Origin: a virus | Length of the DNA stretch: 64,000 bases | Virus record (IMG/VR): IMGVR_UViG_3300031962_000001 | Span: 1 to 64,000 of that record | Strand: one strand, 5' to 3' | Shown: piece after piece, positions 1 to 64,000 of the stretch | Numbering within the stretch: the stretch's first letter is position 1 | How the letters are laid out: every line of letters starts with the position of its first letter | Notes under the pieces: model-generated | The model's database searches: none | Seen by the model: only the letters and a program-made list of their open reading frames with translations | Told to the model about the DNA's origin: nothing | Position numbers and translations under genes: made by a program

Positions 1-9
1 TACGGATTC

Positions 10-1221
10 ATGTCCGTAGAGGAAGCGAAAGCTGCGGTCAGGCAGCTGGAGTATTTCTGCCAGCTACGCCCGACCGTGTCGAATCTCACGAAACTGTCAG
101 CGTGCTATTTCGTTCTCGGTGACCTTGAAGCCGCAATTCCCCTCGCAGAGCAAGCCTTCCAAAAAGATCCTCACAACGTCATAGTCGCAACCAATCTAGG
201 CTTGATATGGAAGGACTACGGGGATTACGAAGGCGCGTTGAAGGCTCTTGCGATGGCCTACGAAATGGACCCAGAAGAGCCATATGCTCGCCTTGCGTAC
301 GCGGAGTCCTTACTGAAGAAGGGAGACTGGCAGAGAGGCCTGCTTCTCTACAATACGTGTCGGCAATCTAAGGAAGAAGCGGCGCTGATGGCAGGCACTC
401 CTTTAGAAGTGAAGGAATGGGACGGCAAGAAAATTCCAAACAGGCTGGTCGTGCTCGACGAAGGCGGAGCTGGAGACAGCATTACGTTCTGCAGATATCT
501 GCCTCTCTTGACGGAGAGAAATATCAATTGGCTGTATTCACCAATCCAAGAGCTGCGTGGTTTCTACGAAAGAGCTTCTTGGTGCGGCCCAGAAAGACTG
601 GCTCAACCTAGAACTAGACTGGACGCTTCGCACTGGACTACCACTATGAATCTTCTAGGTCTATTAGGCAGCACTCCTTCTACGGTGCCAAAACTACCAG
701 CGTTCACACCTTCACCACAATCTATCAACAAGTATAGGATAGACAAAAGGAGCAAACCGGTCCTAGGTCTCTGTTGGCGTGGTGGAGAACTGCGCAACAT
801 CGGCAGGAAGATCCACTCTATGAATATGGGCCAAGCGATGCGTCTAGTGTGCAGGACAGACCATCTTGTAGACTGGGTCAATTTGCAGCACGATGTCCAA
901 CTGCCTGAACCAGTGGAAAATGTAAGGATATCTACATGGGAAGATCTGGCTGGCCTTATGGTGAACTTGGATGCTGTCGTGTCTGTGGAAACTGGCCCGA
1001 TGTGCCTAGCCAGCGCTCTTGGCAGGAATCTACTGATAGTTCTGGCTACGAACTCTGACTGGCGATTCCTAGATCATGGCGGCTCGCCGTTCTATCCTGG
1101 CGCTACGATATTCAGAAACCAAGGCACTGGTGGCGGAATAGAAAACTCCATAACGCAAACGGTAGAGTACGTCTGCAAGAACTGGGAAGAGAAGAAAAGC
1201 AAGCTGATACTGGTGAGCTGA
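10..1221 (+). CDS. TPR-repeat + glycosyltransferase family 9-like protein
   Basis: N-terminal TPR helices (AIPLAEQAFQKDPHN, ALKALAMAYEMDPEE). C-terminal GT9-like motifs EGGAGDSITFCRY, GLCWRG, LDAVVSVETGPMCLASALG, DWRF...SPFYP. Confidence 0.8.
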   Translation: MSVEEAKAAVRQLEYFCQLRPTVSNLTKLSACYFVLGDLEAAIPLAEQAFQKDPHNVIVATNLGLIWKDYGDYEGALKALAMAYEMDPEEPYARLAYAESLLKKGDWQRGLLLYNTCRQSKEEAALMAGTPLEVKEWDGKKIPNRLVVLDEGGAGDSITFCRYLPLLTERNINWLYSPIQELRGFYERASWCGPERLAQPRTRLDASHWTTTMNLLGLLGSTPSTVPKLPAFTPSPQSINKYRIDKRSKPVLGLCWRGGELRNIGRKIHSMNMGQAMRLVCRTDHLVDWVNLQHDVQLPEPVENVRISTWEDLAGLMVNLDAVVSVETGPMCLASALGRNLLIVLATNSDWRFLDHGGSPFYPGATIFRNQGTGGGIENSITQTVEYVCKNWEEKKSKLILVS

Positions 1222-1547
1222 TGAGATCCACAATCCAATTCCATCCATTGCCAGCACCGAGCATGCCTCCAGTATCTACGACTTCTACCTATGCCCTGAT
1301 CGTTACGACTTCTAGTATGCCTGCCGCGACTGTAGGAGTTCCGTATAGCGTGACTCTCACGGCCAGTGGAGGAGTTCCGCCATACTACTGGTCTCTGATA
1401 TCCGGCGCTCTCCCAGACGGTCTTACTATGGATCAATTTGGAAATATCACGGGAACGCCGACAACTCAAGGCGTATTCAATTTTTCAGTGATGGCTACAG
1501 ATCCGATTGGAAATATGGCTGTACTAAACGTGGGGGTAGCGATATGA
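1221..1547 (+). CDS. putative Ig (He_PIG-like) domain protein
   Basis: TVGVPYSVTLTASGGVPPYYWSLISGALPDGLT...ITGTPT..G.FNFSV.ATD matches the putative-Ig consensus. Confidence 0.8.
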   Translation: MRSTIQFHPLPAPSMPPVSTTSTYALIVTTSSMPAATVGVPYSVTLTASGGVPPYYWSLISGALPDGLTMDQFGNITGTPTTQGVFNFSVMATDPIGNMAVLNVGVAI

Positions 1548-3526
1548 AAAAGTTTTTTGCTAGATTCCTAGTGTTCTTTCTGTGGGCATTCGTAGTCTAT
1601 GGACAGGGGCAGAGCGCGCCGACAAATTTGACTATCACCGTCAATCCCGCATTTCCTTGGTCCGGCATCCTTTCTGTAGCGCATGGAATGGACTGGAAGC
1701 GTGCCGGAGCCCAGAACAGTCATTCTTCTGGCTGGACTCAATGCGGATCTACTGTTCCAGCTGGCTCTAGCGCGGCTACGATAAACACGGCTATAACGAA
1801 TTGTGGAACGAATCAGTATGTCCTGCTGGCCGCTGGTTCATATTCTCTTAGCAGTGGAATCAACATCACAAAAAGCAACGTGGCTCTTCGTGGCAGTGGA
1901 GCAGATCAGACCATTATAACTTTCACGGCGGCAGGGAGCTGCAATGGATTAGGCTCATTGCTTTGTGTGCAGGGGCCAAATCAAGCTGCTAGCGGGAATC
2001 CATCTGGTACTAATTGGACCTCTGGGTACGCGCAAGGCACTAGCTTCTTGACGCTTGCATCAGTGGCTGGAATAACATTGAACCAGACCATGCTAGTGAT
2101 GGATCAGTGTGACACAGGAACTACTGGAGTTCCGTGCTCTGGCACTGAAACAGACAACGGAAATTTCTATGTGTGCTCGCAAGTGTACTCTTCAACTGGT
2201 CCTACAGGTTGCATCGGTGAATCACCATCGAACGCCTATCGTACTCTTCGCAGTCAGATCCAAATCACTTACGCAACGGCAATCAATGGAAATATCGTTA
2301 CGATTGCTGATCCCATAGTCTCTCCGAATTGGGCAAGCGGACAATCTCCGCAAGTGTGGCTCTACAACGCGGTGAATAATGTTGGATTCGAGAACATGTC
2401 TATAGACTCTAGCGGCATAAATTCAGGAGGAGGCACGCTCGTCTTATACGGATGCCAGAACTGCTGGGTGACTGGAAACCGTTTTATAAATCCCGGAAAA
2501 TACTCTGTTAGAATGTTCGAATCCGACCACGTAGACGTGCAGCGCAATTATTCCTATGGCGCTCAGAACAGTGATCCATATTGTATCTCGCCCGATTACA
2601 GTTCTTATCTGAAGATAGAGACGAACATCATCCAGAAGTGCCGCTCGACAATAGTCTACGAAGGCCCAGATGTTGGGACAGTCGTAGCCTACAACTATTC
2701 TATCTACGATACTGACGTCTCGGATGATAGCTTCATGTGGTTCTCGCTCTGGACCCACTCGGCTACATCCATGTATAATCTCTACGAAGGGAACGTCGGC
2801 AACGGTCTCGTCTTCGACAACATCCATGGTGGGCACCTGATGAACACGCTGTTTCGCAACTACTACATTGGGTGGGAACCAGGAAAGAGCACGCAGACAG
2901 ACGCAGCATATTCGGCTGCCTACTCTAGATATTCGCACTACGTAGGAAACGTGATGGGAAGAAGCGGAGTCGCGACAACGTATCAGAGTGCTGGAGCCGC
3001 GAACAATGCAATCTTCATCCTAGGAGCCGGTGGCGACACGAACGCGGTCCCGACGGATGCTTTCGTTCTTACGAGTTCTATGCGCTGGGGGAACTACGAT
3101 ACGAAGACCGCCGCTGTCCGTTGGTGCGGAAGCTTGAGCGATACTGGTTGGTCTACCACTTGCGCTAGCACATCTGAGATTCCTTCTGGCCTTAGCGTCT
3201 ATCCTAATATCGTACCGACCGTTGGAGACACTGGAATAGGCCAGTCAGCGATGCCAGCTTCTTTCTATCTGACGTCCAAGCCAGCTTGGTGGAACACTGA
3301 GCCATATCCTCCTATCGGTCCAGAAGTATCTGGAGGAACAATCTATGGAACGGATGGTCCTACCTATGGTGCGGCAGGCTCACAGACTTGGAACGCTCAG
3401 TCAGTTGGTGGTCATGCGAACAATACTCCAGCGATGGACTGTTTCAAAAACACTATGAGTGGATTTGCAGATGGCACGAATACTAGCGCTCTAACGTTCA
3501 ATTCTGTTTCTTGTTACGGAATGTAG
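1544..3526 (+). CDS. signal-peptide-bearing right-handed beta-helix (pectin-lyase-like) protein
   Basis: Signal peptide MKKFFARFLVFFLWAFVVYG; INTAITNC...VLLAAGSY...VALRGSG entry motif; Asn-ladder repeats (VGFENMSID, NCWVTGNRF, NLYEGN). Confidence 0.7.
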   Translation: MKKFFARFLVFFLWAFVVYGQGQSAPTNLTITVNPAFPWSGILSVAHGMDWKRAGAQNSHSSGWTQCGSTVPAGSSAATINTAITNCGTNQYVLLAAGSYSLSSGINITKSNVALRGSGADQTIITFTAAGSCNGLGSLLCVQGPNQAASGNPSGTNWTSGYAQGTSFLTLASVAGITLNQTMLVMDQCDTGTTGVPCSGTETDNGNFYVCSQVYSSTGPTGCIGESPSNAYRTLRSQIQITYATAINGNIVTIADPIVSPNWASGQSPQVWLYNAVNNVGFENMSIDSSGINSGGGTLVLYGCQNCWVTGNRFINPGKYSVRMFESDHVDVQRNYSYGAQNSDPYCISPDYSSYLKIETNIIQKCRSTIVYEGPDVGTVVAYNYSIYDTDVSDDSFMWFSLWTHSATSMYNLYEGNVGNGLVFDNIHGGHLMNTLFRNYYIGWEPGKSTQTDAAYSAAYSRYSHYVGNVMGRSGVATTYQSAGAANNAIFILGAGGDTNAVPTDAFVLTSSMRWGNYDTKTAAVRWCGSLSDTGWSTTCASTSEIPSGLSVYPNIVPTVGDTGIGQSAMPASFYLTSKPAWWNTEPYPPIGPEVSGGTIYGTDGPTYGAAGSQTWNAQSVGGHANNTPAMDCFKNTMSGFADGTNTSALTFNSVSCYGM

Positions 3527-4234
3527 ATGCCTGGACAATACATAAGAGGCGTGACGACAGCTAGCGGAACTGCTGGTGTAGCGACAGGAACGTTCTCTCC
3601 AGTACCGACTGCCGGAGATTTTATCATTGGCATCGTTTGGATAGGAAGTTCTACTGGTGCCATTTCTACCATAAGCGATGGTGGAAGCTCTTGGTTTTCG
3701 CTACCAGTTTTACACAACGCAGCTTTTTCAACACAGGTTTTCTACACTCCGTCATTTGCGGGTTCTTCTGGTCTGGTCACTGTCAATCTAACTACTTCTA
3801 GTGGCTGGTATCTTGGCATGGCCGAATATTCTGGCAATGATAAGATAACAGCTATAGACGTTTCTACAGACACTGGAAAATCTATAGGAGGGAGCACTGC
3901 TCTCTTGAGCACGAGCATATTGACACTGAATCCTACGGATACACTGATAGGACTCGGTAGTACGAACAGTGGTGGTGCTCTGTCTGCTGGAAATGACGGG
4001 CAAGGAGATACGTATACTCTGAGATTCTCCAACGTCATAGCCGTAGAGGATGTCAATGTTACCACGACTAAAGTTTACAGCGCCTCTATGACTGTAGGAG
4101 CTTCTACGCCATGGAACATGCACTTCTTCGCTTTGAAGGCCCCGGCGTCTGCAGTTCAAGCTCCATCTAAATTCTCTCATGTTTCTAGCTATGGGTCTAA
4201 GGGAGTCAAAGCGTTCGGGAATATAGTGAACTGA
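3527..4234 (+). CDS. putative virion-surface beta-sandwich protein
   Basis: S/T/G-rich beta-strand pattern; paralogous to 4236-4964 and to the N-termini of 4965 and 36443. Confidence 0.55.
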   Translation: MPGQYIRGVTTASGTAGVATGTFSPVPTAGDFIIGIVWIGSSTGAISTISDGGSSWFSLPVLHNAAFSTQVFYTPSFAGSSGLVTVNLTTSSGWYLGMAEYSGNDKITAIDVSTDTGKSIGGSTALLSTSILTLNPTDTLIGLGSTNSGGALSAGNDGQGDTYTLRFSNVIAVEDVNVTTTKVYSASMTVGASTPWNMHFFALKAPASAVQAPSKFSHVSSYGSKGVKAFGNIVN

Positions 4235-4235
4235 T

Positions 4236-4964
4236 ATGATTGCTTTTGTCAATCAAGCCGCTGGTGGTTCTGGTGGAACTTCCGTCAACCAGAACCTCGC
4301 GGTCACTGCTGGAAATCTAGTGGTAGCCGTAGGAAGTGCGAATTCTCCTGGAAGAACTCTTTCCATAACAGATGCGAATATAAACTGGACTCAACTGTCA
4401 GGAAGTCCCTGGACGGATTCTGCAAATTCTTGTACCACTGCTATATGGATCGGAACTGTAATCAACAGCGGGACGGATAACATAGCGATCTCTTCCAATG
4501 GAAGCCCAACCCTCACTGCGATGTCGGTAGCGCAGTATTCTGGGACTGCTAATTACCTGTCTGCACTTGACAAGATGGCCAAGGGAGATTTGGGGGCTAT
4601 CACTTCCGGAAATCCCTTGCTGACTGGAACTACTACTACGACTTCACAACCGAACGAAATGCTGGTGGCCTGCTATGGTTTACTAACCGCTGGTAATACT
4701 TTCACGCAAGGAGCTGGATACAGTCTGAGAGGGAATACGATTGGTGGAGGTCCACCTGCTATAGGAGCTGGTATAGAAGATAGGTCTGTGTCTGTCACTG
4801 GAGCCTACCAAGCTACCATCACAATAAACGGGAATACGACTGGAGGAACAGGGGTCATTCTAGCTTTGCAACCTCCTCCTGAAATCTTTTCTGCGCAAGA
4901 GTCTGTTTCACACTACGGCTCCGAAGGAGCCACATCGTTTGGAAATGTGATAGGTGGAGGCTAG
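4236..4964 (+). CDS. putative virion-surface beta-sandwich protein (paralog of upstream gene)
   Basis: AGNLVVAV, ITD...WT and AQYSG motifs; C-terminal VSxYGSxGxxxFGN shared with 3527-4234. Confidence 0.55.
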   Translation: MIAFVNQAAGGSGGTSVNQNLAVTAGNLVVAVGSANSPGRTLSITDANINWTQLSGSPWTDSANSCTTAIWIGTVINSGTDNIAISSNGSPTLTAMSVAQYSGTANYLSALDKMAKGDLGAITSGNPLLTGTTTTTSQPNEMLVACYGLLTAGNTFTQGAGYSLRGNTIGGGPPAIGAGIEDRSVSVTGAYQATITINGNTTGGTGVILALQPPPEIFSAQESVSHYGSEGATSFGNVIGGG

Positions 4965-7900
4965 ATGGCGATAGGATTTGGAACCTCGGCAGTAGGAGCA
5001 AAGTCTCTTACTTCGGGCACATCATTCACTATCGCTTTGTCTTCTTCATCTAATGCTCAGATCGTAGTTGTAGTTATCTCCACCAACAATGGAAATCTCG
5101 TAACGAGCATTACAGATGGAGGTGGAAACACCTATTTTCGGAATAACTCTATAGCACAATCTGGTCTTACTGTAGAAGTCTGGTCTTCTAATACCCCACA
5201 TGCGGCAGCGTCTGGAACTATAACTGTCAATGTCACTACTGGATTCCGTTGCGCAGGAGTAGCAGCATCCTACACTGGCGTGGATTTGGTAGATGTCACG
5301 ACCGCTGCTACCACTGGGTCAACTTCTCCTATCACCACTGGCTCTACAGTTCTTAGAGACGCTTCTGATTGGTTGCTAATGGGAGGTGGATTGGCGGCAG
5401 CCAATACTTTCACTGCTCAGAACGGACAGCTAAGGAATCAAAATACTACGACTGGGCTGTCTGTCTGTTTGATAGATAGCAATGGAGCTTCCAGTCCTGT
5501 TACGGATTCTGCGACAATGACAGCGGCTAACTGGGGTCAGGTAGGAGTATTTCTCAGGACTGGAACTGGAGCGCCTTACATAGGAGATTCACAGCTTCCC
5601 ATGCAATACGGAGGGATAAAAGCCTCTGATCGAAGCTATTCTCGCCCGGATCAATTCGTAGCACCTCCGAAATTCGGATTGATAGTCGCCATAGACTCGA
5701 AAACAGTCGGATCGTGGAGACCTCTTCCCAGCATAGTATTTGGGAAGAGGATCTACTCCAGAGCCGTGCCTCTTGTGAATCCAGTTCAACCTCCAGCTAT
5801 AATCACATTGGATAGTTGGACTAGCACGCTAGGACGGAACTCTCTGCCTAACGAATTTGCGCTTCCTGACTTTGTACATCCAGAAACTGTAGTTCTTGCT
5901 ATCGCTATTCCTTCATTAGCGGCTTGGTTTAGAGTAGACGGAGTCAAAGCTCAGCCGCTAGATTACGCTTTTACAGATTTCATACACCCAGAAACTGTCA
6001 GAGCTCCTGTACTGCCATCTTGGTTTGGAACAGACGGAGTCAAGTCTCAACCACTAGATTATGCTTTTACTGACTTCATACATCCAGAAACTGTAGGAGC
6101 TCCTCAGGTTCAAATTCAAATATCTTGGCTGGGTGATAGACCGTATAGCACGTTCGCTAAATACCAACAGATAGAAACAGTCAGATCGCCTTTGCTCCCT
6201 ACTCTGCCACTTCTATCTTGGTACGACGACAAGCCTTGGTCTACATTTTCCTCGTTATTCAAGTGGATAGAAACGGTTGGCCAGATATATCCTACTCTAG
6301 TCTTACAATCTCTTGGATGGACTCCACCCATAAGTTCGTACAATTCTCCAAGAGGATTTTCAGGCTCTGAAGAAGATGTTAATCCTGGACCATTTTTAGC
6401 ATTCTTGTCTATATCTGGTTGGACTAGTACGATAGGGCAGAATTCTTTGCCCAACGTATTTGCGGAACCAGATTGGGTATCGTCTACTCTTCCTCAACCA
6501 ACGATTGTGACTTCTATATTAGAAGGGTGGACACCAACGACCGGGCAACAGGCGATTCCTCAAAGGTATCAGCAGATAGAAATTGCTAGACAGACTGCTC
6601 CAACTCTAGCGACTCTTCCTCTTCTATCTTGGTACGATGACAAACCATATAGCGCATTTGCGAAATACCAGCAGATAGAAACTGCAAGACCTGTGCTTTT
6701 GCCAAATCTGCCATTCATATCTTGGCTAGACGATAGACCGTGGTCAACATTGGGAAAGTTCCAGCAAATTGAGGCAGCAAGACCAATTTCTGCGGTCGTA
6801 GCAGCATTGCCTTTTATATCCTGGCTAGATGATAGACCTTGGATGGCATTTGGCAAATTCCAACAGATAGAAACAGCGCGGCAAGTCTATCCAACTCTCG
6901 CAACGCTTCCTTTATTTCCGGCAAGCTACACCAATATCGCTTCAAACGCTGTCTTGTTAAACTACGCTCTTACAGATCTAGTAAGACCCACATTCCCTCA
7001 AGTCATAGCGGCAGCGATTACCGTAGCTGGCTGGTCATCGACGACTGGGCAGAATGCTGTCTTATTGAAATATGCTCAGCCAGATGTCGTGGCTCAAGTA
7101 CGTCCGACGTTGGCTACGCTTCCGCTCATATCCTGGTACGATGATAGACCATTCAGCACGTTCGCCAAATTCCAGCAAATAGAGACTGTCAGACCGATTC
7201 TGATTTCTGCTTTGCCTTTCGTGTCTTGGCAGATTGTAGAAAGGAACTTGCTGACCCTTTCTCCAGACTACGCTCCTTCCGACTACGTGTCTGGTGCCGT
7301 CGTAAGATTGCCATTGCTGTCTTGGCTAGACGATAGACCATGGAGTTCTTTTGCAAAATACCAGCAAGTAGAAATCGCTAGACAAGTTCAGCCTACGTTG
7401 GCTACTCTGTCAATACTGCTATCTGGTCTAGCTGAAATCCCACCGAATGCTCAGCCTCAGAAATTTGCGTTGAGCGATTATTTCGCTCCGCCGAAGTATG
7501 GTCTGACGATAGCGGCAGCAATCACTGTCGCTGGATGGTCACCTACGATAGGACAGCAATCCGTCGTGCTGAAATACGCTCCTACGGATTTCGTAAACCA
7601 AATTAGACCAACGTTGGCTACTCTGCCATTCATTGCTTGGCAGCAAGTGGTTGAGAGAAATCTTCCAACCTTGTCTCCAGACTACGCTTCCACAGACTAT
7701 GTATCTGGCGTCGCGCCAAAGATTGCACTCCCTCTGATAAGCTGGCAGAAGGACGATACTGAATGGGTCAAGCTCGAATGGTATATGATGGCCGATACCT
7801 CAACCGGGCCGAGTACGACTGCGGCTGCGCTGGAAGCGTTCGTGTCGGCTCCTACTGGACCTCAAGCTGTGATTCTGCAATACGCTTCTACAGCTTGGGA

Positions 7901-9074
7901 CGCTCCTGCGAAATTCGGATTGGTTGTGGTATCACCGATCACAGTAGCAGGTTGGAGCGCCACGATAGGGCAGAATGTTGTTCAATTGAAATACGCTCTA
8001 CCTGATTTTATAGCTCAGGTCCGCCCAACTCTAGCAACGCTTCCGCTTCTATCTGTAGAACTTACTAAACCTGCTCAGAATGCCGTCGTACTCAAATACG
8101 CTCTGTCGGCTTACGATGCTCCGGCAAAATTTGGGTTAGTGTTCGTAGTTCCACCGACTCTATCGGCGTGGACTCCTACGATTGGGCAGAATGCTGTCGT
8201 GCTAAAATATGCGCTATCTGATTTCGTAAATCAGGTGCGACCCACACTTGCAACGTTGCCACTGTTATCTGTAGAGCTGACGAAACCTGGACAGCAAGCT
8301 GTCGTGCTTAGATACGCGCCTAGCAGCGACTTCGTAAAGCCGACAGCTCCTTTCGTTCTGCCATTCTTGTCGTGGCTAGATGATAAACCTTATAGCGCAT
8401 TTGGAAAATTCACACAGATAGAGATAGCGACGCAGATCAGACCTACTCTGGCAACTCTGCCTCTACTGTCTGTAGAACTGACCAAGCCTGCCCCAAATGC
8501 TGTCGTGCTGAATTACGCTCCGGTCGCCTACGATTCTCCATCTAAGTTCGCTCTAGTGGCTCCACCTCTCATGACTGGCTGGACACCGACTACAGGCCAG
8601 CAGGCAGTCACTTTGAAATATGCACCCTCGGACTTCGTAGCTCAGGTTCGCCCAACGCTTGCTACGCTTCCACTGCTCAGCGTAGAACTGACTAAGCCTG
8701 CGCCGAACGCTGTAGTCTTGCGCTATGCTCTGAGTGATTACTTCGCGCCGCCGAAGTATGGATTGATATTTGTAGCGCCACCGAATATCGCTGGCTGGAG
8801 CCCCACGCTGGGCATCAAGGCTCAACCGCAGAAGTTCACAGAACCGACTTGGTTTGCACCGCCGAAATTCGGTCTTGTCCTGGTCCCACACACGGTAATT
8901 ACAAGGGGAATGATATTCTACAAGCTGGTGGCAGTCCCAGTGGATTTCTACCGAGAAGTGGTCAGAACCGCCGCCGTGAACAAGAGCTGCTTTGTGACGA
9001 TGATGTTCAATGGCAAACTGACGCGGTTCACGGTCGTAGGCGGAAAGATTTTGCAGATGTCTATCTTCGAATGA
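4965..9074 (+). CDS. large repeat-rich putative fibre/surface protein (1369 aa)
   Basis: ~200-aa N-terminal beta-sandwich (ITDGGGNTY) followed by ~1100 aa of shuffled ~30-aa Pro/hydrophobic repeats. Confidence 0.6.
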   Translation: MAIGFGTSAVGAKSLTSGTSFTIALSSSSNAQIVVVVISTNNGNLVTSITDGGGNTYFRNNSIAQSGLTVEVWSSNTPHAAASGTITVNVTTGFRCAGVAASYTGVDLVDVTTAATTGSTSPITTGSTVLRDASDWLLMGGGLAAANTFTAQNGQLRNQNTTTGLSVCLIDSNGASSPVTDSATMTAANWGQVGVFLRTGTGAPYIGDSQLPMQYGGIKASDRSYSRPDQFVAPPKFGLIVAIDSKTVGSWRPLPSIVFGKRIYSRAVPLVNPVQPPAIITLDSWTSTLGRNSLPNEFALPDFVHPETVVLAIAIPSLAAWFRVDGVKAQPLDYAFTDFIHPETVRAPVLPSWFGTDGVKSQPLDYAFTDFIHPETVGAPQVQIQISWLGDRPYSTFAKYQQIETVRSPLLPTLPLLSWYDDKPWSTFSSLFKWIETVGQIYPTLVLQSLGWTPPISSYNSPRGFSGSEEDVNPGPFLAFLSISGWTSTIGQNSLPNVFAEPDWVSSTLPQPTIVTSILEGWTPTTGQQAIPQRYQQIEIARQTAPTLATLPLLSWYDDKPYSAFAKYQQIETARPVLLPNLPFISWLDDRPWSTLGKFQQIEAARPISAVVAALPFISWLDDRPWMAFGKFQQIETARQVYPTLATLPLFPASYTNIASNAVLLNYALTDLVRPTFPQVIAAAITVAGWSSTTGQNAVLLKYAQPDVVAQVRPTLATLPLISWYDDRPFSTFAKFQQIETVRPILISALPFVSWQIVERNLLTLSPDYAPSDYVSGAVVRLPLLSWLDDRPWSSFAKYQQVEIARQVQPTLATLSILLSGLAEIPPNAQPQKFALSDYFAPPKYGLTIAAAITVAGWSPTIGQQSVVLKYAPTDFVNQIRPTLATLPFIAWQQVVERNLPTLSPDYASTDYVSGVAPKIALPLISWQKDDTEWVKLEWYMMADTSTGPSTTAAALEAFVSAPTGPQAVILQYASTAWDAPAKFGLVVVSPITVAGWSATIGQNVVQLKYALPDFIAQVRPTLATLPLLSVELTKPAQNAVVLKYALSAYDAPAKFGLVFVVPPTLSAWTPTIGQNAVVLKYALSDFVNQVRPTLATLPLLSVELTKPGQQAVVLRYAPSSDFVKPTAPFVLPFLSWLDDKPYSAFGKFTQIEIATQIRPTLATLPLLSVELTKPAPNAVVLNYAPVAYDSPSKFALVAPPLMTGWTPTTGQQAVTLKYAPSDFVAQVRPTLATLPLLSVELTKPAPNAVVLRYALSDYFAPPKYGLIFVAPPNIAGWSPTLGIKAQPQKFTEPTWFAPPKFGLVLVPHTVITRGMIFYKLVAVPVDFYREVVRTAAVNKSCFVTMMFNGKLTRFTVVGGKILQMSIFE
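5780..8880 (+). repeat. intragenic degenerate tandem protein repeats
   Basis: Recurring blocks PTLATLPLLS, SW(Y/L)DD(K/R)P(W/Y)SxFxK(Y/F)QQIE, GWxPTIGQNAVVLKYA, APPK(F/Y)GL, DF(I/V)HPETV. Confidence 0.85.
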
Positions 9075-9080
9075 GGAAAT

Positions 9081-9455
9081 ATGGCAGACCTAACGACAGG
9101 CGAAGTGGGAAAGATTCTCCAGCTCAACCTTGTGAACGTGGACCAAACGCAGAACCCGCCAGTGCAGAGTGCTCTTGATCTTACGAACGCTTCGATAGTC
9201 AACCTTCTGTACGTAATCACAGACAGTCAAGGCAAGCCGAAATCCCCGGTCATCACAAAGCAGATGTCTGTCATTGGCGCTCCTACTCTGGGTGTAGTGC
9301 AATACGTCTTTCAAACTAACGATCTATCTGCTCCTCCCGAAATGGGCAAGCAGGGAGTGTTCAGATATTCTGTGCAGGTCCAGTTCTCAGGCGGAGCGAT
9401 TCTGTACGCCGTGATAGATGGGCAGTTGACAATCAAAAACGACGGTGTCCTGTGA
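9081..9455 (+). CDS. BppU N-terminal-like adaptor protein
   Basis: GEVGKILQLNL...LDLTNASIV...GVVQYVFQTNDL...G.FRYSVQVQFSGG pattern is typical of BppU-like domains. Confidence 0.55.
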   Translation: MADLTTGEVGKILQLNLVNVDQTQNPPVQSALDLTNASIVNLLYVITDSQGKPKSPVITKQMSVIGAPTLGVVQYVFQTNDLSAPPEMGKQGVFRYSVQVQFSGGAILYAVIDGQLTIKNDGVL

Positions 9456-10180
9456 GACGTTGGATAATCGGAGATGTGAGAGGCGAACTGACCTTGCTGG
9501 AGATGCTTATCGAAAGACTTGGTCCTACAGATTCTGATCTGCTTCTGTTTCTAGGCTCATACCTAGGTCCTGGCCCAGACAGCAAGGGAGTGGTAGAGTA
9601 CATCCTAGACTTGCAGAAAAGACTTTCTGGCAAGGTGCTCTGTCTGCGTGGCTGCTACGAATATGTGTTTCAATTTGCGATAGAGGAAAATGTGGATGAT
9701 GAGACAGCGAAGTTCTGGTCTAAGATGGACGGTGAGAAGGTCTTTGAAAGCTACGCTGTTGACAAGTCTGTGTACGTAACTGCGACTGGGAACAATGGCG
9801 CCGAACCTAAGCCAATGAAAGTGGCGATACCGATGCTCGTGCCGGAAACGCATATTCGGTTCATGGAAAATCTTCATCAGTGGTACGAAGATGATATATT
9901 TCCATATATCGGCTGTCATTCTGGCGGACATCCCGGGCTCTTTGGAGGGAGACTAGAAGATGAATCGCAGACCGTGTTCTCTGAGGATGGCTGGTGGGAA
10001 CAGAAGTGGCGGCGCATACCGAACAAGACAGTAGTGTTTTCTCACGTCCCGTTCCGGAAGCCGTTCAGAGGACCAGGAAAGATAGGCATAGATCTAGGCT
10101 GTGGATTGGGTGGGAAACTTTGCGCATTTGAGCTGTTTGCAGAAAACTTTACTACGGTGGGACATCGTCATGCCAAGTAA
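9452..10180 (+). CDS. calcineurin-like metallophosphoesterase homolog with degenerate active-site motifs
   Basis: IIGDVRG / FLGSYLGPGPDSKGVV / LRGCYE / IGIDLGCGLGGKL align with the PPP-family motif order; GTG start overlaps the upstream stop. Confidence 0.7.
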   Translation: MRRWIIGDVRGELTLLEMLIERLGPTDSDLLLFLGSYLGPGPDSKGVVEYILDLQKRLSGKVLCLRGCYEYVFQFAIEENVDDETAKFWSKMDGEKVFESYAVDKSVYVTATGNNGAEPKPMKVAIPMLVPETHIRFMENLHQWYEDDIFPYIGCHSGGHPGLFGGRLEDESQTVFSEDGWWEQKWRRIPNKTVVFSHVPFRKPFRGPGKIGIDLGCGLGGKLCAFELFAENFTTVGHRHAK

Positions 10181-10709
10181 CATCTATGAAATTATCAAGC
10201 AAGACAATCCTAAGCTGGCAGAAACGTTGGACACTAATCACGACGTCTGCGATTTTCTCATGGCTCTGTACACTCAGCTTCACTATGCTGCCATGGAATC
10301 TTCCAAGAACCCGGTAGATATGCGCTGCAATATCACTGTGGAGAAAGAGCGTCTGCTAATCATCCGCACGAGCTACGTCGGAGACAGTGGTGGAAGAATA
10401 GACATCGGTACGAAACTGCCACGTCAGCGGAATCTTAATCTCGTGAAGTTTCTCCAAGTAAATCGTAACGTAAGGGATGTGGCTCTAAACGTAGTATACG
10501 CTTTGGAAGCGTGGCTCAATGAACTTCCGGTCAGAAAGAAGCAGGGATTCAAGAACATCAAGATAGAAAACGCCATGAAGTGGAGATCGGGAGAGATCAC
10601 GGCGGAGCTAGTGCTGAAGTTTGAATTCGACGAGATGGTAGCTGCGAAGATGAATTGGCAGATGGACGAACCGGAGCAGCCAACTGAAGAAGGGAGCATT
10701 ATCGTATGA
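10170..10709 (+). CDS. hypothetical protein
   Basis: ATG at 10170 (MPSNIYEII) overlapping the upstream gene end; coupled to the next gene by ATGA. Confidence 0.6.
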   Translation: MPSNIYEIIKQDNPKLAETLDTNHDVCDFLMALYTQLHYAAMESSKNPVDMRCNITVEKERLLIIRTSYVGDSGGRIDIGTKLPRQRNLNLVKFLQVNRNVRDVALNVVYALEAWLNELPVRKKQGFKNIKIENAMKWRSGEITAELVLKFEFDEMVAAKMNWQMDEPEQPTEEGSIIV

Positions 10710-11686
10710 GCATCATCGCATGTGCAGGATCAGACGAAGGACCGGGAGCGAATTTCACGCCGCCGACTCTTGGCGAGTTCATGAAGAACCAGGAAACTCA
10801 GCTCAGGCGTCTGCGTGAAGCGCGTGTCGGCGCTTCGGTCGTAAGAGAAGCTCGCCTGTTCCACGAGAAGCAGGCGCAGAAGCATGGCCTCCACACGAAG
10901 CGTGGCATAGCGCATCTTCGCGCCGCTCGCATGTTCTCGAGAGAGGCTGGCGCTTCATTGCAGGAGCGTCTCGAAAGCTTCAACAATCAAGTGGGCGAAA
11001 TCGATCCAAACACGCTGGCGAAGGCTACGAAGGACACCATCAACTTCCACAAGAAGATGGCGCAGAAGCACGGACTTGACAGCGACTTGGGACATGCTCA
11101 CACTTCTGCGATGGAACATCACATGGACACTCTCCAACAGTTGAAGAAAGGAGCCGGTCAACCTCAGCAGCCTCCACAGCAAGTTTCTGGCGAGGAAGCG
11201 TACGAAGGCGGTCCAGGGAGTGGACCTAAGAAGTCTGGATTTGATGACAAGAAAAGAACTTGGACTAGCCCAGAAGGTAAGACAGTAGGTATGGATAAGA
11301 AACCTGGAAAATATCCGAAGTACCATGAACGCGAAGCTCTCCCCGGCAAGTCTGGCAAACAGCTTCCTGTCCCGGTCCCAAACAAGTCCCAGATGCCTAG
11401 CCAAGATATCAAGCAGGACAAGCCACCGATAGATCTTGACGCTCAGCAAGGCGGCGGTCAGCGATTGCAGCAGACGTATGGAGCCCATGCTGGGATGAGA
11501 GCCAGCAAGAAGCCGACGTTCGAGTCGCGCTTTCGTCGGTTTGAGCGCGAAGCTCGCGGCCCATACGACGGCGAATGCGCTTTGCCTACCTCCGTCAAGA
11601 AGCAGGTCGGCAAGGATCTGGTAGACGAAGGACCAAGAGTAAAGCGCGAAGCACGGAGGTCTCTTCGGCGAAGGCGGACCGGGTAG
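10706..11686 (+). CDS. putative internal head protein (zero-frame product; probable +1 extension to 12269)
   Basis: Charged low-complexity protein with many R-E-A sites and an EGGPGSGPKK motif; lies upstream of the prohead protease. Confidence 0.6.
   Translation: MSIIACAGSDEGPGANFTPPTLGEFMKNQETQLRRLREARVGASVVREARLFHEKQAQKHGLHTKRGIAHLRAARMFSREAGASLQERLESFNNQVGEIDPNTLAKATKDTINFHKKMAQKHGLDSDLGHAHTSAMEHHMDTLQQLKKGAGQPQQPPQQVSGEEAYEGGPGSGPKKSGFDDKKRTWTSPEGKTVGMDKKPGKYPKYHEREALPGKSGKQLPVPVPNKSQMPSQDIKQDKPPIDLDAQQGGGQRLQQTYGAHAGMRASKKPTFESRFRRFEREARGPYDGECALPTSVKKQVGKDLVDEGPRVKREARRSLRRRRTG
11654..11669 (+). other. prfB-like +1 ribosomal frameshift cassette (CGGAGG-TCT-CTT-CGG-C)
   Basis: GGAGG 11655-11659, 3-nt spacer, CTT 11663-11665. 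The +1 frame reads on as GEGGPGSGPKK, with no start codon between TAA 11640 and GTG 11808. Confidence 0.6.
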
Positions 11687-12269
11687 CGGACCTAAAAAGG
11701 GAGAAGGTACTAGGAAGTCTATAGATATTGGATATGGCCCAATAGACGTTTCTAAATGGAGCCAGAAAGATATTGATACTTTCAAGAAGACCGGTAAAAG
11801 ACCAAAGGTGAAAGAAGCTCGCGAGGACGGTAACGTCTACGTCTCGCCACGCTATAAGAACATCCATCCAGAAGGCGACATAGACCCGCGCGACTTCGTC
11901 AAGGCTGGACAGAAAGGTGGCGGACACTCTGGCGGCGGAGAAGAATCTGGAATGCCACAGACGATGGAAGGCAAGCGAGGTTGGACGGAGCGTCAGCGTG
12001 CAATGCACAGCACGATGGGCAAGAAGATGGCAGCGAAGGAATCTGCGGAAGGTGGACCTGGAAGTGGCCCTCCAAAGAAAGGCATTGGTTCTAAAGAAGA
12101 CTACGAGAAGTGGGAAAAGCATGGGAAGAGAGAACGCACGCCTATCAAGGCTCCTTATGGAGAGTATGGTAGGAAAGCAAACGAATCCAACTGGCGTGGA
12201 GGCGGAGCGATATTCCAACCGAAAGCGCCAAGACTGGCAGAGAGCAAAGTAGCGATTAAAGAGTTCTGA
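11667..12269 (+). CDS. +1-frame C-terminal extension of 10706 gene (contains ORF 11808-12269)
   Basis: Open +1 frame with two further EGGPGSGP motifs and E-A/E-S sites, matching the upstream ORF. Confidence 0.6.
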   Translation, partial: GEGGPGSGPKKGEGTRKSIDIGYGPIDVSKWSQKDIDTFKKTGKRPKVKEAREDGNVYVSPRYKNIHPEGDIDPRDFVKAGQKGGGHSGGGEESGMPQTMEGKRGWTERQRAMHSTMGKKMAAKESAEGGPGSGPPKKGIGSKEDYEKWEKHGKRERTPIKAPYGEYGRKANESNWRGGGAIFQPKAPRLAESKVAIKEF

Positions 12270-12349
12270 AAGGTAACTACAGGTGCATAGAAAAATGAAC
12301 ATATCTTCCACATTCGATTGCTCCGTGCATAGTGCCAGCGAAGGGCGAA

Positions 12350-12379
12350 GGGAAGGCAGACTCTTCCTCCTGCCTTCCC
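12350..12379 (+). terminator. GC-rich stem-loop (terminator or stabiliser)
   Basis: GGGAAGGCAG / CTGCCTTCCC 10-bp stem in an intergenic region; no U-tract. Confidence 0.4.
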
Positions 12380-12399
12380 CAAGCCTATAGGAGAAAAAC

Positions 12400-13107
12400 A
12401 TGCCGCTAACAGATCTAGACTTGAGACCCTCACTCTCAGACGAAGAGGGTGCCACGTTCGAAGTAGGCTATTTCAACAAGAAGCAAGTGAAGCCAAAGAA
12501 ACTCCGTGAAGCGCTGAGACTCACCGTCGATGAAGACTCATCGTTCGATGACACGTTCCGCCTGCGTGAAGCTGGAGCAGGTCTAGCACCGTCTCAGAAC
12601 AATCAACAGTTCGCTCGTGGCGTTCCGATGGATGACAAGTCCACGTCGAAGAACTACAACTCGCAGATCATCGACGGTGAGCACAAGTCACTGCTCAGCT
12701 TGGGCAAGATCAACGAAGCGATGGAGGATGATGAACATAGTGAGCATATTCTTGAACATCGCATTCTGCTGGCGAATCCTAAGCTATCAGAGACACAACG
12801 CGCTAACCTTATGGCGCATCTCGAGAGCCACGTCAAGGCTCGCGGCAAGAAGATGAAAGAACTCAAGGCGGCAGCTGAAGGCAAAGGCAAGCAGAACGAC
12901 ATGGATGTGATGACCGGAGCTGCGAAATATAAAAAGGGACTCGGTATGCAATCGAAGGCTATGCCTGCGACACGATATGACGTAATACCACAAGACTCGC
13001 AGGTAGATCAGGAGCGCAAGCGGACCGCTGGCAATATGAGCATGGAATCCAGATTCGGGAGGTTCGACCGAGCGTTGAGGACATCTCGACTCCGGAGGTC
13101 GCTTTGA
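12400..13107 (+). CDS. putative internal head protein (zero-frame product; probable +1 extension to 13525)
   Basis: AGGAGA RBS; KLREA, RLREA and ESRFGRFDR motifs; ends R-R-S-L-stop. Confidence 0.65.
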   Translation: MPLTDLDLRPSLSDEEGATFEVGYFNKKQVKPKKLREALRLTVDEDSSFDDTFRLREAGAGLAPSQNNQQFARGVPMDDKSTSKNYNSQIIDGEHKSLLSLGKINEAMEDDEHSEHILEHRILLANPKLSETQRANLMAHLESHVKARGKKMKELKAAAEGKGKQNDMDVMTGAAKYKKGLGMQSKAMPATRYDVIPQDSQVDQERKRTAGNMSMESRFGRFDRALRTSRLRRSL

Positions 13108-13108
13108 A
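13093..13108 (+). other. prfB-type +1 frameshift cassette (CGGAGG-TCG-CTT-TGA-A)
   Basis: SD-like GGAGG 13094-13098, 3 nt, CTT 13102-13104, TGA 13105-13107. The +1 frame is open and in frame with ORF 13172-13525. Confidence 0.75.
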
Positions 13109-13525
13109 GTTGACGAGTTTTCGCCGAACTTTCCGCAGCTGGGAAGAAAGACACAGGGGCGTCGGTTCAATGTGTACCATAAGGAAGCGAATCAGACCAG
13201 GGATTTCAGGAAGAAGAATCCCGGCGTAGATGGCGCAATCAGCGACCCTCCGCCGGACATGAAACTGAAACCACCGATGACAGGGGAACTGGACAAGAGC
13301 ATGACCGGCAGAAATCAGCAATACGGGAATTTCTTGGCGAACTGGAACGATCCAAGAAACAAGGACGCTGCCAGAGAAGGCAACAGAGGCAACGTGATCC
13401 AAGATTCCAGAGGAAACAGTCTATCGCGTGGCGATTACGGAAAAGGCATGAACCCAAATTATACTGGTGATCTGGCAAAGAAATCACACGGGGATATCAT
13501 GAAATCAAAGGCACCGAGGTACTAA
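13106..13525 (+). CDS. +1-frame extension of 12400 gene (contains ORF 13172-13525)
   Basis: +1 frame reads EVDEFSPNFPQLGRKTQGRRFNVYHKEAN...; GTG 13172 has only a weak RBS. Confidence 0.65.
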   Translation, partial: EVDEFSPNFPQLGRKTQGRRFNVYHKEANQTRDFRKKNPGVDGAISDPPPDMKLKPPMTGELDKSMTGRNQQYGNFLANWNDPRNKDAAREGNRGNVIQDSRGNSLSRGDYGKGMNPNYTGDLAKKSHGDIMKSKAPRY

Positions 13526-14142
13526 TGAGAAGCGTGTATCTAATCCGGAATCGTGCTAACGGGAAGGTCTATGTAGGGAAGACCATCAGAGGGATAGAGA
13601 ATAGATTTCTAGAGCACATCTCTGGCCGTAACTCATCCTTGCTTCTTACCAGAGCCATGAATAAGTATGGTCTGGACAAATTTGAAATCTTCACGATTTA
13701 TAAAGATGCCGTAACAGATGGACATCTGAACATGCTGGAAGAGATGTACATCAAGATGTACCGAGCGAATGACAAACGCTATGGATACAATCTTACGGAG
13801 GGTGGAGATGGCCTTGTCAATCCTTCTGAAGCTGTTCGTAAGAAGATGAGAAAATCGCATGTCATGTCTGAAGAAGGCTCTAGAAGAATTGCTGAAGCTG
13901 CAATGGGAAATAAACGAGCTTCTAATATGTCTGAAGCAAAGCGTATGAAGTTGAGTAAGTTGATGAGGGAAAAGAGAAGGAAGTGGGGGGATAAGTATTG
14001 TTCACACGCCTTCTCTAATGAGGCTAGAAGAAAGATGCGGATTTCCAGAAGGCAGTATTTGAATAGCTTGACTGCTGAGGAACGCAGTCATATATTCAGC
14101 GGGGCTGCCAAAAGAGAAAGACTAGAGAAGAAGGCTGCGTAA
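13525..14142 (+). CDS. GIY-YIG homing endonuclease with NUMOD-like C-terminal repeats
   Basis: SVYLIRNRANGKVYVGKT, RFLEH, E..YIK, GYNLTEGGDG, SEAVRKKMRKSH. Confidence 0.85.
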   Translation: MRSVYLIRNRANGKVYVGKTIRGIENRFLEHISGRNSSLLLTRAMNKYGLDKFEIFTIYKDAVTDGHLNMLEEMYIKMYRANDKRYGYNLTEGGDGLVNPSEAVRKKMRKSHVMSEEGSRRIAEAAMGNKRASNMSEAKRMKLSKLMREKRRKWGDKYCSHAFSNEARRKMRISRRQYLNSLTAEERSHIFSGAAKRERLEKKAA

Positions 14143-14143
14143 A

Positions 14144-16408
14144 ATGCCAAATTCTAGTTCACAACATGGGCAACTTCAGAGAGCTGGTATACAACGTTTG
14201 ATCTCTGATAAAAAAGGAAAGAAGAGGAAGAAGCTAGTCGCTTCTAAAATCAGAGAATCCTTCGGTGGCAAAATCTTTACAGAAAAGGGTCAAGACGAAA
14301 CTGGAAAGTCTGCTAACGGAAAACAACAAAAGAGCCGTGTCTACTTGGTTACGATTATTGAGGAAGGCTTAGGCAACTCGAAAGATCGCAATTATTATAG
14401 CAGCGACGCTCTCAAGTCTGGCACTAACGTATTCAATGGCGCGAAAGCCTACGCTGACCATCCAGACGCCATAACCGAAAAGACACTGCCAGAGCGCAGC
14501 ATGAAGGATTTGGTAGGTTGGTATAGCGATTGTTTTGTCGACAAGAATCCCCAAACCGGCAAGGCTCGTCTGCGTGGTAAGCTCCACTTCTTCCCATCCG
14601 CTAAGTGGCTCACCGACATGATCGACACAATTCTAACTGACAAGTCTGCCAAAAATCTTTTCGGGATATCTATCAATGCCGTAGGCCGAACAAGGCCAGC
14701 GCAAATGAACGGCGAAGAAGTGAACTATGTAGAAGAATTTCAGCGAGTAGACAGTGCTGACGTAGTGACAGAGCCAGCAGCACGAGGAAAGTTCGACCAA
14801 ATGCTGGAGTCTAGGCGATCTGTCGCGGGCGGTCACTCACGGAAAGTAAGTAACAGTATGGGAACTCGAAGCAAACGAACGAGAGAATCGGCGGTCTTAA
14901 GCCCCGAGAAGGCAAAAGAAGTTGCTGACGCTCTCGTATCGGCATATAACTCGGACAATCCAGACGAAATGAAAGAAGCATCGTTTTCAGCGGCGAAACA
15001 ACTCTACGCTGTTTCTTCCATATCTGGCAAAGGTCCGGGACAGCCAAACGAAGAGCAGTACAGCAACATCAATCCAAGTGGAGGTAAAGAGTCAATGGCA
15101 AAGAGTAAGAAGATGAAAGCCTCCATCGGACGGCGATCTTTCCGCAAAGGCAAGAGGCTTGTGGCCGCCGATGGCAAGGGAGCTGATAACGAAAACGTAG
15201 ACGAACCAGATCCTGACGACATCGAGCCTCGTTTGGAGGAATCCGATGTTGAGGACGAGGAAGGCGACAAGGACGTCGGCGCTCTAGACGACTTCGGCGG
15301 CAGCAAGCATTATGCCAAGGAAGCTCGCGGCCGAGGCGGTCGTAGGATGGCAGCACAAGAGGGCTTCGAGGACGAAGGCTTTGAGGACGAGGGAGCAGAA
15401 GACGAGGGCTTCGAAGATGAGGACGAGGGATTCGAAGACGAGGATGGCGGAATGCCAGGAGCGATGCCTCCGGGAGCGGGAATGGGTGCTGCTCCGGGTG
15501 GTGGTGCTCCGGGTTCTTCGCGAACCGTAGCATCTGCAGAAGCAGATGATGACGATGATGATGGTGATGATGATCTGGACGATATGGACGAGGCTTTCGA
15601 GGATGAAGACGAAGGCTTCGAGGATGAGGGGATGGAAGATGAAGGTGGCCAGATGCGTCCAGGAACAGTAGCAGAAGCAGGTCGTCGCCGGATGGCGGTC
15701 AGGGCAAGTGGTCGTAGTCCTCGCCGTCGTTTCAGCCGTGAAGCCGGACGTGCAAGCGGTCAAGGGCAGACTGTCAGCAAGGCCTCGTTCGCGGGTGGTC
15801 TCGGACACTCGGGGAACACTGCTTTGCCAAAGGGAGGCGACCCCACGAAGGGATACGATCCTGGAGGCACAGACGAGGATTGGGGCAAGAAGGACGATTC
15901 CACGTCTGCCGTGGGCAAGTCCTACAAGATCAAGACCAGCAAGTTCCGTCGCAACAAGGTAGCGCGTCGTGTCGCTCAAGAAGCCAATCGCCGCATTGAG
16001 ATTCTCGAGCATAACGTCATGCGTCTACGTGAATCCCTCAAGGCAACTGGGCGCACGCTCAATCGGTACAAGGGCATCGTCCGATTCACCGAATCTCAGA
16101 AGAGCGCACATCGGCTTCTGAACAGAGCTGTCGAAGAAGGTTTCCTTCCGGAGGAAATGGTCAACGAATCTCGAGTCCTGCGGGAATCTCTGTATGGCTT
16201 GAGTGAACGTGATCAGATCCGGGAGATCAAAAAGACTGCACTACTTCTTGAATCTGCTCAAGAGGGAGTGGTGTCTCGTTTGTCTGAAAGCGTTGATGGA
16301 AGTGGAGCCAGAGGCGGCGCTGTATCCTATATAAGGACCGCCGGAGCAGAAGACTCTGAGCTCGCTGCGGGATTTGCCGATGACGGCATTCCCCTCAAAG
16401 ACGAATAA
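14144..16408 (+). CDS. prohead maturation protease fused to scaffolding protein
   Basis: IIEEGLGNSKDRNYYS, AYADHP, RSMKDLVG, GISINA, SADVVTEPAARG protease motifs; acidic linker and coiled-coil C-terminus; lies upstream of decoration and capsid genes; probable internal start (GGAGG...ATG 15095). Confidence 0.8.
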   Translation: MPNSSSQHGQLQRAGIQRLISDKKGKKRKKLVASKIRESFGGKIFTEKGQDETGKSANGKQQKSRVYLVTIIEEGLGNSKDRNYYSSDALKSGTNVFNGAKAYADHPDAITEKTLPERSMKDLVGWYSDCFVDKNPQTGKARLRGKLHFFPSAKWLTDMIDTILTDKSAKNLFGISINAVGRTRPAQMNGEEVNYVEEFQRVDSADVVTEPAARGKFDQMLESRRSVAGGHSRKVSNSMGTRSKRTRESAVLSPEKAKEVADALVSAYNSDNPDEMKEASFSAAKQLYAVSSISGKGPGQPNEEQYSNINPSGGKESMAKSKKMKASIGRRSFRKGKRLVAADGKGADNENVDEPDPDDIEPRLEESDVEDEEGDKDVGALDDFGGSKHYAKEARGRGGRRMAAQEGFEDEGFEDEGAEDEGFEDEDEGFEDEDGGMPGAMPPGAGMGAAPGGGAPGSSRTVASAEADDDDDDGDDDLDDMDEAFEDEDEGFEDEGMEDEGGQMRPGTVAEAGRRRMAVRASGRSPRRRFSREAGRASGQGQTVSKASFAGGLGHSGNTALPKGGDPTKGYDPGGTDEDWGKKDDSTSAVGKSYKIKTSKFRRNKVARRVAQEANRRIEILEHNVMRLRESLKATGRTLNRYKGIVRFTESQKSAHRLLNRAVEEGFLPEEMVNESRVLRESLYGLSERDQIREIKKTALLLESAQEGVVSRLSESVDGSGARGGAVSYIRTAGAEDSELAAGFADDGIPLKDE

Positions 16409-16430
16409 TCTGTAGTTCGGAGGAAATACA

Positions 16431-16934
16431 GTGTCACAACCGTTTAACGTAGTGAAGATCGAGAAGGAACGGGTAAGCCAAGTCCCCGTCAATCTCGCCA
16501 CTGCTTTCAACTCTGGCGATATGATGAAATGGGACCCAGCGAACCTCGTTGCTACTCCGATCGTAGCAGGTGACGCAGCCTCCGCAGCCGCAGCCGCTCT
16601 GTTCATCGGCGTCTCCAACGATACGAACCCGATCACTAGCTTGAGCCAGAACTTGCCCGTGTCTAGGATCGCTATTGTCACGCGTGGAATGTGTCTATTC
16701 ACGTGCGACGATTCGGCTACGTATTACGCTGGCGACGCCGTGACGTTCGGAGCCGACCCTCAGAAGATCCGTCATACGGGTGCTTCTGGAACTAACGTGA
16801 TTGGTTACGTTGCTCCAGAAAACACGTTCACGGTATCTGCTGGCGGACAGTCTGTAGGCATCGCAGCGACTCAGGGCGTAACACAGCTTCTGATCAATCT
16901 GCGGCCTCAGTACACGCAGTTGACGACGATCTAA
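16431..16934 (+). CDS. capsid decoration/cement protein
   Basis: GGAGG RBS + GTG; AFNSGDMM..FIGVS..TRG..AGDAV..NVIGYV pattern; sits between scaffold and major capsid genes. Confidence 0.65.
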   Translation: MSQPFNVVKIEKERVSQVPVNLATAFNSGDMMKWDPANLVATPIVAGDAASAAAAALFIGVSNDTNPITSLSQNLPVSRIAIVTRGMCLFTCDDSATYYAGDAVTFGADPQKIRHTGASGTNVIGYVAPENTFTVSAGGQSVGIAATQGVTQLLINLRPQYTQLTTI

Positions 16935-16950
16935 TGGAGGAATGAGGAAA

Positions 16951-18021
16951 ATGAGAACCCCAATGAATCGATGGGACGAGGTTGCAGCCAAGATCGATTG
17001 GTTCAGCCCCGAACTCAGCTTCCGCCGCCTCCGTGAGAGTGCTTATCGTCAATCACGGGTCTTGCGCGAAGCGAATGCTGAGTCTGCTTTTGGACAGTTG
17101 TTGAGAGCGGGAGTACAGACTTACGCGATCAACAGCTATAACACAGTTCCAGTGATCTATCCCGATCTCGTGACAGAAGTAGCGTCACGTCGTTTCCAAG
17201 AGTACTACGCTCCGTTGTATCGCCCCAATCTACCGAAGCGCGTTGATCGTGGCCAAGAGTTCCAAGACAATCCAGTAGTTGGACTCGACCGTCACTTGAC
17301 CAACCAGAAATTCGGCATGATCGAGGCGTTTGAGCGCGAACTCTTTGATGACGATCAGACCGGGCAGATCAAGAACCGTGCGAGCCAGATGGGTGAGAAC
17401 TTCAAGATCATGGAAGAAATCTACGTGATCGGGAAGATCATCGGCGCTGGCTTCACAGTTCAGGGTGTCACGGTGGACCCGGATGTCAGCTTCACCGACA
17501 CGGTTCCAGCTGGCTTCACTGGCACTGGCTCCTACAATACTTCTAAGGGCAATCGCCCCGGCACGTTCGTCCGTCTGTCTCAATTGAACCTGGAAACTGC
17601 CGACATCAACCTGATGAACATAACCGATCCTCTTGGAAACAAGTTCCTCGTGTCTCCGAATACATTGTTGGTCTCGCCAATCGACAAGTTCGTAGGCGCG
17701 AAGCTCTTGAATTCCACGTTGCAGCCATCTGTCCCGTCTGCATCTCCTGACGCGACTGGCTACACGATGACGGTCAATCCTCTGCAAGGACTGTACAAGC
17801 TACTGGTCTCAAGGTTCCTCACGTCCAAAGCGTGGATCCTTGGCGACCCGAAGAAATGTATGGTCTTCCAGCGGCGCGACCCTCTGGAGATCATCCAAGA
17901 GAACCCGGCTTCTGGCCAGTCGTTCAGCATGGAAGTCTATCGGTTCAAGTCTCGCTCACGTTTTGAAGTCGGCATGATTGAAAGTCGCTTCAACTACATG
18001 GGTGACGATGGCACAGTCTGA
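16951..18021 (+). CDS. major capsid protein (HK97 fold, Mu gpT-like)
   Basis: KFGMIEAFERELFDDDQTGQI, PNTLLVSP, NPLQG...VSRFLTSKAWIL, FQRRDPLE...YRFKSRSRF; followed by a terminator. Start 16942 or 16951. Confidence 0.85.
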   Translation: MRTPMNRWDEVAAKIDWFSPELSFRRLRESAYRQSRVLREANAESAFGQLLRAGVQTYAINSYNTVPVIYPDLVTEVASRRFQEYYAPLYRPNLPKRVDRGQEFQDNPVVGLDRHLTNQKFGMIEAFERELFDDDQTGQIKNRASQMGENFKIMEEIYVIGKIIGAGFTVQGVTVDPDVSFTDTVPAGFTGTGSYNTSKGNRPGTFVRLSQLNLETADINLMNITDPLGNKFLVSPNTLLVSPIDKFVGAKLLNSTLQPSVPSASPDATGYTMTVNPLQGLYKLLVSRFLTSKAWILGDPKKCMVFQRRDPLEIIQENPASGQSFSMEVYRFKSRSRFEVGMIESRFNYMGDDGTV

Positions 18022-18044
18022 GAAACAGCGCAAGCCGTTTTTCT

Positions 18045-18076
18045 AGGGGGAAGCTCTAACCGGCTTCCCCCTTTCT
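18045..18076 (+). terminator. rho-independent terminator
   Basis: AGGGGGAAGC / GCTTCCCCCT stem followed by TTCT, directly after the capsid gene. Confidence 0.7.
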
Positions 18077-18098
18077 GTATGTAAAGAGGAGGAAGAAA

Positions 18099-18809
18099 AT
18101 GGAAGTAGAACGTGAACGTTTCGCAGCAGAAGTGGTTGGTAAGACAGCAAATAATAAAGCAATCGTTGGGCCGGAGCACAAGGTAGGACCGACGGAGAAG
18201 TTCGAGTTCGGGGTTCCAGGTGATGAGATAGCCAAGGTGATCGGCGGAGGCTATCAGAGTCTGTGGAATCCAGACTTCTTGCAGAAGGAGCTGGGCAAGG
18301 ATGGCACCTGCGCTCGGTTCTTCTTTGACAAGAAAGTGGTACTAGATGTGGGAGATCCAGACTCCAGTATCGTAAAGATGAAGCGGAGACTCTGCTTCAA
18401 GAATGGATTTGGATATCTCTGTGTGCCAGTGGGTTTCCAGAAGAACGAAGAAAAACTCAGGGAGCTGTACCAGTCGTCTCTGGAAGAGTATCGCCAATAC
18501 GAAAAGCTACATCCACGTCCAGCCATGATTCAGGAAACCGTTTTCACTGACGAGAAGGGCAACATTCGCAGAGCGTTCCTTACGGCCATTGACATCAAGG
18601 TCGGTGGCGGTATGACCGGAAATGTGGAGACACAGAGGCGCGAGCTTATGGAAGCCGAGAAGCTTTCCAAGAAAGAGCTGCGTTCTCTGAAAAACAATGC
18701 CAAGCTGCGCCGCAAGGTACGCGAGTGCCTGCAATCCGGCGCTCCGTTCAGGAATCCATTCATCGCTCCAGACAAGCGCCAGTTCAACGTGCAATATGGA
18801 GAGAAATGA
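18099..18809 (+). CDS. hypothetical protein
   Basis: Strong RBS GAGGAGG; 236-aa ORF. Confidence 0.65.
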   Translation: MEVERERFAAEVVGKTANNKAIVGPEHKVGPTEKFEFGVPGDEIAKVIGGGYQSLWNPDFLQKELGKDGTCARFFFDKKVVLDVGDPDSSIVKMKRRLCFKNGFGYLCVPVGFQKNEEKLRELYQSSLEEYRQYEKLHPRPAMIQETVFTDEKGNIRRAFLTAIDIKVGGGMTGNVETQRRELMEAEKLSKKELRSLKNNAKLRRKVRECLQSGAPFRNPFIAPDKRQFNVQYGEK

Positions 18810-18815
18810 GGAACT

Positions 18816-19547
18816 ATGGACCTGAGGGTCTCCGCCAAAACTTGCCCGATATGTGCGCACTTCACAACGTACACTCCAATAGATGAGGAGTACCATCGCT
18901 GTCCAAACTGCGGGATGATCCGTACGAAATATAATTATGACGCTTCACAGTACGGAGCAGGCTACGCCAAGAACTACTTAGACTACACCAACAGTCCGTG
19001 CAACCAATCTCTCAATCTGTTCAGGCTTGGACTGGTTTCCAGGTGGCTTCTTAAGGGCTCTAGCATTCTGGATATCGGGTGCTGCGTCGGTGAGTTCATA
19101 CGCTTCGCAGAGCCTTACTACGCCTGCTCTGGATTCGAGCCGAATGAAATAGCGGCAAGAACTGCTTCTATGAGGGTCAAGTCTCCAGTTGCATCGTACT
19201 TGAATGGACTTGGCCCCTCCTTCGATTGCATCACTATGTTCGATGTCATCGAGCACATCGAAGAACCATCAGACCTACTAAAACATTGCATAGCCATGCT
19301 GTTCAGCAATGGTATTATCGCAATCACTACTCCAGATGTTAGCGTAGTTCCAGAGCGTGACACGCTCCTTCGCAGCTGGAAGCATTGGAAGCCTAAAGAG
19401 CACCTCTACCTGTACACTTCTGACAGCTTGAAGGTCCTATTCGGGAATCTAGGCTTTGAGATTGTGCATCTAGGAAGAGAAGAGAGCCGTATCAGACCAG
19501 GAAATACGGATGGTGACTTGTTGACATGCGTGGCGAGGCGTCGATGA
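18816..19547 (+). CDS. class I SAM-dependent methyltransferase with N-terminal zinc ribbon
   Basis: CPIC...CPNC; ILDIGCCVGEF; FDCITMFDVIEH; ITTPD; HLYLY. Confidence 0.85.
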   Translation: MDLRVSAKTCPICAHFTTYTPIDEEYHRCPNCGMIRTKYNYDASQYGAGYAKNYLDYTNSPCNQSLNLFRLGLVSRWLLKGSSILDIGCCVGEFIRFAEPYYACSGFEPNEIAARTASMRVKSPVASYLNGLGPSFDCITMFDVIEHIEEPSDLLKHCIAMLFSNGIIAITTPDVSVVPERDTLLRSWKHWKPKEHLYLYTSDSLKVLFGNLGFEIVHLGREESRIRPGNTDGDLLTCVARRR

Positions 19548-20104
19548 TTCCCAAAATCACAGAAAGAATAATGGACCAGAGACCAGCCGAATATCGCGCA
19601 TGGACGGCTCTTTGCATGGGGATGGGAGTGCAGAGATATGTAGAGCTGGGCATGGGAGGTGGGGGAGCGGCAAACTACATGAAGAATGCTGGAGTTCCAC
19701 GAATAGCTGTCGTTGAACTCCTGCACACCAGAAGCGAACCGAACGTAGTTCTGCGAAAAGACATAGGCTACATCAGTGGGAACAGCTATAGCGAATCTGC
19801 CGTCATAGAAGCTATAGCTTATCTTGAAGATTCTCCTGATGTGGTCTTTGTAGACGCTGACCATTCGGAGTACGCTGTTCGTAGAGACTTCGAAGTGTGG
19901 TGGCCAGTATGCAAGATGATGATCGCCTTCCATGATATATTCATGCCGACGATAACACCTGTATGGAATGAACTCAGTCTGAAGATCAGTTCTGTACAGA
20001 TAGTGGGAAGAGACTACGAATCTGCGAGCATCTGGCAAGACAGAGCTCCACTGGATGGGACCTTGCCGTCTTGTGGCGGCATAGGTGTTCTGTTCAAGGA
20101 GTAG
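19544..20104 (+). CDS. methyltransferase (Methyltransf_24-like)
   Basis: YVELGMGGGG, DVVFVDADHSE, IAFHDI; ATGA-coupled to the upstream gene. Confidence 0.75.
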   Translation: MIPKITERIMDQRPAEYRAWTALCMGMGVQRYVELGMGGGGAANYMKNAGVPRIAVVELLHTRSEPNVVLRKDIGYISGNSYSESAVIEAIAYLEDSPDVVFVDADHSEYAVRRDFEVWWPVCKMMIAFHDIFMPTITPVWNELSLKISSVQIVGRDYESASIWQDRAPLDGTLPSCGGIGVLFKE

Positions 20105-20107
20105 CAG

Positions 20108-20707
20108 ATGAGGCTGCCAGACTTCTCAGAATATCTAGTGGGGGACAAGCTACTGAAGGAAGAAGAGGACTGGTCTGAAACCAAGCATTACGAGAAATAC
20201 GCAGAGATCATAATGACCGCTACAAAGCTGTTCGATCTTGGGAAGTCGTTTACGCTACTGGAGCTAGGCTGTGGAAGTGGTTGGGTTCCAACCATGCTTG
20301 ACAACTCTATAACCTATTTTGGCGTGGACAAAAATGAGGCTCTTCTGGAGATGGCTAGAAAGAAGAACAATGACGAGAGAATCTTCTTTCGTCAAGATAT
20401 CAGAAAATTCAAGATGTCTCCTAGAGCTGATGTAGTGTGCTCCTTCGCAGTATTGAAACACTTTGGTTTAGACGAGTGGGAGGACATATTCAGAAGAATG
20501 CTACGTATGGGCAGATACGGAGCGTTTAGCATTCAAGTCACGTATAAGAAGGAGCCGTTTGATGATGGTATAGACTATCATCATGTTTGGGTAACAGAGG
20601 ACATGATAGAAAACTGCGCTCTAGCTGAAGGGAAGTTTATAAGGCTGATTCAGAGCATCCCGAGATCTGGCTTCGATAGGTTCTTTTTCATAGGAGGAAA
20701 AGGATGA
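20108..20707 (+). CDS. class I SAM-dependent methyltransferase
   Basis: LLELGCGSG, YFGVDKNEALLEMA, DVVCSFAVLKH. Confidence 0.8.
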   Translation: MRLPDFSEYLVGDKLLKEEEDWSETKHYEKYAEIIMTATKLFDLGKSFTLLELGCGSGWVPTMLDNSITYFGVDKNEALLEMARKKNNDERIFFRQDIRKFKMSPRADVVCSFAVLKHFGLDEWEDIFRRMLRMGRYGAFSIQVTYKKEPFDDGIDYHHVWVTEDMIENCALAEGKFIRLIQSIPRSGFDRFFFIGGKG

Positions 20708-21636
20708 ACGTCGGCGTAGTATTCGCTAGCACAGGCGGCAACAAACTTGTTCGTTCTATTCGGTCTCTGAGGAAGACAGAGCCCAATATTCTAATCCATG
20801 TGGTACTGGATGTAATGAGTGGGACGTGGCGGCAATCTAACGACAGCGTCAAAGTACTGGATTGGCTAGAGGTTCAACCAAATGTTCTGGTAGACTTCTA
20901 TGAAGACAACACAAATCACTGGATCAATGGGACTCTTAATGCTTGCATGAGATTCATTAAAGCGCAAGGATACAGTCATGCTTGCATGTTCCATGACGAT
21001 CTGGTGTTTTCTCCTCTGCCGGAGAACTGGAAGCATGTCTCTGGATGGTTCATGCTGATGGAAGAGGACGAAAGGCTCAGAGAAGCTTCTGGCATTAGCT
21101 TCAGCTTGATGGAGTCGTTCTATCCGGGACCCGGTTCTGTAGAAGGCCATGAAGGAATCTGGCATCGCGCTCCAGCAGAATGGGATACAATGGATCTGGA
21201 GTCTGTAGACATCTGGGACAAGCTGCTTCCCGATGGCAGGACTGTGGGATATTTCGGTGAGGATGGTATACCAGTTGGTAGAGTGCAACTAGACGGCTGG
21301 TTTGTGCATTGCTATTGCGCGTCAGACATACGCAAATTCACTAGGCTCGGTCCTACAGGCAGCATCGTTCCTATAAAGACATGGGAAGAAGTCGGTGGCT
21401 TCGATGAGAAGGAAGGACTGGTCTATGACATGGAATATCCTGTCAGATGCGTTCTGAAAGGACTGCCTCCTGTCTATGTCATCCCGAACACGCCGCATCT
21501 GCATCTGCACAATCAGAGTATCGCCTTCGCAGATCCAGCCGTGGGAACTTGGGGAAATTGCCTGCAATCGTTTATCAACCACTATGGCAAAGAGCCCGGA
21601 CAAATTTGGGCAGAACTGGGGTATCCGAAATACTGA
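20704..21636 (+). CDS. GT-A (GT2-like) glycosyltransferase
   Basis: LVRSIRSL, NGTLNACM, MFHDDLVF, EEVGGFDE, DMEYPVR, HLH. Confidence 0.7.
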   Translation: MNVGVVFASTGGNKLVRSIRSLRKTEPNILIHVVLDVMSGTWRQSNDSVKVLDWLEVQPNVLVDFYEDNTNHWINGTLNACMRFIKAQGYSHACMFHDDLVFSPLPENWKHVSGWFMLMEEDERLREASGISFSLMESFYPGPGSVEGHEGIWHRAPAEWDTMDLESVDIWDKLLPDGRTVGYFGEDGIPVGRVQLDGWFVHCYCASDIRKFTRLGPTGSIVPIKTWEEVGGFDEKEGLVYDMEYPVRCVLKGLPPVYVIPNTPHLHLHNQSIAFADPAVGTWGNCLQSFINHYGKEPGQIWAELGYPKY

Positions 21637-21637
21637 T

Positions 21638-22519
21638 ATGAAGATTCTTTGGATAGCGAAGCATGACAAGCCTGATAGTGATCACCAATGCGACCACCTG
21701 TTCCACGGATTGCGCACCATATTGGGGCCAGACATCGTAGACGTCGTACGCGCAGACAGAGCCTACACCAGTTCATTCGGAGAAGGAAAACTGTTTCCAC
21801 TGAGTGAGCTTTCATTCACGTTCGGTGGCTTGCTGCCAGACATCGAAGTAGACAGAGAGGATATTCCACACAAGATAAAGAGCTGCTACTTTGATTACGT
21901 CTTCTACGGCTCTATCCATCGAGACAAATCATATTTGCCTGAAGTGCTTAGCACATATATTCCTTCAAGAATAGTTTTCATAGATGGCGAAGATGATCAG
22001 TTTTTTGCGCCTCAGTTGGGCCAAGGCTTCTACTTCAAGCGTGAGCTTGCGGCTCCTGAGCCAAGAGCTTTTCCAATTCAATTCGCCATCCCAAAGGAAA
22101 AGATAGTAAGAGACATCCCGTCTAAAAAATATTTGATGTGCCCAGCCTCTCCCTCTGCGATGGACTCCTCGGGCGTTCGTATCTTCACTGACGAGTCGAA
22201 GTATTACAGACTATACGGGCAAAGTTACTTTGCAGAAACTAAAAAGAAAGGTGGATGGGACTGCCTGCGACACTATGAAATCATAGCGGCTGGATCTCTG
22301 CCATATTTCAAAGAACTGGAAAATTGCCCAGCTACGACCATGACGCTGCTTCCCAAGAAAGAACTTTTGGTAGCCAGAGATCTGTGTGATGACTGGGCCG
22401 TGCTCTCATCCAAAGAGCATATGTGGGATAATCTAGCGTCTAGAGTACGTGGAATTCTAGAGGAGCATTTGACCACGGAAGCTCTAGCGAAGCGCGTCTT
22501 AGACACGGTGACAAAATGA
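21638..22519 (+). CDS. putative glycosyltransferase
   Basis: FIDGED, FYFKREL, KKGGWDCLRHYEIIAAGSLPYF motif of viral GT-like proteins; ATG at 21638. Confidence 0.55.
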   Translation: MKILWIAKHDKPDSDHQCDHLFHGLRTILGPDIVDVVRADRAYTSSFGEGKLFPLSELSFTFGGLLPDIEVDREDIPHKIKSCYFDYVFYGSIHRDKSYLPEVLSTYIPSRIVFIDGEDDQFFAPQLGQGFYFKRELAAPEPRAFPIQFAIPKEKIVRDIPSKKYLMCPASPSAMDSSGVRIFTDESKYYRLYGQSYFAETKKKGGWDCLRHYEIIAAGSLPYFKELENCPATTMTLLPKKELLVARDLCDDWAVLSSKEHMWDNLASRVRGILEEHLTTEALAKRVLDTVTK

Positions 22520-23049
22520 ATATCGAAAACGCACTGAAGATTGAGGGAGCCATGGATCCTCCAGAGCTAGAATGGCTAGCTGAGCAGGCTGCCAAGCATA
22601 GGAGGATAGTAGAAATAGGTTCTTGGCAAGGCCGCTCTACGATGGTTCTTGCAGACAACGTAGATGGTATCGTGTTCGCAGTAGACCACTGGAGGGGTAG
22701 CGAAGAGCATCAGGAGATGCTGAAAGACAAGCCAAAGAATTACATATACGATATCTTCCGTAGGAATATGAGGCACCATCTAGAATCTGCGACTGTGTGT
22801 ATGTTGCGCATGTCGTCTATGGAAGCAGCCGAGAAAATGAAGGGCCATCCGGTAGACATGGTCTTCATAGACGCTTCTCACGACACAGACAGCGTTATAG
22901 CAGATATCACAGCTTGGAAATCTCTTATCATCACTGGCGGATTGTTGTGCGGTCACGATTATGGATATCCTCCGGTAGCTAAGGCAGTGCATGATTGTCT
23001 CAGGAACGTGTCGTCTAGCGGCTCTATCTGGTTCACGGAGATAGAATGA
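22516..23049 (+). CDS. methyltransferase (Methyltransf_24-like)
   Basis: IVEIGSWQGRST, AVDHW, DMVFIDASH, GGLLCGHDY. Confidence 0.85.
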   Translation: MNIENALKIEGAMDPPELEWLAEQAAKHRRIVEIGSWQGRSTMVLADNVDGIVFAVDHWRGSEEHQEMLKDKPKNYIYDIFRRNMRHHLESATVCMLRMSSMEAAEKMKGHPVDMVFIDASHDTDSVIADITAWKSLIITGGLLCGHDYGYPPVAKAVHDCLRNVSSSGSIWFTEIE

Positions 23050-24044
23050 AAACTTTGGTCACTGGCGGGGCTGGCTTCATTGGCAGTCACATTGTAGATT
23101 GTCTTGTAGAGCGAGGACACGACGTCACGGTCATAGACGATCTTTCTGGAGGGTTCGCAGAAAACGTGAATCCTAAAGTTAGATTCTTGGAAGGGTCTGT
23201 GGTTCATGCGCATGTCGTAGAGAGACTATTCGCCACGTGGAAGTTTGACTACGTCTTTCACACTGCCGCGTATGCCGCTGAGGGATTGAGCCATTTCATA
23301 CGTCGTTACAACTACATGACGAATTTGATCGGCTCTGTGAATTTGATAAATGAGGCTGTGAAGCATAGCATCAAATGCTTCGTGTTCACTTCCAGCATCG
23401 CAGTCTATGGAGCTGGACAACTTCCCATGACTGAGGAAATGATACCCCAACCAGAAGATCCATATGGCATTTCCAAATACGCTGTGGAACTTGATCTAGA
23501 AGCGGCGCACAAGATGTTCGGACTCAACTACATCATCTTCAGGCCTCACAATGTCTACGGCGAACGGCAGAATATCGGAGATCCATACCGCAATGTAGTG
23601 GGAATCTTCATGAACCAGCTTCTTCAAGACAAGCCCCTGACGATATTCGGAGATGGTGAACAGACTAGAGCGTTTACGCACATCTCCGATGTGGCGCCGA
23701 TAATCGCCAGTTCTATCTCCAACGAAGACGCATACAACCAGACTTTCAACATAGGCGCAGACACAGTTTCAACAGTGAACGAGCTAGCGAAACAGGTACA
23801 GATAGCGATGGGAATGTATGCCCATAACGTAGTTCATCTGGTTCCCAGAAATGAAGTGGTCCATGTGTTCAGTGATCACAGCAACATTGTGAAAATATTC
23901 AACCCTAAACCGCCAGTGAAGCTGGTTGGCGGACTGCTCATGATGGCAGAATGGGTCAAGAAGCATGGAGCAAGACAAGGGAAGAAATTTAGTAGTATAG
24001 AAATCGAAAAGAACATGCCGGGTTCTTGGAGGAAGATGCAATGA
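23046..24044 (+). CDS. NAD-dependent nucleotide-sugar epimerase/dehydratase (extended SDR)
   Basis: LVTGGAGFIGSH, SSIAVYG, PYGISK, RPHNVYG, GDGEQTRAF. Confidence 0.92.
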   Translation: MKTLVTGGAGFIGSHIVDCLVERGHDVTVIDDLSGGFAENVNPKVRFLEGSVVHAHVVERLFATWKFDYVFHTAAYAAEGLSHFIRRYNYMTNLIGSVNLINEAVKHSIKCFVFTSSIAVYGAGQLPMTEEMIPQPEDPYGISKYAVELDLEAAHKMFGLNYIIFRPHNVYGERQNIGDPYRNVVGIFMNQLLQDKPLTIFGDGEQTRAFTHISDVAPIIASSISNEDAYNQTFNIGADTVSTVNELAKQVQIAMGMYAHNVVHLVPRNEVVHVFSDHSNIVKIFNPKPPVKLVGGLLMMAEWVKKHGARQGKKFSSIEIEKNMPGSWRKMQ

Positions 24045-24718
24045 TAGACTATCTGGAAGGAGCAGCGGAGAATTGCATATTTCGTGGCGAGCTAGTAGAA
24101 TATGCGAGGAGGATCAGAGAGAGATATCCAAAATCAATCTATGATCACAGACCGTATTTGCCTAAGCTAGATCCCGCACGAGCAGAGTGGATGATGACAG
24201 AGCAGTTCCGTGTTGGCTACGCTTGTTTCAAAAGAGAAGTAGCAAAGGTTCTGGCTCCCAAAAACATAGTAGAAATCGGCGTCGGTCTAGGAGTCAGCGC
24301 TCTAGCTTTTATGGATGGCTGTCCAACCGCTCACTACTCTGGAATAGACAACAATCTGGAGAGCGGCAAAGATTTTCCGGTAATCCCTACCGAGTTCGTG
24401 TCCGAGCGCCTTCGCATAGCTGGATACACAGACTACAACATCATCGTGGAGGACAGCAAGAATATAAAATTCCTGCCGAAAGTGGATTTGGTCCACGTAG
24501 ATGGAGACCACGACTATGCCACTGCTATAAATGACGTCCTTCTGGCTTGGACCAGCAATTCTCCTTGGATACTCGTGGACGATTGCAGGGATTCTACTGT
24601 GGCATCTGCCGTCATGTGGGTCATGCAACAGTATCACGCTGGCAGCACAGATTGGGCATATTTCGAAGACACTTGGACAGGCAGCATTCTAATTTGCAGG
24701 GAGAAGAGTAGGCCATGA
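24041..24718 (+). CDS. methyltransferase (Methyltransf_24-like)
   Basis: IVEIGVGLGVS, YSGID, DLVHVDGDHDY, ILVDD. Confidence 0.8.
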   Translation: MIDYLEGAAENCIFRGELVEYARRIRERYPKSIYDHRPYLPKLDPARAEWMMTEQFRVGYACFKREVAKVLAPKNIVEIGVGLGVSALAFMDGCPTAHYSGIDNNLESGKDFPVIPTEFVSERLRIAGYTDYNIIVEDSKNIKFLPKVDLVHVDGDHDYATAINDVLLAWTSNSPWILVDDCRDSTVASAVMWVMQQYHAGSTDWAYFEDTWTGSILICREKSRP

Positions 24719-25677
24719 AATTTCTGTTACCACAAGGAATCGGCGATTCTGTTTGGGCACTGCACAAGATCCAGTCTGTCAGCAATCATCTCGGCAATGG
24801 CGACGGCATCTTTGTCTATCTCAACTGTGTAGACCTGAATAGCCCTATCCAGCGCAGAGCCTTGGACTTTGTGAAAAGATTCAAATTCGTGAATGACGCT
24901 GACATGCTGGTCACACACATCCATGACTATTCTAACTACCATGATGAAGAGGGTCACTATATCTACATTCCGGATGGTTGGAGAACTATACACAATGGCG
25001 AAAATGTTTTCGCTTTAATGCCAAACGGTCCTCTAGAAAGAGGAGTCAGGCTCGAAGATTGGCTGCCAGAATATTCTGTGAACTGGGACGCTGCAAAGGA
25101 ATTTAGTTTTACGAACGAAGAGCTTGACTGGGCTGATGCCCTTTATCACAGAATAGGACCATATTGCACATTCTACCTTGGGCCTATGGATGGCAATCTA
25201 GTCAGCGGACACAATCGTGGAATGATCTGGACTCCACAGGACTGGCTGGCACTAGGACAATTCTGCCAAAACAAGCTGGGTCTGAGAGTCGTAGTATTGG
25301 GTGCAGACTACGACACTTCATATTACGACTCTATGGTGCTCCCGATCTTTGGCAGATATCTGCAACCAAGCTGGATCAATCTTATAGGCGAAACGGAAAT
25401 AGGAGCCACCTTCGCGATAGTTAAACGCTCCAGATTCACGATTTCCTACCAGTCTGGCATAGGAATTTTCTCTAGCTATCTAGGAGTGCCGACCGGCATC
25501 TTCTGGCGTGAGAAGGGCAACTCCATAAACTCTGCAGTCTATCTGTCCTTCGAAGAAGAGATGGCTTCAGCGTGGACGCGACCGGATATGCTGTCGTCTG
25601 GAAAGCATCTGCCGCTGATCTATGGCAGACATAATGTGGAATATATCTGTAACGAAATTGTGAAGAGAGGTTGGTAA
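24715..25677 (+). CDS. GT9/heptosyltransferase-like glycosyltransferase
   Basis: PQGIGDSVW, W.PQDW, VVVLGA.YD, INLIGET, SGIG..SSYLGVPT. Confidence 0.7.
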   Translation: MKFLLPQGIGDSVWALHKIQSVSNHLGNGDGIFVYLNCVDLNSPIQRRALDFVKRFKFVNDADMLVTHIHDYSNYHDEEGHYIYIPDGWRTIHNGENVFALMPNGPLERGVRLEDWLPEYSVNWDAAKEFSFTNEELDWADALYHRIGPYCTFYLGPMDGNLVSGHNRGMIWTPQDWLALGQFCQNKLGLRVVVLGADYDTSYYDSMVLPIFGRYLQPSWINLIGETEIGATFAIVKRSRFTISYQSGIGIFSSYLGVPTGIFWREKGNSINSAVYLSFEEEMASAWTRPDMLSSGKHLPLIYGRHNVEYICNEIVKRGW

Positions 25678-26558
25678 TGCTTAATTTCTACGTCCCTCCT
25701 GGTATAGGAGATTTTTCTGCTATGTATTGTAAACTCTGCAACCTTGACAGAGAAATGCGCATCATATCCTCAAGCGAATCTCCGCAGAGGCTTATACCAT
25801 TTTTAGAAATCTTGCCAAACGTGAAGCAGAGCAACTATGGACCGCATGGCGCTGATGCTTCTGTGAACGGGACTCTTTCGCCTGGAACAGATTTGGCTTC
25901 TCTGCCGGATGGTGACTATTTTCTGTCTATCAATCATTGGCTGGAAGGCGGCGGCAAAGTCAAAGACTGGATACCGGGAGAAACCAACTATCACTATGAA
26001 ATGAACAATTTCCAGTATGCCATGCAAGCCAGAAGGTTCTTAGATTCTCTCGAGACTGGAGCAGCTATCGTGGGAGTCTACTGTTCGGCATTTGGCAACT
26101 CACGACACTGGGGATTCTGGGATTACACTCTATGGCGCAAGTTCCTTGAGAAGGTGATAACTGTGCTTCCAGACAATACACACTTCCTTCTCATAGGCGC
26201 AGAGTACGATCTGTCCATATCTGACACCTTGCATGGCTGGATGCAGTCTATAGGCAAGAGCTCGCATCTGCTTCTTGGCGAATTCCATATTGGTGGTACG
26301 ATAGAGCTGATACGTCAGATGGACTACCTGTTTTCGTTTCCTTCTGGCCTGGGATTTCTGGCAGACGTGGTCAATACGCCGCACACGATGTGGTTTCCTG
26401 GAAATCTAGCGCCGATGATGGGGACATTTACAGACCCGGAAAATTACGAAAGTCAGCGTAGCTATCATGCTACGTTCAATAATCCAGATGGAGCATTCGA
26501 GCAGTTCAAGGCAGTAGGACTAAAATTCGTGGAGGAAGCATGTCGCAGCCACTCATGA
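25677..26558 (+). CDS. GT9-like glycosyltransferase (paralog)
   Basis: PPGIGD, W...W, LLIGAEYD, SGLGFLADVVNTP; similar to the upstream gene. Confidence 0.65.
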   Translation: MLNFYVPPGIGDFSAMYCKLCNLDREMRIISSSESPQRLIPFLEILPNVKQSNYGPHGADASVNGTLSPGTDLASLPDGDYFLSINHWLEGGGKVKDWIPGETNYHYEMNNFQYAMQARRFLDSLETGAAIVGVYCSAFGNSRHWGFWDYTLWRKFLEKVITVLPDNTHFLLIGAEYDLSISDTLHGWMQSIGKSSHLLLGEFHIGGTIELIRQMDYLFSFPSGLGFLADVVNTPHTMWFPGNLAPMMGTFTDPENYESQRSYHATFNNPDGAFEQFKAVGLKFVEEACRSHS

Positions 26559-27703
26559 AAGCACCAGAAATTGTAACCAATGAATTCAACCAGCGTGTCA
26601 GGGTCTATGACTGGGACGAGTATCAGTTCAGGATGTCCCTGAGGAAGCCTTGGGACGGCAAGGGAGATCTGAATGGGAAGCGCCTAGTCATCAAACACAC
26701 TTGGGGACTTGGAGACGTTCTATATTCCACGGCGGCTCTGCGTGGTTTGAAGGAAAAATTCCCGAAGTGTATCATTTCCTACATCAGTGGGTATCCTGAC
26801 ATGCTGGAAAACAATCCAGACGTGGACAACAACATCCACGCCGCTGATGCTCAAGGGACAGTGGAAATGACAGATAGCATTAAGGAAGATTGGTACTGGC
26901 TAGACTACGACGTGCCGATCAAAGGAGGCTACGACTACAAAATCCATCTTCGGACTAAGCCAGCTCTCAACGAATTTCTGGTTTCTTTGCTGCGAAAGGA
27001 CCCGAGCACGCTCGGCGGAGATGAAAGAGACTTCGTGAATCAAGCTTCCAGCTCTGTCATATCTCGCTATCGTATGATAGCTCTAGATATGTACTGTATG
27101 CACGCTCATGTAGACCCAGAAATGAAGAGCGTCTGGTACTATCCATACGATTACGAACTGGAGATGGCCAAGCGGTTCTTGGCTCCTATTAGAGAGAAAG
27201 GCTACAAGGTCATAACTCTGATGCCGCACTCCAGTACGAAATATAAGGACTATCCTCACTGGCGAGAAGTGATGAGGCTCTGTCCTCCAAACTGCTTCTG
27301 GCTGATACTGGACCATGTGCCCAGAAACGACGAAGTGTGGGCAGGTCCAAATATCTACAACGCATCTGGAGCATTCAAACTACGACAGTCCGCCGCTATC
27401 GTAATAGAAAGCGACCTCAACTGCTCTAGTGACACTGGTCTCCTGTATCCCAAGGCTGCTAGAGGAGGGAAATGTGTGGTGACCTACGGTCCACATGAGG
27501 GAGAGCCATTTCTTCACTACTTCCCGTCTGCTCATCCGTTGAGAGTCAAAAACGTGACCGGGCTTCTGTCAGAGCCATGCTGCTCTACTGGATGTTTCAT
27601 TGATACGGCAAGTTGTCATAAGGCTGGAGACTATCCTCCTTGTCTGTGGCAGCTAGAACCAAAGGTGGTAGCAGATAAAGTCATGGAGCTGCTTGAAAGG
27701 TAA
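26540..27703 (+). CDS. GT9 glycosyltransferase
   Basis: GLGDVLYSTAALRGLKEKFP, LENNPDVD, KDYPHW, SDTGLLY, VVTYGP, Cys-rich PPCL..LEP.VV end. Confidence 0.8.
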   Translation: MSQPLMKAPEIVTNEFNQRVRVYDWDEYQFRMSLRKPWDGKGDLNGKRLVIKHTWGLGDVLYSTAALRGLKEKFPKCIISYISGYPDMLENNPDVDNNIHAADAQGTVEMTDSIKEDWYWLDYDVPIKGGYDYKIHLRTKPALNEFLVSLLRKDPSTLGGDERDFVNQASSSVISRYRMIALDMYCMHAHVDPEMKSVWYYPYDYELEMAKRFLAPIREKGYKVITLMPHSSTKYKDYPHWREVMRLCPPNCFWLILDHVPRNDEVWAGPNIYNASGAFKLRQSAAIVIESDLNCSSDTGLLYPKAARGGKCVVTYGPHEGEPFLHYFPSAHPLRVKNVTGLLSEPCCSTGCFIDTASCHKAGDYPPCLWQLEPKVVADKVMELLER

Positions 27704-27723
27704 CTCTTACTGTAGGAGAGACG

Positions 27724-28521
27724 ATGTCACAGTACCCACAATCTTGGGGAATTCTGAAATGCAGAAATGAGCTGGACGACCAGTATAACAGCAAGACTGC
27801 GTTCAGGTTCAGCCCTCTTCAAGGTCCGGCTAACGGTACGAATCTGGTGTTCCAGATTCCTCAACAGAGGATAGTCACACCAGCTACGATCGATCCTGCG
27901 TCTGGACTTCCTACTGGTGGAAATTCCAGTCCGCCAGAAATAGGACCTCCCGTGATTCCTGGTCCACAGCTATACGTAGACGATACCCCACTCTTGTCTG
28001 GAACAGACTACAATCTCACCGACCCTCTGAATGGCATAATTACATTTACGAATACTGGAAAACAGCCAAATGCTGGAAACAAGTTTGACTGCACGTTCAA
28101 TTGGACATGGCTGACAGACCAAGAGCTGGACAGTCATCTTGGCCACTCTGCAAATGAAATAGGATTTCCTCTCTACCTTACTTCCTATGATCTGGCAATT
28201 CCTGGTGCGAGCCCAGTTCCTCATGGGTCTCAGCTTCCCTCTGATATTCCGGATGCACTATTTTCCGCTATCATCATGCTAGGTGCGGCATTCGCCGCTC
28301 GCGCATTATCGCTTAGATTTTCTACGAAATATGACACGAGCTCTGGAGATCAAAGTTTCAGTCCTTCACAGATGGCTAAGAGTTTCAGTGAACTTGCTGA
28401 TACTCTTGAAAAGCAGGGATACACGGCTCGTGACGATTACTGGAAAGGACAGAGTCGTCAATACTATCCGGCAGTTGCTCAGCAGGGATTCGTACTTCCC
28501 GTATGGACGCCCCCGAGGTGA
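27724..28521 (+). CDS. putative head-tail adaptor protein
   Basis: First gene of the neck cluster; WLTDQEL...AARAL...SGDQSFS...AKSF..LA pattern with an inserted beta domain. Confidence 0.55.
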   Translation: MSQYPQSWGILKCRNELDDQYNSKTAFRFSPLQGPANGTNLVFQIPQQRIVTPATIDPASGLPTGGNSSPPEIGPPVIPGPQLYVDDTPLLSGTDYNLTDPLNGIITFTNTGKQPNAGNKFDCTFNWTWLTDQELDSHLGHSANEIGFPLYLTSYDLAIPGASPVPHGSQLPSDIPDALFSAIIMLGAAFAARALSLRFSTKYDTSSGDQSFSPSQMAKSFSELADTLEKQGYTARDDYWKGQSRQYYPAVAQQGFVLPVWTPPR

Positions 28522-28524
28522 CAT

Positions 28525-29046
28525 GTGCCAGATCTTGGAAATCAATGGACGCTTAACGATTTCTTGAACGCCAAGGAAGCTTGGCTAGCTACGCAGAGCA
28601 TGAACCACAAACGCGTCCGCGTTTTCAAATTTGAAGTCTACGAAACCGCTGGGACGCAGGTTAATCCAGGGACCAACGTAGTCAACCCGAACGAGCAGTT
28701 CAGGACTCCGAAATACAGTGTCAGACTAGACCATGTCTGGCTTTCGCAGGTCAAGGTCTTTGACACCGTCAAGCGTGGATATTTCACAACCGGAGATCTA
28801 GACGTCTATAGCGAGTTCTCTCTGCAAGGCTACAGTCCGGCGTACCTGACTATAGACGGCGTCAACATTCCAGAGTACGCTGGCGACTTGATCGAGTGGA
28901 ATGGCAAGCTCTGGGAAGTGGCGGACCAGCTGGAGCCTGTCACTTGGGGAGTTTTAGCAGATCAGGTTTTCTATAGGACAGTATTGCGTCGTACTCAGCG
29001 GACGGGCATCGGCGTTGCGGTAGGCGTCGGAATAGGAACGAAGTGA
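28525..29046 (+). CDS. putative head closure/stopper protein
   Basis: Position in the neck cluster; GDLIEWNGKLWEV C-terminal motif. Confidence 0.5.
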   Translation: MPDLGNQWTLNDFLNAKEAWLATQSMNHKRVRVFKFEVYETAGTQVNPGTNVVNPNEQFRTPKYSVRLDHVWLSQVKVFDTVKRGYFTTGDLDVYSEFSLQGYSPAYLTIDGVNIPEYAGDLIEWNGKLWEVADQLEPVTWGVLADQVFYRTVLRRTQRTGIGVAVGVGIGTK

Positions 29047-29537
29047 TGGCACAGAACAGAAAAGTCCAAGGAGCAGGCTTCCAGCTAATCATCAGAACTG
29101 GAAGCGTCACTGAAGCAGTGCAGAAAGCGGTCATGAAAGGGCTTACTGATGTCGGAAAGCAGTACAAAGAAAGAGTGATGAAGAACATCAGCCTAGACGA
29201 TCACACTCTGCAAGAACTCAGGGAGATGGGCCATCCATATAGAGTCACTGGCCCAAAGGACGCCTTGCATGGCGACGACAGATTGGTTCACGAACAGTCT
29301 GGAAAGCTCAAAAGCAGCATCAGACTCCAGCCAGTCGAGCAGACGACTTCCAGAAAATTTACGGTCTATATTACGAGCAATGCTCCAGAGATGCCTTTCC
29401 TCATCTATGGTACTTCTCGTATGCGGCCTCGCAGGTTTCATGAGAAGTCGTACGAGGACATCAAGGACAGATTCTGGAAGCCTCTATTAAGCGAGCTGAA
29501 GAAAGTCAATGTCAGGATAGCGGGGTACGAAAGCTAA
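29043..29537 (+). CDS. HK97 gp10-like neck/tail completion protein
   Basis: SGKLKSSI...APEMPFLIYGTSRMRPRRF motif. Confidence 0.75.
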   Translation: MMAQNRKVQGAGFQLIIRTGSVTEAVQKAVMKGLTDVGKQYKERVMKNISLDDHTLQELREMGHPYRVTGPKDALHGDDRLVHEQSGKLKSSIRLQPVEQTTSRKFTVYITSNAPEMPFLIYGTSRMRPRRFHEKSYEDIKDRFWKPLLSELKKVNVRIAGYES

Positions 29538-30046
29538 TGCTAGATTCTATAAGTGAAGCTCGGCTGACTCCAATCAATCCAACTCTGGCGAATAGAGTTC
29601 GGCAAATGGCATCTGTCCTCGGATTCGATATTCGCGTCACAAGAGGAGCGGCGTCTGCAGACGAGCAGATGGCGTACTATGCGCAAGGTCGCTTGCCTGT
29701 TTCTACAGTGAACATTCTCAGAGGCAAGGTCAAACTGGCACCGCTAACTGAAGACCAGAATGTCAAAGTCACAGATGCTCCTCCAGGGCATAGCTGGCAT
29801 GAATATCTGTTTGCGGTGGATGTAGTGCCTATGACTCCTGTGCCAGACTATAACGAGAACCATCCAACTTGGAGAAAGATATTAGAAGTCGCTCCTCAAT
29901 TTCAATTGACTGATGGCGTTCACTGGAAGGACGAACCGCATCTGCAACCGATAGAGCTTCCAGATTCACCGACTCCGGTCTATGTCGGTATGCTTCATAC
30001 GGTTACGATGGAAGAGATCTGGAGATACGCGGGGTTGGCAGCATGA
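29537..30046 (+). CDS. M15-family (L-Ala-D-Glu/D-Ala-D-Ala type) peptidase, endolysin
   Basis: EQMAYYAQGR, VTDAPPGHSWHEYLFAVDV, DEPHLQ. Confidence 0.85.
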   Translation: MLDSISEARLTPINPTLANRVRQMASVLGFDIRVTRGAASADEQMAYYAQGRLPVSTVNILRGKVKLAPLTEDQNVKVTDAPPGHSWHEYLFAVDVVPMTPVPDYNENHPTWRKILEVAPQFQLTDGVHWKDEPHLQPIELPDSPTPVYVGMLHTVTMEEIWRYAGLAA

Positions 30047-30549
30047 GTGAACAGGTCTCACGTCTATGTGTGAACTATTTGAGGAACTTCATGTTCCCAG
30101 CTCTTCCACCAGATGTGCAGAGCAAATTCCCGACTGTGCAGGATCCCCTTGTCAACGGACCAAATTCAGTGCCGAACATTGTAGTTGGACAATATCAGGA
30201 CTTCGGCGCGAACGCTGCCACACCGATGGTGACAGTCAATTGCAATGGAGCGGCAGAAGGCATTGTCAACGTCTATCGGCATCTGGACTTGCGCGTGGAT
30301 ATCTGGGTTGGAGGCAATATCGCGTCGAACGTAGACGGTCGTAGATTCATAAGCATAATCTACGAATATATATTTCGCACTCTGTGCAATACGAACTGGA
30401 CGGGTCAGTCGCAGCCGGGAGGCAGCACTGTTCGTATCGAACGCTGCTACGAAACAGAGCGCAGCCCGATTCTGTTTGAACCGACGAACAACATCTATCA
30501 TATAGCGACAATTTTTCGGGTAGAAGCTCTTGCAAATACGTGGTACTGA
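30043..30549 (+). CDS. putative tail terminator
   Basis: Directly before the tail tube gene; PMVTV...LRVDIWV...YHIATIFRV. Confidence 0.55.
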   Translation: MSEQVSRLCVNYLRNFMFPALPPDVQSKFPTVQDPLVNGPNSVPNIVVGQYQDFGANAATPMVTVNCNGAAEGIVNVYRHLDLRVDIWVGGNIASNVDGRRFISIIYEYIFRTLCNTNWTGQSQPGGSTVRIERCYETERSPILFEPTNNIYHIATIFRVEALANTWY

Positions 30550-30563
30550 AAAGGAGAAAATAG

Positions 30564-31145
30564 ATGTCACTTCCTCCGGGAGTACAATCTAGCGGACTGC
30601 TTCAACTACAGGATGCTAGAAATATTCTGCTCGGGAACGGGCAGATCTTGTACGGCAGTCCTTATGCAAACCTAGGTCAGATCAAAGGAGACGCCTCCTT
30701 TAACTACACGCTGCGTCCGTACGACGTGGTCGGCGGCAATCCTTTGATCCTTCTGAGACGGTTCACGCTGGAAGAACGAGTGAACGTAACTGTTCCTCTT
30801 CTTGAAGTATCGGCGTCGAATGTCTCGCTGTATCTCAGAAACTTCAACCTCGGCTCTACGACTATCTTTGGCACGGCATCGGCTGGCGGCACTTTGTACA
30901 GCCAACAGTTCGGTGGTAACGCGCACATGCCGTTTTCGCTGATGAAATTCTTCCATCCCACGCCAGAAGGCGGATACTATGCCATCACTGGCTGGATCGT
31001 GTATCCGCCCCTCGAATTACGCTTGCCATTCCCGGAGCAGCGCGAAACGATATTTGATGCCGTGTTTGAATTCAGGCACGACATCACCAAGAATCCGGGT
31101 CAGCAACTGGGCCAGTTCGACGTGTTCGTAGTTCCTTTGACATAA
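30564..31145 (+). CDS. tail tube (major tail) protein
   Basis: AAGGAG RBS; NILLGNGQI..LGQIKG..VPLLE..LRLPF pattern; lies upstream of the chaperones and tape measure. Confidence 0.65.
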   Translation: MSLPPGVQSSGLLQLQDARNILLGNGQILYGSPYANLGQIKGDASFNYTLRPYDVVGGNPLILLRRFTLEERVNVTVPLLEVSASNVSLYLRNFNLGSTTIFGTASAGGTLYSQQFGGNAHMPFSLMKFFHPTPEGGYYAITGWIVYPPLELRLPFPEQRETIFDAVFEFRHDITKNPGQQLGQFDVFVVPLT

Positions 31146-31157
31146 TTGGAGGCAGTC

Positions 31158-31757
31158 GTGAGTCTCGAAGTCTGGTTGAAGACAGGACGAAAAGTGACGG
31201 TCGGTGGGAGAGAGCTGACCATGATGCCTCTCCCTCTGCGTCGTTTGTACTCTGTTGGTTCTTGGTTGGAGAACAACGCTACTGACGTGGTCAAGGAAAC
31301 AATCGCCGCTACGAACGAGGGCGAGGTTCCAAATCCAATGGTCTTGGTAGCTAGAGTCCTTATGCGAGTGGACGTAGCGGAGCTCGCATACGCGATATTC
31401 TCCCTGCCAAAGGACCCGGAAACTGGTGAGCAAATCAATAAAGGACTTTCCAAGGAGTTCTTCGACGACTATCTCGACACTCCTACAGCGCAGAAGCTGT
31501 TCAAAGAGTTCATCGAGATAAACGACTTGGAAAGCCTAATAAAAAATTTGCAGAGCCTTCCGGTAGTGAAGAAGCTGATGGAAGCTTCCTCACTAACCTT
31601 TGGGATTCCGTTTTTGAGTTCTTTGCAGCAGAGTACGGCTTCGACCCAGAACAAACCGGAAGGCTCACCCTCCCCCAAATCAACAGACTCGTCGACGCCA
31701 ATCACAGAAGAAAGTTTGGAACAAAGAACGGGCACAAGCCAGTCAAGAGTGATGTAA
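31158..31757 (+). CDS. tail assembly chaperone (gpG-like)
   Basis: GGAGG RBS then GTG 31158; contains the slippery site; sits between tube and tape measure genes. Confidence 0.7.
   Translation: MSLEVWLKTGRKVTVGGRELTMMPLPLRRLYSVGSWLENNATDVVKETIAATNEGEVPNPMVLVARVLMRVDVAELAYAIFSLPKDPETGEQINKGLSKEFFDDYLDTPTAQKLFKEFIEINDLESLIKNLQSLPVVKKLMEASSLTFGIPFLSSLQQSTASTQNKPEGSPSPKSTDSSTPITEESLEQRTGTSQSRVM
31541..31550 (+). other. -1 programmed frameshift slippery site (A AAA AAT / A AAT TTG)
   Basis: The -1 frame is open from here to 32089 and encodes WDSVFEFFAAEYGFDPEQTGRLTLPQ, a gpT-like sequence. Confidence 0.75.
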
Positions 31758-32089
31758 AGAAGGAGCCTGAAAAGAAAGAGTCTAAGCCGAAGCCGACATA
31801 CCGTCCGGCAGTAGCTAGGGCAAAAGAATTCCTTGGCAATCAGAGCGGAGTGCCTAATCCGCAAACCGGAACTACCAAGGAGTACAGTGACCAGAGAAGT
31901 TTGGACTTGAGAGTTTTCTCGTCGAAGGAACATTTTGAAATGGTGGATGCTCAGTTCAGAGAGGCTAAGGATCTCAAGGGCAATTCTATGCTGGAAATTG
32001 CCAGACGATATTGGGACGATCCTGACTACGCTGAGCAGATGAGAAAAGAAATTGAGGAAATGAAACGCCATGCCCGTAAACTTCCTTGA
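31547..32089 (+). CDS. tail assembly chaperone gpT-like -1 frame extension
   Basis: In frame with ORF 31850-32089; ends overlapping the tape measure start. Confidence 0.7.
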   Translation, partial: FAEPSGSEEADGSFLTNLWDSVFEFFAAEYGFDPEQTGRLTLPQINRLVDANHRRKFGTKNGHKPVKSDVKKEPEKKESKPKPTYRPAVARAKEFLGNQSGVPNPQTGTTKEYSDQRSLDLRVFSSKEHFEMVDAQFREAKDLKGNSMLEIARRYWDDPDYAEQMRKEIEEMKRHARKLP

Positions 32090-34808
32090 TCTACTAGCGA
32101 ACGTTTCAGTGGACCTCAACAAGTTCGAGGGAGAGCTGAAGAAGGCCGAAGAATTGGCCGAGAAGTCTGCCAAGGCCATCTCTGGCAGCATGAACCTGAT
32201 TGGCATCGGTATAGTCACATCAATAGCTGGCGCAGCTATTGTCGCTCTTGAGAAGGCTGTTAAGAAGACCGCAGAGTGGGGATTGGAGATGGAGCATCTA
32301 TCCAATCGCATGGGCATGACGGTCAGAGATACAGCGACTGTAGTGGGTGTCATGGAACGCTTCGGTGTCAATGCTAATATGGGAGCACGCGCTATGCAGA
32401 TGCTCTCGACACAGGTCCATCAGACACAGAACTCTCTGGATCCTCTGTCTACCAGACTCGGCAAAACTCTTGGCGCATTGAGAGACACTAGTGGTCACGC
32501 GCTGGCAATGGGTCAGGTACTAGATTTGGTTCGTCAGAAAGTTTCAGGTGCTTCTTCAGACAGTGAACGGCTCCAAATTGCTACCTCTCTCTTAGGCGCT
32601 CGTATCGGCGGTCAGCTAATTCCAATGTTAAGGCTCAGCAATGAAGAGTGGGAAAAGCAGAAGGCCTCTGTTCAGTCTACGCTGGGACCAGTGGAACAGG
32701 CGGCAGAACAGGCGTTAGCATACAAGCAAGCGACAGCTGAACTTGAGCAGGTCTTCAGAGGACTGGAAATCACGATTGGCACAAAGGTCCTGCCAGCACT
32801 GACAGACTTGATCAGAGAAACCTCCGCATGGATCAAGGCAGTGGCTGAAGGCAGAGACACGATTCCAATTCTCAACAGTTTCGTAATGGTCTTCAAAGAC
32901 ATCAAGACAATGATACAGGAAGCTACTTACGCCTATCTGTACTGGCAGGAGAAGCTTGGTCTTGTAGAAAAGGGAACGGCTGCCATATTTGCCAACATGG
33001 AAGCAGAGCAAGCGCAAGCTGCCAAAGCCGGAGCAGCAATAGAAGGCCAGAGAGACGCTGCCGAAAACTTGAACACTGAAATCGAGATGAATATCCAGAA
33101 CGAACGCAAGCTGGCTGCCGAAGTTCAACAGCAAGTCAGACTGATGGAGAAGGCCAGACAGCTAGGAGTAGAGACTGGTGGCAGAGCAGCAGAACAGGCG
33201 GAACTAGAACGAGCTTTGAACAAGCTGACTGAGGAGCGTCTGTTTCTTGAAGATAAGATGAAGGACGTAAAGGGAGATCAGCGCATCAAGTACGAAAACG
33301 ATCTCCTCAAGAATCGAGTAGACGCCGCTCAGCTAGTCTCTGATTTCGTGATGAAGGGCTTCAAGGAAGAAGAGCTTCAGCTCAAAGCGAACGGGGCCTT
33401 GAATCTGTCTACTGAAATAAATCTTCTAGAGAGAAAGCTGTCTGATGAGCGTATCGTCGGTGATGAGAGACTGAAAATAGAAGCTGAGCTCTATAACAAG
33501 CGCAAGCAGTTTCTAGAGGAGGCTATGAAGGTTGGCCAGCAACTCGGCCTTGTGACCGTCGACCAAGAGATTGCTTATCGCAAGCAGCGATTTGCTGAAC
33601 TCCAAGGCAAAGGAGACGTCATTGGTGCAGCTCAAGAACTGGTCAAAGCACGAGATTTGGCTATCAAACAAGCGGATCAAGTTATGGAGTTCACTAAGAA
33701 GCTTAGGATCGTGGCTATCAATGATGAGATTCGATATCAGGAACAGAAGCTCGCGTTGGCTAAGGGCAATGCAGAAGAAGAAATGAAGATTCTTAGTCGC
33801 ATCGCAGATCTGGACAAGAACCTATATGATAGGAGACTGCAATTCGCTTTGGATTACAATCAGAAAGCGATTGACTCCTATCGCGCTATGTTGAAAGCTA
33901 CTGGTCAAAAGGACACAACCACGGTCAGTGGCCCACAAGAGTCTCTTACGTTCGCTCAGCGTGAACGCGAAGCAGAACGCGCTAGATTCCAGCAGGCTAG
34001 ACTCATCGAAGAAGTGGCGATGCATGGAGGCACAGAAGCCGAAATATCCGCCGCTCGCAAGGCCGCAGAGCAGAACCGTAAAGACATGGAAGAAGCTATG
34101 GCTCTGGGCAAGTCTGTCTCAGATGGCATGAAAGAGATTGCCAATGCTTCCAAAGATTTCTTCAAGGCCGCGAGTGGCGGGGAAGAAGTGCGAGCTCCCG
34201 GCGGTCCTTCGCCAGTGGTCGGCAGCTTGATGTCGCCGGCAGAAGGCCTCGCTACAGAAGCTCTGGCAAGAGGCAGCGATATCCCACGGCTAGACACTTC
34301 GTTCACAGACTTGGCTGTCCGCATCAGAGACGTCCTGCTAGGCACGATTCCAAATATCCAGAACTTCTCCAATCAGCTGGCTCTAGCCACGAAGCAGATG
34401 GCGCAATTCACTGGCACTCCAAACAATCCCGGCATCATAGGTCCTGGTGGAGGCATTACGAACGTTCCTGTCGGAACTCCTCCTGCGACTGGATTCGGGC
34501 AGGTCACTGGAGGACCTACGGCCGGACCGGGAGCTCAGCAGCCGGTGACGCCATCTTCTCAAGTGGGAGTTGGTACGACTACTCTGGACGCCAAGCTAGA
34601 TGCTCTCACTACGGCTCTAGTGGGGATTCCTGGCAAAATTGCAGACTCTTTGAACCAATCGCCGCAAGCTGGCAATCTGCAGAGTCTGGTGGACGCTTTG
34701 CATCAGGCCATCTCTTCTAGACAGGGAGTCAACGTCCAGGTCGGAGTGGACCCGAACACGGGAGATTTGATAATCAACAGAATCGTGCAGGAGATTTCAG
34801 CAACGTAA
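32070..34808 (+). CDS. tape measure protein
   Basis: 912 aa, helical/coiled-coil, Ala-rich; follows the chaperones. Confidence 0.85.
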   Translation: MPVNFLDLLANVSVDLNKFEGELKKAEELAEKSAKAISGSMNLIGIGIVTSIAGAAIVALEKAVKKTAEWGLEMEHLSNRMGMTVRDTATVVGVMERFGVNANMGARAMQMLSTQVHQTQNSLDPLSTRLGKTLGALRDTSGHALAMGQVLDLVRQKVSGASSDSERLQIATSLLGARIGGQLIPMLRLSNEEWEKQKASVQSTLGPVEQAAEQALAYKQATAELEQVFRGLEITIGTKVLPALTDLIRETSAWIKAVAEGRDTIPILNSFVMVFKDIKTMIQEATYAYLYWQEKLGLVEKGTAAIFANMEAEQAQAAKAGAAIEGQRDAAENLNTEIEMNIQNERKLAAEVQQQVRLMEKARQLGVETGGRAAEQAELERALNKLTEERLFLEDKMKDVKGDQRIKYENDLLKNRVDAAQLVSDFVMKGFKEEELQLKANGALNLSTEINLLERKLSDERIVGDERLKIEAELYNKRKQFLEEAMKVGQQLGLVTVDQEIAYRKQRFAELQGKGDVIGAAQELVKARDLAIKQADQVMEFTKKLRIVAINDEIRYQEQKLALAKGNAEEEMKILSRIADLDKNLYDRRLQFALDYNQKAIDSYRAMLKATGQKDTTTVSGPQESLTFAQREREAERARFQQARLIEEVAMHGGTEAEISAARKAAEQNRKDMEEAMALGKSVSDGMKEIANASKDFFKAASGGEEVRAPGGPSPVVGSLMSPAEGLATEALARGSDIPRLDTSFTDLAVRIRDVLLGTIPNIQNFSNQLALATKQMAQFTGTPNNPGIIGPGGGITNVPVGTPPATGFGQVTGGPTAGPGAQQPVTPSSQVGVGTTTLDAKLDALTTALVGIPGKIADSLNQSPQAGNLQSLVDALHQAISSRQGVNVQVGVDPNTGDLIINRIVQEISAT

Positions 34809-34828
34809 CTATATCTAGAGAGGCGAAG

Positions 34829-35458
34829 ATGAGCATACCGTCACAAGTAGCGAACGCGGGCAATAACAGCTCAGCGCAGAATGTTTTCAAGGTGACTTTC
34901 AGCCAAGCGTTGTCGTCACCTCCAACCATCGAGTCGTGGGACGATTCTACATTTTCTACCACGACCAAAGAGCAATTTGCTGGCACCACGATCAATGGAA
35001 ATATTCCGTACGTTTCTGTGGTAGCGACTACTGATGCCGCTCCTATCGCTGCTTGGAAGCCAGCATCTCCAGTCGCTGGTGGAGCGGTAGCAAACAGGCT
35101 GAAGGGTCTCACTAACTATGTCAATTCCTCCGTCAACACTCCTACGGCTGGAGGCGCGATCAGGTTCAACATTGACTTCGAGATACCGGCAGATGCCACT
35201 GTTCCCAGTACAAACACGTTCGGTGTCTTGGCGGTAAGATACGCCTATTCTGGCCCAACGCCGACAATCACGTGGCAGTACAATGACGTCGCTGCTGGAG
35301 GGACAGAAGGAGCGCCTCAGTGGACGAACATAACTCCTGGTGCGGCCGGAAACTTTATCAGGCCAGCGGATGCTGGCACGACTTCTGCGAACGTCGCAGC
35401 GACTAAGCCTACTAGCTCTGTTGCGTCGGCAAATCAAATCTGGGTAACCAACACATGA
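34829..35458 (+). CDS. putative virion structural protein
   Basis: T/A/G-rich beta protein downstream of the tape measure. Confidence 0.5.
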   Translation: MSIPSQVANAGNNSSAQNVFKVTFSQALSSPPTIESWDDSTFSTTTKEQFAGTTINGNIPYVSVVATTDAAPIAAWKPASPVAGGAVANRLKGLTNYVNSSVNTPTAGGAIRFNIDFEIPADATVPSTNTFGVLAVRYAYSGPTPTITWQYNDVAAGGTEGAPQWTNITPGAAGNFIRPADAGTTSANVAATKPTSSVASANQIWVTNT

Positions 35459-36048
35459 TGACTAGGAAACAATTAGCAGCTTGCAGAAGAAACGCGAAAA
35501 TAGCGCACTCTCTTCCAAGAACCAAGAAACAATTAGAAGCGCTCAGGAGAAATTCTAAGATAGGCTGCGCTATGCCTAGAACTGAAAGGCAACTGAAGTC
35601 TCTAGCCAAAGCTAGAAAAGTGGGCCAGAAAGTGTTGAGCACTATGTCTAGGACTTGGTTGAAGGGAAAGAATAGGTATAAATATCCCAATAGGCTCAAA
35701 GCAGATCTCAAAAATATACAGATTGCCAACTCTCAACCTAAAACTGCAAAGCAACGTGCTACTTCTAGAGAGATGGTTAAGTATGCCCACGAAGGTTTGA
35801 AGAAGAGAAGAAAAGAGATCAATGGCATCTGTGAACTGTGCGGAGTTCCATGCTTCACTTATGGAGATCACTGTCATAAGACTGGAAAGAAGCGTGGAAA
35901 AGTCTGCCTCAGTTGCAACTTGGTTCTTGGAATGTTCAAAGACGATATAGGTCGATTCAAGAAGGCAATTAAATACCTTGAGAAATATAAAGTCTTGAGG
36001 TTTCCCAGACTGCCACAAAGATTTCCTAGATTGAAAGTGGCAGCATAG
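35455..36048 (+). CDS. endonuclease VII-like (His-Me finger) homing endonuclease
   Basis: CELCG...DHCHKTGKKRGKVCLSCNLVLGMFKDD; N-terminal repeats T(R/K/E)xQL; C-terminal RFPR x2. Confidence 0.8.
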   Translation: MMTRKQLAACRRNAKIAHSLPRTKKQLEALRRNSKIGCAMPRTERQLKSLAKARKVGQKVLSTMSRTWLKGKNRYKYPNRLKADLKNIQIANSQPKTAKQRATSREMVKYAHEGLKKRRKEINGICELCGVPCFTYGDHCHKTGKKRGKVCLSCNLVLGMFKDDIGRFKKAIKYLEKYKVLRFPRLPQRFPRLKVAA

Positions 36049-36071
36049 ATTCTATAAAAGGGAGGAGCCCA

Positions 36072-36443
36072 ATGTGGCTTTCTAACTTTGAGAACGGCAC
36101 TTCCATCTCTTCCAAAAACGTATTCTGGACACAGTTGAAGGAAAGAAGCAATGGAGCCAAGATGACCGGGCTCCAGCTCACCAGTTCTCTGTTTCCAAAT
36201 CTGTTTCTGGAACTTTCTGATCTGGACCGATACTATTTCGTGACTGAAGCCAGTGCTTTCATAGCGGAAGGAGTATTTCGCAACGAAGTGCTGGCTGAAA
36301 TCATTGGTGGACACAATCTAGAACTGGGAATCGGTATTGAAATCCGGCTAGAGTACACGGGCAGCGCGAAGTCCAGAATCTACAAGCTTGAACGTTATAA
36401 GTATTCGAAGGATATCTTGGTAGAGGGTACTAGAAGGCACTAA
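36072..36443 (+). CDS. hypothetical protein
   Basis: GGAGG RBS; TAATG coupling to the next gene. Confidence 0.6.
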   Translation: MWLSNFENGTSISSKNVFWTQLKERSNGAKMTGLQLTSSLFPNLFLELSDLDRYYFVTEASAFIAEGVFRNEVLAEIIGGHNLELGIGIEIRLEYTGSAKSRIYKLERYKYSKDILVEGTRRH

Positions 36444-39400
36444 TGCCAGCGGTATATGTCAGCTCGAATGTCAGTGGAGTTTCTGCTACTACTAGCGGAA
36501 CGCTGAACTATGGAACGCTGGCTTCTGGGCAGACCATATTTCTGCAGATAGCTGCCTACGGTTCAGGAAACGTTCCAAGCTCTGTCACGGACGATAAGGG
36601 CAATACATACGTTCAGCTCTATACGCAGAATTTCTCCACTTCTTTCCTTGGCGGTCTTGGCGGAACGATAACTCTCTACTACGCCACCGTAAAGACAGCG
36701 GGAAATACGACCGTCACTGTAAACTTCGCAAGCTCCACGACTTGGGCAATGAACGCGATCTGGTACTTGGGGTTCAACACTACTCCATTCACGTTAGAAA
36801 CTTCAGCGTCTGCTGGCGGCACTGGCACTGCACCAAATTCTGGCGCGACTCCCTCGAACGCGACAGCTGGCGATCTGCTGCTCGGTCTTGGAATGACCGA
36901 TATCGCCATAGGAAATTTCTCAAACTTCTACTCAGCTCAGGGTGCTGGTTACAGTGGTTCCTTCAGCGATTCTTCAGGAAATAACGTAAGCAGTATACAA
37001 GAATTCCAGAACGCTGCTTCCACTACGACATATTCTGCGACGGCAACTCTTCAGAGCAGCGCAAATTGGGTGATGGCAGTCGTAGCGATCAAGCAGACGG
37101 CTTCAGTGCCTACGTTTGTGAGAGGCTACGGAACAGTCCACAGTGCTGGAGCTGGTTCTTTGGGATTGACCGGCGTCACGCTGTCCGTTGGCGATCTGGG
37201 CATCGTCTGCGTGAAATGGGTTGGCACACAGACCATCAGCACGGTCGCAGACAATCTTGGTGGCAACGTTTGGATAGCTGTTCCAAATTCCTATCAGACG
37301 GGAGCTGGAAATTTCAGCAGTCAGCTTTGGTATTGCGCCAAGATAGCCACTGGTGGAACAGCCACCATCACCGTCACTTGGTCTGCTACTACAGGGAGCA
37401 TGGATATAGGTGGAGCCGAATTCACGGCTTCCACTATAGACATATCCTCGTCTTCGCAGCTTGCCTCGTCTAACAATATCACCATATCTGCGACCCCTAC
37501 GAGTGCTAGCGAAATGCTCTACGCTTTCTTCGTAGGAGGAGCTAGTACTCCTAGCATTTTAGCTTCTGGATTCACCAGTGCCGGAGCGGCTGGCAGTTTC
37601 AGCACTCAGGGATACATGGCGGCAGGACCAACTGGGATATCTTATCCTGCGACCGCCACTCAAACCGCTCCTTCTCTTTTCTTTGCTGCGATAGTCGCTT
37701 TGGGACCGTCTTCTAACAGCAAGACCTGGAATACAGATTGCTACGTCTTTCCATTCTATAATTCCAAGAATTGGAACACAGATTGCTTCGTGACCGTTCC
37801 TCAGCGAAGCTGGAACGTAGACTGTTACGTCGCTAATCCGTCTGCTATCACTGTCGCTTTGACTTACGTCAGCCTAGCTGGTCAGATCCTCTTCAAGATT
37901 AACGTTCCTAATGGCTTTATTGGGTTGAAGGGAACACTCAATCAGCCGGTCCTGACGTACGTCGGACTCGCGGCTACGATAAAGACTCAGAAGCTCCCAG
38001 CCAGTTTTACAGGTCTGGCAGGTACGATCAAGATCAAGCCTACTCCAAGCTACACAAGCTTGAAGGGCACGATCAACAATCCTACGCTCAAATCGTGGAA
38101 CTCGGACTGCTTCGTTGTCGTTCCTGCCAGAATCTATGTTTCACTGGCTGGCACCATCGTACAGAAGCTGACGCCGACTGGTCCTCCTGTTCCTACTGGA
38201 GCGTTTCCAGATTCTTCTTACGTAGGATTGAGAGCTACGATTCTGAGTGGAGGGTCTGGTTCTATCCAGATGCCGGGTTCTGGATATACGACAGCAGACG
38301 ATTGGTATTCTTCTGTAGACGCTGGCGCTTCCTACAAGTCTGGCTCTGTATTCAATCTGTCCGGTGCTAATCTTCCCGCTGGTGGAATCAATCTAGTCGT
38401 GACGGCATTCACTGGCGGAGTAACGAGCTTCCAGACTCGCACGAGAAACTGGCTGCGCAGAGTAGACGCTGCGAATAGTGGCATCGTCACCAACACTCAG
38501 ACCAATGTGCATACTCTGCCGAATGGTGCCGTCATCACTACGACTACAGTCACTACGCAGAACAAGGACGTATTGACTACGACCGTGACGACTCAGAGCA
38601 GTGCGACGCCTACCAGAACCAGCACCGTCATCACTGAGAAGAGCGTCGGTGGCCAGACTACCGTCCGTGAAATAGACACTACGACTATAAACGGCATCGT
38701 GACGAATGTAGAAAAGAAAAACGTCTTTTCGGTGCCGCCGACGTATGACAATCCACAGCCACTGAAAGTCACGACGCTGGACGGCGTAATTCATTACCAG
38801 TTTTTCTCGGCCATCAACGCTGAATGGGCTGGCGGCGAGCAGGAAGGCGTAACGAATATCCAGACTCAGGTGCAGATAGTTCCCGGCACTTTGAACAATT
38901 CTACTACGGACGCCTTCGGCAATCCTATTCTGTCCAGAGTCACGACCAGCACTGCTACGACTCCAGATGGCAAGATCATTACTACCACTACGACAGAGAC
39001 TGGCAGTTCTACGGCGAAGGACTTTGGCACTACGACCGTAGACACGATCAATCAGTTCAATGGCGTCCAGAAGACCGTCGTTACCAAGACGACATATCCT
39101 GATGGGTCTGTGGTGACTAGCAACAAGACAACCAATTTGCTTACAGGTGATAGCACAGAAACAGACACCGAAACGGTCACCGACGAATATGGGCAGGTAA
39201 CGACGACTGTCACGTCTATCGACACCAAGACATTTGCAGACCCGACCACTGGCATCGAAAGACAGACAGTTACTAAGACGGTCGCCGTCACGAAAGGCGG
39301 AGTCACTACCATAGACACTACTGTCGTTACGAACAACGATTTCGAGGACAGTATCGTCAGCCAAAAGGTCAAGGTCTACTTCATCCAAGAGTTCACTATC

Positions 39401-39739
39401 ACTTGCGTTATAGACGAGCTTAACTTGACAGCTCTGTCGGAGCTGAATGTTACGTTGCAGAAAAACTATACGCTGCTGGAACTGTTCGGCCAGCAATTAG
39501 GCAATGCACAATTGAGCTGGCCTCTGAGGAACACTCTCATCAACCAGTTCAATCTGGCGAATTCCAGCATCACGCCGTTCAAGCTTCAGGCTCTCGGCAA
39601 AGTCTACAATGTCATATTCGCGCAGTCGGCTTCGGCGTTCAGGGCGAAATATATTCCTGGCACTGAGCCTCACGTCTATGAATTGCAGATGATTCTCCAA
39701 TCCAGAAGCGACATATCTACAGGAGCGTTTGGGTTCTAG
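36443..39739 (+). CDS. multidomain tail protein (beta-sandwich domains, short repeats, Thr-rich region)
   Basis: Two N-terminal xDxxG(N/G) beta-sandwich domains; WNxDC(Y/F)V and Y/FxxLxGT(I/L) repeats; long Thr-rich segment. Confidence 0.6.
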   Translation: MPAVYVSSNVSGVSATTSGTLNYGTLASGQTIFLQIAAYGSGNVPSSVTDDKGNTYVQLYTQNFSTSFLGGLGGTITLYYATVKTAGNTTVTVNFASSTTWAMNAIWYLGFNTTPFTLETSASAGGTGTAPNSGATPSNATAGDLLLGLGMTDIAIGNFSNFYSAQGAGYSGSFSDSSGNNVSSIQEFQNAASTTTYSATATLQSSANWVMAVVAIKQTASVPTFVRGYGTVHSAGAGSLGLTGVTLSVGDLGIVCVKWVGTQTISTVADNLGGNVWIAVPNSYQTGAGNFSSQLWYCAKIATGGTATITVTWSATTGSMDIGGAEFTASTIDISSSSQLASSNNITISATPTSASEMLYAFFVGGASTPSILASGFTSAGAAGSFSTQGYMAAGPTGISYPATATQTAPSLFFAAIVALGPSSNSKTWNTDCYVFPFYNSKNWNTDCFVTVPQRSWNVDCYVANPSAITVALTYVSLAGQILFKINVPNGFIGLKGTLNQPVLTYVGLAATIKTQKLPASFTGLAGTIKIKPTPSYTSLKGTINNPTLKSWNSDCFVVVPARIYVSLAGTIVQKLTPTGPPVPTGAFPDSSYVGLRATILSGGSGSIQMPGSGYTTADDWYSSVDAGASYKSGSVFNLSGANLPAGGINLVVTAFTGGVTSFQTRTRNWLRRVDAANSGIVTNTQTNVHTLPNGAVITTTTVTTQNKDVLTTTVTTQSSATPTRTSTVITEKSVGGQTTVREIDTTTINGIVTNVEKKNVFSVPPTYDNPQPLKVTTLDGVIHYQFFSAINAEWAGGEQEGVTNIQTQVQIVPGTLNNSTTDAFGNPILSRVTTSTATTPDGKIITTTTTETGSSTAKDFGTTTVDTINQFNGVQKTVVTKTTYPDGSVVTSNKTTNLLTGDSTETDTETVTDEYGQVTTTVTSIDTKTFADPTTGIERQTVTKTVAVTKGGVTTIDTTVVTNNDFEDSIVSQKVKVYFIQEFTITCVIDELNLTALSELNVTLQKNYTLLELFGQQLGNAQLSWPLRNTLINQFNLANSSITPFKLQALGKVYNVIFAQSASAFRAKYIPGTEPHVYELQMILQSRSDISTGAFGF

Positions 39740-39740
39740 C

Positions 39741-41420
39741 ATGGGAACTGGATTCCAACCTGCCATCTTTTCAGCGGCATCAGAAAATATATTGCTATCC
39801 AGTCTGTCTTCTCTGATGCCGGGAAGCACTATCTTTACAGAAGCCAACGTAGTAGCCATGACGCTGTCCTATACCGCTACGGGAGGCAGCTTCTCTATTT
39901 CATTGCTGAAGGATACCATAGCGCCGTCAAAGATACTTGAAGACATGCTGATAGGACTGCCGTTCGGCAGAACAGGAATCGTCAAGTCTGTATCTAGTGG
40001 CTGGAGCACTGGTGGGATGGTGGATATCCTTTCTGGCCCAGCTCTCACCCTCAATGGCACTGCGCAGACGGCCGCTCAGACTCCTCCAGACGTGCCGAAC
40101 GTTGGCCCAGTTTACGTCTCTCTAGCTGTTCTTGCCAATCAGGTTCTGTATGGATATGGTGGTGGGGGTATAATCGGTGGCACTGGACTTGGATATGGCA
40201 ATGTCGTAGAATGGGCGATGCTGGTTCCGTTCATCAAGCACTTCGCGTTCAGAGGACAAGCTCTGGCTGGCTTGCAGCAAATCGCTTCGATCATGCTGGC
40301 AGACCTGATCGTCAGGAAAGACGGCTATCATTTCGTCAACGCTGGAGCCTATCCGAACGTCTCCAAGAAAATAACCATTTCACAGACAGACGTCATCAAT
40401 GCCAATCAAGCCATGGACTATTCTTCAGACGTGGCTTCCATACTTAATCCAACGCTGCTTCTCATCAACACTGGCCTCCCGCAACAATTCGTCTACGACT
40501 ACGTTCACGCGCAGAAGCAGCCAAAGTTCACGGTTTCTGCAGGAGCGCCCAGCACTCTAGGAGCTACGGATTTCATACCGATACCGGATGGTTGGCTTGT
40601 AGATGGCAATTACGAAGAATGGACTCCGGCTAATCCTAGCGATCTTACCAATCCTAATGCTAGCGTCACAAATGGTAGATACTGGAAACAGTTCCCTTCT
40701 CCCACCAATCCAAATATGATGAGAGGCATCACAAACTTCACGCGTCTGGTGAAGCAGATAGTGATACCAGGAAATGTGTCTTCTTTCATTGGCTCGCCAA
40801 TTACTGGATTGACCAAACAGGGAGGGCCATTTGAATTCGCTTTCAACGATTACACTTCGAACCAGGGGATCTATGGACTAGACTCTAGTAGCAGTGCGAC
40901 TGGCGTCACATTGTTTGACATCATAAGTCACCAGTTTCTTACGTTTCCAAATGCTATAGTGCTAATACCTCAGGGCGGTGGCACAAGCGGTGATGCGGCT
41001 TCTAGTTTCTACAGCATCACGATGGAACAGTGGACATTCCCGTTAGTGAACCCTCAAACTTTTACGCTTGGCACTCCACTGCCTCCTTCCAATGTCGCCA
41101 TCGTGACACCGAACTCCAATATCCAGAACGGGCAGAATGGATACTGGTTGTTGTATCTCTACAACTACCAAAAGCTCAATTCGCCGAGACTTAGAACATC
41201 GGTCGCCGCCGTCTACAGAAATACGCTGCCTGAAGTCGGAGATCATCTGTTCGTGAACGGTTTGACGTACGCAGATTGTGGCAGAATCCAGACAGTGAAC
41301 GTCAGCTTCTCCAGGACCGGCGGAGTGGTGCTCAACCTGACCGCTGAGCTCTATCAAGCCAAGAAAGGAAAATGGTCTCTCAGTCCTGGCGGAGCCGTAA
41401 TTGGCGGCGGATTGCCGTAG
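39741..41420 (+). CDS. tail tip/hub-like protein
   Basis: Position; GGSFSISL N-terminus; PEVGD...RIQTVNVSFS..GVVLNLTAE C-terminus typical of hub proteins. Confidence 0.5.
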   Translation: MGTGFQPAIFSAASENILLSSLSSLMPGSTIFTEANVVAMTLSYTATGGSFSISLLKDTIAPSKILEDMLIGLPFGRTGIVKSVSSGWSTGGMVDILSGPALTLNGTAQTAAQTPPDVPNVGPVYVSLAVLANQVLYGYGGGGIIGGTGLGYGNVVEWAMLVPFIKHFAFRGQALAGLQQIASIMLADLIVRKDGYHFVNAGAYPNVSKKITISQTDVINANQAMDYSSDVASILNPTLLLINTGLPQQFVYDYVHAQKQPKFTVSAGAPSTLGATDFIPIPDGWLVDGNYEEWTPANPSDLTNPNASVTNGRYWKQFPSPTNPNMMRGITNFTRLVKQIVIPGNVSSFIGSPITGLTKQGGPFEFAFNDYTSNQGIYGLDSSSSATGVTLFDIISHQFLTFPNAIVLIPQGGGTSGDAASSFYSITMEQWTFPLVNPQTFTLGTPLPPSNVAIVTPNSNIQNGQNGYWLLYLYNYQKLNSPRLRTSVAAVYRNTLPEVGDHLFVNGLTYADCGRIQTVNVSFSRTGGVVLNLTAELYQAKKGKWSLSPGGAVIGGGLP

Positions 41421-41429
41421 GAGGAAGAC

Positions 41430-41687
41430 ATGCCAGAAGGAAGCCCATTGCGTCTAGCGCTCAAACAGCTTATCCAAGAAGTACTAGACGAGAACTCAAC
41501 TCAAACTACCGGAGACTTGCAGCCAACGCAAGGAACTGTAATCAACATCAACGACGATGGTACGGTGGATGTCCAAGCATCAGATCAGACATTTTATGGA
41601 GTTGGCTATCCAGACCCGAATGTGGTGATCGGCACGATAGTCATAGTCGTGACTGGTGACGGAGTGACGGCGGCGATACCACAATGA
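41430..41687 (+). CDS. small OB-fold-like tail spike protein
   Basis: GTVININDDGTVDV motif, also present at the N-terminus of the next gene (VISLNDDGTV). Confidence 0.45.
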   Translation: MPEGSPLRLALKQLIQEVLDENSTQTTGDLQPTQGTVININDDGTVDVQASDQTFYGVGYPDPNVVIGTIVIVVTGDGVTAAIPQ

Positions 41688-43438
41688 GTGGACCTCTAAG
41701 AGAGAAATTCAAAGAACTGATACGAAGCAGTCTGTCATCTCAGGCTACTTTTGATACACCGACATACTCCCTTGCGAGCGTGATCAGTCTCAATGACGAC
41801 GGAACGGTCTTAGCGGCAGATAGCAGGGGAAACCAATTCACAGCATTCCCAAAGTATCCGGTCGTGATTGGACAGAATGTCATACTGGTAAACGATGGCC
41901 AAGGAAATATCTCAGCTGTCCCCGTAGGCGCTTCAGTGCAGCCAACAGAAGTCATACATCCTCCATTTTTCAGCGGTAAGATTCAGACTCTATTCACTGG
42001 GCAAATTGGGCCTGGAGCTTTTGGAAACAATTCACTTTTTGACAATCAATTGGATATTCTAGTGCAACAGGCTGGTAGCAATAAAGTCATAGCCATTAGA
42101 GCTAGGGACATTCTGAAATCTGCCGATTACGCCGAAGCGCTCCTGGCAAGCCAAGCTGGGACTTGTTTTGTACCAATGGCAGTGTCTACCGATCACAGAA
42201 CTATGGCGATAATTTATCCCGCTTATGTCTCTCATGATGGATACGGCACTCCTTTCTACGTGATATTTCTAGACATTTCTGGATTGACTGCTGGAAATGT
42301 ATTAAGCGCCCCACTCGGGATCTACGCTCCATCTGCTATCAAAATTATAAGTTACAATTCTGGTCCCTACTCTCCTGGACCATACTTGTTTCCTCTCAAT
42401 CCGGCTACTGGACAATCTCTAGCAACAGTCTTCGTCAGCAATTTTTCATTGGCGAGTCCTTCATTGGCGTATTTATTCTATTTTCATTCTATAGGATCAG
42501 AACTATTGGTCACTATAGCTAATCTGGCTTCTGGACAGGGTTCGGACGTATTAGGACAAGCTGGCATAGATAGTTTTACTATACCAGCTTATCCGAATGG
42601 AAATTTTGTGGGCGATTTGGTTTTCGGGCCTTTCCAGAATCCATTGGATCTCAGGTTCCTACTTAACTATGCTTGGTATCTTCCGAACTACCCGTTCCTC
42701 AGTGGCACAGACAATGCAAATCAGATATTCTTGTCTATTGTGAATGCTGCGTTCGATGGAAATTCCTTGGGTATTCTACTTCAGTTAGATACTTCTCAAC
42801 CATACCACCACACTGTTGGTCAGTTTCCAGGCTACATTGGAAGTTTTACTCCTGTCTACTCACCTAGTCCACTCGTCAGTCATACCAGTGATAGTACCAA
42901 TGGCGCCATACTTCAGAACAATCTCGTACAAACTCAAAATTCCAATTCTGAGAACTTTTGGATAGGTCTATACAAACTAGACAATCACACTGGAACTCCT
43001 GCAATACTAAACACGGCTCTTCTCTATAGGGGAATGGTCTCAAAACCACCGGGCTTAGACTACATCACATTGCCATTGGACAGCTCTATACAATCAGGCC
43101 CTCCCAGTGGTGGAATTGCTCCTAACACTCAAAGAACCATACTTCCCACCCAGATGGCGGTGATAAATACAAAATTCTATGCGATAGACTATTCTGACTG
43201 CGATGTCTCTGGTGGAACCTACTGGCTGCCGAAACTGTATCAGTTATCAGAGTTTCAAGGTCCTCTAGGAACTACTCTCACTCTGCCAAGCATCCCATCG
43301 AAACCAGCGCCCATCCTAAGAAATATCAGCCCCGGATTTGTAGACCAAGACGCTATCAGACTATTTTCTAAATCTATAGACGGAACAGGATTGTATCAGT
43401 ATTTGAACATATTCAAGATGGAAATGGCAAAACCATAA
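41684..43438 (+). CDS. putative receptor-binding/tail spike protein
   Basis: OB-like N-terminus followed by an AT-richer, variable-looking C-terminal region. Confidence 0.45.
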   Translation: MSGPLREKFKELIRSSLSSQATFDTPTYSLASVISLNDDGTVLAADSRGNQFTAFPKYPVVIGQNVILVNDGQGNISAVPVGASVQPTEVIHPPFFSGKIQTLFTGQIGPGAFGNNSLFDNQLDILVQQAGSNKVIAIRARDILKSADYAEALLASQAGTCFVPMAVSTDHRTMAIIYPAYVSHDGYGTPFYVIFLDISGLTAGNVLSAPLGIYAPSAIKIISYNSGPYSPGPYLFPLNPATGQSLATVFVSNFSLASPSLAYLFYFHSIGSELLVTIANLASGQGSDVLGQAGIDSFTIPAYPNGNFVGDLVFGPFQNPLDLRFLLNYAWYLPNYPFLSGTDNANQIFLSIVNAAFDGNSLGILLQLDTSQPYHHTVGQFPGYIGSFTPVYSPSPLVSHTSDSTNGAILQNNLVQTQNSNSENFWIGLYKLDNHTGTPAILNTALLYRGMVSKPPGLDYITLPLDSSIQSGPPSGGIAPNTQRTILPTQMAVINTKFYAIDYSDCDVSGGTYWLPKLYQLSEFQGPLGTTLTLPSIPSKPAPILRNISPGFVDQDAIRLFSKSIDGTGLYQYLNIFKMEMAKP

Positions 43439-43447
43439 GGAGGCAGT

Positions 43448-43867
43448 ATGAACAATCAGACAGCACAACAATTAGTAGCACTCATTTCACAGTATTTTTC
43501 AAGTGGAACGCTGGCGGTCGTTATTGTCGCTGTAGTTCAATGGATTAAAGACAGTCCGCTTTTCCCGAAGATTACTCAAGACACGACAAGAATCAATCAG
43601 GTTCTTGGAGCGGTGCTCGCATTCTTTGCTTCTGTAGGCGTTTCGTGGGGTGTGACCGGACATGTCGTATCGATAACATTCGACTATATTATCGTGCTCC
43701 ACGGATTATGGCATTGGGTTCAACAGCTGGCTCTTCAGCATTTCGTCTATCATGGGTTCCTGAAACCGACAATCCTGCAGAAACAGCTCTTAGATAAAGT
43801 GACACCAGCGTCTAATCCTCCTGTTTCTCCTGCTCCAGCTCCGACCAACTTGAAAACTAATCGCTAG
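43448..43867 (+). CDS. holin-like membrane protein
   Basis: Two to three hydrophobic segments; last gene of the tail module; AGGAGG RBS. Confidence 0.5.
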   Translation: MNNQTAQQLVALISQYFSSGTLAVVIVAVVQWIKDSPLFPKITQDTTRINQVLGAVLAFFASVGVSWGVTGHVVSITFDYIIVLHGLWHWVQQLALQHFVYHGFLKPTILQKQLLDKVTPASNPPVSPAPAPTNLKTNR

Positions 43868-44043
43868 GGAGCTCCTAGGAACGTTTTAGAAATTCCCAGC
43901 CTTACCCTACGTAGGAAAATTTATTCTGCGCCAGTGGCCGCTGGTATCGTGGCAAAGTCCATTCTGGATTGCGATTTCCGCCGCCTAGGACGGCTTAAAC
44001 CGGGCCTAGGGAACTCCTCGTCTGGTGAAGAAAACCTCTCCAG

Positions 44044-44055
44044 TCGTGTTTCATA
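44044..44055 (+). promoter_or_regulatory. TCGTGTTTCATA motif, copy 1 (putative phage promoter/operator)
   Basis: Identical 12-mer at 47468 and 58174, each just upstream of an RBS. Confidence 0.6.
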
Positions 44056-44072
44056 GTAGTAGGGAGAGGTAG

Positions 44073-44399
44073 ATGCTAGAAAACAGGGAAGTTCCAATCA
44101 GCAAGCTGACCACTGGGCAGGACTTCACGCTCGTGCTGAACGCCACTAGCAAAAGACGCATCAAAGGCCGATTAGTAGACCTCAGCTCTTGCAGCGCCAC
44201 AGTGATTCTGGACAATACTCTCAGTGAAAAGCTTCACTGGTCTACCAACAAGAGGCTTCACTGGTCCGTGAATACTCCCGTGATTCCTGGCAATAACATC
44301 AGAAAGAGATTCCCCAGAACTCCTGAGCGGTTCCCACGATCTCCGGTTTACAGATATCCGAGACTGCGAAAAGGCGAAGTGATGAGGTATCCACGATGA
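44073..44399 (+). CDS. small beta-barrel-like protein with R(F/Y)PR x4 tail
   Basis: GGAGAGG RBS; C-terminus RKRFPRTPERFPRSPVYRYPRLRKGEVMRYPR. Confidence 0.7.
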   Translation: MLENREVPISKLTTGQDFTLVLNATSKRRIKGRLVDLSSCSATVILDNTLSEKLHWSTNKRLHWSVNTPVIPGNNIRKRFPRTPERFPRSPVYRYPRLRKGEVMRYPR

Positions 44400-45880
44400 T
44401 TCGCCTGTACGCTTACGATTCGCAGACGTTCTTTGAAGGAAAGAAATACGAGCTAGAAGAGCTATACCAGTTTCTGCGTATCGAAGACAAGAACCAGTTC
44501 TGGAAGGCGCGGTATCTTCTCAAGAAATTCGCGTATTTCAGAAGCGTCGAAGACGAAGCTAAGCGAAGCAAAGAAATCGAAAAAATCCATGAACAAGCCA
44601 AATGGATGAAATTCTACGATGGGCGCTCCAAGTCGTTCTTGTCAGGATTGCTGCCAAGAGTCTTAAAGCAGCTTAAGAAAAACGATATCCGATTCAAACT
44701 TGAAGACAACAGAACCAAATTCGACAAGGAATTCAAGCCTATAAAGAAATTCAGCTTCGATGTAGAATTCCGTCCAGAGCAAGTCGTGGCTGTGAACGCC
44801 GCTCTGAAACGCAAGCGAGGAATTCTACACTGTGCGACAAATGCTGGCAAGACGGCGATGGCGGCAGCTATAATCACGGAATACGAAAAGCTCTTTGGTA
44901 TGCCAAAAGTCCTGTATCTTGTCCACAGAGTTCAGCTTGTCAATCAGACCGCTAAGAGGTTCAAGGAATATTTCGATATTCCGGTAGAAACCATCGGCGC
45001 TGGAAAGAAGAAGATTCCTAAGACTGGCGTTTTGTCTGCTACAGTCCAGACTGCGAGCAAGCTGCTTGACGAGGATGACAGGTTTGACAAATTTCTGGAA
45101 AATTGCAACATCATGTTCATCGACGAGTTTCATACGAACAAGGCGAGGCTCTGCACAGAGATTGCGAAAGCCTGTTTCGCTCCGATGCGCTTCGGTCTAT
45201 CAGGCACGATAGATGAAGACAACATGGTCAAGATGATGCACTACAAGGGAATCACTGGGCCAATCGTAGCGAGAGTCAGCAATGAGGAGCTCGTAAATCT
45301 AGGAAGATCTGCTAGACCGATAGCGAGGTTCGTAGAAGTGGACGCTCCGACAGTACCGAAGAGCCTGAAATACACTGGAGCTTATAGATTCGGTATCGTG
45401 CGCAACGAAGTGCGAAATTCATTAGTGCTAAGCGAGGTGCTTGGCCATCTTGACAAGGAACGCTCGGTTCTAGTCACTGTCGCCAGAATCAAGCATGGCA
45501 TTATCCTGAAGAAATTGCTGGAATCTAAGATAGACGTGCCAGTAAAATTCTTATCTGGAAGCACGCCGATACCAGTCAGGAATAAAGTGATAGGTAAATT
45601 CAGGAAAGGGAAAGTTTCAGTGCTGATTGCAAGCCCAATCTTTGACACAGGCGTCGATATTCCAGAAATAGACAGCTGGGTCAATGCGGCCGGAGGCAAA
45701 GGCTGGGAGCTAGTCTTGCAGAGGCTTGGCAGAGTCTTGCGCAAGAAGAAAGGAGAGAATCGAGTCTACATTTCGGACTTCGTCGATAAGCACAATCGGT
45801 ATTTGATGAAACACTCGCTGGCGAGAATCGAGCACTATCAGAAGGAAAAGATTGTAGAAATAGAAATCGTCGGAGACTAA
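44396..45880 (+). CDS. superfamily 2 DNA helicase (UvsW/XPB-like)
   Basis: ATNAGKT, DEFH, GLSGT, FDTGVDIPEI, QRLGRVLR. Confidence 0.92.
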   Translation: MIRLYAYDSQTFFEGKKYELEELYQFLRIEDKNQFWKARYLLKKFAYFRSVEDEAKRSKEIEKIHEQAKWMKFYDGRSKSFLSGLLPRVLKQLKKNDIRFKLEDNRTKFDKEFKPIKKFSFDVEFRPEQVVAVNAALKRKRGILHCATNAGKTAMAAAIITEYEKLFGMPKVLYLVHRVQLVNQTAKRFKEYFDIPVETIGAGKKKIPKTGVLSATVQTASKLLDEDDRFDKFLENCNIMFIDEFHTNKARLCTEIAKACFAPMRFGLSGTIDEDNMVKMMHYKGITGPIVARVSNEELVNLGRSARPIARFVEVDAPTVPKSLKYTGAYRFGIVRNEVRNSLVLSEVLGHLDKERSVLVTVARIKHGIILKKLLESKIDVPVKFLSGSTPIPVRNKVIGKFRKGKVSVLIASPIFDTGVDIPEIDSWVNAAGGKGWELVLQRLGRVLRKKKGENRVYISDFVDKHNRYLMKHSLARIEHYQKEKIVEIEIVGD

Positions 45881-45881
45881 G

Positions 45882-46067
45882 ATGCTTAAAGTCTGTCAGT
45901 TTTGCAAGTATCCGTTCGTGAGTCCTGTCATCATCAAGGACAAGATATACGAAGACGGAACGCACTATCAGCAAATCTCGTGCCGAATGTGCGGAGCGAC
46001 TGTCGAAGTGACGATGAAAATTTTGCATGGGCCAGTCAGGAAGATAGAACCAAACAGCAGCACCTAG
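45882..46067 (+). CDS. small zinc-ribbon protein
   Basis: CQFC...CRMC. Confidence 0.55.
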   Translation: MLKVCQFCKYPFVSPVIIKDKIYEDGTHYQQISCRMCGATVEVTMKILHGPVRKIEPNSST

Positions 46068-46076
46068 GAGGAAGAA

Positions 46077-46466
46077 ATGACAATTCAGCAGCCGGACAGG
46101 AAGACGGTATTTGACTTGGAGCAAATCATCAAAAGATGTTTTGAAGAATCTACGAAAGCTGGTGACATTCAAGTTTTGGACGAACACAATACTGAAATAG
46201 CTACGTTCGAAGTTCCAGCTTTGGAAGATAGAACCAACATAACTCTTTTGGTCAACATCGACAATGTCGCTATTCACATTTCTAGGACTATCATCGGCGA
46301 GCTTTACGAGCTGGAAGTCGTGAGGAAACTGGCCCCGTTCTTTCGGCAGTTCCGGAGCATGGAGCGAGACTTGATGTATCTTGAGGAACGCCAAGCTGCC
46401 GATACCGCAATGCTTGGACTCAGGATCACTCCTCCAGAACCTGCAAAGAAGGAGGAGAAGCCATGA
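46077..46466 (+). CDS. hypothetical protein
   Basis: AGGAGG RBS; 129 aa. Confidence 0.65.
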   Translation: MTIQQPDRKTVFDLEQIIKRCFEESTKAGDIQVLDEHNTEIATFEVPALEDRTNITLLVNIDNVAIHISRTIIGELYELEVVRKLAPFFRQFRSMERDLMYLEERQAADTAMLGLRITPPEPAKKEEKP

Positions 46467-46594
46467 AACCGAAAGTATGGTGGCAAGATGAGGAAATATT
46501 CGAGCAGTACAAGCGCAGGAAGAAGCGAGTGCTCAAAAAGCTGAAGGCGAAAATGAAGATCGTGTTCAAGAAGAAACACAAGAAAGAGGAATAA
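46463..46594 (+). CDS. small basic protein (43 aa, not in the ORF track)
   Basis: GGAGGAG RBS; ATGA overlap; MKPKVWWQDEEIFEQYKRRKKRV... Confidence 0.55.
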   Translation: MKPKVWWQDEEIFEQYKRRKKRVLKKLKAKMKIVFKKKHKKEE

Positions 46595-46599
46595 ATTTC

Positions 46600-46805
46600 C
46601 TCACGCGTATATATGTAGCGATCACGATCGCGTACGTGATCACGTACATAGTTCGTCCAAATTTAGCTCAGCTCGACTAAAGTCTCGCTGATACTCTAAG
46701 ATATTGCTCGCTTACTCCGTAAGCTCGCTAATATCTTAGAGTATCTTCAAATAAAGAATACGTGAACTGTCGGTAATGTAACGTGAACTCTCACAGATGT
46801 AACGC
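46600..46805. other. palindrome/inverted-repeat cluster, candidate replication origin
   Basis: 16-bp palindrome 46632-46647; perfect 16-bp inverted repeat 46690-46705/46730-46745; ACGTGAACT x2 and ATGTAACG x2; lies among replication genes. Confidence 0.5.
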
Positions 46806-46816
46806 CGGGGGCGAAA

Positions 46817-47467
46817 ATGCGTCGTCGCAGAAGAAAAAAGCCGCGTCGGTTTCCTAGACTCGATGTTCCGCTAGAGCTTAGGCACTACGAAAGAATCTTG
46901 AGAAGTGTATACAACGAGTTAGCAATCAGACGCGACAAGCGGAAAATGTTTTTCCAGTTCGATGTTTACAGGACTAAGAGAGCTGGCAGAGCGGCAATCG
47001 CGTTTCTGGATTTGGCAAAGCTCCTCAAGAATCACAATATCGATCCTGGCTTGTATTTGAAAATCATGTGCAGATATGGCAAGTACAAAGAATCCACGTG
47101 GATGCCAAGTCCAGTGTGGCTTGCTAAAAAATCTACGCTGGAAAATTTCAAATGGGTCTATCGTAGGGAAGAGAGAAGTTATCCTTTGCATCTGCAATTC
47201 AAAAAGGAAATTTCTGGCTGGAGTATTTTCGACATCTACGCTTCGGTTAGAGATTCTGCAAGCATGTATCGGGACGCAGTCGAAAAAGTCGGGCTGCATC
47301 CGGACATGGCGACGGTTATGCTCAAGAAAGATCTGAGTCCATGGTTCATGGCAACGTCGCTTCTGATTTCTAAGGACAGCAAAGATTTCCTAGAATGCCT
47401 AGACCTGCTACGTAAAAACAAGAAGCTAAAAAAACTTGTGTTCAAGGCGTACAAGAAATCTTTCTAG
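46817..47467 (+). CDS. hypothetical replication-associated protein
   Basis: 216 aa, basic N-terminus with RFPR; directly upstream of the helicase. Confidence 0.6.
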   Translation: MRRRRRKKPRRFPRLDVPLELRHYERILRSVYNELAIRRDKRKMFFQFDVYRTKRAGRAAIAFLDLAKLLKNHNIDPGLYLKIMCRYGKYKESTWMPSPVWLAKKSTLENFKWVYRREERSYPLHLQFKKEISGWSIFDIYASVRDSASMYRDAVEKVGLHPDMATVMLKKDLSPWFMATSLLISKDSKDFLECLDLLRKNKKLKKLVFKAYKKSF

Positions 47468-47479
47468 TCGTGTTTCATA
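47468..47479 (+). promoter_or_regulatory. TCGTGTTTCATA motif, copy 2
   Basis: Upstream of the GGGAGG RBS of the DnaB-like gene. Confidence 0.6.
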
Positions 47480-47496
47480 TAGCTAGGGAGGAAGGC

Positions 47497-48837
47497 GTGT
47501 CTGAGGAATATTCATGGAGTGAAAGTTTTCAACGCAAGTTGCTGGCTCTATACGTCCGCATACCGAACAAAACTTTTTCGATCATAGAGCCAAGCTATTT
47601 CACGAGTCCTGTCCACAGTGAGATAGCGAAGGTGGCTTCCAGCGTTTACAACGGACACAACAAAGCCGAAGTCAGAATCTCCAAGCCGACGCTGATTTCT
47701 CTAGTGCGAGGATATCTCGGCAAGAAGCGAGCGGAAGTCTGGCCTGGATACCGCAAGGAAATTCGGGACATCTACGAAGACGAACTCAAAGACAAAGACG
47801 TAATCCTTGGTCAAGCTCTGGCTTTCGCAAAAGAGCAGAAGTTCAGAGAGACACTAGTCCAAGCGGAAAAGGACATCAATGCAAAGCAATTCGACAGAGC
47901 GATAGCACGCTTCGACAAGATGAAAGGATTTGGGGAAGATAGAGACGTAGGGCTGGAATTTTGGAGGAATGTGAAAACTTCTAAGCGTTGGTTGGAAGAC
48001 AGAATGGGTCTGGTGGGCACATTCTATTTCAAAAAACTCGATAAGATGATGGGCGGTGGATTGGGTGGAGGAGAGCTTGGCATTGTCTTGGCTGGCGGCA
48101 AAGTTGGCAAATCTACGATACTCGCTAGGTTCGCGGCTGGTGCAATGTGGCAGGGGAAGAACGCCGCAATAGCGACTGGAGAACTCTCAGACAAGAAGTA
48201 TCGCAAACGCATAGACTCGATGTTCACTGTGATTCCTGGTTGGAAGCTCACGAAATACAGCAAGGGATTCATGGAAGACAACAAGAAGCTCACTAGATCT
48301 CTGGAGAAAGCGCAACGCAGATTGGAGCTGACGAAGAAGCAGGCGAAAGGAAGCCTCTGGATAAAACAGTGGCCTACGAACAAAGGCAAAGTCTCAGACA
48401 TCGAAAACTGGCTCGATGCCCTGAAAGAAAACGGAGTAGAAATTGATATTCTGTTTGTGGACTATGTCCGAGTGTTTCGGCCTAGCGAGAAATTCGATGA
48501 GCAGAGGCTCTCGATCGGAGCGGTCTGCATGGACTTGCGTGGCATCGCAGTGGCTAGAAATATTCCTGTGTGGACAGCGGCGCAGACAAACAGAGCGGCG
48601 CTATCCAAAGCAAGCATCGGTGCGGAGGATATGGCAGAGGACATTAGCCAATTCTGGACTCTGGATTTCTTGGTAGCCTTGTGCCAAACGGAGAACGAAT
48701 CGTTGAAGGACCCTGAGCGAGCAAGACTATTTCTAACGGCGGCAAGAGACGCTGGCAGAGGTGGCATTGTAAACATCAAACTGAAGCGCGACATCTTCAG
48801 AGTCTGGGAACAAGAGGACGGTAGACATAGGTCATGA
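47497..48837 (+). CDS. dnaB: DnaB-like replicative helicase (SF4)
   Basis: GELGIVLAGGKVGKS, ILFVDY, IPVWTAAQTNR, DMAEDIS; GTG start after GGGAGG. Confidence 0.88.
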   Translation: MSEEYSWSESFQRKLLALYVRIPNKTFSIIEPSYFTSPVHSEIAKVASSVYNGHNKAEVRISKPTLISLVRGYLGKKRAEVWPGYRKEIRDIYEDELKDKDVILGQALAFAKEQKFRETLVQAEKDINAKQFDRAIARFDKMKGFGEDRDVGLEFWRNVKTSKRWLEDRMGLVGTFYFKKLDKMMGGGLGGGELGIVLAGGKVGKSTILARFAAGAMWQGKNAAIATGELSDKKYRKRIDSMFTVIPGWKLTKYSKGFMEDNKKLTRSLEKAQRRLELTKKQAKGSLWIKQWPTNKGKVSDIENWLDALKENGVEIDILFVDYVRVFRPSEKFDEQRLSIGAVCMDLRGIAVARNIPVWTAAQTNRAALSKASIGAEDMAEDISQFWTLDFLVALCQTENESLKDPERARLFLTAARDAGRGGIVNIKLKRDIFRVWEQEDGRHRS

Positions 48838-49751
48838 AAGATATTTCACAATACTTCGCCAGAGTTTGGCAGACTAGGGAAGGCTGGCATGCCAACTGTC
48901 CTCGCTGCGCAGACGGTGAAAGAAAATTCTACTGGAACGTAGACAAGGAAGTTGGATGCTGCTTCCATCACGATTGCCAGTGGTACTACAGCAAAGGCGG
49001 AGTAACTATTGCTAGGGCCTCCGCGTTCTTCTCGTCGGCTGGGCTGGCACTGCAAATCCCAGATGTGGTGGAATCAGAAGGCGAAGCAGAAGTCCAGCTA
49101 CCAGAGGAATTCAAAGTCGTAGGCTCTCTGGAGCCGGAGCTCAAGGAAACGCTTTACGCCTATCTCGAGTCCAGAGACTTAGGCAAGAAAATCGTGAAGG
49201 CCGCTCGCGTCGGCTATTGCAAGTCGGGACGCTGGTGGGGATACCTGGTCTTCCCGGTCTTCAACGACGAAGGGAAAGTGGTCTACTGGCAAGGCAGACG
49301 CTTCAAGGAACGTGAACCGAAGTTCTACAATCCAAAATCTAGCCAGAAATCCGAGCTCGTGTACCGCATCAATCCAAACGTCAGGCCTCGCAAAATCGTA
49401 TTGGTAGAATCCATCATCAACACACTCACGATAGACAGCGTGCAATCTGACCCGACTGTCGTGATGGCAATCCTTGGCAGTAGTCTGTCGGAAATCCAGA
49501 AGCAATATATCCTCAGGTTTGAAAAGCGTCTCAAGGAAGTCTGCATCGCCATGGATGGAGACAAGCGCAGGGAAGGAGTCGAAATGGCAGAACAGTTTTG
49601 GGCGGCAGGCATTCGCAGTACGATAGCGCCTATACCGGATGGCGAGGACATCAACAGCCTAGGCCGGAAAGAAGCTTTGCGAAGAATTTCTCGTGCTGAG
49701 GTGTTTCATAAGGGTAGCAGGTCGGAGATCATAACTAGGAAGATCGCATGA
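48834..49751 (+). CDS. DNA primase (zinc finger + TOPRIM)
   Basis: CPRC...CFHHDC, FPVF..G.VVYWQGR, KFYNP, LVESIIN, MDGD, EDINSL. Confidence 0.85.
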   Translation: MKDISQYFARVWQTREGWHANCPRCADGERKFYWNVDKEVGCCFHHDCQWYYSKGGVTIARASAFFSSAGLALQIPDVVESEGEAEVQLPEEFKVVGSLEPELKETLYAYLESRDLGKKIVKAARVGYCKSGRWWGYLVFPVFNDEGKVVYWQGRRFKEREPKFYNPKSSQKSELVYRINPNVRPRKIVLVESIINTLTIDSVQSDPTVVMAILGSSLSEIQKQYILRFEKRLKEVCIAMDGDKRREGVEMAEQFWAAGIRSTIAPIPDGEDINSLGRKEALRRISRAEVFHKGSRSEIITRKIA

Positions 49752-50020
49752 TCGACAGAAAATATCTAGCTGGGCTCTTTGACGGGAGAGGGCACATAGA
49801 ACTCCTAGAAAATGGCGGGATGCGAGTGCATATTCGCATGGGCGGTGATGTACCCATGCTTCTGAAAGAGGAATTTGGCGGGACCTGTTTCAAGAACGGC
49901 AAAAAATGGTGGTTTCGGGTGCAGGGGGAAAATGCCCGTTTTCTGCTCAGCGAAATTTTGCCCTATTTGCGGGTGACCAAAAAACGGGTCAAAAAGCTGA
50001 TGGCGAAAAATGGGCTGTGA
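49748..50020 (+). CDS. single-motif LAGLIDADG endonuclease-like protein
   Basis: YLAGLFDGRGHI, FGG, WWFRV..A..LL.EILPYLRV.K; the second-position acidic residue appears replaced by R. Confidence 0.65.
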   Translation: MIDRKYLAGLFDGRGHIELLENGGMRVHIRMGGDVPMLLKEEFGGTCFKNGKKWWFRVQGENARFLLSEILPYLRVTKKRVKKLMAKNGL

Positions 50021-50050
50021 TTCGCAGAGCAGGAGCGGCGAAGAAAAGGC

Positions 50051-50079
50051 TTTACAAGGGGCTTGCCAAGTAGTATGAT
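50051..50079 (+). promoter_or_regulatory. sigma70-type promoter
   Basis: TTTACA-17 nt-TATGAT upstream of the large non-coding region. Confidence 0.65.
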
Positions 50080-50100
50080 TTTACTAGTGGTAGAGGTTAG

Positions 50101-50136
50101 GTTAGTTACTTAAAACTAACTTATGTTCTTTGAAAA
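50101..50136 (+). promoter_or_regulatory. boxB-like hairpin + boxA antitermination-like element
   Basis: GTTAGTT/AACTAAC hairpin 50101-50120, then TGTTCTTTGAAAA 50124-50136, resembling rRNA-leader boxA. Confidence 0.55.
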
Positions 50137-50141
50137 ATAAA

Positions 50142-50997
50142 GGTTCCAGCAAGCAAGGCCGAGCGGGGAAACGCAAACCTGCAGACTAAATGTGCCGACG
50201 CTTAACAAGGCGCAAGCATGTTACAGATACTAGGGGTAGCAAACTACCGGCAAAGTATACGCAAGGCAATAATGCTGAAAGCGCCGATTCCTGACAAGGA
50301 CTTTTGTGCGCCCACCGTAACCGTGCTGTAAGCATACCGCGCTCTGCGAAGAGCAAAATAATAAGGTGTGCGAAAGCGTGACGTGCGACTTAGGTTGCGC
50401 CGATCGCGAGGCAATTAAGGTGTGGGCAATAGCAAACATCGGACCGTAAGTAAGCATGTTTTTTGGAACCCAAATCGCGAATGACGGTAGAAACCTCCCG
50501 TTTCTACCAGCAGGAAAACATAAAACTCTTAACCTTTATATACGCTTGCCCAGCGGGATGCCGCACCAACGGCAAGTGTAGAAGCAAATGCCTCACGGCG
50601 GGGATGCGTCCTATAGCGTAGAGTGAGAGGGTGAAAAATATTCCAGCGTTGCGAGTCATTCGCAGGAGAGTGCAGTCGTGCAGTGTCGTTGCTTGGGGCA
50701 GTTAGTTCGCTATCCATCTCCGTGATAGCGGTGGAGGCCCGGCGATACTTGCATGTGCGATACGCTCTGGTTAGCACGCGCCACATAGAATGGAATGCGG
50801 GATCAGAAAACGGCAAAAGGATTAGTCGCTAGTCCAAGATATGAGCGAACCGTGGTATGTCCCACGTAAAATAAATGTAGTGAAATGGCACCGTTGTTTT
50901 TGGTAGTACCTAACTTCAGCTCGCTGTCGAGAATCAGGCCCGTCAGCCACTCTGGCGGATACCGCATGAGTACTCTAGGAAAGTTCTCGACTAGCGA
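50142..50997 (+). ncRNA. large structured non-coding RNA, GOLLD-like candidate
   Basis: No + strand ORF >=60 aa over ~1 kb. Long-range helices GGTTCCA/TGGAACC, GCGAATGAC/GTCATTCGC, TACGCTTGCC/GGCAAGTGTA, TCGCTGTCGAGAA/TTCTCGACTAGCGA; many GNRA-like loops. Confidence 0.65.
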
Positions 50998-51000
50998 CGT

Positions 51001-51025
51001 GGGAGTTCTGCTCGTCAGAATTCCC
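51001..51025 (+). terminator. stem-loop closing the ncRNA transcript
   Basis: GGGAGTTCTG-CTCGT-CAGAATTCCC; no U-tract. Confidence 0.45.
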
Positions 51026-51032
51026 TCGCCGC

Positions 51033-51058
51033 TTGAAAAGGCGGAAACGTAGTATAAT
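51033..51058 (+). promoter_or_regulatory. sigma70-like promoter (-10 TATAAT) for the ftsK operon
   Basis: GTAGTATAAT has the same context as GTAGTATGAT at the ncRNA promoter; TTGAAA lies only 14 nt upstream, which is non-canonical spacing. Confidence 0.45.
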
Positions 51059-51102
51059 GCTGACTAGCTAGACGCTGTCTAGCATAAAAAGGAGAAAGTG
51101 AA

Positions 51103-52533
51103 ATGAGAACCAAAGAAGAATGGCTTGAGAACCTGATGTGCTGCGAAGGCTGCAAAGTGTTGGGCGAAGGCAAAGTCGGTTGCTTCTGGAAGAAACAGCA
51201 TTGTCCGTTGTGTGGCAAGGCTACTTCGAAATTCAAGAAGCTGAACGGCAAGAAGGGCGAGAAAATCCTTCGCTTCCCCCGCGAGGCTAGCACGGCAACG
51301 AAACAGCAAGTGGCGATCATGAAACAGATCAACGACCGCTGCCGCGACTTCGATTGCCCGGGAAAAGTGGTGGACGTTATCACTGGTCCCGTGGTTACCG
51401 AATACGTTTTCGAGCCTGACCGGTTCACCCGCGTCAAGAAGCTGAAGGGCCTGAACGAGGAACTTTCGCTGACACTGAGCAAGCCGGAACTCGGCATCGG
51501 CTCTGTGGAAACCGTCACCATCCGCCGCATCGCAGGCAGAGCAGCCATCGGCATCTCAGTGCCGAATCCAGACCGTAAGATGGTCAGCTTCAAGGATTGC
51601 CTGAAAAATGTCATCGCACATCGAGACGACATGGAATTGCCGCTCAACATGGGCGTCACTTCCACGGGCGAACCTTATGTGGAGGACCTCGCCACGATGC
51701 CGCATCTGCTTATCGGTGGTAGCACTGGCACTGGCAAGTCGGTATACCTTAATGCTTTGCTGACCAGCTTGCTCTATATCCGCTCGCCGAAGCAACTCTG
51801 GCTCTACATGATCGACCCGAAATCTGTGGAGCTCTTTCCATACAAAGGTCTGCCGCACCTCAAGCGCGACCCGGTCAACGATGTGTACGAGGCGCTCAGC
51901 GTCATGGACACGATCGAACAGGAAATGCGCCGTCGCACTAACAACCTCCACATCAACAAAGCTAAGGATATCAAGGAACTCAACACGCGCATCAAGGGCG
52001 AGGTTGCCGAGCTCAGAAAGCAAGGCAAGGAAGAGGAAGCCAAGAAGCGCGAAGCCGATCTCTGGCCCTACATTATATTGGTCATCGATGAGATGGCTGA
52101 TCTGGTGCTGGCAGAGAAGAAAATGTTCACCCAGAAGCTGGCGTGCATTTCCCAGATGGCTCGCGCCGCTGGCATCTGCATCATCAGCGCAACCCAGCGT
52201 CCGTCTGTGGACGTGCTGCCGGGAAAAATCAAGGTGAACTTCCCCGCTCGCGTCTGCTTCCGCGTGCCTAGCGCCGTGGATGGCAAGACGGTGCTGAACT
52301 ACAAGGGAGCGGAAACGCTGCTGGGCAAGGGCGACTGCTTTTTGGTGTCGCCTAACAAGGCTGGTCTCCAGCGCATCCACGTCCCCTACTGCACTCCGGC
52401 CGATCGCGACGAAATGCTGAAAATCTCGCTGGAATTCGGGCACGTCCTGAAAGTCCCGGCGGATTCTATGGAAGTCGCCGCTCCGGTCGTGGAGAAGAAA
52501 AACGGCAAGCCTGCCTCCAAGCTGGTCAACTAG
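51103..52533 (+). CDS. ftsK: FtsK/SpoIIIE-family DNA translocase motor, with N-terminal Cys cluster and no TM anchor
   Basis: GPVVT.Y, IGISVPN, PHLLIGGSTGTGKS, MIDPKSVEL, LVIDEMADL, ATQRPSVDV, GAETLLGKGD. Confidence 0.9.
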   Translation: MRTKEEWLENLMCCEGCKVLGEGKVGCFWKKQHCPLCGKATSKFKKLNGKKGEKILRFPREASTATKQQVAIMKQINDRCRDFDCPGKVVDVITGPVVTEYVFEPDRFTRVKKLKGLNEELSLTLSKPELGIGSVETVTIRRIAGRAAIGISVPNPDRKMVSFKDCLKNVIAHRDDMELPLNMGVTSTGEPYVEDLATMPHLLIGGSTGTGKSVYLNALLTSLLYIRSPKQLWLYMIDPKSVELFPYKGLPHLKRDPVNDVYEALSVMDTIEQEMRRRTNNLHINKAKDIKELNTRIKGEVAELRKQGKEEEAKKREADLWPYIILVIDEMADLVLAEKKMFTQKLACISQMARAAGICIISATQRPSVDVLPGKIKVNFPARVCFRVPSAVDGKTVLNYKGAETLLGKGDCFLVSPNKAGLQRIHVPYCTPADRDEMLKISLEFGHVLKVPADSMEVAAPVVEKKNGKPASKLVN

Positions 52534-52543
52534 GAGGTGACTT

Positions 52544-52792
52544 ATGGCTATCACGAAACAAGTCACATACGATTTGGATTGTGAAGGACCTTGCAAGCGC
52601 AAAATCAGCAAGTCCATTCCCAAGGATTGGGCTCGGCTGAAAATCCTGCCAGCAATACAGCAGCCGGGAAGACCGGCTCACTACTATGTTAGCTGTCTGT
52701 GCTTCGACTGCCAGATGAAGGCTATCAAGCTTCTCCAAACAGCCGGATACAAAATCTCATTCGTGGAGGGAAAAGATGAACAGCGATCTTGA
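52544..52792 (+). CDS. small Cys-containing hypothetical protein
   Basis: AGGAGG RBS; CEGPC...CFDC. Confidence 0.6.
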   Translation: MAITKQVTYDLDCEGPCKRKISKSIPKDWARLKILPAIQQPGRPAHYYVSCLCFDCQMKAIKLLQTAGYKISFVEGKDEQRS

Positions 52793-52979
52793 TCTGATCG
52801 CCGCTCGTAGCTTGTGGAACCACACAAAGGATGGCTATGCTGCCTTGCGCCTGAAACGGTTCAGCGCTAGCAAGGCAGTAGCCAAGGTGCTAGCGGGGAG
52901 GTCGTATGAGGCCTTACCCCGCTGGGTTAAGGCAAGGCTAAAGGCCGACGCCCGTGCTGCCCGTAGCCTAACAAGGTAA
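52776..52979 (+). CDS. hypothetical protein
   Basis: GGAGGG RBS; 67 aa. Confidence 0.5.
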   Translation: MNSDLDLIAARSLWNHTKDGYAALRLKRFSASKAVAKVLAGRSYEALPRWVKARLKADARAARSLTR

Positions 52980-52981
52980 GC

Positions 52982-53392
52982 ATGGACCGCCCTATAGTAG
53001 CGGTGCTGGAAACAATGTGGGGATACCGGTCCGGCCGCGCCCCGCGCTGGTTCCGTATCAACCCGCAGAACGCTTCTGGCCGTAGGCTATACAAACTCAT
53101 AGGCGAAGAAAATTCTCATCGCCTCCTTGTCACCAATGCTTGCCGTGAACTAGTCACAAGCGCAAAGCGCCACGGCAAGCCGGACCCGGATTGGCTTCTG
53201 GAAAACCTTATCCGGCTTGACCCGCACCTTATATTAGTGTGTGGCAACGTAGCCCAAAAAGCCTACAAAGCCTGTGGCTATGTTCCGCTTCGCAAGTCAC
53301 GCGTGCTCCACATAGCGCATCCGGCCGCACGCAACTGGACCAAGAAACGTCTGAGAGAAGTGCAAAGGAGAATAGCAAATGGATCACGATGA
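52982..53392 (+). CDS. uracil-DNA glycosylase-like superfamily protein
   Basis: SGRRL, VTNA, PHLILVCGNVA and HPAAR motif order of the UDG-like fold. Confidence 0.6.
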   Translation: MDRPIVAVLETMWGYRSGRAPRWFRINPQNASGRRLYKLIGEENSHRLLVTNACRELVTSAKRHGKPDPDWLLENLIRLDPHLILVCGNVAQKAYKACGYVPLRKSRVLHIAHPAARNWTKKRLREVQRRIANGSR

Positions 53393-53594
53393 TCGATGCG
53401 AGTGCGAGAAGCCCGGATATTTCTGCAGTGGAGTGAAAGGCATCATAGCGCACATCCACAACGGCCACATCGTAGGCACGGTAGAACGCTGCGACACTTG
53501 TGGCATCTACGCCTCTGACGCTGACGCGGAGCGTATGCTTGAGAAGTATCTTTTCGGTCAGAAGAATGGGCCAGCAAAGGAGATAGAAAAATGA
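53379..53594 (+). CDS. small Zn-binding hypothetical protein
   Basis: CECEKPG...ERCDTCG; AGGAG RBS. Confidence 0.55.
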   Translation: MDHDDRCECEKPGYFCSGVKGIIAHIHNGHIVGTVERCDTCGIYASDADAERMLEKYLFGQKNGPAKEIEK

Positions 53595-53827
53595 ACGACA
53601 AGACTGTGATTGAAGTTACGAACCGATGCTTTCGAGCGTTTAGAAAACAATTGGAAGCAGAGGATTTGGACAGCGACGCAGAAGTTTTGGTGCAGAGGCT
53701 GGTAATTGCTCGCATCAATTCTGATGCGGAAATGGGGCAAGGAGAATTGGAGACTGACGCACCGAGGCTTGCAATCAAAGTAGAAAAGAAGCTGGAGGTG
53801 CTTCTTCCAAAAGCGCTGACTCTCTAG
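53591..53827 (+). CDS. hypothetical protein
   Basis: AGGAG RBS; ATGA coupling. Confidence 0.55.
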   Translation: MNDKTVIEVTNRCFRAFRKQLEAEDLDSDAEVLVQRLVIARINSDAEMGQGELETDAPRLAIKVEKKLEVLLPKALTL

Positions 53828-53839
53828 GTGGCAGTAGAA

Positions 53840-53872
53840 GTAAAATTCACTACGCTCCAACGTGAGCGAGAA
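53840..53872 (+). promoter_or_regulatory. 33-bp leader repeat, copy 1 (TAAAAT -10-like + GCTC/GAGC hairpin)
   Basis: 30/33 identical to 54258-54290. Confidence 0.55.
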
Positions 53873-53889
53873 AGAAACAAGGAGGAAGT

Positions 53890-54252
53890 ATGAAAAGGGA
53901 ATCATGCATCATTATTTCTAACCTGTCGGAAGAGGATGCCATCAAGGTGTTGCCGAAACTGAAGGGAGAAATTCTCCTCAAGAAAGCAACCCTCGAATTG
54001 GAAAATCCAGGACCACCGGAGCCGGAGGAAGTCTGCGAGAAAGAATACGAACGTGTCAATAACATGGCGTATGATCTCGACGAGTTCCTTGGACAGATTG
54101 ATGATTACGGCGATTCAACCACTGCAAAGGAAGTCCGTCGGGATGTAGCTCACCTGCGAAAGCAAATCGTCAAGATGGAAAACCTTTTCGTGAAATGGCG
54201 TAGTGCAGTAGACGCTCTCGAAGAGGCGGCGAATCGTCTAGAGAAGAAGTAG
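53890..54252 (+). CDS. hypothetical coiled-coil protein
   Basis: AGGAGG RBS; 120 aa. Confidence 0.6.
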   Translation: MKRESCIIISNLSEEDAIKVLPKLKGEILLKKATLELENPGPPEPEEVCEKEYERVNNMAYDLDEFLGQIDDYGDSTTAKEVRRDVAHLRKQIVKMENLFVKWRSAVDALEEAANRLEKK

Positions 54253-54257
54253 TAGTT

Positions 54258-54290
54258 GTAAAATTCACCATGCTCCAACGTGAGCAAGAA
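54258..54290 (+). promoter_or_regulatory. 33-bp leader repeat, copy 2
   Basis: GTAAAATTCACCATGCTCCAACGTGAGCAAGAA. Confidence 0.55.
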
Positions 54291-54299
54291 GGAAATATC

Positions 54300-54548
54300 A
54301 TGGCAACAAAATGGGCAATCAAGGTAATGGAAATACGCACGACAGAGATGGGCACGACGTACTACTTTCAGCTCTTCACGAAGACACAAATCGGCATTCT
54401 GTTGCCGACCGTGTCTGACGACGAGCCGATGGTCCTAGCCGAAAACGACTTCCACGAATTGACATTCCGGCTCAGCGCGGATGTCTACAACGAAGGTCTG
54501 CAAGTCCTCAAAGACGGCTTCCCGCTCAGGCAGCACGCACATGGCTAG
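54300..54548 (+). CDS. hypothetical protein
   Basis: AAGGA RBS; ATG 54300 (MATKWAIKV). Confidence 0.55.
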   Translation: MATKWAIKVMEIRTTEMGTTYYFQLFTKTQIGILLPTVSDDEPMVLAENDFHELTFRLSADVYNEGLQVLKDGFPLRQHAHG

Positions 54549-54762
54549 ACTGTATTCTCTATACCGTCTCTACGGCAATCGCTGGGTGCGTGTCGCTAGA
54601 GAGCAACTCCCACTTAGGGAAGCGCATGAGAAGTGGAGCCATCTTGTATCGCAGAATCCACTTTTCTATTCCATACTTCCGAAGTACAGCATCCGCCTGA
54701 TTCCCAAGTCTGAAATCAGGCGGCAGATTTTGCAGTCAATCCAAAACAAGGAGCAATCATGA
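54541..54762 (+). CDS. hypothetical protein
   Basis: ATG 54541 (MARLYSLYRL) overlapping the upstream stop. Confidence 0.45.
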   Translation: MARLYSLYRLYGNRWVRVAREQLPLREAHEKWSHLVSQNPLFYSILPKYSIRLIPKSEIRRQILQSIQNKEQS

Positions 54763-54932
54763 AAGACAAAGTCAAGGCCAAGAACATGACTAAGCGGGAC
54801 GCGATCCCGGTACTGGAGAAAATCCTGAAGAAAGGAGACTTCGGCAAGCGCAAACGCAAGGCTCTTGAAATCGCCATCAACGATCTCAAGTCGAAGGTGA
54901 ATTCGTACGAGCCCCACGCTGTCAACCAGTAG
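54759..54932 (+). CDS. small basic protein (57 aa, not in the ORF track)
   Basis: AAGGAG RBS; ATGA overlap; MKDKVKAKNMTKRDAIPVLEKILKKG... Confidence 0.55.
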   Translation: MKDKVKAKNMTKRDAIPVLEKILKKGDFGKRKRKALEIAINDLKSKVNSYEPHAVNQ

Positions 54933-54951
54933 TCGAATCCAAAAGCAGCGA

Positions 54952-54983
54952 GCGGGGACTCGAAAGGGTCCCCGTTTATATTT
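54952..54983 (+). terminator. rho-independent terminator-like hairpin
   Basis: GCGGGGACT-CGAAAG-GGTCCCCGT followed by TTATATTT. Confidence 0.55.
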
Positions 54984-54999
54984 CAAAAGGAGCAATCGA

Positions 55000-55293
55000 A
55001 TGGCAAAGAAAAAAGTAGTGAAGAAGCGAGTCGTGTATCGCGTCAAGAAGGAACTGCCGAGGATGTATCGGGTGATAGACCAAATCCTCCCGGATCTCAA
55101 CCTGCCAAATCCCGTTGCAATATCCATAACGGTCACGGCGAGGGACGTTCAGCTCATAGTGGGCCCACGTGATTGGCAGTGGGACCGCAAGACAGGCGAC
55201 ATGGTCGGCGCTGGCACCAGTCTTGACGATTACGAGGAAGCGGCTGCGAAGCAAGAGCCTCCAGCATCGGAAGGACATAACTCAGATGTCTAA
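55000..55293 (+). CDS. hypothetical protein
   Basis: AAGGAG RBS; 97 aa. Confidence 0.6.
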   Translation: MAKKKVVKKRVVYRVKKELPRMYRVIDQILPDLNLPNPVAISITVTARDVQLIVGPRDWQWDRKTGDMVGAGTSLDDYEEAAAKQEPPASEGHNSDV

Positions 55294-55600
55294 CAGTGGT
55301 GCAAACTCCAAACCACGCTTTAAGTCGCTGAAGGAACTGATGGAGATGGTACACACCATCGTAAAAACCGTTGAGAAGCTAGACAAGGAGCTCGCGAAAT
55401 TCACAGAACTCGACATGCAAAAGATGGTAGCAGGCACCAGAACTACCACCGAGAATCTGGCCAAGATGTCGAACGAGCTGACCGCTCTCGCAGAACTCCT
55501 ACCTCTCAATGAGCAGTACGAACTGCCTTCCAATCTGGACAGACTTTCAACCGTCTTGAGCGCGGAGTACGACTCAAAATTCATCGGGGAGGAAAAATGA
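55286..55600 (+). CDS. hypothetical helical protein
   Basis: ATG 55286 overlapping the upstream stop. Confidence 0.5.
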   Translation: MSNSGANSKPRFKSLKELMEMVHTIVKTVEKLDKELAKFTELDMQKMVAGTRTTTENLAKMSNELTALAELLPLNEQYELPSNLDRLSTVLSAEYDSKFIGEEK

Positions 55601-55806
55601 CAGTGATCATTAGATGTGGCACATGCAAGAAGCACGAAACGATTGACGATATCAAAGCGTCCAAATCGTTCGTGCTTGGATTTCATATCTGTCAGGAATG
55701 CCTGACTAATTTCAAGAGCGATTTCGGTCTAGATCTCTTGGGAGAGGAGGTGGCAGAAAATGTTTCTAGCCCTAATCTTAGCAAGTCTAATACTGCTGGC
55801 AGCTAA
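55597..55806 (+). CDS. small zinc-finger protein
   Basis: CGTC...CQEC; GGAGG RBS. Confidence 0.55.
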   Translation: MTVIIRCGTCKKHETIDDIKASKSFVLGFHICQECLTNFKSDFGLDLLGEEVAENVSSPNLSKSNTAGS

Positions 55807-55833
55807 ACTCGACCATGAATTGGGGAAGTTCTG

Positions 55834-56124
55834 ATGGTCTGGCGCTACCAAGAAGTGGACGTGCGCGACGATGTGAAGTGGAAGCTGCCAGACCATTCCA
55901 GCCTGCAAGTGTACAAGGTTCTCAGCGGAGACAGTGGCAAGACGTACTACGTCCAAGTTCTGGTCGTAAAATCTGAACTGTCTAGACCGCAATCCAAACC
56001 TATATATCTCTGTGGCTGCCCAGAAGGGACGTTCCTTGCTCCACTTTCAATAGTGGGACTCGGACCACAATGCAAGCACGCCAAGAACTTGGCAGCGTTC
56101 TTGGAAGAAAAGAGGAAGAAGTGA
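55834..56124 (+). CDS. SWIM-type zinc-finger protein
   Basis: SGKTYYV...CGCP...CKHA. Confidence 0.6.
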   Translation: MVWRYQEVDVRDDVKWKLPDHSSLQVYKVLSGDSGKTYYVQVLVVKSELSRPQSKPIYLCGCPEGTFLAPLSIVGLGPQCKHAKNLAAFLEEKRKK

Positions 56125-56498
56125 AAAATAGACACAAGCTGAGCATAGACTGGAGCGTGGTTCAGAAGGATCGGAACAGTGGAACGCCGATTTCTGAATT
56201 GGCATCCAAGTACGGATGTCACAAGTCGTCTATCTATCTCCACACCAAATCAAGGCGCTCCAAAGCGAGCGAGAAAGCAGGCACACTCAATGGCAGCATT
56301 GGCAAGAAGATCACCAAGAATACAAGCGGCGATAGCAGCTACGCCGAGACAATCATCGCGTTCCTCTTCGGGCGGATCACGGAGCAGATTAACTCCTACT
56401 CTCAGAGCGCTGGCATCCCTGAGGCCGTACTTACCTCAAGGATTTCAGAACTACTTCACCGTAAGGCGAGCGGGTCGCGGCTGGGGCCTTTCGATTAA
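56121..56498 (+). CDS. helix-turn-helix DNA-binding protein
   Basis: GTPISELASKYGCHKSSIYLH; GTGA coupling; GAGG RBS. Confidence 0.6.
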   Translation: MKNRHKLSIDWSVVQKDRNSGTPISELASKYGCHKSSIYLHTKSRRSKASEKAGTLNGSIGKKITKNTSGDSSYAETIIAFLFGRITEQINSYSQSAGIPEAVLTSRISELLHRKASGSRLGPFD

Positions 56499-56593
56499 GT
56501 GTCCGAAATGCAACGAACCCGCACCGCTGGAACTCAACACCTACCAGAAGTGGCGCTGGCTCTCCGTCCACGAAGTGATGTGCAGAGGATGAA

Positions 56594-57319
56594 ATGGCCA
56601 TCCACACTCCAGTAGATAGTCCCATCTTTGGAGGACGCGTCTGGGGCCAGTCCAAGGACCGCAAGGCCCAACGACTGGCCGCAGCCAGGAAGAACAAGGA
56701 GTTCCGGCAGGAGAAGGCGTATCGCACAAGATACAAGGGAGCCAAAAATGATGTAGAGGCTGCCAACCTTTTCCTGCTTCTTGGCATCAACTATTTCAGC
56801 ACGCCGAAAGAACAGCTTGCCGCTATCGTGCGCGAGAAGTTCGAAGGAAAGAGAGCCGACGCCATCAATGTCAAAGCGATGGATTTCCTGACAGACAACT
56901 TTGATGCTCTGGTGGAGCTCAAAGATGGATTTCCACCACTGATAAGGTTCCGTCCGGCAGAGCCGGAGAAGGAAGAGGAGACACGACCCATGAAACTGTA
57001 TTCCCAGCTAGCAGAACGTTCCGGTCAGACACGTAGGGTAGTCAGAGAAGTGTACGAGGCACTGGTCTTGGAGGCACGCAAGGCTCTGAGAACAGAACGC
57101 CTTTTCAAGCTGCCCGATCTAGGCAGACTGAAGATATCGTACAGACCACCGAAGGAAAAGCGGAGGGGCATCAACCCTTTCACTGGCAAGAAGCAGTGGT
57201 TCAAGTACAAACCCGCATCAAACAAACTGCGCTTCGCACCGGCGAAGGTTCTGAAAGTCTTCGTCGCCGAGAAGGTGGAGGTTGTAGCACCGAAGAAAAA
57301 GAAAAAGCACAAGAAGTAG
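56594..57319 (+). CDS. HU/IHF-like DNA-binding protein with N-terminal extension
   Basis: C-terminal ~110 aa LAERSG...LPDLGRLKISYRP...GINPFTG...KPASNKLRFAPAKVLK; internal GAGGAG + ATG 56990. Confidence 0.8.
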   Translation: MAIHTPVDSPIFGGRVWGQSKDRKAQRLAAARKNKEFRQEKAYRTRYKGAKNDVEAANLFLLLGINYFSTPKEQLAAIVREKFEGKRADAINVKAMDFLTDNFDALVELKDGFPPLIRFRPAEPEKEEETRPMKLYSQLAERSGQTRRVVREVYEALVLEARKALRTERLFKLPDLGRLKISYRPPKEKRRGINPFTGKKQWFKYKPASNKLRFAPAKVLKVFVAEKVEVVAPKKKKKHKK

Positions 57320-57332
57320 AAGGGAGGTTTGG

Positions 57333-58061
57333 ATGTCCTATTGTAGGCAGTGTGCAAATCCAGATCTGAAGGGTATGCACACTTGTGAAAAAAGAAGAAA
57401 GAGAGGCACGATGGAACCGCAAGTACAGGTGATCACGAGAGAAGCACGCAAAGCACTGATCCAAGAATTGCCGCGAGCGGTGCCGGAGTTCGAAGAGCCG
57501 ACGCCGGAGTCTGAGAAGATAGCGAAGAAGGCCAGCAGAGTCCTTGGCTACCGAGGCTTGCTGACTTTCAACGCTGGAGGCAAACTCCAAGCCATTCTGG
57601 AGAGCCTTGAAATCGAAGTCATCGACCCGAAGGCTGTGTTCGAATATCAGTCCAAATTCGGGAGAGCGACCTACAATAAACCAGTCATCTTCGTAGAAGA
57701 GGCTATTCAAGACGATGATGAAGATGACGAAGAAGAGGAAGATGATGACGACGAGGAGCCGGTCCGTAGCAGTCATGGACGGTACTTTTGGAATCGAGTT
57801 CCGATCAAAGAGTACCATAAGGCTATCCCAGAGTTCGTAGTTAGCAAGGCTATCCAAGTCAAGGAAGCCCTGCCAGAAGTGCAGGTCTTCGTTGAGGAAC
57901 TGCAATACGACCCTGACCCGTTCTTGGTTGTGACCTGCAAGAACGACAATTTCATTGAGCAGTATTACATCGAAGTCTGGGAGGAGCCTCAGTTCGAAGG
58001 GCGATTCCTGGGCCAGCCGACCAAGCAAGAGCGCAATCTGTCGAAGAAGCACAAAGGCTGA
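57333..58061 (+). CDS. hypothetical protein with acidic tract
   Basis: GGGAGG RBS; IPEFV..KA, DPDPFLVV, YIEVWEEP blocks. Confidence 0.65.
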   Translation: MSYCRQCANPDLKGMHTCEKRRKRGTMEPQVQVITREARKALIQELPRAVPEFEEPTPESEKIAKKASRVLGYRGLLTFNAGGKLQAILESLEIEVIDPKAVFEYQSKFGRATYNKPVIFVEEAIQDDDEDDEEEEDDDDEEPVRSSHGRYFWNRVPIKEYHKAIPEFVVSKAIQVKEALPEVQVFVEELQYDPDPFLVVTCKNDNFIEQYYIEVWEEPQFEGRFLGQPTKQERNLSKKHKG

Positions 58062-58122
58062 AATTGTTCCAGACTGGAGCTCACTTGGCGCGGTAGAGGA
58101 AGGCTCCAGTCTGGGCAATAGG

Positions 58123-58164
58123 GCGGGAGTAGAAGGTATGCGGCCCCCTGCTCCCGCTCATTTT
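58123..58164 (+). terminator. terminator-like hairpin
   Basis: GCGGGAGTAG...CTGCTCCCGC followed by TCATTTT. Confidence 0.5.
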
Positions 58165-58173
58165 ATCTCACAA

Positions 58174-58185
58174 TCGTGTTTCATA
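58174..58185 (+). promoter_or_regulatory. TCGTGTTTCATA motif, copy 3
   Basis: Follows a terminator-like hairpin and precedes an AAGGAGG RBS. Confidence 0.6.
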
Positions 58186-58203
58186 TAGGTAAGGAGGAAG
58201 AAA

Positions 58204-58443
58204 ATGGAGCTATCCGTAGGAGATGTGAAAACCATGTTCGTAGATCGTTGGAGGTCCACTCTGAAAGGAGCAAACGAGCAGACCGAAAATGTTTTGCTCC
58301 ACGAAGTTTCTGATGAACATAAGCAGAATCTTCGGGAGATCGTGATTCTTCAGAAAGAGGCTCTACTAAGACTCCAGATGCTGGAAACCGCTCTTGGGAA
58401 TTTTGGAGAAGCGATTTCAGGGCTGATGGAACTTACCGAATAG
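58204..58443 (+). CDS. hypothetical protein
   Basis: AAGGAGG RBS; 79 aa. Confidence 0.65.
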   Translation: MELSVGDVKTMFVDRWRSTLKGANEQTENVLLHEVSDEHKQNLREIVILQKEALLRLQMLETALGNFGEAISGLMELTE

Positions 58444-58451
58444 GAGCTAGC

Positions 58452-59306
58452 GTGGACCCACAATACGGCAAGATGAACATAATCCCCGGCATCACCGTCG
58501 TGGTGGATACTGTAACTGGCAGGTCTGCAAGAGTCGAGAAGATTCTGCCGAGCGGCGTCCAAGTAACTGTTAGGCAGCGAGGATACGAGCTAGAAAATTG
58601 GCAATGGAGTTGGCTTACAGTCCGTCAGCCGCGTCTAGTCAAACGCTATCCACGCCCGTTCCGATTCCCAAGGGAGGAAAAGACCGAATGCTGCCATTGT
58701 AAAATTGGTAAGATGGAGGCGCAACTTGAAAAAACGAAAGTCGAAGAAGGCTGGATCGAAACATGGATCGTCTGGTGTCTCAGATGCAAGCAACCAATCG
58801 GTACGGAAAGTTTTCCTAGACGTATCGAGAGAGCCTACGAGCTTGTACGCAAAGCTCGTAATGCAAAACCCAAACGCGAAGTTCATAAAGCAGTATCGCG
58901 ACGAGCAAGGAAAGTTTCACGTCATCACAAAAGTTCCGTCAAAGCACGGAGAAAGAGTACGAGTAAACTGGGTATTCGACCCACAAGGAGCAGCAATGCG
59001 CAAGCGAGCAATCGAAAGACAGTCAGGAAGGCCAAGCTCAAAACATCTAAGGTTCCCGCGAGAAGCCGTCAAAAGATTTCCACGGCTCGCCATCAGGAGG
59101 TTTCCAAGACTCGCCAAAAAGGGGTGAAACGTGTACGACATAGCGCGAGCCCTGAAAAAGTTCCGACAACTGATAAGGTGGACATCGTGGCGAGCGTCCC
59201 GCAACCCGATACTCCGGCAGACGTTCGAGGATCTGGAAGCGGAGGGGCTTCTAACGCTAGTGAAGTGTTGTCGGGAGTTCCCGGAGGGACAGACAAGGTT
59301 CACTAG
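58452..59306 (+). CDS. SH3-like + R(F/Y)PR + Zn-ribbon protein; C-terminal half overlaps two downstream genes
   Basis: AGGAG RBS; RYPRPFRFPR; CCHC...CLRC. Coding status beyond ~58860 is uncertain. Confidence 0.45.
   Translation: MDPQYGKMNIIPGITVVVDTVTGRSARVEKILPSGVQVTVRQRGYELENWQWSWLTVRQPRLVKRYPRPFRFPREEKTECCHCKIGKMEAQLEKTKVEEGWIETWIVWCLRCKQPIGTESFPRRIERAYELVRKARNAKPKREVHKAVSRRARKVSRHHKSSVKARRKSTSKLGIRPTRSSNAQASNRKTVRKAKLKTSKVPARSRQKISTARHQEVSKTRQKGVKRVRHSASPEKVPTTDKVDIVASVPQPDTPADVRGSGSGGASNASEVLSGVPGGTDKVH
58861..59127 (+). CDS. small protein with RFPR x3 C-terminal tail
   Basis: ATG 58861 (MQNPNAKFIKQYRD); ends HLRFPREAVKRFPRLAIRRFPRLAKKG. Confidence 0.6.
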   Translation: MQNPNAKFIKQYRDEQGKFHVITKVPSKHGERVRVNWVFDPQGAAMRKRAIERQSGRPSSKHLRFPREAVKRFPRLAIRRFPRLAKKG

Positions 59307-59727
59307 ATATTTCAAACGCTCTTGGTACAATCACCTGAAAAGATTGTACCGAGATGGCTATGCTCTGAAACGACGCGGCATTGAAGTCGAGCTAGAAAAA
59401 GCCGAAAGCATAGCGCCTGCCGAGGACGATTTCCTAGAACGGATGCAATCTCGCTATGACGAGATACAACCATTCCTTTCACAAGACGCCAGACGGCTTC
59501 TGGAGAGCTTGCTGTCTACAGAGCCGGAACCTATGGCAATAGAATATGCGTGGCGAGAGTTCTGTCGCAAGAGCAAACTACGCTCGCTAGAAATTCCAGT
59601 AACAGGTGGAAAAAAGTTCCGTGTTCGTATTCGCCACGTCCGACGTGCGCTGGGCTTGACGACCAAACGGATGCGCGAAGTAGTCAAGGAAATAAAGTCT
59701 GTAAGCAGATCACACAGGAGGAAGTAG
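59131..59727 (+). CDS. sigma70-family (region 2-like) phage sigma/transcription factor
   Basis: EDLEAEGLLTLVKCCREF....RFTRYFKRSWYNHLKRLYR resembles sigma region 2; C-terminal HTH-like IRHVRRALGLTTKRMREV. Confidence 0.65.
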   Translation: MYDIARALKKFRQLIRWTSWRASRNPILRQTFEDLEAEGLLTLVKCCREFPEGQTRFTRYFKRSWYNHLKRLYRDGYALKRRGIEVELEKAESIAPAEDDFLERMQSRYDEIQPFLSQDARRLLESLLSTEPEPMAIEYAWREFCRKSKLRSLEIPVTGGKKFRVRIRHVRRALGLTTKRMREVVKEIKSVSRSHRRK

Positions 59728-61077
59728 ATGGCTAAGAAGAAAACAGGCAAGAAAAAGAGCAGAAAGGGCAAGAAGGGCAAGTCGCGTGACGAGGAAGAAG
59801 ATGAGGACGAAGAGGAGGTAGACGAGTCAGACGAGGAAGAGTCTGACGATGAGGAAGAGGACGACGAAGACGACAAGCCATCCAAAAAGAAGAAGCACAA
59901 AAAGTCCTCTGACGAAGATGAAGAGGACGAAGAAGAGTCTGAGGATGAGGAAGAGTCCAGCGACGATGAGGAAGAGGACTCTGACGACGATGAGGAAGAA
60001 GACGAGGACGAGGAACCTAAGAAAAAGAAGAAACACAAAAAGTCCTCTGACGAAGATGAAGATGAAGATGAAGAGGACGAAGAAGAGTCCGATGACGAGG
60101 AAGATGAAGACGAGGATGACGAGCCCAAGAAGAAAAAGAAAAAGGGCAAGAAATCCTCAGACGACGATGACGACGAGGAAGACGAAGACGAGTCCGAGGA
60201 CGAGGAAGATGAGGAAGAGTCCGAGGACGACGATGACGATGATGATGACGAACCTCCCAAGAAAAAGAAAAAGTCCAAGAAGTCAGAAGATGACGACGAG
60301 GACGAGGAAGAGGAGGAAGACGAGGACGAGGAAGAGTCTGACGATGATGATGATGAGGAAGAGGATGACGATGAGGAGGACTCCGCAAAGGGGTCCTCTT
60401 CCAAGCTCGTCCAGATCGATCCAAATAAGTATCAGCCCAAACAACCAAAAACCCCGATCCCTCCGGGCATAGAAGATTGCTTCGGCAAGTATTATGGGCC
60501 TCTGTCGGGAGAACCTGACGCCCCAGAGTGCAAGCGTTGCGTCGAAGCGAAGAACTGTGCGGCTGTAATGAAAGCCAACAGAGAAGACGAAGAAAAGGAA
60601 GGTAAAAAGAAGATGAAAAAGCACGGGAAGAAGCGGCACGCAAGAGAGGAAGAGGAAGAAGAGGTGAAGGTGTCCAAGAAAAAGAAGGGCAAGAAGCACC
60701 GTCGCGAGGAAGAAGAGGAAGAGGAAGAAAAGAAGTCCTCGAAGAAGGTGAAGGGCCTTGCTCCGGCTGTCAAGTCGATCTTGGACAAGTCCAAATACAA
60801 GAAGTACGATGGCGATCTGGTCAAGAGCGCGGAGAACAAGTACGTCGTCAAAATTCACGATGTGAAAGCTGTCCGTATCACACGGGCGAATCGCGAAGAT
60901 GGTGCTCAGTTCCGTCTGCTTTGCAAAAAGGAGCCGAAGAAATATGGACTGCGCTCTAGCGACTGGAAGAAGGCTGGCGCCGGTAAGTACGACTTCCAGG
61001 GAGAGCAGAAGGCTCTTCCGAAGAAGCTGCGTATTTTCTTCAAGAAGTTTGCGGCCGAGCACAAGGAAGCAGCGTAG
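59728..61077 (+). CDS. acidic/basic low-complexity protein with Cys motif
   Basis: AGGAGG RBS; repeated poly-E/D tracts separated by PKKKKK blocks; CFG...CKRC...C; followed by a terminator. Confidence 0.75.
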   Translation: MAKKKTGKKKSRKGKKGKSRDEEEDEDEEEVDESDEEESDDEEEDDEDDKPSKKKKHKKSSDEDEEDEEESEDEEESSDDEEEDSDDDEEEDEDEEPKKKKKHKKSSDEDEDEDEEDEEESDDEEDEDEDDEPKKKKKKGKKSSDDDDDEEDEDESEDEEDEEESEDDDDDDDDEPPKKKKKSKKSEDDDEDEEEEEDEDEEESDDDDDEEEDDDEEDSAKGSSSKLVQIDPNKYQPKQPKTPIPPGIEDCFGKYYGPLSGEPDAPECKRCVEAKNCAAVMKANREDEEKEGKKKMKKHGKKRHAREEEEEEVKVSKKKKGKKHRREEEEEEEEKKSSKKVKGLAPAVKSILDKSKYKKYDGDLVKSAENKYVVKIHDVKAVRITRANREDGAQFRLLCKKEPKKYGLRSSDWKKAGAGKYDFQGEQKALPKKLRIFFKKFAAEHKEAA

Positions 61078-61100
61078 CAGTTCCACAACAACTCTAACTG

Positions 61101-61135
61101 GAGGGGCCTTTCACCGTGAGGCCCCTCTTTCTTTT
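61101..61135 (+). terminator. rho-independent terminator
   Basis: GAGGGGCCT / AGGCCCCTC stem + TTTCTTTT. Confidence 0.8.
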
Positions 61136-61143
61136 GAGGCGAA

Positions 61144-62451
61144 ATGAAAAAGATAGCAGTGGTGATGTTCGACGCTGGGCACATAGGAGGAGTTCTGCCA
61201 TACAATCTGGATCTGACCTATGGTCTGAGAGAAGCTGGCTACGAAGCAGACCTGATATTCGCTGTTCCCAAGGAGCAGCCTGACAAGGCGCATGGAGCAA
61301 AGGCTGGTTTGGGGCTGCGCATACATATATCGAAGTCTGGAGGAAGGCTGTTCTCAGAAAATGCTATCCCGTATATCGGGAAGAAAAATTCTGGTGAGCT
61401 CAAGGAAAAGCTCCAAGAATACGACGGCGTAGTCCTGTCCAAGGTTCCCAGTTGGAAAAGAGGTCACAACGATGACCAGGATTGGTTGAAGGCTTTACAG
61501 CATGGCAAGCCTATGGTGTGTATCGTGCATGACACGCTATGGCTGCGTTCCTACCCGTGGATACTTTCGCTGCGGGACAAAATCACATACTATGTCGCTG
61601 TACATCCGGCGGCATTTTCAATGGCGAAGCTGATTCCTGGTAGAATTTGCTGTATCGTGAATCCATTTGACATTTCTAAGTCTCAGAAGACCTACGAAAA
61701 GGACTGGAACGCGCTGGCTTCTACAGCGTTCTTCAGACAGTGGAAACATAACGAGGATGGCATTAGGGCAGTCCCATACATGAAACCTGTCCATCTCTTT
61801 CAGACTGGAGCAGGTATAGAACTGAGCTATATGAGGGCCGAACTGAAAAGCAAAGATAAATACAGTGGTAGTTCCTACGCTAACTATCGCAAGAAGATAA
61901 TGCAGTATCGTTGGAAGAAAAGCGACTACTCTTACAGAGAGAAGTGGGATGGTAAGAGAATATTCGATGTCGCAAAGAAGACTGGGCGATTCCATTATAT
62001 GGGTGTCGTGCCTCCAGAGGAACTGTACAATCTCAAAGCTGGATGCGGTGGCTCTGTAGATTGGTCCTATCATTCGTGGGGAGAATATTTCAACAGAGTT
62101 ACAGTAGAGGCTATGATCTACCACTGTTTGCCATTTGCCAGACCGACAGGTATAGCAGGCAACGAAACGGGGGAAGGGCTGGTCTTTGGACCTGAAAATG
62201 TAGTCCTTATCAGAGAAGGCTTGTCTCCAAAGAAAACTGGCGAGTTGATCGTAAGCTCTATGCATGACAAGGCGCTTAGGAAGGAAATGATTACTAGGAA
62301 TCTGAAGAAGATCGAGATGTTTGACAGGAAAGTGGTGGCGGAACAGATTGTGAGAGCTTTGAAAGGGAAGGAAAAAGTTGGACTGCTGGAGACGATGACG
62401 GGAAAATCTAATAAAAAAGTCAGAAGCTATATGGAGGACTTCGGAGAATGA
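61144..62451 (+). CDS. GT-B glycosyltransferase, T4 alpha-glucosyltransferase-like (DNA modification)
   Basis: MKKIAVV..GGV, EYDGVVLSKVP, CIVHD, FRQWK, NRVTVEAM. Confidence 0.6.
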   Translation: MKKIAVVMFDAGHIGGVLPYNLDLTYGLREAGYEADLIFAVPKEQPDKAHGAKAGLGLRIHISKSGGRLFSENAIPYIGKKNSGELKEKLQEYDGVVLSKVPSWKRGHNDDQDWLKALQHGKPMVCIVHDTLWLRSYPWILSLRDKITYYVAVHPAAFSMAKLIPGRICCIVNPFDISKSQKTYEKDWNALASTAFFRQWKHNEDGIRAVPYMKPVHLFQTGAGIELSYMRAELKSKDKYSGSSYANYRKKIMQYRWKKSDYSYREKWDGKRIFDVAKKTGRFHYMGVVPPEELYNLKAGCGGSVDWSYHSWGEYFNRVTVEAMIYHCLPFARPTGIAGNETGEGLVFGPENVVLIREGLSPKKTGELIVSSMHDKALRKEMITRNLKKIEMFDRKVVAEQIVRALKGKEKVGLLETMTGKSNKKVRSYMEDFGE

Positions 62452-63839
62452 AAAGAATCGCCGTCCTCCTGTTCGAAGTGTTCAACAACCTCGGCGGCAT
62501 CCTACCGTCTACATACCATACCTGCAAAGGTCTGGAAGAGGCAGGTTACGAACCGTTCATATTCCATGCGGAATGGAAAGACCGGAAATACGACCGGCCA
62601 GAAGGCAGCTATAAAAACGTGGGGTTTGGACTACGCACTAGCACGAGCAAGGGACTAGAGCGTATACGCATGTTTGCCAGCCCTAAGCATACTTTCCTGT
62701 ACCGTGGGCGATCGTGCGCCAGGGACCTCCGGGACGCCCTTAGCGAGTATGATGGCGTTATACTTAGCAGTTCCATACCGTCTATTGCGGCAAAGAAGAT
62801 GGGTGGCAACAACGACTGGAAAATAGTGCTTCAGCACGGCAAGCCGATGATAGGCATGGTGAGAGACTGTCACTGGAGCCGTCTGTCGCCACACATATTT
62901 CCATACAGACATCTGTTTCAGGCTTTCGTGGGAGTACACCCAGCCGCGTTCAACTCGCTGAAAAACATGCCATGGAAAATTGCCTGTCAGCCGAATCCGC
63001 ATGACACTTCCCTGTATGGTAGGGAATACGAAAAGAACTGGGAGGAAGTCTGCATCACGTCGTGGTTCAAACAGTGGAAGCATATCGACGATGCTCTCAG
63101 AGCAGTACCGTATATGAAGCCAATCCGTTTGCGGATAGCTGGTGGTGGCATCGAGCATTCCTATATGGAAGCTGCTAAGAAGAATCCAGATAGGCCGCGT
63201 GAGGATTTCAACTTGGAATCGACGTACCGTTCTTGGCAAAACAAAATGAGATTCTATTCGTGGAAGGAAAACGACAAGAGCGTCAGGGACAAGTGGATTG
63301 GTAAAAGTATCTGGGAAGTAGCGGAGCGCTCCGGAAATTTTACGTACGAAGGATTCCTGTTGCAAGGCAGACAGCTTGACGATCTTCAATCGGAATGTGG
63401 AGGCCTGTTTGATCCTTCCTACCATTACGACTGGGGAGAGCATTTCAATCGCACGATGATAGAGGCCATCCTGCATCATAGCATTCCGTTCATGAGGCCA
63501 TATGGCATCTCAGACAACGCGGAAGGCCAAGGCAAGATATTTGGACCTGACAATGCTGTCATGATTCCTGAGACGGCTTCTCCAAAAAGGATAGGCGAGA
63601 TAATCCGCTCGTCGATGAACGATAGAAAACTTAAGAGAGACCTGAAGGCGGCGAACGCTGAGAAGGTTCAAATGTTCAACAGGACGTATGTGGCTAGACA
63701 GTATATAAAATTATTGGAGGGAAAGGAGGCAGGTCTGTTCGGCATACAGGAGGGAAAGCTCGATGAGAAGACACTGTTCAGGCTGAATAAGCTAGGTCTC
63801 ATCAGGAGGTTCCCCAGAACATTCAGATTCCCGAGGTGA
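62448..63839 (+). CDS. GT-B glycosyltransferase paralog (AGT-like) with RFPR x2 C-terminus
   Basis: Co-linear with the upstream gene (EYDGVIL, LQHGKPM, VHPAAF, AVPYMKP, WGE.FNR..IEA, FGP.N); ends RRFPRTFRFPR. Confidence 0.6.
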   Translation: MKRIAVLLFEVFNNLGGILPSTYHTCKGLEEAGYEPFIFHAEWKDRKYDRPEGSYKNVGFGLRTSTSKGLERIRMFASPKHTFLYRGRSCARDLRDALSEYDGVILSSSIPSIAAKKMGGNNDWKIVLQHGKPMIGMVRDCHWSRLSPHIFPYRHLFQAFVGVHPAAFNSLKNMPWKIACQPNPHDTSLYGREYEKNWEEVCITSWFKQWKHIDDALRAVPYMKPIRLRIAGGGIEHSYMEAAKKNPDRPREDFNLESTYRSWQNKMRFYSWKENDKSVRDKWIGKSIWEVAERSGNFTYEGFLLQGRQLDDLQSECGGLFDPSYHYDWGEHFNRTMIEAILHHSIPFMRPYGISDNAEGQGKIFGPDNAVMIPETASPKRIGEIIRSSMNDRKLKRDLKAANAEKVQMFNRTYVARQYIKLLEGKEAGLFGIQEGKLDEKTLFRLNKLGLIRRFPRTFRFPR

Positions 63840-63845
63840 AAACAG

Positions 63846-64000
63846 ATGTCTGAAAGAGATCGCGGCGCGTTCGTTGAAATGGAAGAACCCTGCGTCGATT
63901 GCAAGCAGATGTGGGGAATGTACGAAAGCGAAATCAGGTTCTTCGAGAATCTGATCAAGACAGAAGGCTACACAATGCCGAAACGCTGCCCGGCGTGCAG
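63846..64000 (+). CDS. zinc-ribbon protein (truncated by window end)
   Basis: GAGGTG RBS; CVDC...EIRFF...PKRCPAC. Confidence 0.6.
   Translation, partial: MSERDRGAFVEMEEPCVDCKQMWGMYESEIRFFENLIKTEGYTMPKRCPAC

What the first reader, a model, noticed from the sequence alone, without database searches (positions are those of the whole stretch)
11640..11810. Second +1 cassette with the same 5' context but a CGG sense codon instead of UGA
Seen: CGG AGG TCT CTT CGG C at 11654-11669 matches the 13093 cassette (CGGAGGTCN-CTT-YG; both encode RRSL). The zero frame stops 6 codons later. The +1 frame starts at once with GEGGPGSGPKK, a motif also present in the zero-frame protein, and has no start codon between TAA 11640 and GTG 11808, so it can only be reached by a shift or an indel. 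Both upstream proteins also share ESRFxRF(D/E)R near their ends. Inference: a ~520-aa fusion made by a 'hungry-codon' (rare Arg CGG) version of the RF2 site. Two neighbouring genes would then use sibling cassettes sensing tRNA-Arg and RF2 respectively. Caveat: deleting one G gives LREGGPGSG, so a single-base error or mutation also explains it.
Basis: partly seen in the sequence, partly recalled or inferred. Interest (0 to 1): 0.75.

Follow-up and report, generated by a model that had tools for sequence, protein, structure and literature searches.

The report
Conserved +1 frameshift site using CGG
A soil phage head-region gene can be read to its full 520 residues only if the ribosome slips one base forward at a signal built like the bacterial release-factor-2 slip site, but with a rare arginine codon where the stop codon would be. 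Diverged relatives keep this signal letter for letter, so it is deliberate recoding and not a sequencing error.

Summary
CGG AGG TCT CTT CGG C lies at 11654-11669. The zero frame stops 6 codons after CTT. The +1 frame is open for 200 codons and has no start codon before 11808.

The single-base-error explanation is rejected.
- The 17-mer CGGAGGTCYCTTCGGCG sits at the same ORF junction in 5 further diverged relatives (36-58% protein identity to the window's protein; one of them only 43% in the best segment), each with an open, homologous +1 frame.
- One relative carries CTT TGA at this position. Seven homologous proteins end RR(H/G)L-stop.
- Six proteins and three loci are continuous and lack the cassette.
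- The codons CGG, AGG and CTT never vary, while every other conserved Arg/Leu/Ser column has scrambled codons.

CGG is the phage's rarest Arg codon (4.0 per 1000), against 27 per 1000 for GGC, the +1-frame codon.

The neighbouring gene has the UGA version of the signal. Of its 56 homologues, 52 end RRxL-stop and none is a fused form.

The same CGG cassette joins portal and MuF ORFs in an unrelated phage. It also lies in frame in a large ATPase-GNAT phage family, where it alternates with an A10 run.

Best reading: a programmed +1 ribosomal frameshift driven by an internal Shine-Dalgarno, a CUU slip codon and a slow A-site codon. No experiment supports this yet. This scan has already noted prfB-like cassettes in other phage genes on other DNA. 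I found no published description.

The parts
10706..11686 (+). Gene A, zero-frame ORF (326 aa). This is the unshifted product, ending ...EARRSLRRRRTG*.
   Evidence: It has 20 homologues in metagenomes and no Pfam or PHROG family.
11655..11660 (+). Internal Shine-Dalgarno-like GGAGGT inside codons CGG AGG TCT. It ends 2 nt before the CTT codon (3 nt counted from GGAGG), the same spacing as in prfB.
   Evidence: CGG AGG is invariant in all 7 gene-A and 6 gene-B split loci, while other conserved Arg codons are scrambled. Phage genes use canonical SDs: 29 of 43 starts.
11663..11665 (+). CTT (Leu), the proposed slip codon. The peptidyl-tRNA-Leu would re-pair from CUU to UUC.
   Evidence: CTT is invariant at every split junction. 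The re-pairing is inferred from the RF2 mechanism (PMC5009743).
11666..11671 (+). CGG CGA, the zero-frame A-site codon and the next codon. They are the two rarest Arg codons of the phage. The +1-frame A-site codon is GGC (11667-11669).
   Evidence: CGG 4.0 and CGA 4.7 per 1000 codons. GGC 27.1 per 1000. CTTCGGCG is invariant in all CGG-type loci.
11640..11642 (+). TAA that closes the +1 frame upstream. The shift must occur between 11643 and 11686.
11684..11686 (+). TAG, the zero-frame stop of gene A.
11667..12269 (+). +1-frame continuation of gene A: 200 codons plus stop, GEGGPGSGPKK...VAIKEF*. With residues 1-320 it gives a 520-aa product.
   Evidence: It is 54% identical (E 3e-26) to residues 336-449 of the continuous homologue P0006, and the match starts before the first possible start codon. 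The C-terminus ..IKEF/Y is shared by the family.
12400..13107 (+). Gene B, zero-frame ORF (235 aa), ending RRSL*. The sibling cassette CGG AGG TCG CTT TGA is at 13093-13107.
   Evidence: Of 56 homologues, 52 end RRxL-stop.
13106..13525 (+). +1-frame continuation of gene B: 139 codons plus stop. The fusion is 374 aa.
   Evidence: It is homologous in the +1 frame in L002, L003, L009, L012 and L017.

Best explanation
Gene A (10706-12269) is one gene decoded in two frames by a programmed +1 ribosomal frameshift.

Proposed mechanism, by analogy with prfB:
1. The ribosome carries peptidyl-tRNA-Leu on CUU (11663-11665) in the P site.
2. The internal Shine-Dalgarno GGAGGU just upstream pairs with the 3' end of 16S rRNA.
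3. The A site holds CGG, the phage's rarest Arg codon, followed by the second rarest, CGA. Decoding is therefore slow.
4. During the pause the tRNA-Leu re-pairs one base forward on UUC. The common codon GGC is then read.
5. Translation continues for 200 codons and gives a 520-aa protein, ...RRSL-GEGGPGSGPKK...IKEF.

Ribosomes that decode CGG normally make the 326-aa form. One gene would thus give two head-region proteins in a ratio set by the competition between Arg-tRNA(CCG) arrival and slippage.

Gene B, next door, uses the same cassette with UGA. There the competitor is release factor 2.

Shown here: the ORF geometry, the homology of both frames to single continuous proteins, the nucleotide-level conservation of the cassette, and the rarity of CGG in the phage.

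Inferred: that the ribosome slips, where exactly it slips, how efficiently, and any regulatory meaning.
For: 1. Geometry. The zero frame is closed 6 codons after CTT. The +1 frame is open for 200 codons and closed 8 codons upstream.

2. One protein. Continuous homologues (P0005, P0006, P0008, P0010, P0015, P0019, and loci L002, L009, L012) contain both parts. The window's +1 ORF matches P0006 residues 336-449 at E 3e-26, starting 29 codons before the first start codon. P0005 reads PRTKEAAEGGPGSGP where the window would read PRVKREARRSL-GEGGPGSGP after the slip.

3. Conservation. CGGAGGTCYCTTCGGCG sits at the junction in L003, L005, L011, L013 and L017, with +1 ORFs of 144-352 codons that end ..IKEF where the contig allows. 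L008 has CTT TGA there. Homologous proteins end RRHL* or RRGL* (7), or RRSLRR.., RRYLRR.., RRFLRR...

4. Nucleotide-level selection. Among invariant Arg/Leu/Ser columns outside the cassette, 0 of 4 (gene A) and 0 of 13 (gene B) keep one codon. CGG, AGG and CTT are identical in all loci. No column is invariant in the 60 nt on either side.

5. Natural control. Continuous relatives lack the cassette; L002 reads AGA AGG ACT GGT.

6. Codon speed proxy. CGG makes up 7% of Arg codons and is the 3rd rarest sense codon. GGC is about 7 times more frequent.

7. Portability. The same 17-mer joins a Phage_portal ORF to a +1 Phage_Mu_F ORF in an unrelated phage, L036. Its closest homologues are continuous portal-MuF fusions, and the homology resumes 4 residues after the site. 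In phrog_11143, NGG-RGG-N3-CTT-(CGG, AGG, UGG, UGU...) lies in frame at a domain junction and alternates with an A10 run.

8. Both products look selected. In L003, L005, L013 and L017 the zero-frame tail WE(S/T)DDSERDRSxSGLTA* is 88-100% identical, against 31-75% for the +1 frame, and 12 of 19 variable columns fall at zero-frame third positions.
Against: - There is no direct evidence of slipping: no proteomics, no Ribo-seq, no reporter, and no RNA run was listed.
- The host is unknown, so 'rare' rests on phage codon usage only. In L011 CGG is 12% of Arg codons.
- In phrog_11143 the A-site codon is sometimes CAA, which is not rare in AT-rich genomes. One gene-A homologue reads RRSLQ... A hungry codon is therefore not strictly required.
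- In the window the unshifted tail is only RRRRTG, not the conserved acidic tail of the relatives. Whether the short form matters here is open.
- The ORF geometry alone cannot place the shift at CUU and not at CGG_AGG.
- The conserved CGN after the A-site codon has no explanation.
Confidence: 0.85

Rival explanations
1. The extra base is a sequencing or assembly error or a recent indel. The gene is really continuous (LREGGPGSG...) or is a fresh pseudogene.
For: Removing one G restores a single frame (sequence). Some relatives are continuous. Read-level support at site A comes only from the probable source run.
Against: Five other diverged loci (36-58% protein identity to the window's protein) carry the same break with the same 17-mer and intact +1 ORFs. 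Continuous relatives have a different sequence there, not the cassette minus one base. Logan's assembly agrees. The 200-codon +1 ORF is intact and conserved.
Confidence: 0.02
2. These are two separate genes. The +1 ORF is translated on its own by internal initiation or re-initiation, and GGAGG serves as its ribosome-binding site.
For: GGAGG is a perfect SD core. Overlapping neighbouring genes are common in phages.
Against: - No ATG/GTG/TTG lies in the +1 frame between 11643 and 11808, and homology to fused proteins starts 29 codons before 11808.
- In relatives the first +1-frame start lies anywhere from -36 to +47 codons from the site, without a conserved SD.
- The TTG inside CTTTGA is in the +2 frame.
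- Continuous fused homologues exist.
- The invariance of CTT and CGG would be unexplained.
Confidence: 0.05
3. The cassette is conserved for another reason, such as a peptide motif RRSL(RRP) needed in the protein or a DNA or RNA target site. The frame change is then achieved by a different mechanism, for example a quadruplet-reading tRNA for CUUC/CUUU.
For: The zero-frame peptide L-R-R-P recurs in three unrelated protein families. The CGN after the A-site codon is unexplained.
Against: - In phrog_11143 the amino acids vary (RR, RG, WR, WG) while GGAGG or GGGGG is kept. This is a nucleotide signature, not a peptide one.
- No tRNA gene is present in the 92.9-kb record.
- The spacing and elements match prfB exactly.
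- RRP lies after the slip point, so it is absent from the shifted product.
Confidence: 0.05
4. RNA polymerase slippage makes an mRNA that lacks one base.
For: In phrog_11143 an A10 run, a classical slippage motif, replaces the cassette in 28 of 64 distinct junctions.
Against: The window site has no homopolymer longer than 2-3 bases (CTT CGG; CTTT in gene B). Known transcriptional slippage needs long A or T runs (PMC3711429).
Confidence: 0.01

Closest known systems
Bacterial prfB (release factor 2) autoregulatory +1 frameshift: SD-like AGGGGG, 3-nt spacer, CUU_UGA_C
   Same: An internal SD-like purine block, the same spacing to a CUU slip codon, a slow A site, and +1 re-pairing on UUN. Gene B of this window has the full CUU_UGA form.
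   Different: - At 11666 a sense codon (CGG) replaces UGA, so unshifted ribosomes continue instead of terminating at once.
- The gene is a phage head-region protein, not a release factor, so there is no autoregulatory loop.
- The base after UGA in gene B is A, G or T, not C.
- According to PMC10885494, all CUU-stop +1 sites in RECODE belong to prfB.
Yeast Ty1 / ABP140 +1 site CUU_AGG_C
   Same: A CUU slip codon, a rare Arg codon in the A site and GGC as the incoming +1-frame codon. CUU_CGG_C differs from CUU_AGG_C by one base. CTT_AGG_C itself occurs in the phrog_11143 cassettes.
   Different: Ty1 works in a eukaryote with no SD stimulator and depends on the yeast tRNA-Leu(UAG) and the scarce tRNA-Arg(CCU). 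Here an rRNA-pairing stimulator is present and the tRNA set is unknown.
Listeria phage PSA cps and tsh +1 frameshifts (CCC_UGA; ACA_CCC_UCC)
   Same: A phage structural gene gives a C-terminally extended second product by a +1 slip. One of the PSA sites is at a sense codon (PMC5009743).
   Different: The PSA slip codon is CCC. Its stimulator is a 3' pseudoknot or a stop codon, with no internal SD and no rare Arg codon.
E. coli frameshifting at tandem rare Arg codons AGG_AGG / AGA_AGA, and RF2-site reporters with sense codons
   Same: Slow Arg decoding promotes a +1 shift. AGG_AGG also resembles an SD (PMC5009743; Spanjaard and van Duin 1988, cited in PMC10885494).
   Different: Those are artefacts of over-expression or engineered reporters. 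Here the arrangement is natural and conserved by selection.
Two-product phage and bacterial genes (lambda G/GT, T7 10A/10B, dnaX tau/gamma)
   Same: A fixed ratio of a short and a long protein that share an N-terminus. As with dnaX, lineages swap recoding devices (PRF, slippery A run, fused ORF).
   Different: Those use -1 shifts on slippery heptamers or A runs. The products and roles of gene A are unknown.

Membership tests
prfB-type +1 programmed frameshift cassette | Shine-Dalgarno-like element about 3 nt 5' of the shift codon | tested here: met
   GGAGG(T) at 11655-11660, followed by 3 nt (TCT) and then CTT. This is invariant in 13 split loci.
prfB-type +1 programmed frameshift cassette | CUU shift codon followed by a base that allows re-pairing on UUN | tested here: met
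   CTT C at 11663-11666, so the re-paired codon is UUC. CTT is invariant.
prfB-type +1 programmed frameshift cassette | In-frame UGA stop codon in the A site (UGA_C context) | tested here: not met
   Site A has CGG. Gene B at 13105 has UGA, but followed by A. Relative L008 has UGA at the gene-A site.
prfB-type +1 programmed frameshift cassette | The +1 frame encodes the remainder of a protein that is continuous in some homologues | tested here: met
prfB-type +1 programmed frameshift cassette | Autoregulation: the product (RF2) competes at its own site | tested here: not met
   The gene products have no release-factor family match.
prfB-type +1 programmed frameshift cassette | Trans-frame protein demonstrated | not testable with these tools
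   No proteomic or Ribo-seq data are available, and no RNA run was listed.
Hungry-codon +1 site (Ty1 type, CUU_AGG_C) | A-site codon read by a scarce tRNA | tested here: inconclusive
   CGG is the rarest Arg codon of the phage (7% of Arg; 4.0 per 1000). The host tRNA pool is unknown. Phages with a continuous gene A use CGG more (L002 25%, L009 14%).
Hungry-codon +1 site (Ty1 type, CUU_AGG_C) | Abundant codon in the +1 frame (GGC in Ty1) | tested here: met
   The +1 A-site codon is GGC in all 7 CGG-type loci. GGC occurs at 27.1 per 1000 codons.
Hungry-codon +1 site (Ty1 type, CUU_AGG_C) | The heptamer suffices without an upstream stimulator | tested here: not met
   A conserved SD-like element always accompanies the site.
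Two-product phage morphogenesis genes made by frameshifting | Both the unshifted and the shifted product are under selection | tested here: inconclusive
   The zero-frame tail is under purifying selection in L003, L005, L013 and L017. In the window the tail is only 6 residues.

The most novel reading that the evidence does not exclude
Uncultured phages carry a portable and tunable +1 recoding module: SD, 3 nt, CUU, then either a stop codon or a slow sense codon (CGG, AGG, UGG, UGU), usually followed by CGN. It has been installed independently in unrelated genes:
- head-region genes A and B of this phage;
- a portal-MuF gene;
- the ABC-ATPase-GNAT family phrog_11143.

Over evolution it is interchanged with fused ORFs, A10 slippery runs and -1 split ORFs. 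It would set the ratio of two protein forms according to the host's RF2 or Arg-tRNA supply. It would also be the first natural sense-codon prfB-like site in bacteria or their viruses.
Probability: 0.6. Interest if true: 0.85.

Novelty: new variant of a known kind. Interest (0 to 1): 0.72.

Why it matters
Outside prfB, natural +1 frameshift signals in bacteria and their viruses are very few. One survey states that every CUU-stop +1 site in the RECODE database is a prfB gene (PMC10885494).

Here the same machinery is used by phage structural genes, in two forms side by side. One form competes with release factor 2 and the other with a rare Arg-tRNA. The same position carries a natural series of variants: UGA, CGG and fused.

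This matters in three ways.
- It offers a ready-made comparative system for asking how A-site decoding speed and SD pairing set frameshift efficiency.
- Gene callers systematically split or truncate these genes. All 56 gene-B homologues found are annotated as the short form.
- Phages may couple virion protein ratios to the translational state of the host.

Tried and rejected
DNA for the protein-only homologues (RRHL*, RRSLQ.., RRFLRR..) could therefore not be read.
- No Pfam or PHROG family matched gene A or B or their +1 parts. ESM Atlas gave no usable hit.
- AlphaFold2 of gene B with 32 sequences gave pLDDT 59: mostly disordered, plus long helices. No fold search was run on it.
- No relatives were found in 50,697 isolate phage records by blastn or tblastn, nor in GTDB genomes. 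The host is therefore unidentified.
- Single-protein scans of IMG/VR found nothing. Alignment-based scans did.
- Sequencing runs: no RNA holder was listed. Run X2, from another study, covers site B without any difference but does not cover site A.
- RNA structure: folds of 76 nt around 7 sites have z-scores from -0.5 to +1.4. The alifold helix rests on one compensatory change. It is not claimed as a stimulator.
- Gene A against gene B by profile-profile comparison: probability 2.3%. Paralogy is not supported.
- A portal search for close relatives of L036 in IMG/VR found only L036 itself.
- Literature searches for CUU_UGA or CUU_CGG sites in phages found no description.
- A -2 shift was considered. 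CUC lies 2 nt back only in the window and some relatives, not in loci with spacer TCC or GGT. Rejected.
Full report
**Setting.** The window is the first 64 kb of a 92.9-kb IMG/VR virus record. All genes lie on the + strand. The finding lies upstream of a GIY-YIG homing endonuclease (13525-14142), a prohead protease/scaffold fusion (14144-16408) and a Mu gpT-like major capsid protein (16942-18021). Gene A (10706-) and gene B (12400-) match no Pfam or PHROG family.

**Observation.**
- CGG AGG TCT CTT CGG CGA occupies 11654-11671 in the frame of ORF 10706-11686, which ends RRSL RRRRTG*.
- The +1 frame is closed by TAA at 11640-11642. From 11667 it reads GEGGPGSGPKK... for 200 codons, to 12269.
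- Its first ATG/GTG/TTG is GTG 11808.
- The pattern CGGAGGNNNCTTYGR occurs twice in 64 kb, at the ends of genes A and B, against 0.03 expected.

**One gene or two.** Homologues of the zero-frame protein fall into two groups.
- Six are continuous proteins of 348-531 aa that end ..IKEF or ..IKEY, like the window's +1 ORF.
- The others stop where the window's zero frame stops.

The +1 ORF aligns with residues 336-449 of the continuous P0006 (54% identity, E 3e-26). The match begins at its residue 19, well before the first possible start at residue 48. P0005 reads PRTKEAAEGGPGSGP where a slip in the window would give PRVKREARRSL-GEGGPGSGP. The two ORFs are therefore halves of one protein.

- In L003, L005, L011, L013 and L017 the gene is split at the same place, and the junction reads CGGAGGTC(C/T)CTTCGGCG.
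- In L008 it reads CGGAGGTCCCTTTGA.
- After each site the +1 frame is open for up to 352 codons. It ends ..IKEF wherever the contig is long enough.
- In a 120-nt ungapped comparison, the only invariant columns apart from the first are those of the cassette.
- In codon-aware alignments, none of the other invariant Arg, Leu or Ser columns keeps one codon in all loci (0 of 4 in gene A, 0 of 13 in gene B). CGG, AGG and CTT are identical everywhere.
- Relatives with a continuous gene (L002, L009, L012) have no cassette at that position. L002 reads AGA AGG ACT GGT.

A one-base error or a recent indel cannot produce this pattern. Logan's independent assembly of the probable source run agrees with the window over 10700-13600. 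A run from another study confirms site B but does not cover site A.

**The sibling site.** Gene B ends CGG AGG TCG CTT TGA. The +1 frame continues for 139 codons to 13525. L002, L003, L009, L012 and L017 have CGGAGG-NNN-CTT-TGA at the same junction, with homologous +1 ORFs. Of 56 homologous proteins, 52 end RRxL-stop and none is a fused B0-B1 form. The UGA site therefore appears to be obligatory in that family.

**Mechanism (inferred).** The elements and their spacing are those of prfB: an SD-like block, 3 nt, CUU, then a slow A site (PMC5009743, PMC3711429). The phage's own genes use canonical SDs (29 of 43 starts), so its host ribosome has the matching anti-SD.

At site A the A-site codon is CGG. 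It is the rarest Arg codon of the phage (7% of Arg, 4.0 per 1000, third rarest sense codon), and it is followed by CGA, the next rarest. The +1-frame codon GGC is about seven times more common. CUU_CGG_C differs by one base from the yeast Ty1 site CUU_AGG_C, which also brings GGC into the A site (PMC5009743).

For a tRNA-Leu with anticodon GAG, re-pairing on UUC gives U·G, U-A and C-G. This is at least as good as the UUU used in prfB (base-pairing rules; inference).

Three alternatives have no support.
- No tRNA gene is present in the 92.9-kb record.
- There is no homopolymer for transcriptional slippage.
- There is no significant local RNA structure.

**Two products.** In L003, L005, L013 and L017 the zero frame continues after CGG for 21-23 codons, as RR(K/R)P(I/V)WE(S/T)DDSERDRSxSGLTA*.
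- This tail is 88-100% identical between loci, against 31-75% for the overlapping +1 frame.
- Of 19 variable columns, 12 fall at zero-frame third positions.

In those phages the unshifted protein is therefore selected too, and the site sets a ratio and is not a mere obstacle. In the window the tail is only RRRRTG.

**Portability.** A scan of IMG/VR for the 17-mer returned 73 loci. Three have the split geometry: L058 and L077, which are the contigs of L003 and L017, and L036.

In L036 the cassette ends a Phage_portal ORF (E 3e-45), and the +1 frame encodes a Phage_Mu_F domain (E 2e-18).
- Both halves match one PHROG profile of a 717-aa portal protein.
- The closest homologues are continuous portal-MuF fusions of about 700-740 aa.
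- Homology in the +1 frame resumes 4 residues after the site.

About 25 further hits belong to one family, phrog_11143. This is an ABC-ATPase plus GNAT protein of about 355 aa, in which the cassette lies in frame between the two domains. An unbiased sample of that family gave:
- 32 junctions of the form NGG-RGG-N3-CTT followed by CGG (11), AGG (8), TGG (6), TGT (4), CAA (2) or CGA (1);
- 28 junctions with an exact A10 run;
- 4 others.

The amino acids vary (RR, RG, WR, WG) while GGAGG or GGGGG is kept. AGGGGGTATCTT, the E. coli prfB form, occurs too.

In Firmicutes phages such as Streptococcus 315.4 and Lactococcus P335 the same gene is annotated as two ORFs, with the GNAT part in the -1 frame. 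This looks like a dnaX-style two-product gene with interchangeable recoding devices. It shows that the sense-codon cassette is not peculiar to gene A.

**Open points.**
- The host and its tRNA pool are unknown.
- The A-site codon is not always rare (CAA; Q in P0017).
- The CGN that follows the A-site codon in nearly all sense-codon sites is unexplained (note 6).
- Efficiency is unknown.
- The function of genes A and B is unknown. AlphaFold2 of gene B predicts disorder plus long helices.

**Comparison with earlier work.**
- Literature searches found no description of CUU-stop or CUU-CGG sites in phage genes.
- PMC10885494 states that all CUU-stop +1 sites in RECODE are prfB genes.
- Earlier notes of this scan report prfB-like cassettes in other uncultured phages, on SSB, DNA polymerase, RF1-like and deaminase genes, the last with a sense codon. 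I did not test them. They suggest a wider phenomenon and do not count as evidence here.

**Verdict.** The site is a new variant of a known kind of recoding signal. Confidence that it is a selected +1 recoding site is about 0.85. Confidence in the specific 'tRNA-Arg sensing' reading is about 0.5.

Noticed in passing
L036:6295-6311 (IMGVR_UViG_3300007352_000022): The identical CGG-type cassette (CGGAGGTCACTTCGGCG) joins a Phage_portal ORF (zero frame, ends KRRSLRRRQRP*) to a Phage_Mu_F ORF in the +1 frame, in an unrelated GC-rich phage. The nearest homologues are continuous portal-MuF fusions.
   Followed up: partly
L095-L174 (IMG/VR), L175 (Streptococcus phage 315.4, NC_004587), L176 (Lactococcus phage P335, DQ838728): The ABC-ATPase+GNAT phage family phrog_11143 (at least 583 IMG/VR loci) carries one of three arrangements at its domain junction:
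- an in-frame SD-N3-CTT-(CGG/AGG/TGG/TGT/CAA) cassette;
- an exact A10 run;
- in Firmicutes phages, two ORFs with the GNAT part in the -1 frame.
The +1 frame always closes 25-26 codons later, inside the invariant HYL motif. This is probably a dnaX-like two-product gene. No paper was found.
   Followed up: partly
L003:6156-6221, L005:1479-1544, L013:835-906, L017:1688-1756: In four relatives the unshifted gene-A product ends in a conserved acidic tail, WE(S/T)DDSERDRSxSGLTA*, under zero-frame purifying selection. The window (RRRRTG*) and L011 (RRS*) lack it.
   Followed up: yes
window 11669-11671; the same position in L003, L005, L011, L013, L017, L036, L095-L174: The codon after the A-site codon is CGN in nearly all sense-codon cassettes (8 of 8 in the gene-A family plus L036; 27 of 32 in phrog_11143), and is often followed by CC. 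The UGA cassettes show no such 3' conservation. Unexplained.
   Followed up: no
L003:6148-6200 and the homologous stretches of L005, L013, L017: A possible 10-bp helix pairs the shift site GGUCYCUUCG with CGARMGRGACC about 35 nt downstream. L005 shows one fully compensatory change. The helix is absent in the window and L011, and the folds are no more stable than shuffles.
   Followed up: partly
window 11207-11230, 11667-11696, 12046-12072; proteins P0003-P0019: (E)GGPGSGP motifs flank variable inserts in gene-A homologues, whose lengths range from 277 to 531 aa. The motif also occurs in the N-terminal insert of the L003 protease/scaffold protein. The gene looks like a modular carrier with linker or cleavage motifs.
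   Followed up: no
window 13525-14142; L002:5837-6574: A GIY-YIG homing endonuclease gene starts at the last base of the stop codon of gene B's +1 ORF in the window. In L002 it starts 2 nt after the end of that ORF. It is absent at this position in L003 and L017.
   Followed up: no
window, L002, L003, L009, L011, L017: Phages with a CGG-type gene A use CGG for 6-12% of Arg codons. The two with a continuous gene A use it for 14% (L009) and 25% (L002). The sample is small and the observation only suggestive.
   Followed up: partly

Follow-up and report, generated by a model that had tools for sequence, protein, structure and literature searches.

What is the recoding signal of a bacterial prfB gene doing at the end of a gene in a phage head module? 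We analysed the first 64 kb (the window) of a linear 92,914-bp IMG/VR virus record from an uncultured soil phage. The ORF 12400-13107, whose product is referred to below as P0001, ends in frame with CGG AGG TCG CTT TGA A at 13093-13108, exactly as an earlier note on this DNA had claimed. The bacterial prfB +1 site consists of an SD-like AGGGGG, a 3-nt spacer and CUU UGA C (PMC12421855; PMC5009743), and the 3-nt SD spacing stimulates +1 shifts (PMC5009743). The likeness to this architecture that the earlier note had reported was borne out, as SD, 3-nt spacer, CUU and UGA all match in the phage gene. The reading frames and comparisons presented below indicate that the site very probably directs a programmed prfB-type +1 ribosomal frameshift, by which one gene would give rise to a probable prohead protein in two forms, one short and one with a C-terminal extension.

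The +1 frame is open from 13079, after its last upstream stop (13076-13078), until the TAA at 13523-13525, and it joins the ORF 13172-13525, again in agreement with the earlier note. Since the zero and +1 frames overlap at 13079-13107 only, any frame change must fall within this stretch. At the homologous locus L005 the overlap of the two frames is reduced to 6 codons, barely longer than the cassette. If CTTT is read as a single step, the product has 374 aa and the sequence ...RLRRSL/EVDEFSPNFPQLGRK at its junction, and the tryptic junction peptide of this predicted fusion is SLEVDEFSPNFPQLGR. The motif GGAGGNNNCTTTGA occurs once in the 64-kb window against 0.06 occurrences expected, and a CTT-stop ending was found in one of 46 genes, namely gene 12400-13107. 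The coordinates of the relevant features are collected in Table 1.

Table 1. Features of the studied locus, of the head module around it and of the related cassettes (window coordinates unless indicated).
Feature	Position	Strand	Remark
326-aa gene, adjacent upstream	10706-11686	+	carries sister cassette
Sister cassette CGG AGG TCT CTT CGG	11654-11668	+	near end of gene 10706-11686
Ribosome-binding site GGAG	12390-12393	+	6 nt 5' of ATG 12400, read from sequence
Zero-frame ORF P0001, 235 aa	12400-13107	+	probable head-module protein
L-R-E-A, residues 55-58, E57 invariant	12562-12573	+	candidate prohead-protease cleavage motif; putative cleavage
Stretch with 0 and +1 frames both open, 9 codons	13079-13107	+	sole overlap, 29 nt
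SD-like GGAGG inside codons CGG AGG (Arg-Arg)	13094-13098	+	CGG, AGG fixed in 11/11 loci
3-nt spacer / E-site codon TCG	13099-13101	+	TCN or GGN in relatives
Slippery CTT_T	13102-13105	+	CTT (13102-13104) fixed in 11/11 loci; putative mechanism taken from prfB
Zero-frame stop TGA, A-site	13105-13107	+	next base A; A, G or T in relatives
+1-frame extension, 139 codons + TAA	13106-13525	+	predicted disordered, conserved short motifs
GIY-YIG homing endonuclease	13525-14142	+	inserted between extension and protease/scaffold gene
754-aa protein with prohead protease domain (protease/scaffold)	14144-16408	+	context
Major capsid protein	16942-18021	+	context
Portal cassette and +1 ORF	L033:4444-4834 = genome 88,443-88,833		

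We searched for homologues with the 374-aa read-through product. Among the 56 proteins retrieved, 55 were 224-255 aa long and covered the N-terminal 51-63% of the query. The sole longer homologue (P0054, 403 aa) was devoid of the extension and carried an HNH domain (PF13392) at its N-terminus, corresponding either to a homing endonuclease gene upstream that runs on into it or to a miscalled start. No in-frame fused homologue was detected among 5.8 billion clustered proteins, and a profile search against 1.84 billion representatives did not add any fused form. The C-terminus R-R-x-L was present in 52 of the 56 protein homologues; among the proteins with other ends, P0050 finishes with GRRA and P0055 with RRGLH. 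At the DNA level, 13 distinct loci were compared, consisting of 11 canonical loci plus L016 and L018. The 11 canonical loci, which come from separate metagenomes and encode proteins 44-71% identical, all display the gene end CGG AGG NNN CTT TGA, with a spacer made of one variable codon (TCN or GGN) in every case. The base 3' of TGA is A in the window; each of the 10 other loci has G, A or T there, and C never occurs. The cassette is probably present in about 45 further homologues too, as their RR-x-L ends suggest. The earlier note had considered that homologues might be simple fusions, or independent genes lacking the cassette; what we observed instead was a cassette invariant at the nucleotide level in 11 distinct loci, and no fused form.

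The constraint on the cassette was also visible at synonymous positions. Of 48 alignment columns with an invariant amino acid, eight encode Arg or Leu (four each) outside the cassette, and every one of these shows 4-5 different codons. By contrast, CGG, AGG and CTT of the cassette do not vary in any of the 11 loci; two two-fold columns, AAG (Lys) and TTC (Phe), are fixed too. Because the other Arg and Leu columns use four to five codons, synonymous sites can be considered as saturated, with the cassette codons alone being frozen. In this phage, CGG and AGG account for 7.6% and 16.9% of Arg codons, CTT for 17.4% of Leu codons and TGA for 48% of stops, and from this usage a chance coincidence of the four cassette codons is estimated at ~0.001 per sequence. 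A scan of IMG/VR with the cassette followed by a GAYGA pattern returned 13 loci, approximately the chance number by a rough estimate, one of which is a family member.

The two remaining loci of the comparison were informative. L018 is a natural control: it has no extension ORF, its gene ends with CGT AGA TAT TAA, and the Arg-Arg pair is kept while the SD-forming codons, CTT and TGA are absent. At L016:1009-1041, CTT CGA replaces CTT TGA; the zero frame reaches a stop after five further codons and the +1 frame enters straight at the NPGV...SDWPPDM module of the extension. The presence of CGA in the TGA position indicates that the stop codon is dispensable, which counts against the prfB-type reading.

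A cassette closed by a sense codon is also found in the window, in the 326-aa gene adjacent to that of P0001, where it is followed by a 200-codon +1 ORF. The sequence CGG AGG TCN CTT CGG is kept in this upstream gene at L002:1676, L003:1952 and L018:1829. In L001 and L013, both halves of the 326-aa gene match in one reading frame, suggesting that the gene may be an unshifted fusion in these two loci. The SD-N3-CTT grammar is common to both sites; however, with its CGG codon, the cassette of the adjacent gene is required to obtain one long protein, whereas the stop at the studied site yields a short isoform that is complete in itself. The codons CGG and CGA, which occupy the A site in the sense variants, are the two rarest Arg codons of this phage, and these variants suggest that a slow A site has been selected rather than RF2 sensing as such.

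A whole-genome scan revealed a third cassette, CGG AGG TCC CTT TGA G, outside the window at genome 88,443-88,457. It ends an 883-aa portal gene (phrog_10963, E 9e-13), after which comes a 125-codon +1 ORF. In genomes G001 and G003, the portal frame continues unshifted into a tail, the homologue of the final ~50 residues of this +1 ORF, with the shared sequence ...SMEPFKPQDG..QRPR...GASK.E. Because these relatives carry the tail in frame, the conserved portal tail would be reachable only via the cassette in the present genome. This situation independently supports a working cassette in the present combination of phage and host. The portal of this genome seems to have gained the cassette together with ~70 extra residues. 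The portal open frames of G001 and G003 are 1265 and 1338 aa long, versus 883 aa here (L035, L037-L039, L041). In the G001 portal, a ~1.1-kb in-frame insertion separates matched blocks and possibly corresponds to an intein or an inserted domain.

The sense versions of the cassette (CTT-CGG and CTT-CGA), which show that the stop codon is not essential, speak for a real frame change made by other means, for instance by a host tRNA-Leu reading CUUU as a four-base codon or by a near-obligatory shift with the 235-aa protein as a by-product. The phage genome itself was found to contain no tRNA gene. Four-base decoding is contradicted by other in-frame CTTT sequences present in homologues without frame change, and L001 read in this way would contain 5 stops. 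A quadruplet tRNA would moreover leave the frozen SD at 3-nt spacing unexplained, whereas the prfB mechanism explains that SD. As for obligatory shifting, L018 shows that the short form works alone. We consider it very improbable that the frame is changed in either of these ways.

We then turn to the extension itself. By tblastn, 12 of the 13 loci proved to contain it in the +1 frame, with E values of 1e-10 to 1e-34, the exception being L018. Its conserved motifs include E-S-D-E-F-S-P-N-I-P-Q-L-G-R-K and N-P-G-V-N-A-A-I-S-D-P-P-P-D-M. The organization is modular: module 1 corresponds to ESDEFSPNIPQLGRK..RFN, module 2 to NPGVNAAISDPPPDM(R/K)LKPPMRGEVDK and module 3 to GRNxQY, with a C-terminal module LSxGD..K..P.(Y/W). 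The extension was predicted to be disordered in a low-confidence AF2 model (pTM 0.13). In G004, CGGAGGATCCTTCGA lies outside any real ORF and was rejected as a chance match. Conservation of the +1 peptide begins at codon 1 after the slip site. Over the first 15 codons past the site, all 15 third positions are variable, versus 7 first positions and 6 second positions, and the conserved serines of the extension alternate between TCN and AGY. Gene callers recovered the extension ORF in 7 clusters, compared to 56 for the N-terminal gene.

Such a conserved peptide could belong to an independent gene translated from its own start, for instance GTG 13172, in which case GGAGG would serve for translational coupling. 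An SD located just ahead of a stop codon is indeed common in coupled operons (PMC5009743), GTG 13172 does open a 117-aa ORF, and four database ORFs start a few codons 5' of the site in the +1 frame. However, the sequence upstream of this GTG contains just a weak GGGG, confirming the weak ribosome-binding site reported earlier, and no start is conserved among the loci: 8 of 11 loci lack any +1-frame ATG, GTG or TTG from the upstream stop to the site, the other 3 having chance start codons there, and the first downstream candidates are found at codons 16-58, without SD and within the conserved peptide. No +1-frame start is located at initiation distance from GGAGG, and the TTG at 13104 belongs to the other frame, with an open stretch of just 41 codons. 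Conservation and codon periodicity that start from the first codon past the site are not expected of two independent genes, which would also leave the frozen CTT unexplained. This possibility appears to us less probable still.

The conserved 15-mer could also be maintained as a site on the DNA, such as the target of a homing endonuclease. A gene for a GIY-YIG endonuclease follows a short way downstream in the window as well as in L001 and L010, and the N-terminal HNH domain mentioned above is present in one homologue. Nevertheless, the cassette is equally conserved in endonuclease-free loci, the insertion point of the endonuclease is ~420 nt away from it, the three central nucleotides of the motif are free, and its reading phase is constant. 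In addition, frame changes in two other genes are marked by the same motif. A DNA-level site is scarcely credible under these circumstances. Finally, a sequencing or assembly indel, which the earlier note had envisaged, or a decaying gene, the true gene being a single 374-aa ORF, would account for the 29-nt frame overlap, as a one-base error would give, but has a negligible probability given the identical frame break at the invariant cassette in 11 distinct loci from separate metagenomes, the 52 of 56 proteins that stop at the same leucine, and the failure to find an unbroken fused homologue in either protein collection. Two other processes were considered and rejected: transcriptional slippage, the site having just three consecutive T, and stop-codon readthrough or selenocysteine incorporation, the conserved ORF lying in the +1 and not in the zero frame.

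What could the two forms of P0001 be? The order 326-aa gene, P0001 gene, protease/scaffold, 167-aa gene and capsid is kept in relatives. The GIY-YIG endonuclease can be regarded as an incidental insertion, because it is confined to 3 of the compared loci (window, L001 and L010). In L003, the match to the protease/scaffold gene is split by ~300 nt past residue 27. No function could be assigned to P0001 or to the extension via Pfam, PHROGs, PDB sequence search, ESM Atlas or Foldseek versus BFVD. No relatives were found among cultured phages or in 185,579 prokaryote genomes.

AF2 modelling of the 235-aa protein gave a low-confidence, mostly disordered structure in which residues 113-164 form a helical hairpin predicted with confidence. 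Four histidines of this hairpin, H116, H120, H140 and H144 (window 12745-12834, residues 116-144), are invariant or near-invariant. They form two HxxxH pairs (H116/H120 and H140/H144) on the two helices of this sole confidently predicted hairpin, and in the model the four histidines may form a metal site.

P0001 contains a second LREA at residues 35-38, in addition to that of Table 1. The pattern [LVI]-R-E-[ASG] has 14 matches in the 18,091 residues of the genome, and 11 of the 14 are within five head proteins that represent 14% of the scanned residues: P0001, the 326-aa protein, the protease/scaffold, the capsid (at its N-terminus) and the portal. The motif is typically present in two copies near the N-terminus, and the motif-rich regions are window 12400-18021 and genome 85,806-88,457. 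The pattern fits a substrate of the prohead protease, and hence suggests a prohead-internal protein. P0001 is thus a probable head protein on the basis of synteny and of the shared motif, and it would be a component of the virion.

According to the programmed prfB-type shift, which we favour, the ribosome would pause with CUU in the P site and UGA in the A site, and GGAGG, 3 nt upstream, would pair with the anti-SD of 16S rRNA, straining the complex. Some ribosomes would terminate at this point and release the 235-aa protein. In the remaining ribosomes, peptidyl-tRNA-Leu would slip from CUU to UUU and GAA would be decoded next, adding the 139-residue disordered tail and leading to the 374-aa form. 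In prfB, UGA is followed by C, which is a weak termination context, and a non-C base after UGA should favour termination. Since this base is A, G or T at the phage site, the 374-aa form is expected to be the minor product. We infer the slip itself, its efficiency and the use of both forms at a fixed ratio in head assembly. The earlier note had proposed that two isoforms are made in a ratio set by host RF2. The existence of the 235-aa and 374-aa forms is supported by the conservation of the cassette, the lack of fused homologues in the collections searched and the coding character of the +1 frame; host RF2 would be the factor that sets their ratio.

The site can be compared to known recoding systems. 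The closest likeness is with prfB: both have an SD-like purine run separated from CUU by exactly 3 nt, a CUU_U slip and an in-frame UGA in the A site, and in both the +1 frame encodes a conserved protein without a start of its own and no 3' RNA structure is involved (none was conserved here, with a consensus fold of -3.4 kcal/mol). There are also clear differences. The studied gene is not a release factor, feedback via its own product is impossible, and no RF-1 domain was detected in the genome. The site occupies the 3' end of the gene (codon 235) instead of lying around codon 26, and reading in the zero frame yields a complete, conserved protein, whereas in prfB it yields a throw-away peptide. 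The sole structural feature of prfB that is not reproduced is the highly conserved C after UGA, replaced here by A, G or T. According to one survey, RECODE lists CUU-stop +1 sites for no gene other than prfB (PMC10274946). In a 238,888-bp IMG/VR jumbo-phage contig, we noticed a release-factor homologue with a GGQ motif that reads ...ERRFL-TGA and is continued in +1 (L024:9579-9602, minus strand); this is a predicted phage-borne RF gene with the prfB cassette.

In phages, +1 frameshifts are known for the capsid gene cps and the tail gene tsh of Listeria phage PSA and -1 frameshifts for 10A/10B of T7/T3 and G/GT of lambda (PMC5009743). As in these cases, the studied site belongs to a morphogenesis gene with one start, short and C-terminally extended products and a shift near the end of the ORF; as in PSA tsh, the shift site is beside a stop codon. 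However, PSA uses a proline-codon slip with a pseudoknot or a stop and no SD stimulator, and T7 and lambda use a -1 shift on heptamers; none of PSA, T7/T3 and lambda uses the SD-N3-CUU-UGA cassette. In the literature searched, we found no published account of a phage structural gene carrying this cassette. The +1 frameshift of the yeast Ty1 element occurs at CUU_AGG_C, where the A site holds a hungry, rare arginine codon; it is a eukaryotic system without SD stimulator. The combination of a CUU slip with a slow A-site codon resembles CTT-CGG (11663-11668) and the CTT-CGA of L016, whereas the studied site differs from Ty1 by its stop codon and by its SD stimulator.

The SD-N3-CUU-UGA signal is a textbook bacterial recoding signal that has hitherto been treated as private to prfB. 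Here, a virus would apply it to a new purpose, the production of two forms of an assembly protein from a single gene. A practical consequence concerns annotation: standard gene callers get these phage genes wrong, as only 7 of the 56 or more extensions were called, and none of the 7 correctly. With up to three cassettes per genome and variants with rare sense codons, the family offers a comparative series for the contribution of each element of the signal. We tentatively propose, as a possibility that is rather doubtful at present, that recoding forms a small regulon in this phage lineage. Up to three head genes (portal, 326-aa and 235-aa) would share a portable SD-N3-CUU cassette that ends in UGA or in one of the rarest Arg codons. 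The proportion of prohead isoforms that bear a tail would thereby follow the translational state of the host, i.e. the supply of RF2 or of rare tRNA-Arg, and genes could newly acquire the cassette, as the portal gene of this genome apparently did. The finding thus raises the testable idea that the composition of the phage head could depend on the termination capacity of the host.

What the first reader, a model, noticed from the sequence alone, without database searches (positions are those of the whole stretch)
35998..63839. A shared R-[F/Y]-P-R peptide tag on seven unrelated non-virion proteins
Seen: the motif occurs 15 times (12 RFPR, 3 RYPR). Locations: EndoVII-like nuclease C-terminus x2 (35998-36030); ORF 44073 tail x4; ORF 46817 N-terminus (46847); FtsK N-terminus (51271); ORF 58452 x2 (58644-58673); ORF 58861 tail x3 (59050-59109); and the extreme C-terminus of the second AGT-like glycosyltransferase x2 (63807-63836), but not its paralog. 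The codons differ from copy to copy (e.g. AGG-TTT-CCC-AGA, CGC-TTC-CCC-CGC, CGG-TTC-CCA-CGA, AGA-TTT-CCA-CGG), so this is not a DNA repeat. Copies sit in termini or linkers, often in tandem at ~6-8 residue spacing. I saw none in capsid, tail or glycan-island proteins, and a rough composition estimate expects under one chance copy in the window. Inference: a phage-wide short linear docking/address motif that recruits DNA-acting proteins to one hub or compartment, or marks them for modification or proteolysis. Tandem copies suggest avidity. The polyacidic protein at 59728 is one candidate partner. I do not recognise this as a described system.
Basis: partly seen in the sequence, partly recalled or inferred. 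Interest (0 to 1): 0.9.

Follow-up and report, generated by a model that had tools for sequence, protein, structure and literature searches.

The report
Shared RFPR docking tag in phages
This uncultured ~100-kb phage and its relatives attach the same tiny peptide (Arg-Phe-Pro-Arg) to the floppy ends of many unrelated proteins that work on the phage's DNA. It behaves like a common address label, but what reads it is still unknown.

Summary
The whole 92.9-kb record has 23 in-frame copies on 13 proteins, against 0.4 expected, and RFPR is the most over-represented tetrapeptide in the proteome. All DNA variation among copies is synonymous, so selection acts on the peptide.

The tag is clade-wide: nine related IMG/VR contigs show about 20-70-fold enrichment. 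It is kept at orthologous termini of RecA (9/9 here, and nearly all of about 49 database clusters), small terminase (6/6) and FtsK-like translocase (5/5). It comes and goes on the 5-hmdU DNA kinase and the portal.

The real motif is [IVP]-x-R-[FYW]-P-R. Lys never replaces Arg. Clients are proteins that act on phage DNA: hypermodification enzymes, recombinase, resolvases, translocase, terminase and portal. Replisome and capsid/tail proteins lack it.

I read it as a docking motif for one common receptor on the phage chromosome, probably a protein. Direct DNA binding is the main rival.

The same tag was already noted by this scan in four other genomes of the clade. I found no paper describing it.

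The parts
35455..36048 (+). Endonuclease VII-like nuclease. Two RFPR copies in its C-terminal tail (35998-36009, 36019-36030).
   Evidence: Pfam Endonuclease_7 E=2.3e-13. Motif positions.
44073..44399 (+). 108-aa beta-rich protein. Its last 30 residues hold four copies (RFPR 44307, 44328; RYPR 44352, 44385), the last being the C-terminus itself.
   Evidence: Relatives in G4 and G5 carry tags on both ends of the same small domain. No Pfam or PHROG hit.
46817..47467 (+). 216-aa protein of unknown family just upstream of the DnaB-like helicase. N-terminal tag at 46847-46858, after a run of basic residues.
   Evidence: The tag is kept in all 3 orthologs. DnaB_C on the next gene.
51103..52533 (+). 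FtsK/SpoIIIE-like DNA translocase. One tag (51271-51282) in the linker between an N-terminal Cys4 segment and the FtsK alpha domain.
   Evidence: Pfam FtsK_SpoIIIE 1.7e-44 and FtsK_alpha 2.1e-13. Tag present in 5/5 orthologs as RFPRE[LA].
58452..58860 (+). Conserved part (~135 aa) of ORF 58452: Tudor/SH3-like beta-barrel, then a linker with three R-x-P-R units (RQPR 58623, RYPR 58644, RFPR 58662), then a Cys4 zinc ribbon.
   Evidence: The linker is nearly invariant in 21 homologs. AF2 model has mean pLDDT 86, with the linker residues 61-70 at about 50. Weak fold matches to Tudor/PWWP/KOW/SH3-like barrels.
58861..59127 (+). ORF in the +1 frame relative to ORF 58452. Its C-terminal tail has three RFPR copies (59050, 59074, 59098). 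It may be fused to ORF 58452 by a +1 frameshift.
   Evidence: Its product is conserved in G2, G4 and G6 in the alternate frame. There is no ATG at the junction in G4 or G6, and CCC-A sits at the frame switch.
62448..63839 (+). Two RFPR copies at the extreme C-terminus (63807-63836).
   Evidence: The ortholog in G2 keeps one copy. No Pfam, PHROG or PDB match.
61144..62451 (+). Untagged paralog of the previous protein (43% identity). It ends where the tag-bearing extension of its paralog begins.
59728..61077 (+). Polyacidic protein (40% D/E), with D/E blocks alternating with PKKKKKHKK blocks, then a conserved Cys4 segment and a basic C-terminal domain.
   Evidence: Conserved in G1, G2, G4 and G6.
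56594..57319 (+). Untagged HU-family DNA-binding protein with an extra ~125-aa N-terminal domain. It is a candidate chromosome-bound adaptor; this role is inferred, not shown.
   Evidence: Pfam Bac_DNA_binding 1.8e-11 at residues 134-221. Conserved in G2, G4 and G6.
47383..47394 (+). RFPR in a frame with no called ORF, inside the 3' end of ORF 46817. Probably chance.
59427..59438 (+). RFPR out of frame inside the sigma-like gene 59131-59727. Probably chance.

Best explanation
[IVP]-x-R-[FYW]-P-R is a short linear docking motif private to one clade of ~100-kb phages with hypermodified thymidine.

Shown:
- The peptide, not the DNA, is under selection.
- It sits in unstructured N-termini, C-termini or inter-domain linkers, often in tandem 6-8 residues apart.
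- It is kept at the same spot in orthologs while its flanks drift.
- It is added to or lost from individual proteins.
- Its carriers act on phage DNA. They are thymidine-hypermodification enzymes, RecA, Holliday-junction and PDDEXK nucleases, an FtsK-like translocase, HNH endonucleases, a zinc-ribbon protein next to a sigma-like gene, the small terminase and the portal.

Inferred:
- All copies plug into one shaped pocket, with two Arg-specific acidic sites and hydrophobic sites for the aromatic residue, Pro and position -2.
- The pocket belongs to a common receptor that sits on the phage chromosome, so clients are concentrated on phage DNA. Tandem copies and oligomeric clients would add avidity.
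- I think the receptor is a protein, most likely phage-encoded. It would play the role that the gp45 clamp or gp32 tail plays in T4, in a phage where I found no clamp gene.

Its identity is unresolved.
For: - Enrichment: 20-23 observed against 0.4 expected, with a shuffle maximum of 4.
- Codons: 73 distinct 12-mers among 90 copies.
- Clade-wide: all 10 sequences scanned (G0 plus nine relatives) are about 20-70-fold enriched, on the coding strand.
- Orthologous conservation: RecA 9/9, TerS 6/6, FtsK 5/5, ORF58452 5/5, metallopeptidase 7/8, portal 5/6, 5-hmdU kinase 4/6. RecA N-termini of about 46 of 49 database clusters (44-100% identity) start with the tag.
- Appendage behaviour is visible in alignments.
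- Pocket-like specificity: RFPR 82 against 1.2 expected; RYPR about 8-fold (8 against 1.0 expected); RFPK 1 against 1.35 expected, and KFPR not among the seven most enriched first-position variants. Position -2 is I/V/P in 66 of 90. Glu is tolerated at +1 (17 of 90), and 28 of 90 downstream flanks are net negative.
- Position: 63 of 90 copies lie within 30 residues of a terminus.
- Disorder: tag segments have low AF2 confidence (pLDDT about 50 in the ORF58452 linker, 59 at the RecA N-terminus).
- Client identities.
- Replisome, SbcCD and virion proteins other than the portal are untagged.
- No gp45-like or beta-clamp domain in G000 or in three relatives.
- A tandem-tag DNA scan of IMG/VR found real coding tags only in clade members, which fits a phage-encoded rather than a widespread host receptor.
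- Precedent from established knowledge: T4 gp45-binding tails on gp43, gp33 and gp55; SSB and gp32 acidic tails.
Against: - No receptor was identified.
- All clients already bind DNA, so DNA itself could be the common 'receptor'.
- Flanks are on average basic (+1.4 upstream), as in DNA-binding tails.
- The records are 62-72% complete, so a clamp or other hub could lie in missing sequence.
- Homologs of the receptor cannot be profiled, because every clade genome I could fetch has the tag.
- The IMG/VR tandem-tag scan used a restricted pattern and has low sensitivity.
Confidence: 0.5

Rival explanations
1. The tag is a direct nucleic-acid hook. The two arginines contact phosphates or the minor groove, and the aromatic-Pro pair wedges or stacks. 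The idea is comparable to the AT-hook (R-G-R-P), the SPKK turn, or the R-N-P-[KQ] tip of HU/IHF arms. It would give each enzyme extra affinity, or one-dimensional sliding, on phage dsDNA, possibly favouring the hypermodified bases.
For: - Every annotated client acts on DNA, including enzymes that modify thymidine within the DNA polymer (5-hmdU DNA kinase, aa:DNA transferase, radical SAM), the small terminase N-terminus and the portal C-terminal region.
- Tandem arrays with short spacers and mostly basic flanks: the 20-mer net charge is +4 or more in 45 of 90.
- Strict Arg with no Lys is also a feature of AT-hooks (plus established knowledge).
- No protein reader was found.
- The phage encodes the first steps of hmU-based DNA modification.
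Against: - Only two positive charges per unit.
- Glu at +1 in 17 of 90, net-negative downstream flanks in 28 of 90, and copies ending in a free carboxylate are unfavourable next to a phosphate backbone.
- A conserved hydrophobic residue at -2 and a bulky aromatic in place of the AT-hook glycine are not expected for minor-groove insertion.
- The modification enzymes meet DNA in different chemical states, so one modification-specific reader would not serve all of them.
Confidence: 0.27
2. The tags are multivalent Arg/aromatic 'stickers' that partition clients into a charge-driven condensate. The scaffold would be the polyacidic protein (59728-61077), much as nucleophosmin's acidic tracts bind R-rich motifs of nucleolar proteins.
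For: - The polyacidic protein is conserved in the clade and lies among tagged genes.
- Tandem tags, and small proteins tagged at both ends that could act as cross-linkers.
- Its K-blocks match the tail of the HU-family protein.
Against: - Charge-driven binding should tolerate Lys and loose spacing. Here RFPK is at background (1 observed, 1.35 expected), KFPR is not among the enriched variants, and Phe, Pro and position -2 are fixed.
- The acidic blocks contain no hydrophobic residues that could read them.
- In G4 and G6 the acidic region is much less acidic (23-25% D/E, Ser-rich), yet the tag is unchanged.
Confidence: 0.1
3. The motif is a recognition site for covalent processing of a regulon of phage proteins: cleavage after F-P-R, Arg modification, or a degron for an AAA+ protease.
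For: - F-P-R resembles preferred sites of some Arg-specific proteases (established knowledge).
- A tagged phage metallopeptidase is encoded.
- Terminal location is typical of degrons.
Against: - Several copies are the last four residues of the protein, where cleavage after Arg is meaningless.
- Internal copies sit in linkers of FtsK, ORF58452 and the portal, where cleavage would sever essential domains.
- Tandem copies are unnecessary for a cleavage site.
- No Arg-modifying enzyme was recognised in the scans done.
Confidence: 0.06
4. Chance, or a DNA-level repeat that happens to translate to RFPR.
For: Two out-of-frame hits exist in the window (47383, 59427). Elsewhere in IMG/VR, DNA tandem repeats can translate to RFPR.
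Against: - About 50-fold excess over shuffles.
- All variation is synonymous: 73 different 12-mers of 90.
- Strand- and frame-specific, and conserved at orthologous protein termini across 44-100% identity.
Confidence: 0.01

Closest known systems
T4/RB69 sliding-clamp (gp45) binding tails on gp43, gp33 and gp55; bacterial beta-clamp motif QL[SD]LF; PIP box
   Same: A short peptide on disordered termini of many unrelated DNA-handling proteins. It is portable, sometimes duplicated, and couples replication, transcription and repair factors to one DNA-bound hub. A small protein with a tagged tail sits next to a sigma-like gene, as gp33 does with gp55.
   Different: The sequence is unrelated (basic R-F-P-R against hydrophobic/acidic motifs). 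No clamp domain was found in four genomes of the clade. The polymerase, helicase and primase, the classic clamp or SSB clients, are untagged, while the terminase, portal and DNA-modification enzymes are tagged.
AT-hook (core R-G-R-P) and HU/IHF arm tip (R-N-P-K/Q)
   Same: A four-residue Arg/Pro core, strictly Arg, in disordered basic regions. It occurs in tandem and is scattered over unrelated DNA-acting proteins.
   Different: An aromatic residue replaces Gly or Asn. The residue order differs. Acidic residues are tolerated directly after the motif. There is a conserved hydrophobic residue at -2.
Acidic C-terminal tails of E. coli SSB, T4 gp32 and T7 gp2.5/gp4 as hubs
   Same: One hub and many clients in DNA metabolism. 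This phage has a gp32-like SSB with an acidic tail next to a UvsY-like protein and the tagged RecA.
   Different: The polarity is reversed: here the clients carry the disordered tag. Clients include dsDNA enzymes and packaging proteins that SSB hubs are not known to recruit.
Nucleophosmin acidic tracts binding multivalent R-rich linear motifs
   Same: Arg-containing short motifs, multivalency and a conserved polyacidic protein in the same genome.
   Different: RFPR is far stricter than R-motifs: no Lys, and fixed Phe and Pro. No evidence for condensates.
Other lineage-private 'docking tags' noted earlier by this scan in unrelated phages (e1-5944507, e1-5707943, e1-5496075, e1-173140)
   Same: The same pattern: a short peptide on the loose ends of DNA/RNA enzymes and not on most virion proteins.
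   Different: Different peptides in different phage lineages. Those notes are unchecked AI notes, not publications.

Membership tests
Sliding-clamp client motifs (PIP box, QL[SD]LF, T4 gp45-binding tails) | Matches the clamp-binding consensus (Q-x-x-[LIM]-x-x-[FY][FY], QL[SD]LF, or the hydrophobic/acidic T4 tail) | tested here: not met
   The motif is [IVP]-x-R-[FYW]-P-R, with no resemblance to these consensus sequences as I recall them.
Sliding-clamp client motifs (PIP box, QL[SD]LF, T4 gp45-binding tails) | A clamp is encoded by the phage or demonstrably used | tested here: not met
   No PF09116 (gp45) or PF00712 (beta clamp) match in G000, G004, G005 or G006. The records are 62-72% complete and the host is unknown, so absence is not proven.
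Sliding-clamp client motifs (PIP box, QL[SD]LF, T4 gp45-binding tails) | The replicative polymerase is a client | tested here: not met
   The UDG-PolA fusion is untagged in 8 of 8 orthologs.
AT-hook | Core R-G-R-P (Gly essential), flanked by basic residues | tested here: not met
   Phe, Tyr or Trp occupy the position after the first Arg. No glycine variant appears among the most enriched second-position variants. Glu is at +1 in 17 of 90.
AT-hook | Binds the minor groove of DNA | not testable with these tools
   No tool here models peptide-DNA binding.
SH3 / proline-rich ligand (PxxP) | Two prolines in a PxxP core with a flanking Arg/Lys | tested here: not met
   There is a single invariant Pro. 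A second Pro at -2 occurs in only 20 of 90 copies.
T4-type capsid targeting sequence | N-terminal only, on proteins packaged in the head and cut by the prohead protease | tested here: not met
   Copies are N-terminal, C-terminal and internal. Clients are replication, recombination and modification enzymes.
Generic short linear docking motif (SLiM) | 3-10 residues in a disordered region, conserved while the flanks drift, evolutionarily gained and lost, present on unrelated proteins | tested here: met
Generic short linear docking motif (SLiM) | A defined binding partner | tested here: inconclusive
   No partner was identified. Monomer models leave the tags undocked.

The most novel reading that the evidence does not exclude
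RFPR is a minimal peptide 'reader' of the phage's own hypermodified-thymidine DNA. The arginines would sit on the backbone and the aromatic-Pro pair would stack on the base modification. Every tagged enzyme (modification writers, recombinase, resolvase, terminase, portal) could then tell phage DNA from host DNA without any adaptor protein.
Probability: 0.1. Interest if true: 0.9.

Novelty: new variant of a known kind. Interest (0 to 1): 0.72.

Why it matters
A four-to-six-residue label shared by 20 or more protein families defines a functional 'regulon' of proteins in an uncultured phage clade with no experiment yet. It predicts that one receptor organises DNA hypermodification, recombination, late transcription and packaging on the phage chromosome, in a phage where I found no sliding clamp.

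Finding that receptor would give three things:
- a new hub of phage DNA metabolism, or a new kind of DNA-binding peptide;
- a handle for assigning function to the many unknown tagged proteins;
- a compact, portable tag for tethering proteins to that hub.

Together with other lineage-private tags seen by this scan, it suggests that SLiM-based client recruitment is a general but undescribed feature of large phages.

Tried and rejected
1. Complex prediction. A 37-residue four-tag tail (ORF44073 residues 72-108) was tested against three candidates together: the Tudor/SH3-like domain of ORF58452, the HU-family fusion and the C-terminal half of the polyacidic protein. Score 0.00, verdict 'no answer'. 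This is neither evidence for nor against binding.
2. AF2 monomers of ORF58452 (1-137) and of RecA, to see whether the tag folds back on its own protein. The tags stayed at low confidence and undocked.
3. Hypothesis that RFPR is a RecA polymerisation/BRC-like FxxA motif: no support from the RecA model.
4. Looking for a tag-less clade member to compare gene content.
5. Sister clades with another tag. PolA, TerL, RecA, portal and kinase queries in IMG/VR returned clade members plus only distant RecA or 5-hmdU-kinase relatives (26-41% identity), none a usable sister clade.
6. Host hints. GTDB genomes returned only ordinary bacterial RecAs. No tRNA genes. No megablast match in GenBank phages.
7. 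Homology between the ORF44073-type and ORF58452 beta domains: hhalign probability 6%.
8. Small acidic conserved protein 46077-46466 as a possible 'socket': nothing from the ESM Atlas.
9. Pfam/PHROG scans of small conserved unknown proteins: nothing peptide-binding.
10. Literature: 'RFPR' plus phage, and SLiM plus bacteriophage searches gave nothing relevant. One search was malformed.
11. 'AGT-like' identity of the tagged 463-aa protein: not confirmed.

Full report
**Observation**

There are 15 in-frame copies of R[FY]PR (12 RFPR, 3 RYPR) on seven ORFs between 35998 and 63836. Two more + strand hits (47383, 59427) lie in no called frame, and the - strand has only two.

The window is bases 1-64000 of a 92,914-bp IMG/VR virus record that CheckV rates 68% complete. 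The rest of the record adds copies at:
- the C-terminus of a 5-hmdU DNA kinase (64189-65142);
- the N-terminus of RecA (71355-72473; the true start gives M-P-L-RFPR);
- both ends of a small ORF (73369-73638);
- the C-terminus of a phage metallopeptidase (73642-74124);
- the N-terminus of a small-terminase-like HTH protein (80681-81391, two copies);
- near the C-terminus of the portal (85806-88457).

In total there are 23 in-frame copies on 13 proteins.

Composition predicts 0.40. In 2000 within-protein shuffles the mean was 0.39 and the maximum 4. RFPR is the most over-represented tetrapeptide in the proteome (79-fold).

**It is a peptide, not a DNA repeat**

Among 90 copies from the clade there are 73 different 12-mers. 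All six Arg codons, both Phe codons and all four Pro codons are used. Hits are strand- and frame-specific.

**Clade-wide conservation**

Protein-guided scans of IMG/VR found relatives, and I fetched five of them whole. All 10 sequences scanned (G0 plus nine relatives, 9-104 kb, ortholog identity about 40-65%) carry the motif at about 20-70 times expectation.

Clustering the proteins shows the tag at the same terminus of orthologs:

| Protein | Orthologs tagged |
|---|---|
| RecA | 9/9 |
| Small terminase | 6/6 |
| FtsK-like translocase | 5/5 |
| ORF58452 | 5/5 |
| ORF46817 | 3/3 |
| Metallopeptidase | 7/8 |
| Portal | 5/6 |
| 5-hmdU DNA kinase | 4/6 |

- In the 5.8-billion-protein database, the phage RecA forms a distinct group of 49 clusters (44-100% identity) separated by a large gap from bacterial RecA. 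Nearly all start with M-x(0-8)-[IVPL]-x-RFPR. One uses RWPR, and two lack the N-terminus.
- Alignments show the tag as an appendage beyond the conserved domain. Its flanks drift and its copy number varies.
- In 21 homologs of ORF58452, the linker R-x-P-R...K-R-Y-P-R-P-F-R-[FW]-P-R is almost invariant.
- Other phage loci fetched for comparison have 0-2 six-frame hits per 12-21 kb.
- A tandem-tag DNA pattern scan of IMG/VR found genuine coding tags only in clade members.

**Anatomy of the motif**

- The four core residues are essentially fixed. RFPR occurs 82 times against 1.2 expected. RYPR is about 8-fold enriched, and RWPR occurs in the ORF58452 family.
- Lys-for-Arg variants are not enriched: RFPK occurs once against 1.35 expected, and KFPR is not among the seven most enriched first-position variants.
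- Position -2 is Ile, Val or Pro in 66 of 90 copies. Position +1 is Leu (23), Glu (17), Thr (9) or Tyr (6).
- Upstream flanks are basic (mean +1.4). Downstream flanks are mixed, and 28 of 90 are net negative.
- 63 of 90 copies lie within 30 residues of a terminus. Several are the last four residues of the protein.
- Tandem copies are mostly 6-8 residues apart, start to start.
- AF2 models place the tags in low-confidence coil. In ORF58452, residues 61-70 have pLDDT about 50, between a confident barrel and a zinc ribbon. In RecA, residues 1-10 have pLDDT 59.

**Who carries it**

In G000 the carriers are:
- EndoVII;
- an FtsK/SpoIIIE translocase;
- RecA;
- the helical subunit of 5-hmdU DNA kinase;
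- a phage metallopeptidase;
- a small-terminase-like HTH protein;
- the portal;
- a Tudor/SH3-like plus zinc-ribbon protein next to a sigma-like gene;
- one of two paralogous 435/463-aa proteins in the modification cluster;
- several small unknown proteins.

Relatives add the P-loop 5-hmdU kinase, an amino-acid:DNA transferase (PF18724), a radical-SAM enzyme, a PIG-L-like protein, HNH-AP2 and PDDEXK nucleases, and a SAP-domain protein.

The following are untagged in all genomes:
- the UDG-PolA polymerase;
- the DnaB-like helicase and the primase;
- a ResIII helicase;
- a gp32-like SSB (weak but consistent PDB hits to gp32);
- a UvsY-like protein;
- the 5'-3' exonuclease and SbcCD;
- the thymidylate-synthase-like hydroxymethylase;
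- two sigma-like proteins and a Mor-like protein;
- the large terminase;
- an HU-family fusion;
- the polyacidic protein;
- all capsid, tail and 'glycan island' ORFs.

So the tag marks proteins that process the phage chromosome (modification, recombination, resolution, translocation, packaging), not the fork machinery.

**Mechanism**

The data establish a selected, portable, disordered short linear motif. What reads it is inferred.

I favour a shaped pocket on a single receptor protein associated with phage DNA (about 0.5), for these reasons:
- The motif is Arg-specific.
- It fixes an aromatic residue, a proline and a hydrophobic residue at -2.
- It tolerates acidic neighbours and a free C-terminal carboxylate.
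- It appears private to the clade.

Functionally this would be a clamp-less analogue of the T4 gp45 or gp32 hubs. No gp45-like or beta-clamp domain is detectable in four genomes of the clade.

Plausible but untested candidates:
- the HU-family fusion 56594-57319. From my own knowledge, SPO1 TF1 is an HU-family protein that prefers hmU DNA;
- the Tudor/SH3-like barrel of ORF58452;
- the gp32-like SSB;
- the conserved C-terminal part of the polyacidic protein.

The main rival (about 0.27) is direct DNA binding in the manner of an AT-hook or HU arm tip. It explains the client list equally well, but it fits the acidic flanks and the -2 hydrophobic residue less well. Cleavage or degron readings are disfavoured by copies at the extreme C-terminus and in essential linkers.

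None succeeded; they are listed under Tried and rejected. That blocked the most promising comparison, a clade RecA that starts without the tag (P0047).

**Relation to earlier work**

- Four earlier entries of this scan (e1-6052005, e1-6052013, e1-6052027, e1-5354193) describe the same RFPR tag in other genomes of this clade, with the same open question. My independent tests agree with them.
- Other entries describe different lineage-private tags in unrelated phages. One (e1-5707943) points to a small acidic phage protein as the socket. I could not test that lead here beyond looking at the small acidic conserved protein 46077-46466.
- Full-text searches found no paper on this motif.
- I therefore class it as a new variant of a known kind: SLiM-mediated client recruitment in DNA metabolism, with a new motif, an unusual client set and an unknown receptor.

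Noticed in passing
window 58452-59306 (junction near 58857-58875): Protein conservation of ORF 58452 stops at about residue 135 and continues in the +1 frame as the ORF 58861 product, which is conserved in G2, G4 and G6 (and, by eye, G1). That frame has an ATG only in G0. The junction carries CCC-A (CCC AAA in G0, CCC AGA in G4 and G6). The upstream frame nevertheless stays open as a K/R-rich tail in all 21 homologs. This is a candidate programmed +1 frameshift or dual-coding region.
   Followed up: partly
G000 81324-85270 (L010 1324-5270): The large terminase looks split. An ATPase-like ORF (81324-82568, 61-65% identical in relatives) and a nuclease-like ORF with a DDTxDA motif (84599-85270) are separated in every relative by a variable ORF of 180-752 aa.
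   Followed up: no
window 56594-57319 and 59728-61077: The HU-family fusion ends in P-K-K-K-K-K-H-K-K. The same lysine block alternates with D/E blocks in the polyacidic protein. That protein may act as a chaperone or partner for the phage's basic DNA-binding proteins.
   Followed up: no
G000 64189-66249; relatives L042 8889-12019: Thymidine-hypermodification gene set: a dUMP-hydroxymethylase-like thymidylate synthase and 5-hmdU DNA kinase. Relatives also have a P-loop HMUD1 kinase, an amino-acid:DNA transferase and a radical-SAM enzyme. The phage DNA is therefore probably hypermodified at thymidine.
   Followed up: partly
G000 69803-72473 (L009 5803-8473): T4-like recombination cassette in the order UvsY-like, gp32-like SSB (zinc-finger-like Cys motif, acidic C-terminal tail), RecA/UvsX-like.
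   Followed up: partly
relatives G4 11580-11831, G5 79793-80131; G000 73369-73638: Several very small proteins (83-112 aa) carry tags on both their N- and C-termini, up to four copies. They could bridge two receptor molecules or compete with clients.
   Followed up: no
window 47383-47394 and 59427-59438: Two RFPR-encoding 12-mers in frames with no ORF. They are not conserved at these places in relatives as far as I checked, and are probably chance.
   Followed up: partly
relatives G6, G5, G4, G7 portal genes: Portal proteins of relatives are 1261-1332 aa, with the tag at about residues 1170-1270. The G000 portal ORF is 883 aa, followed by short ORFs that cluster with the portal group. The G000 portal C-terminal extension may be split or frameshifted.
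   Followed up: no
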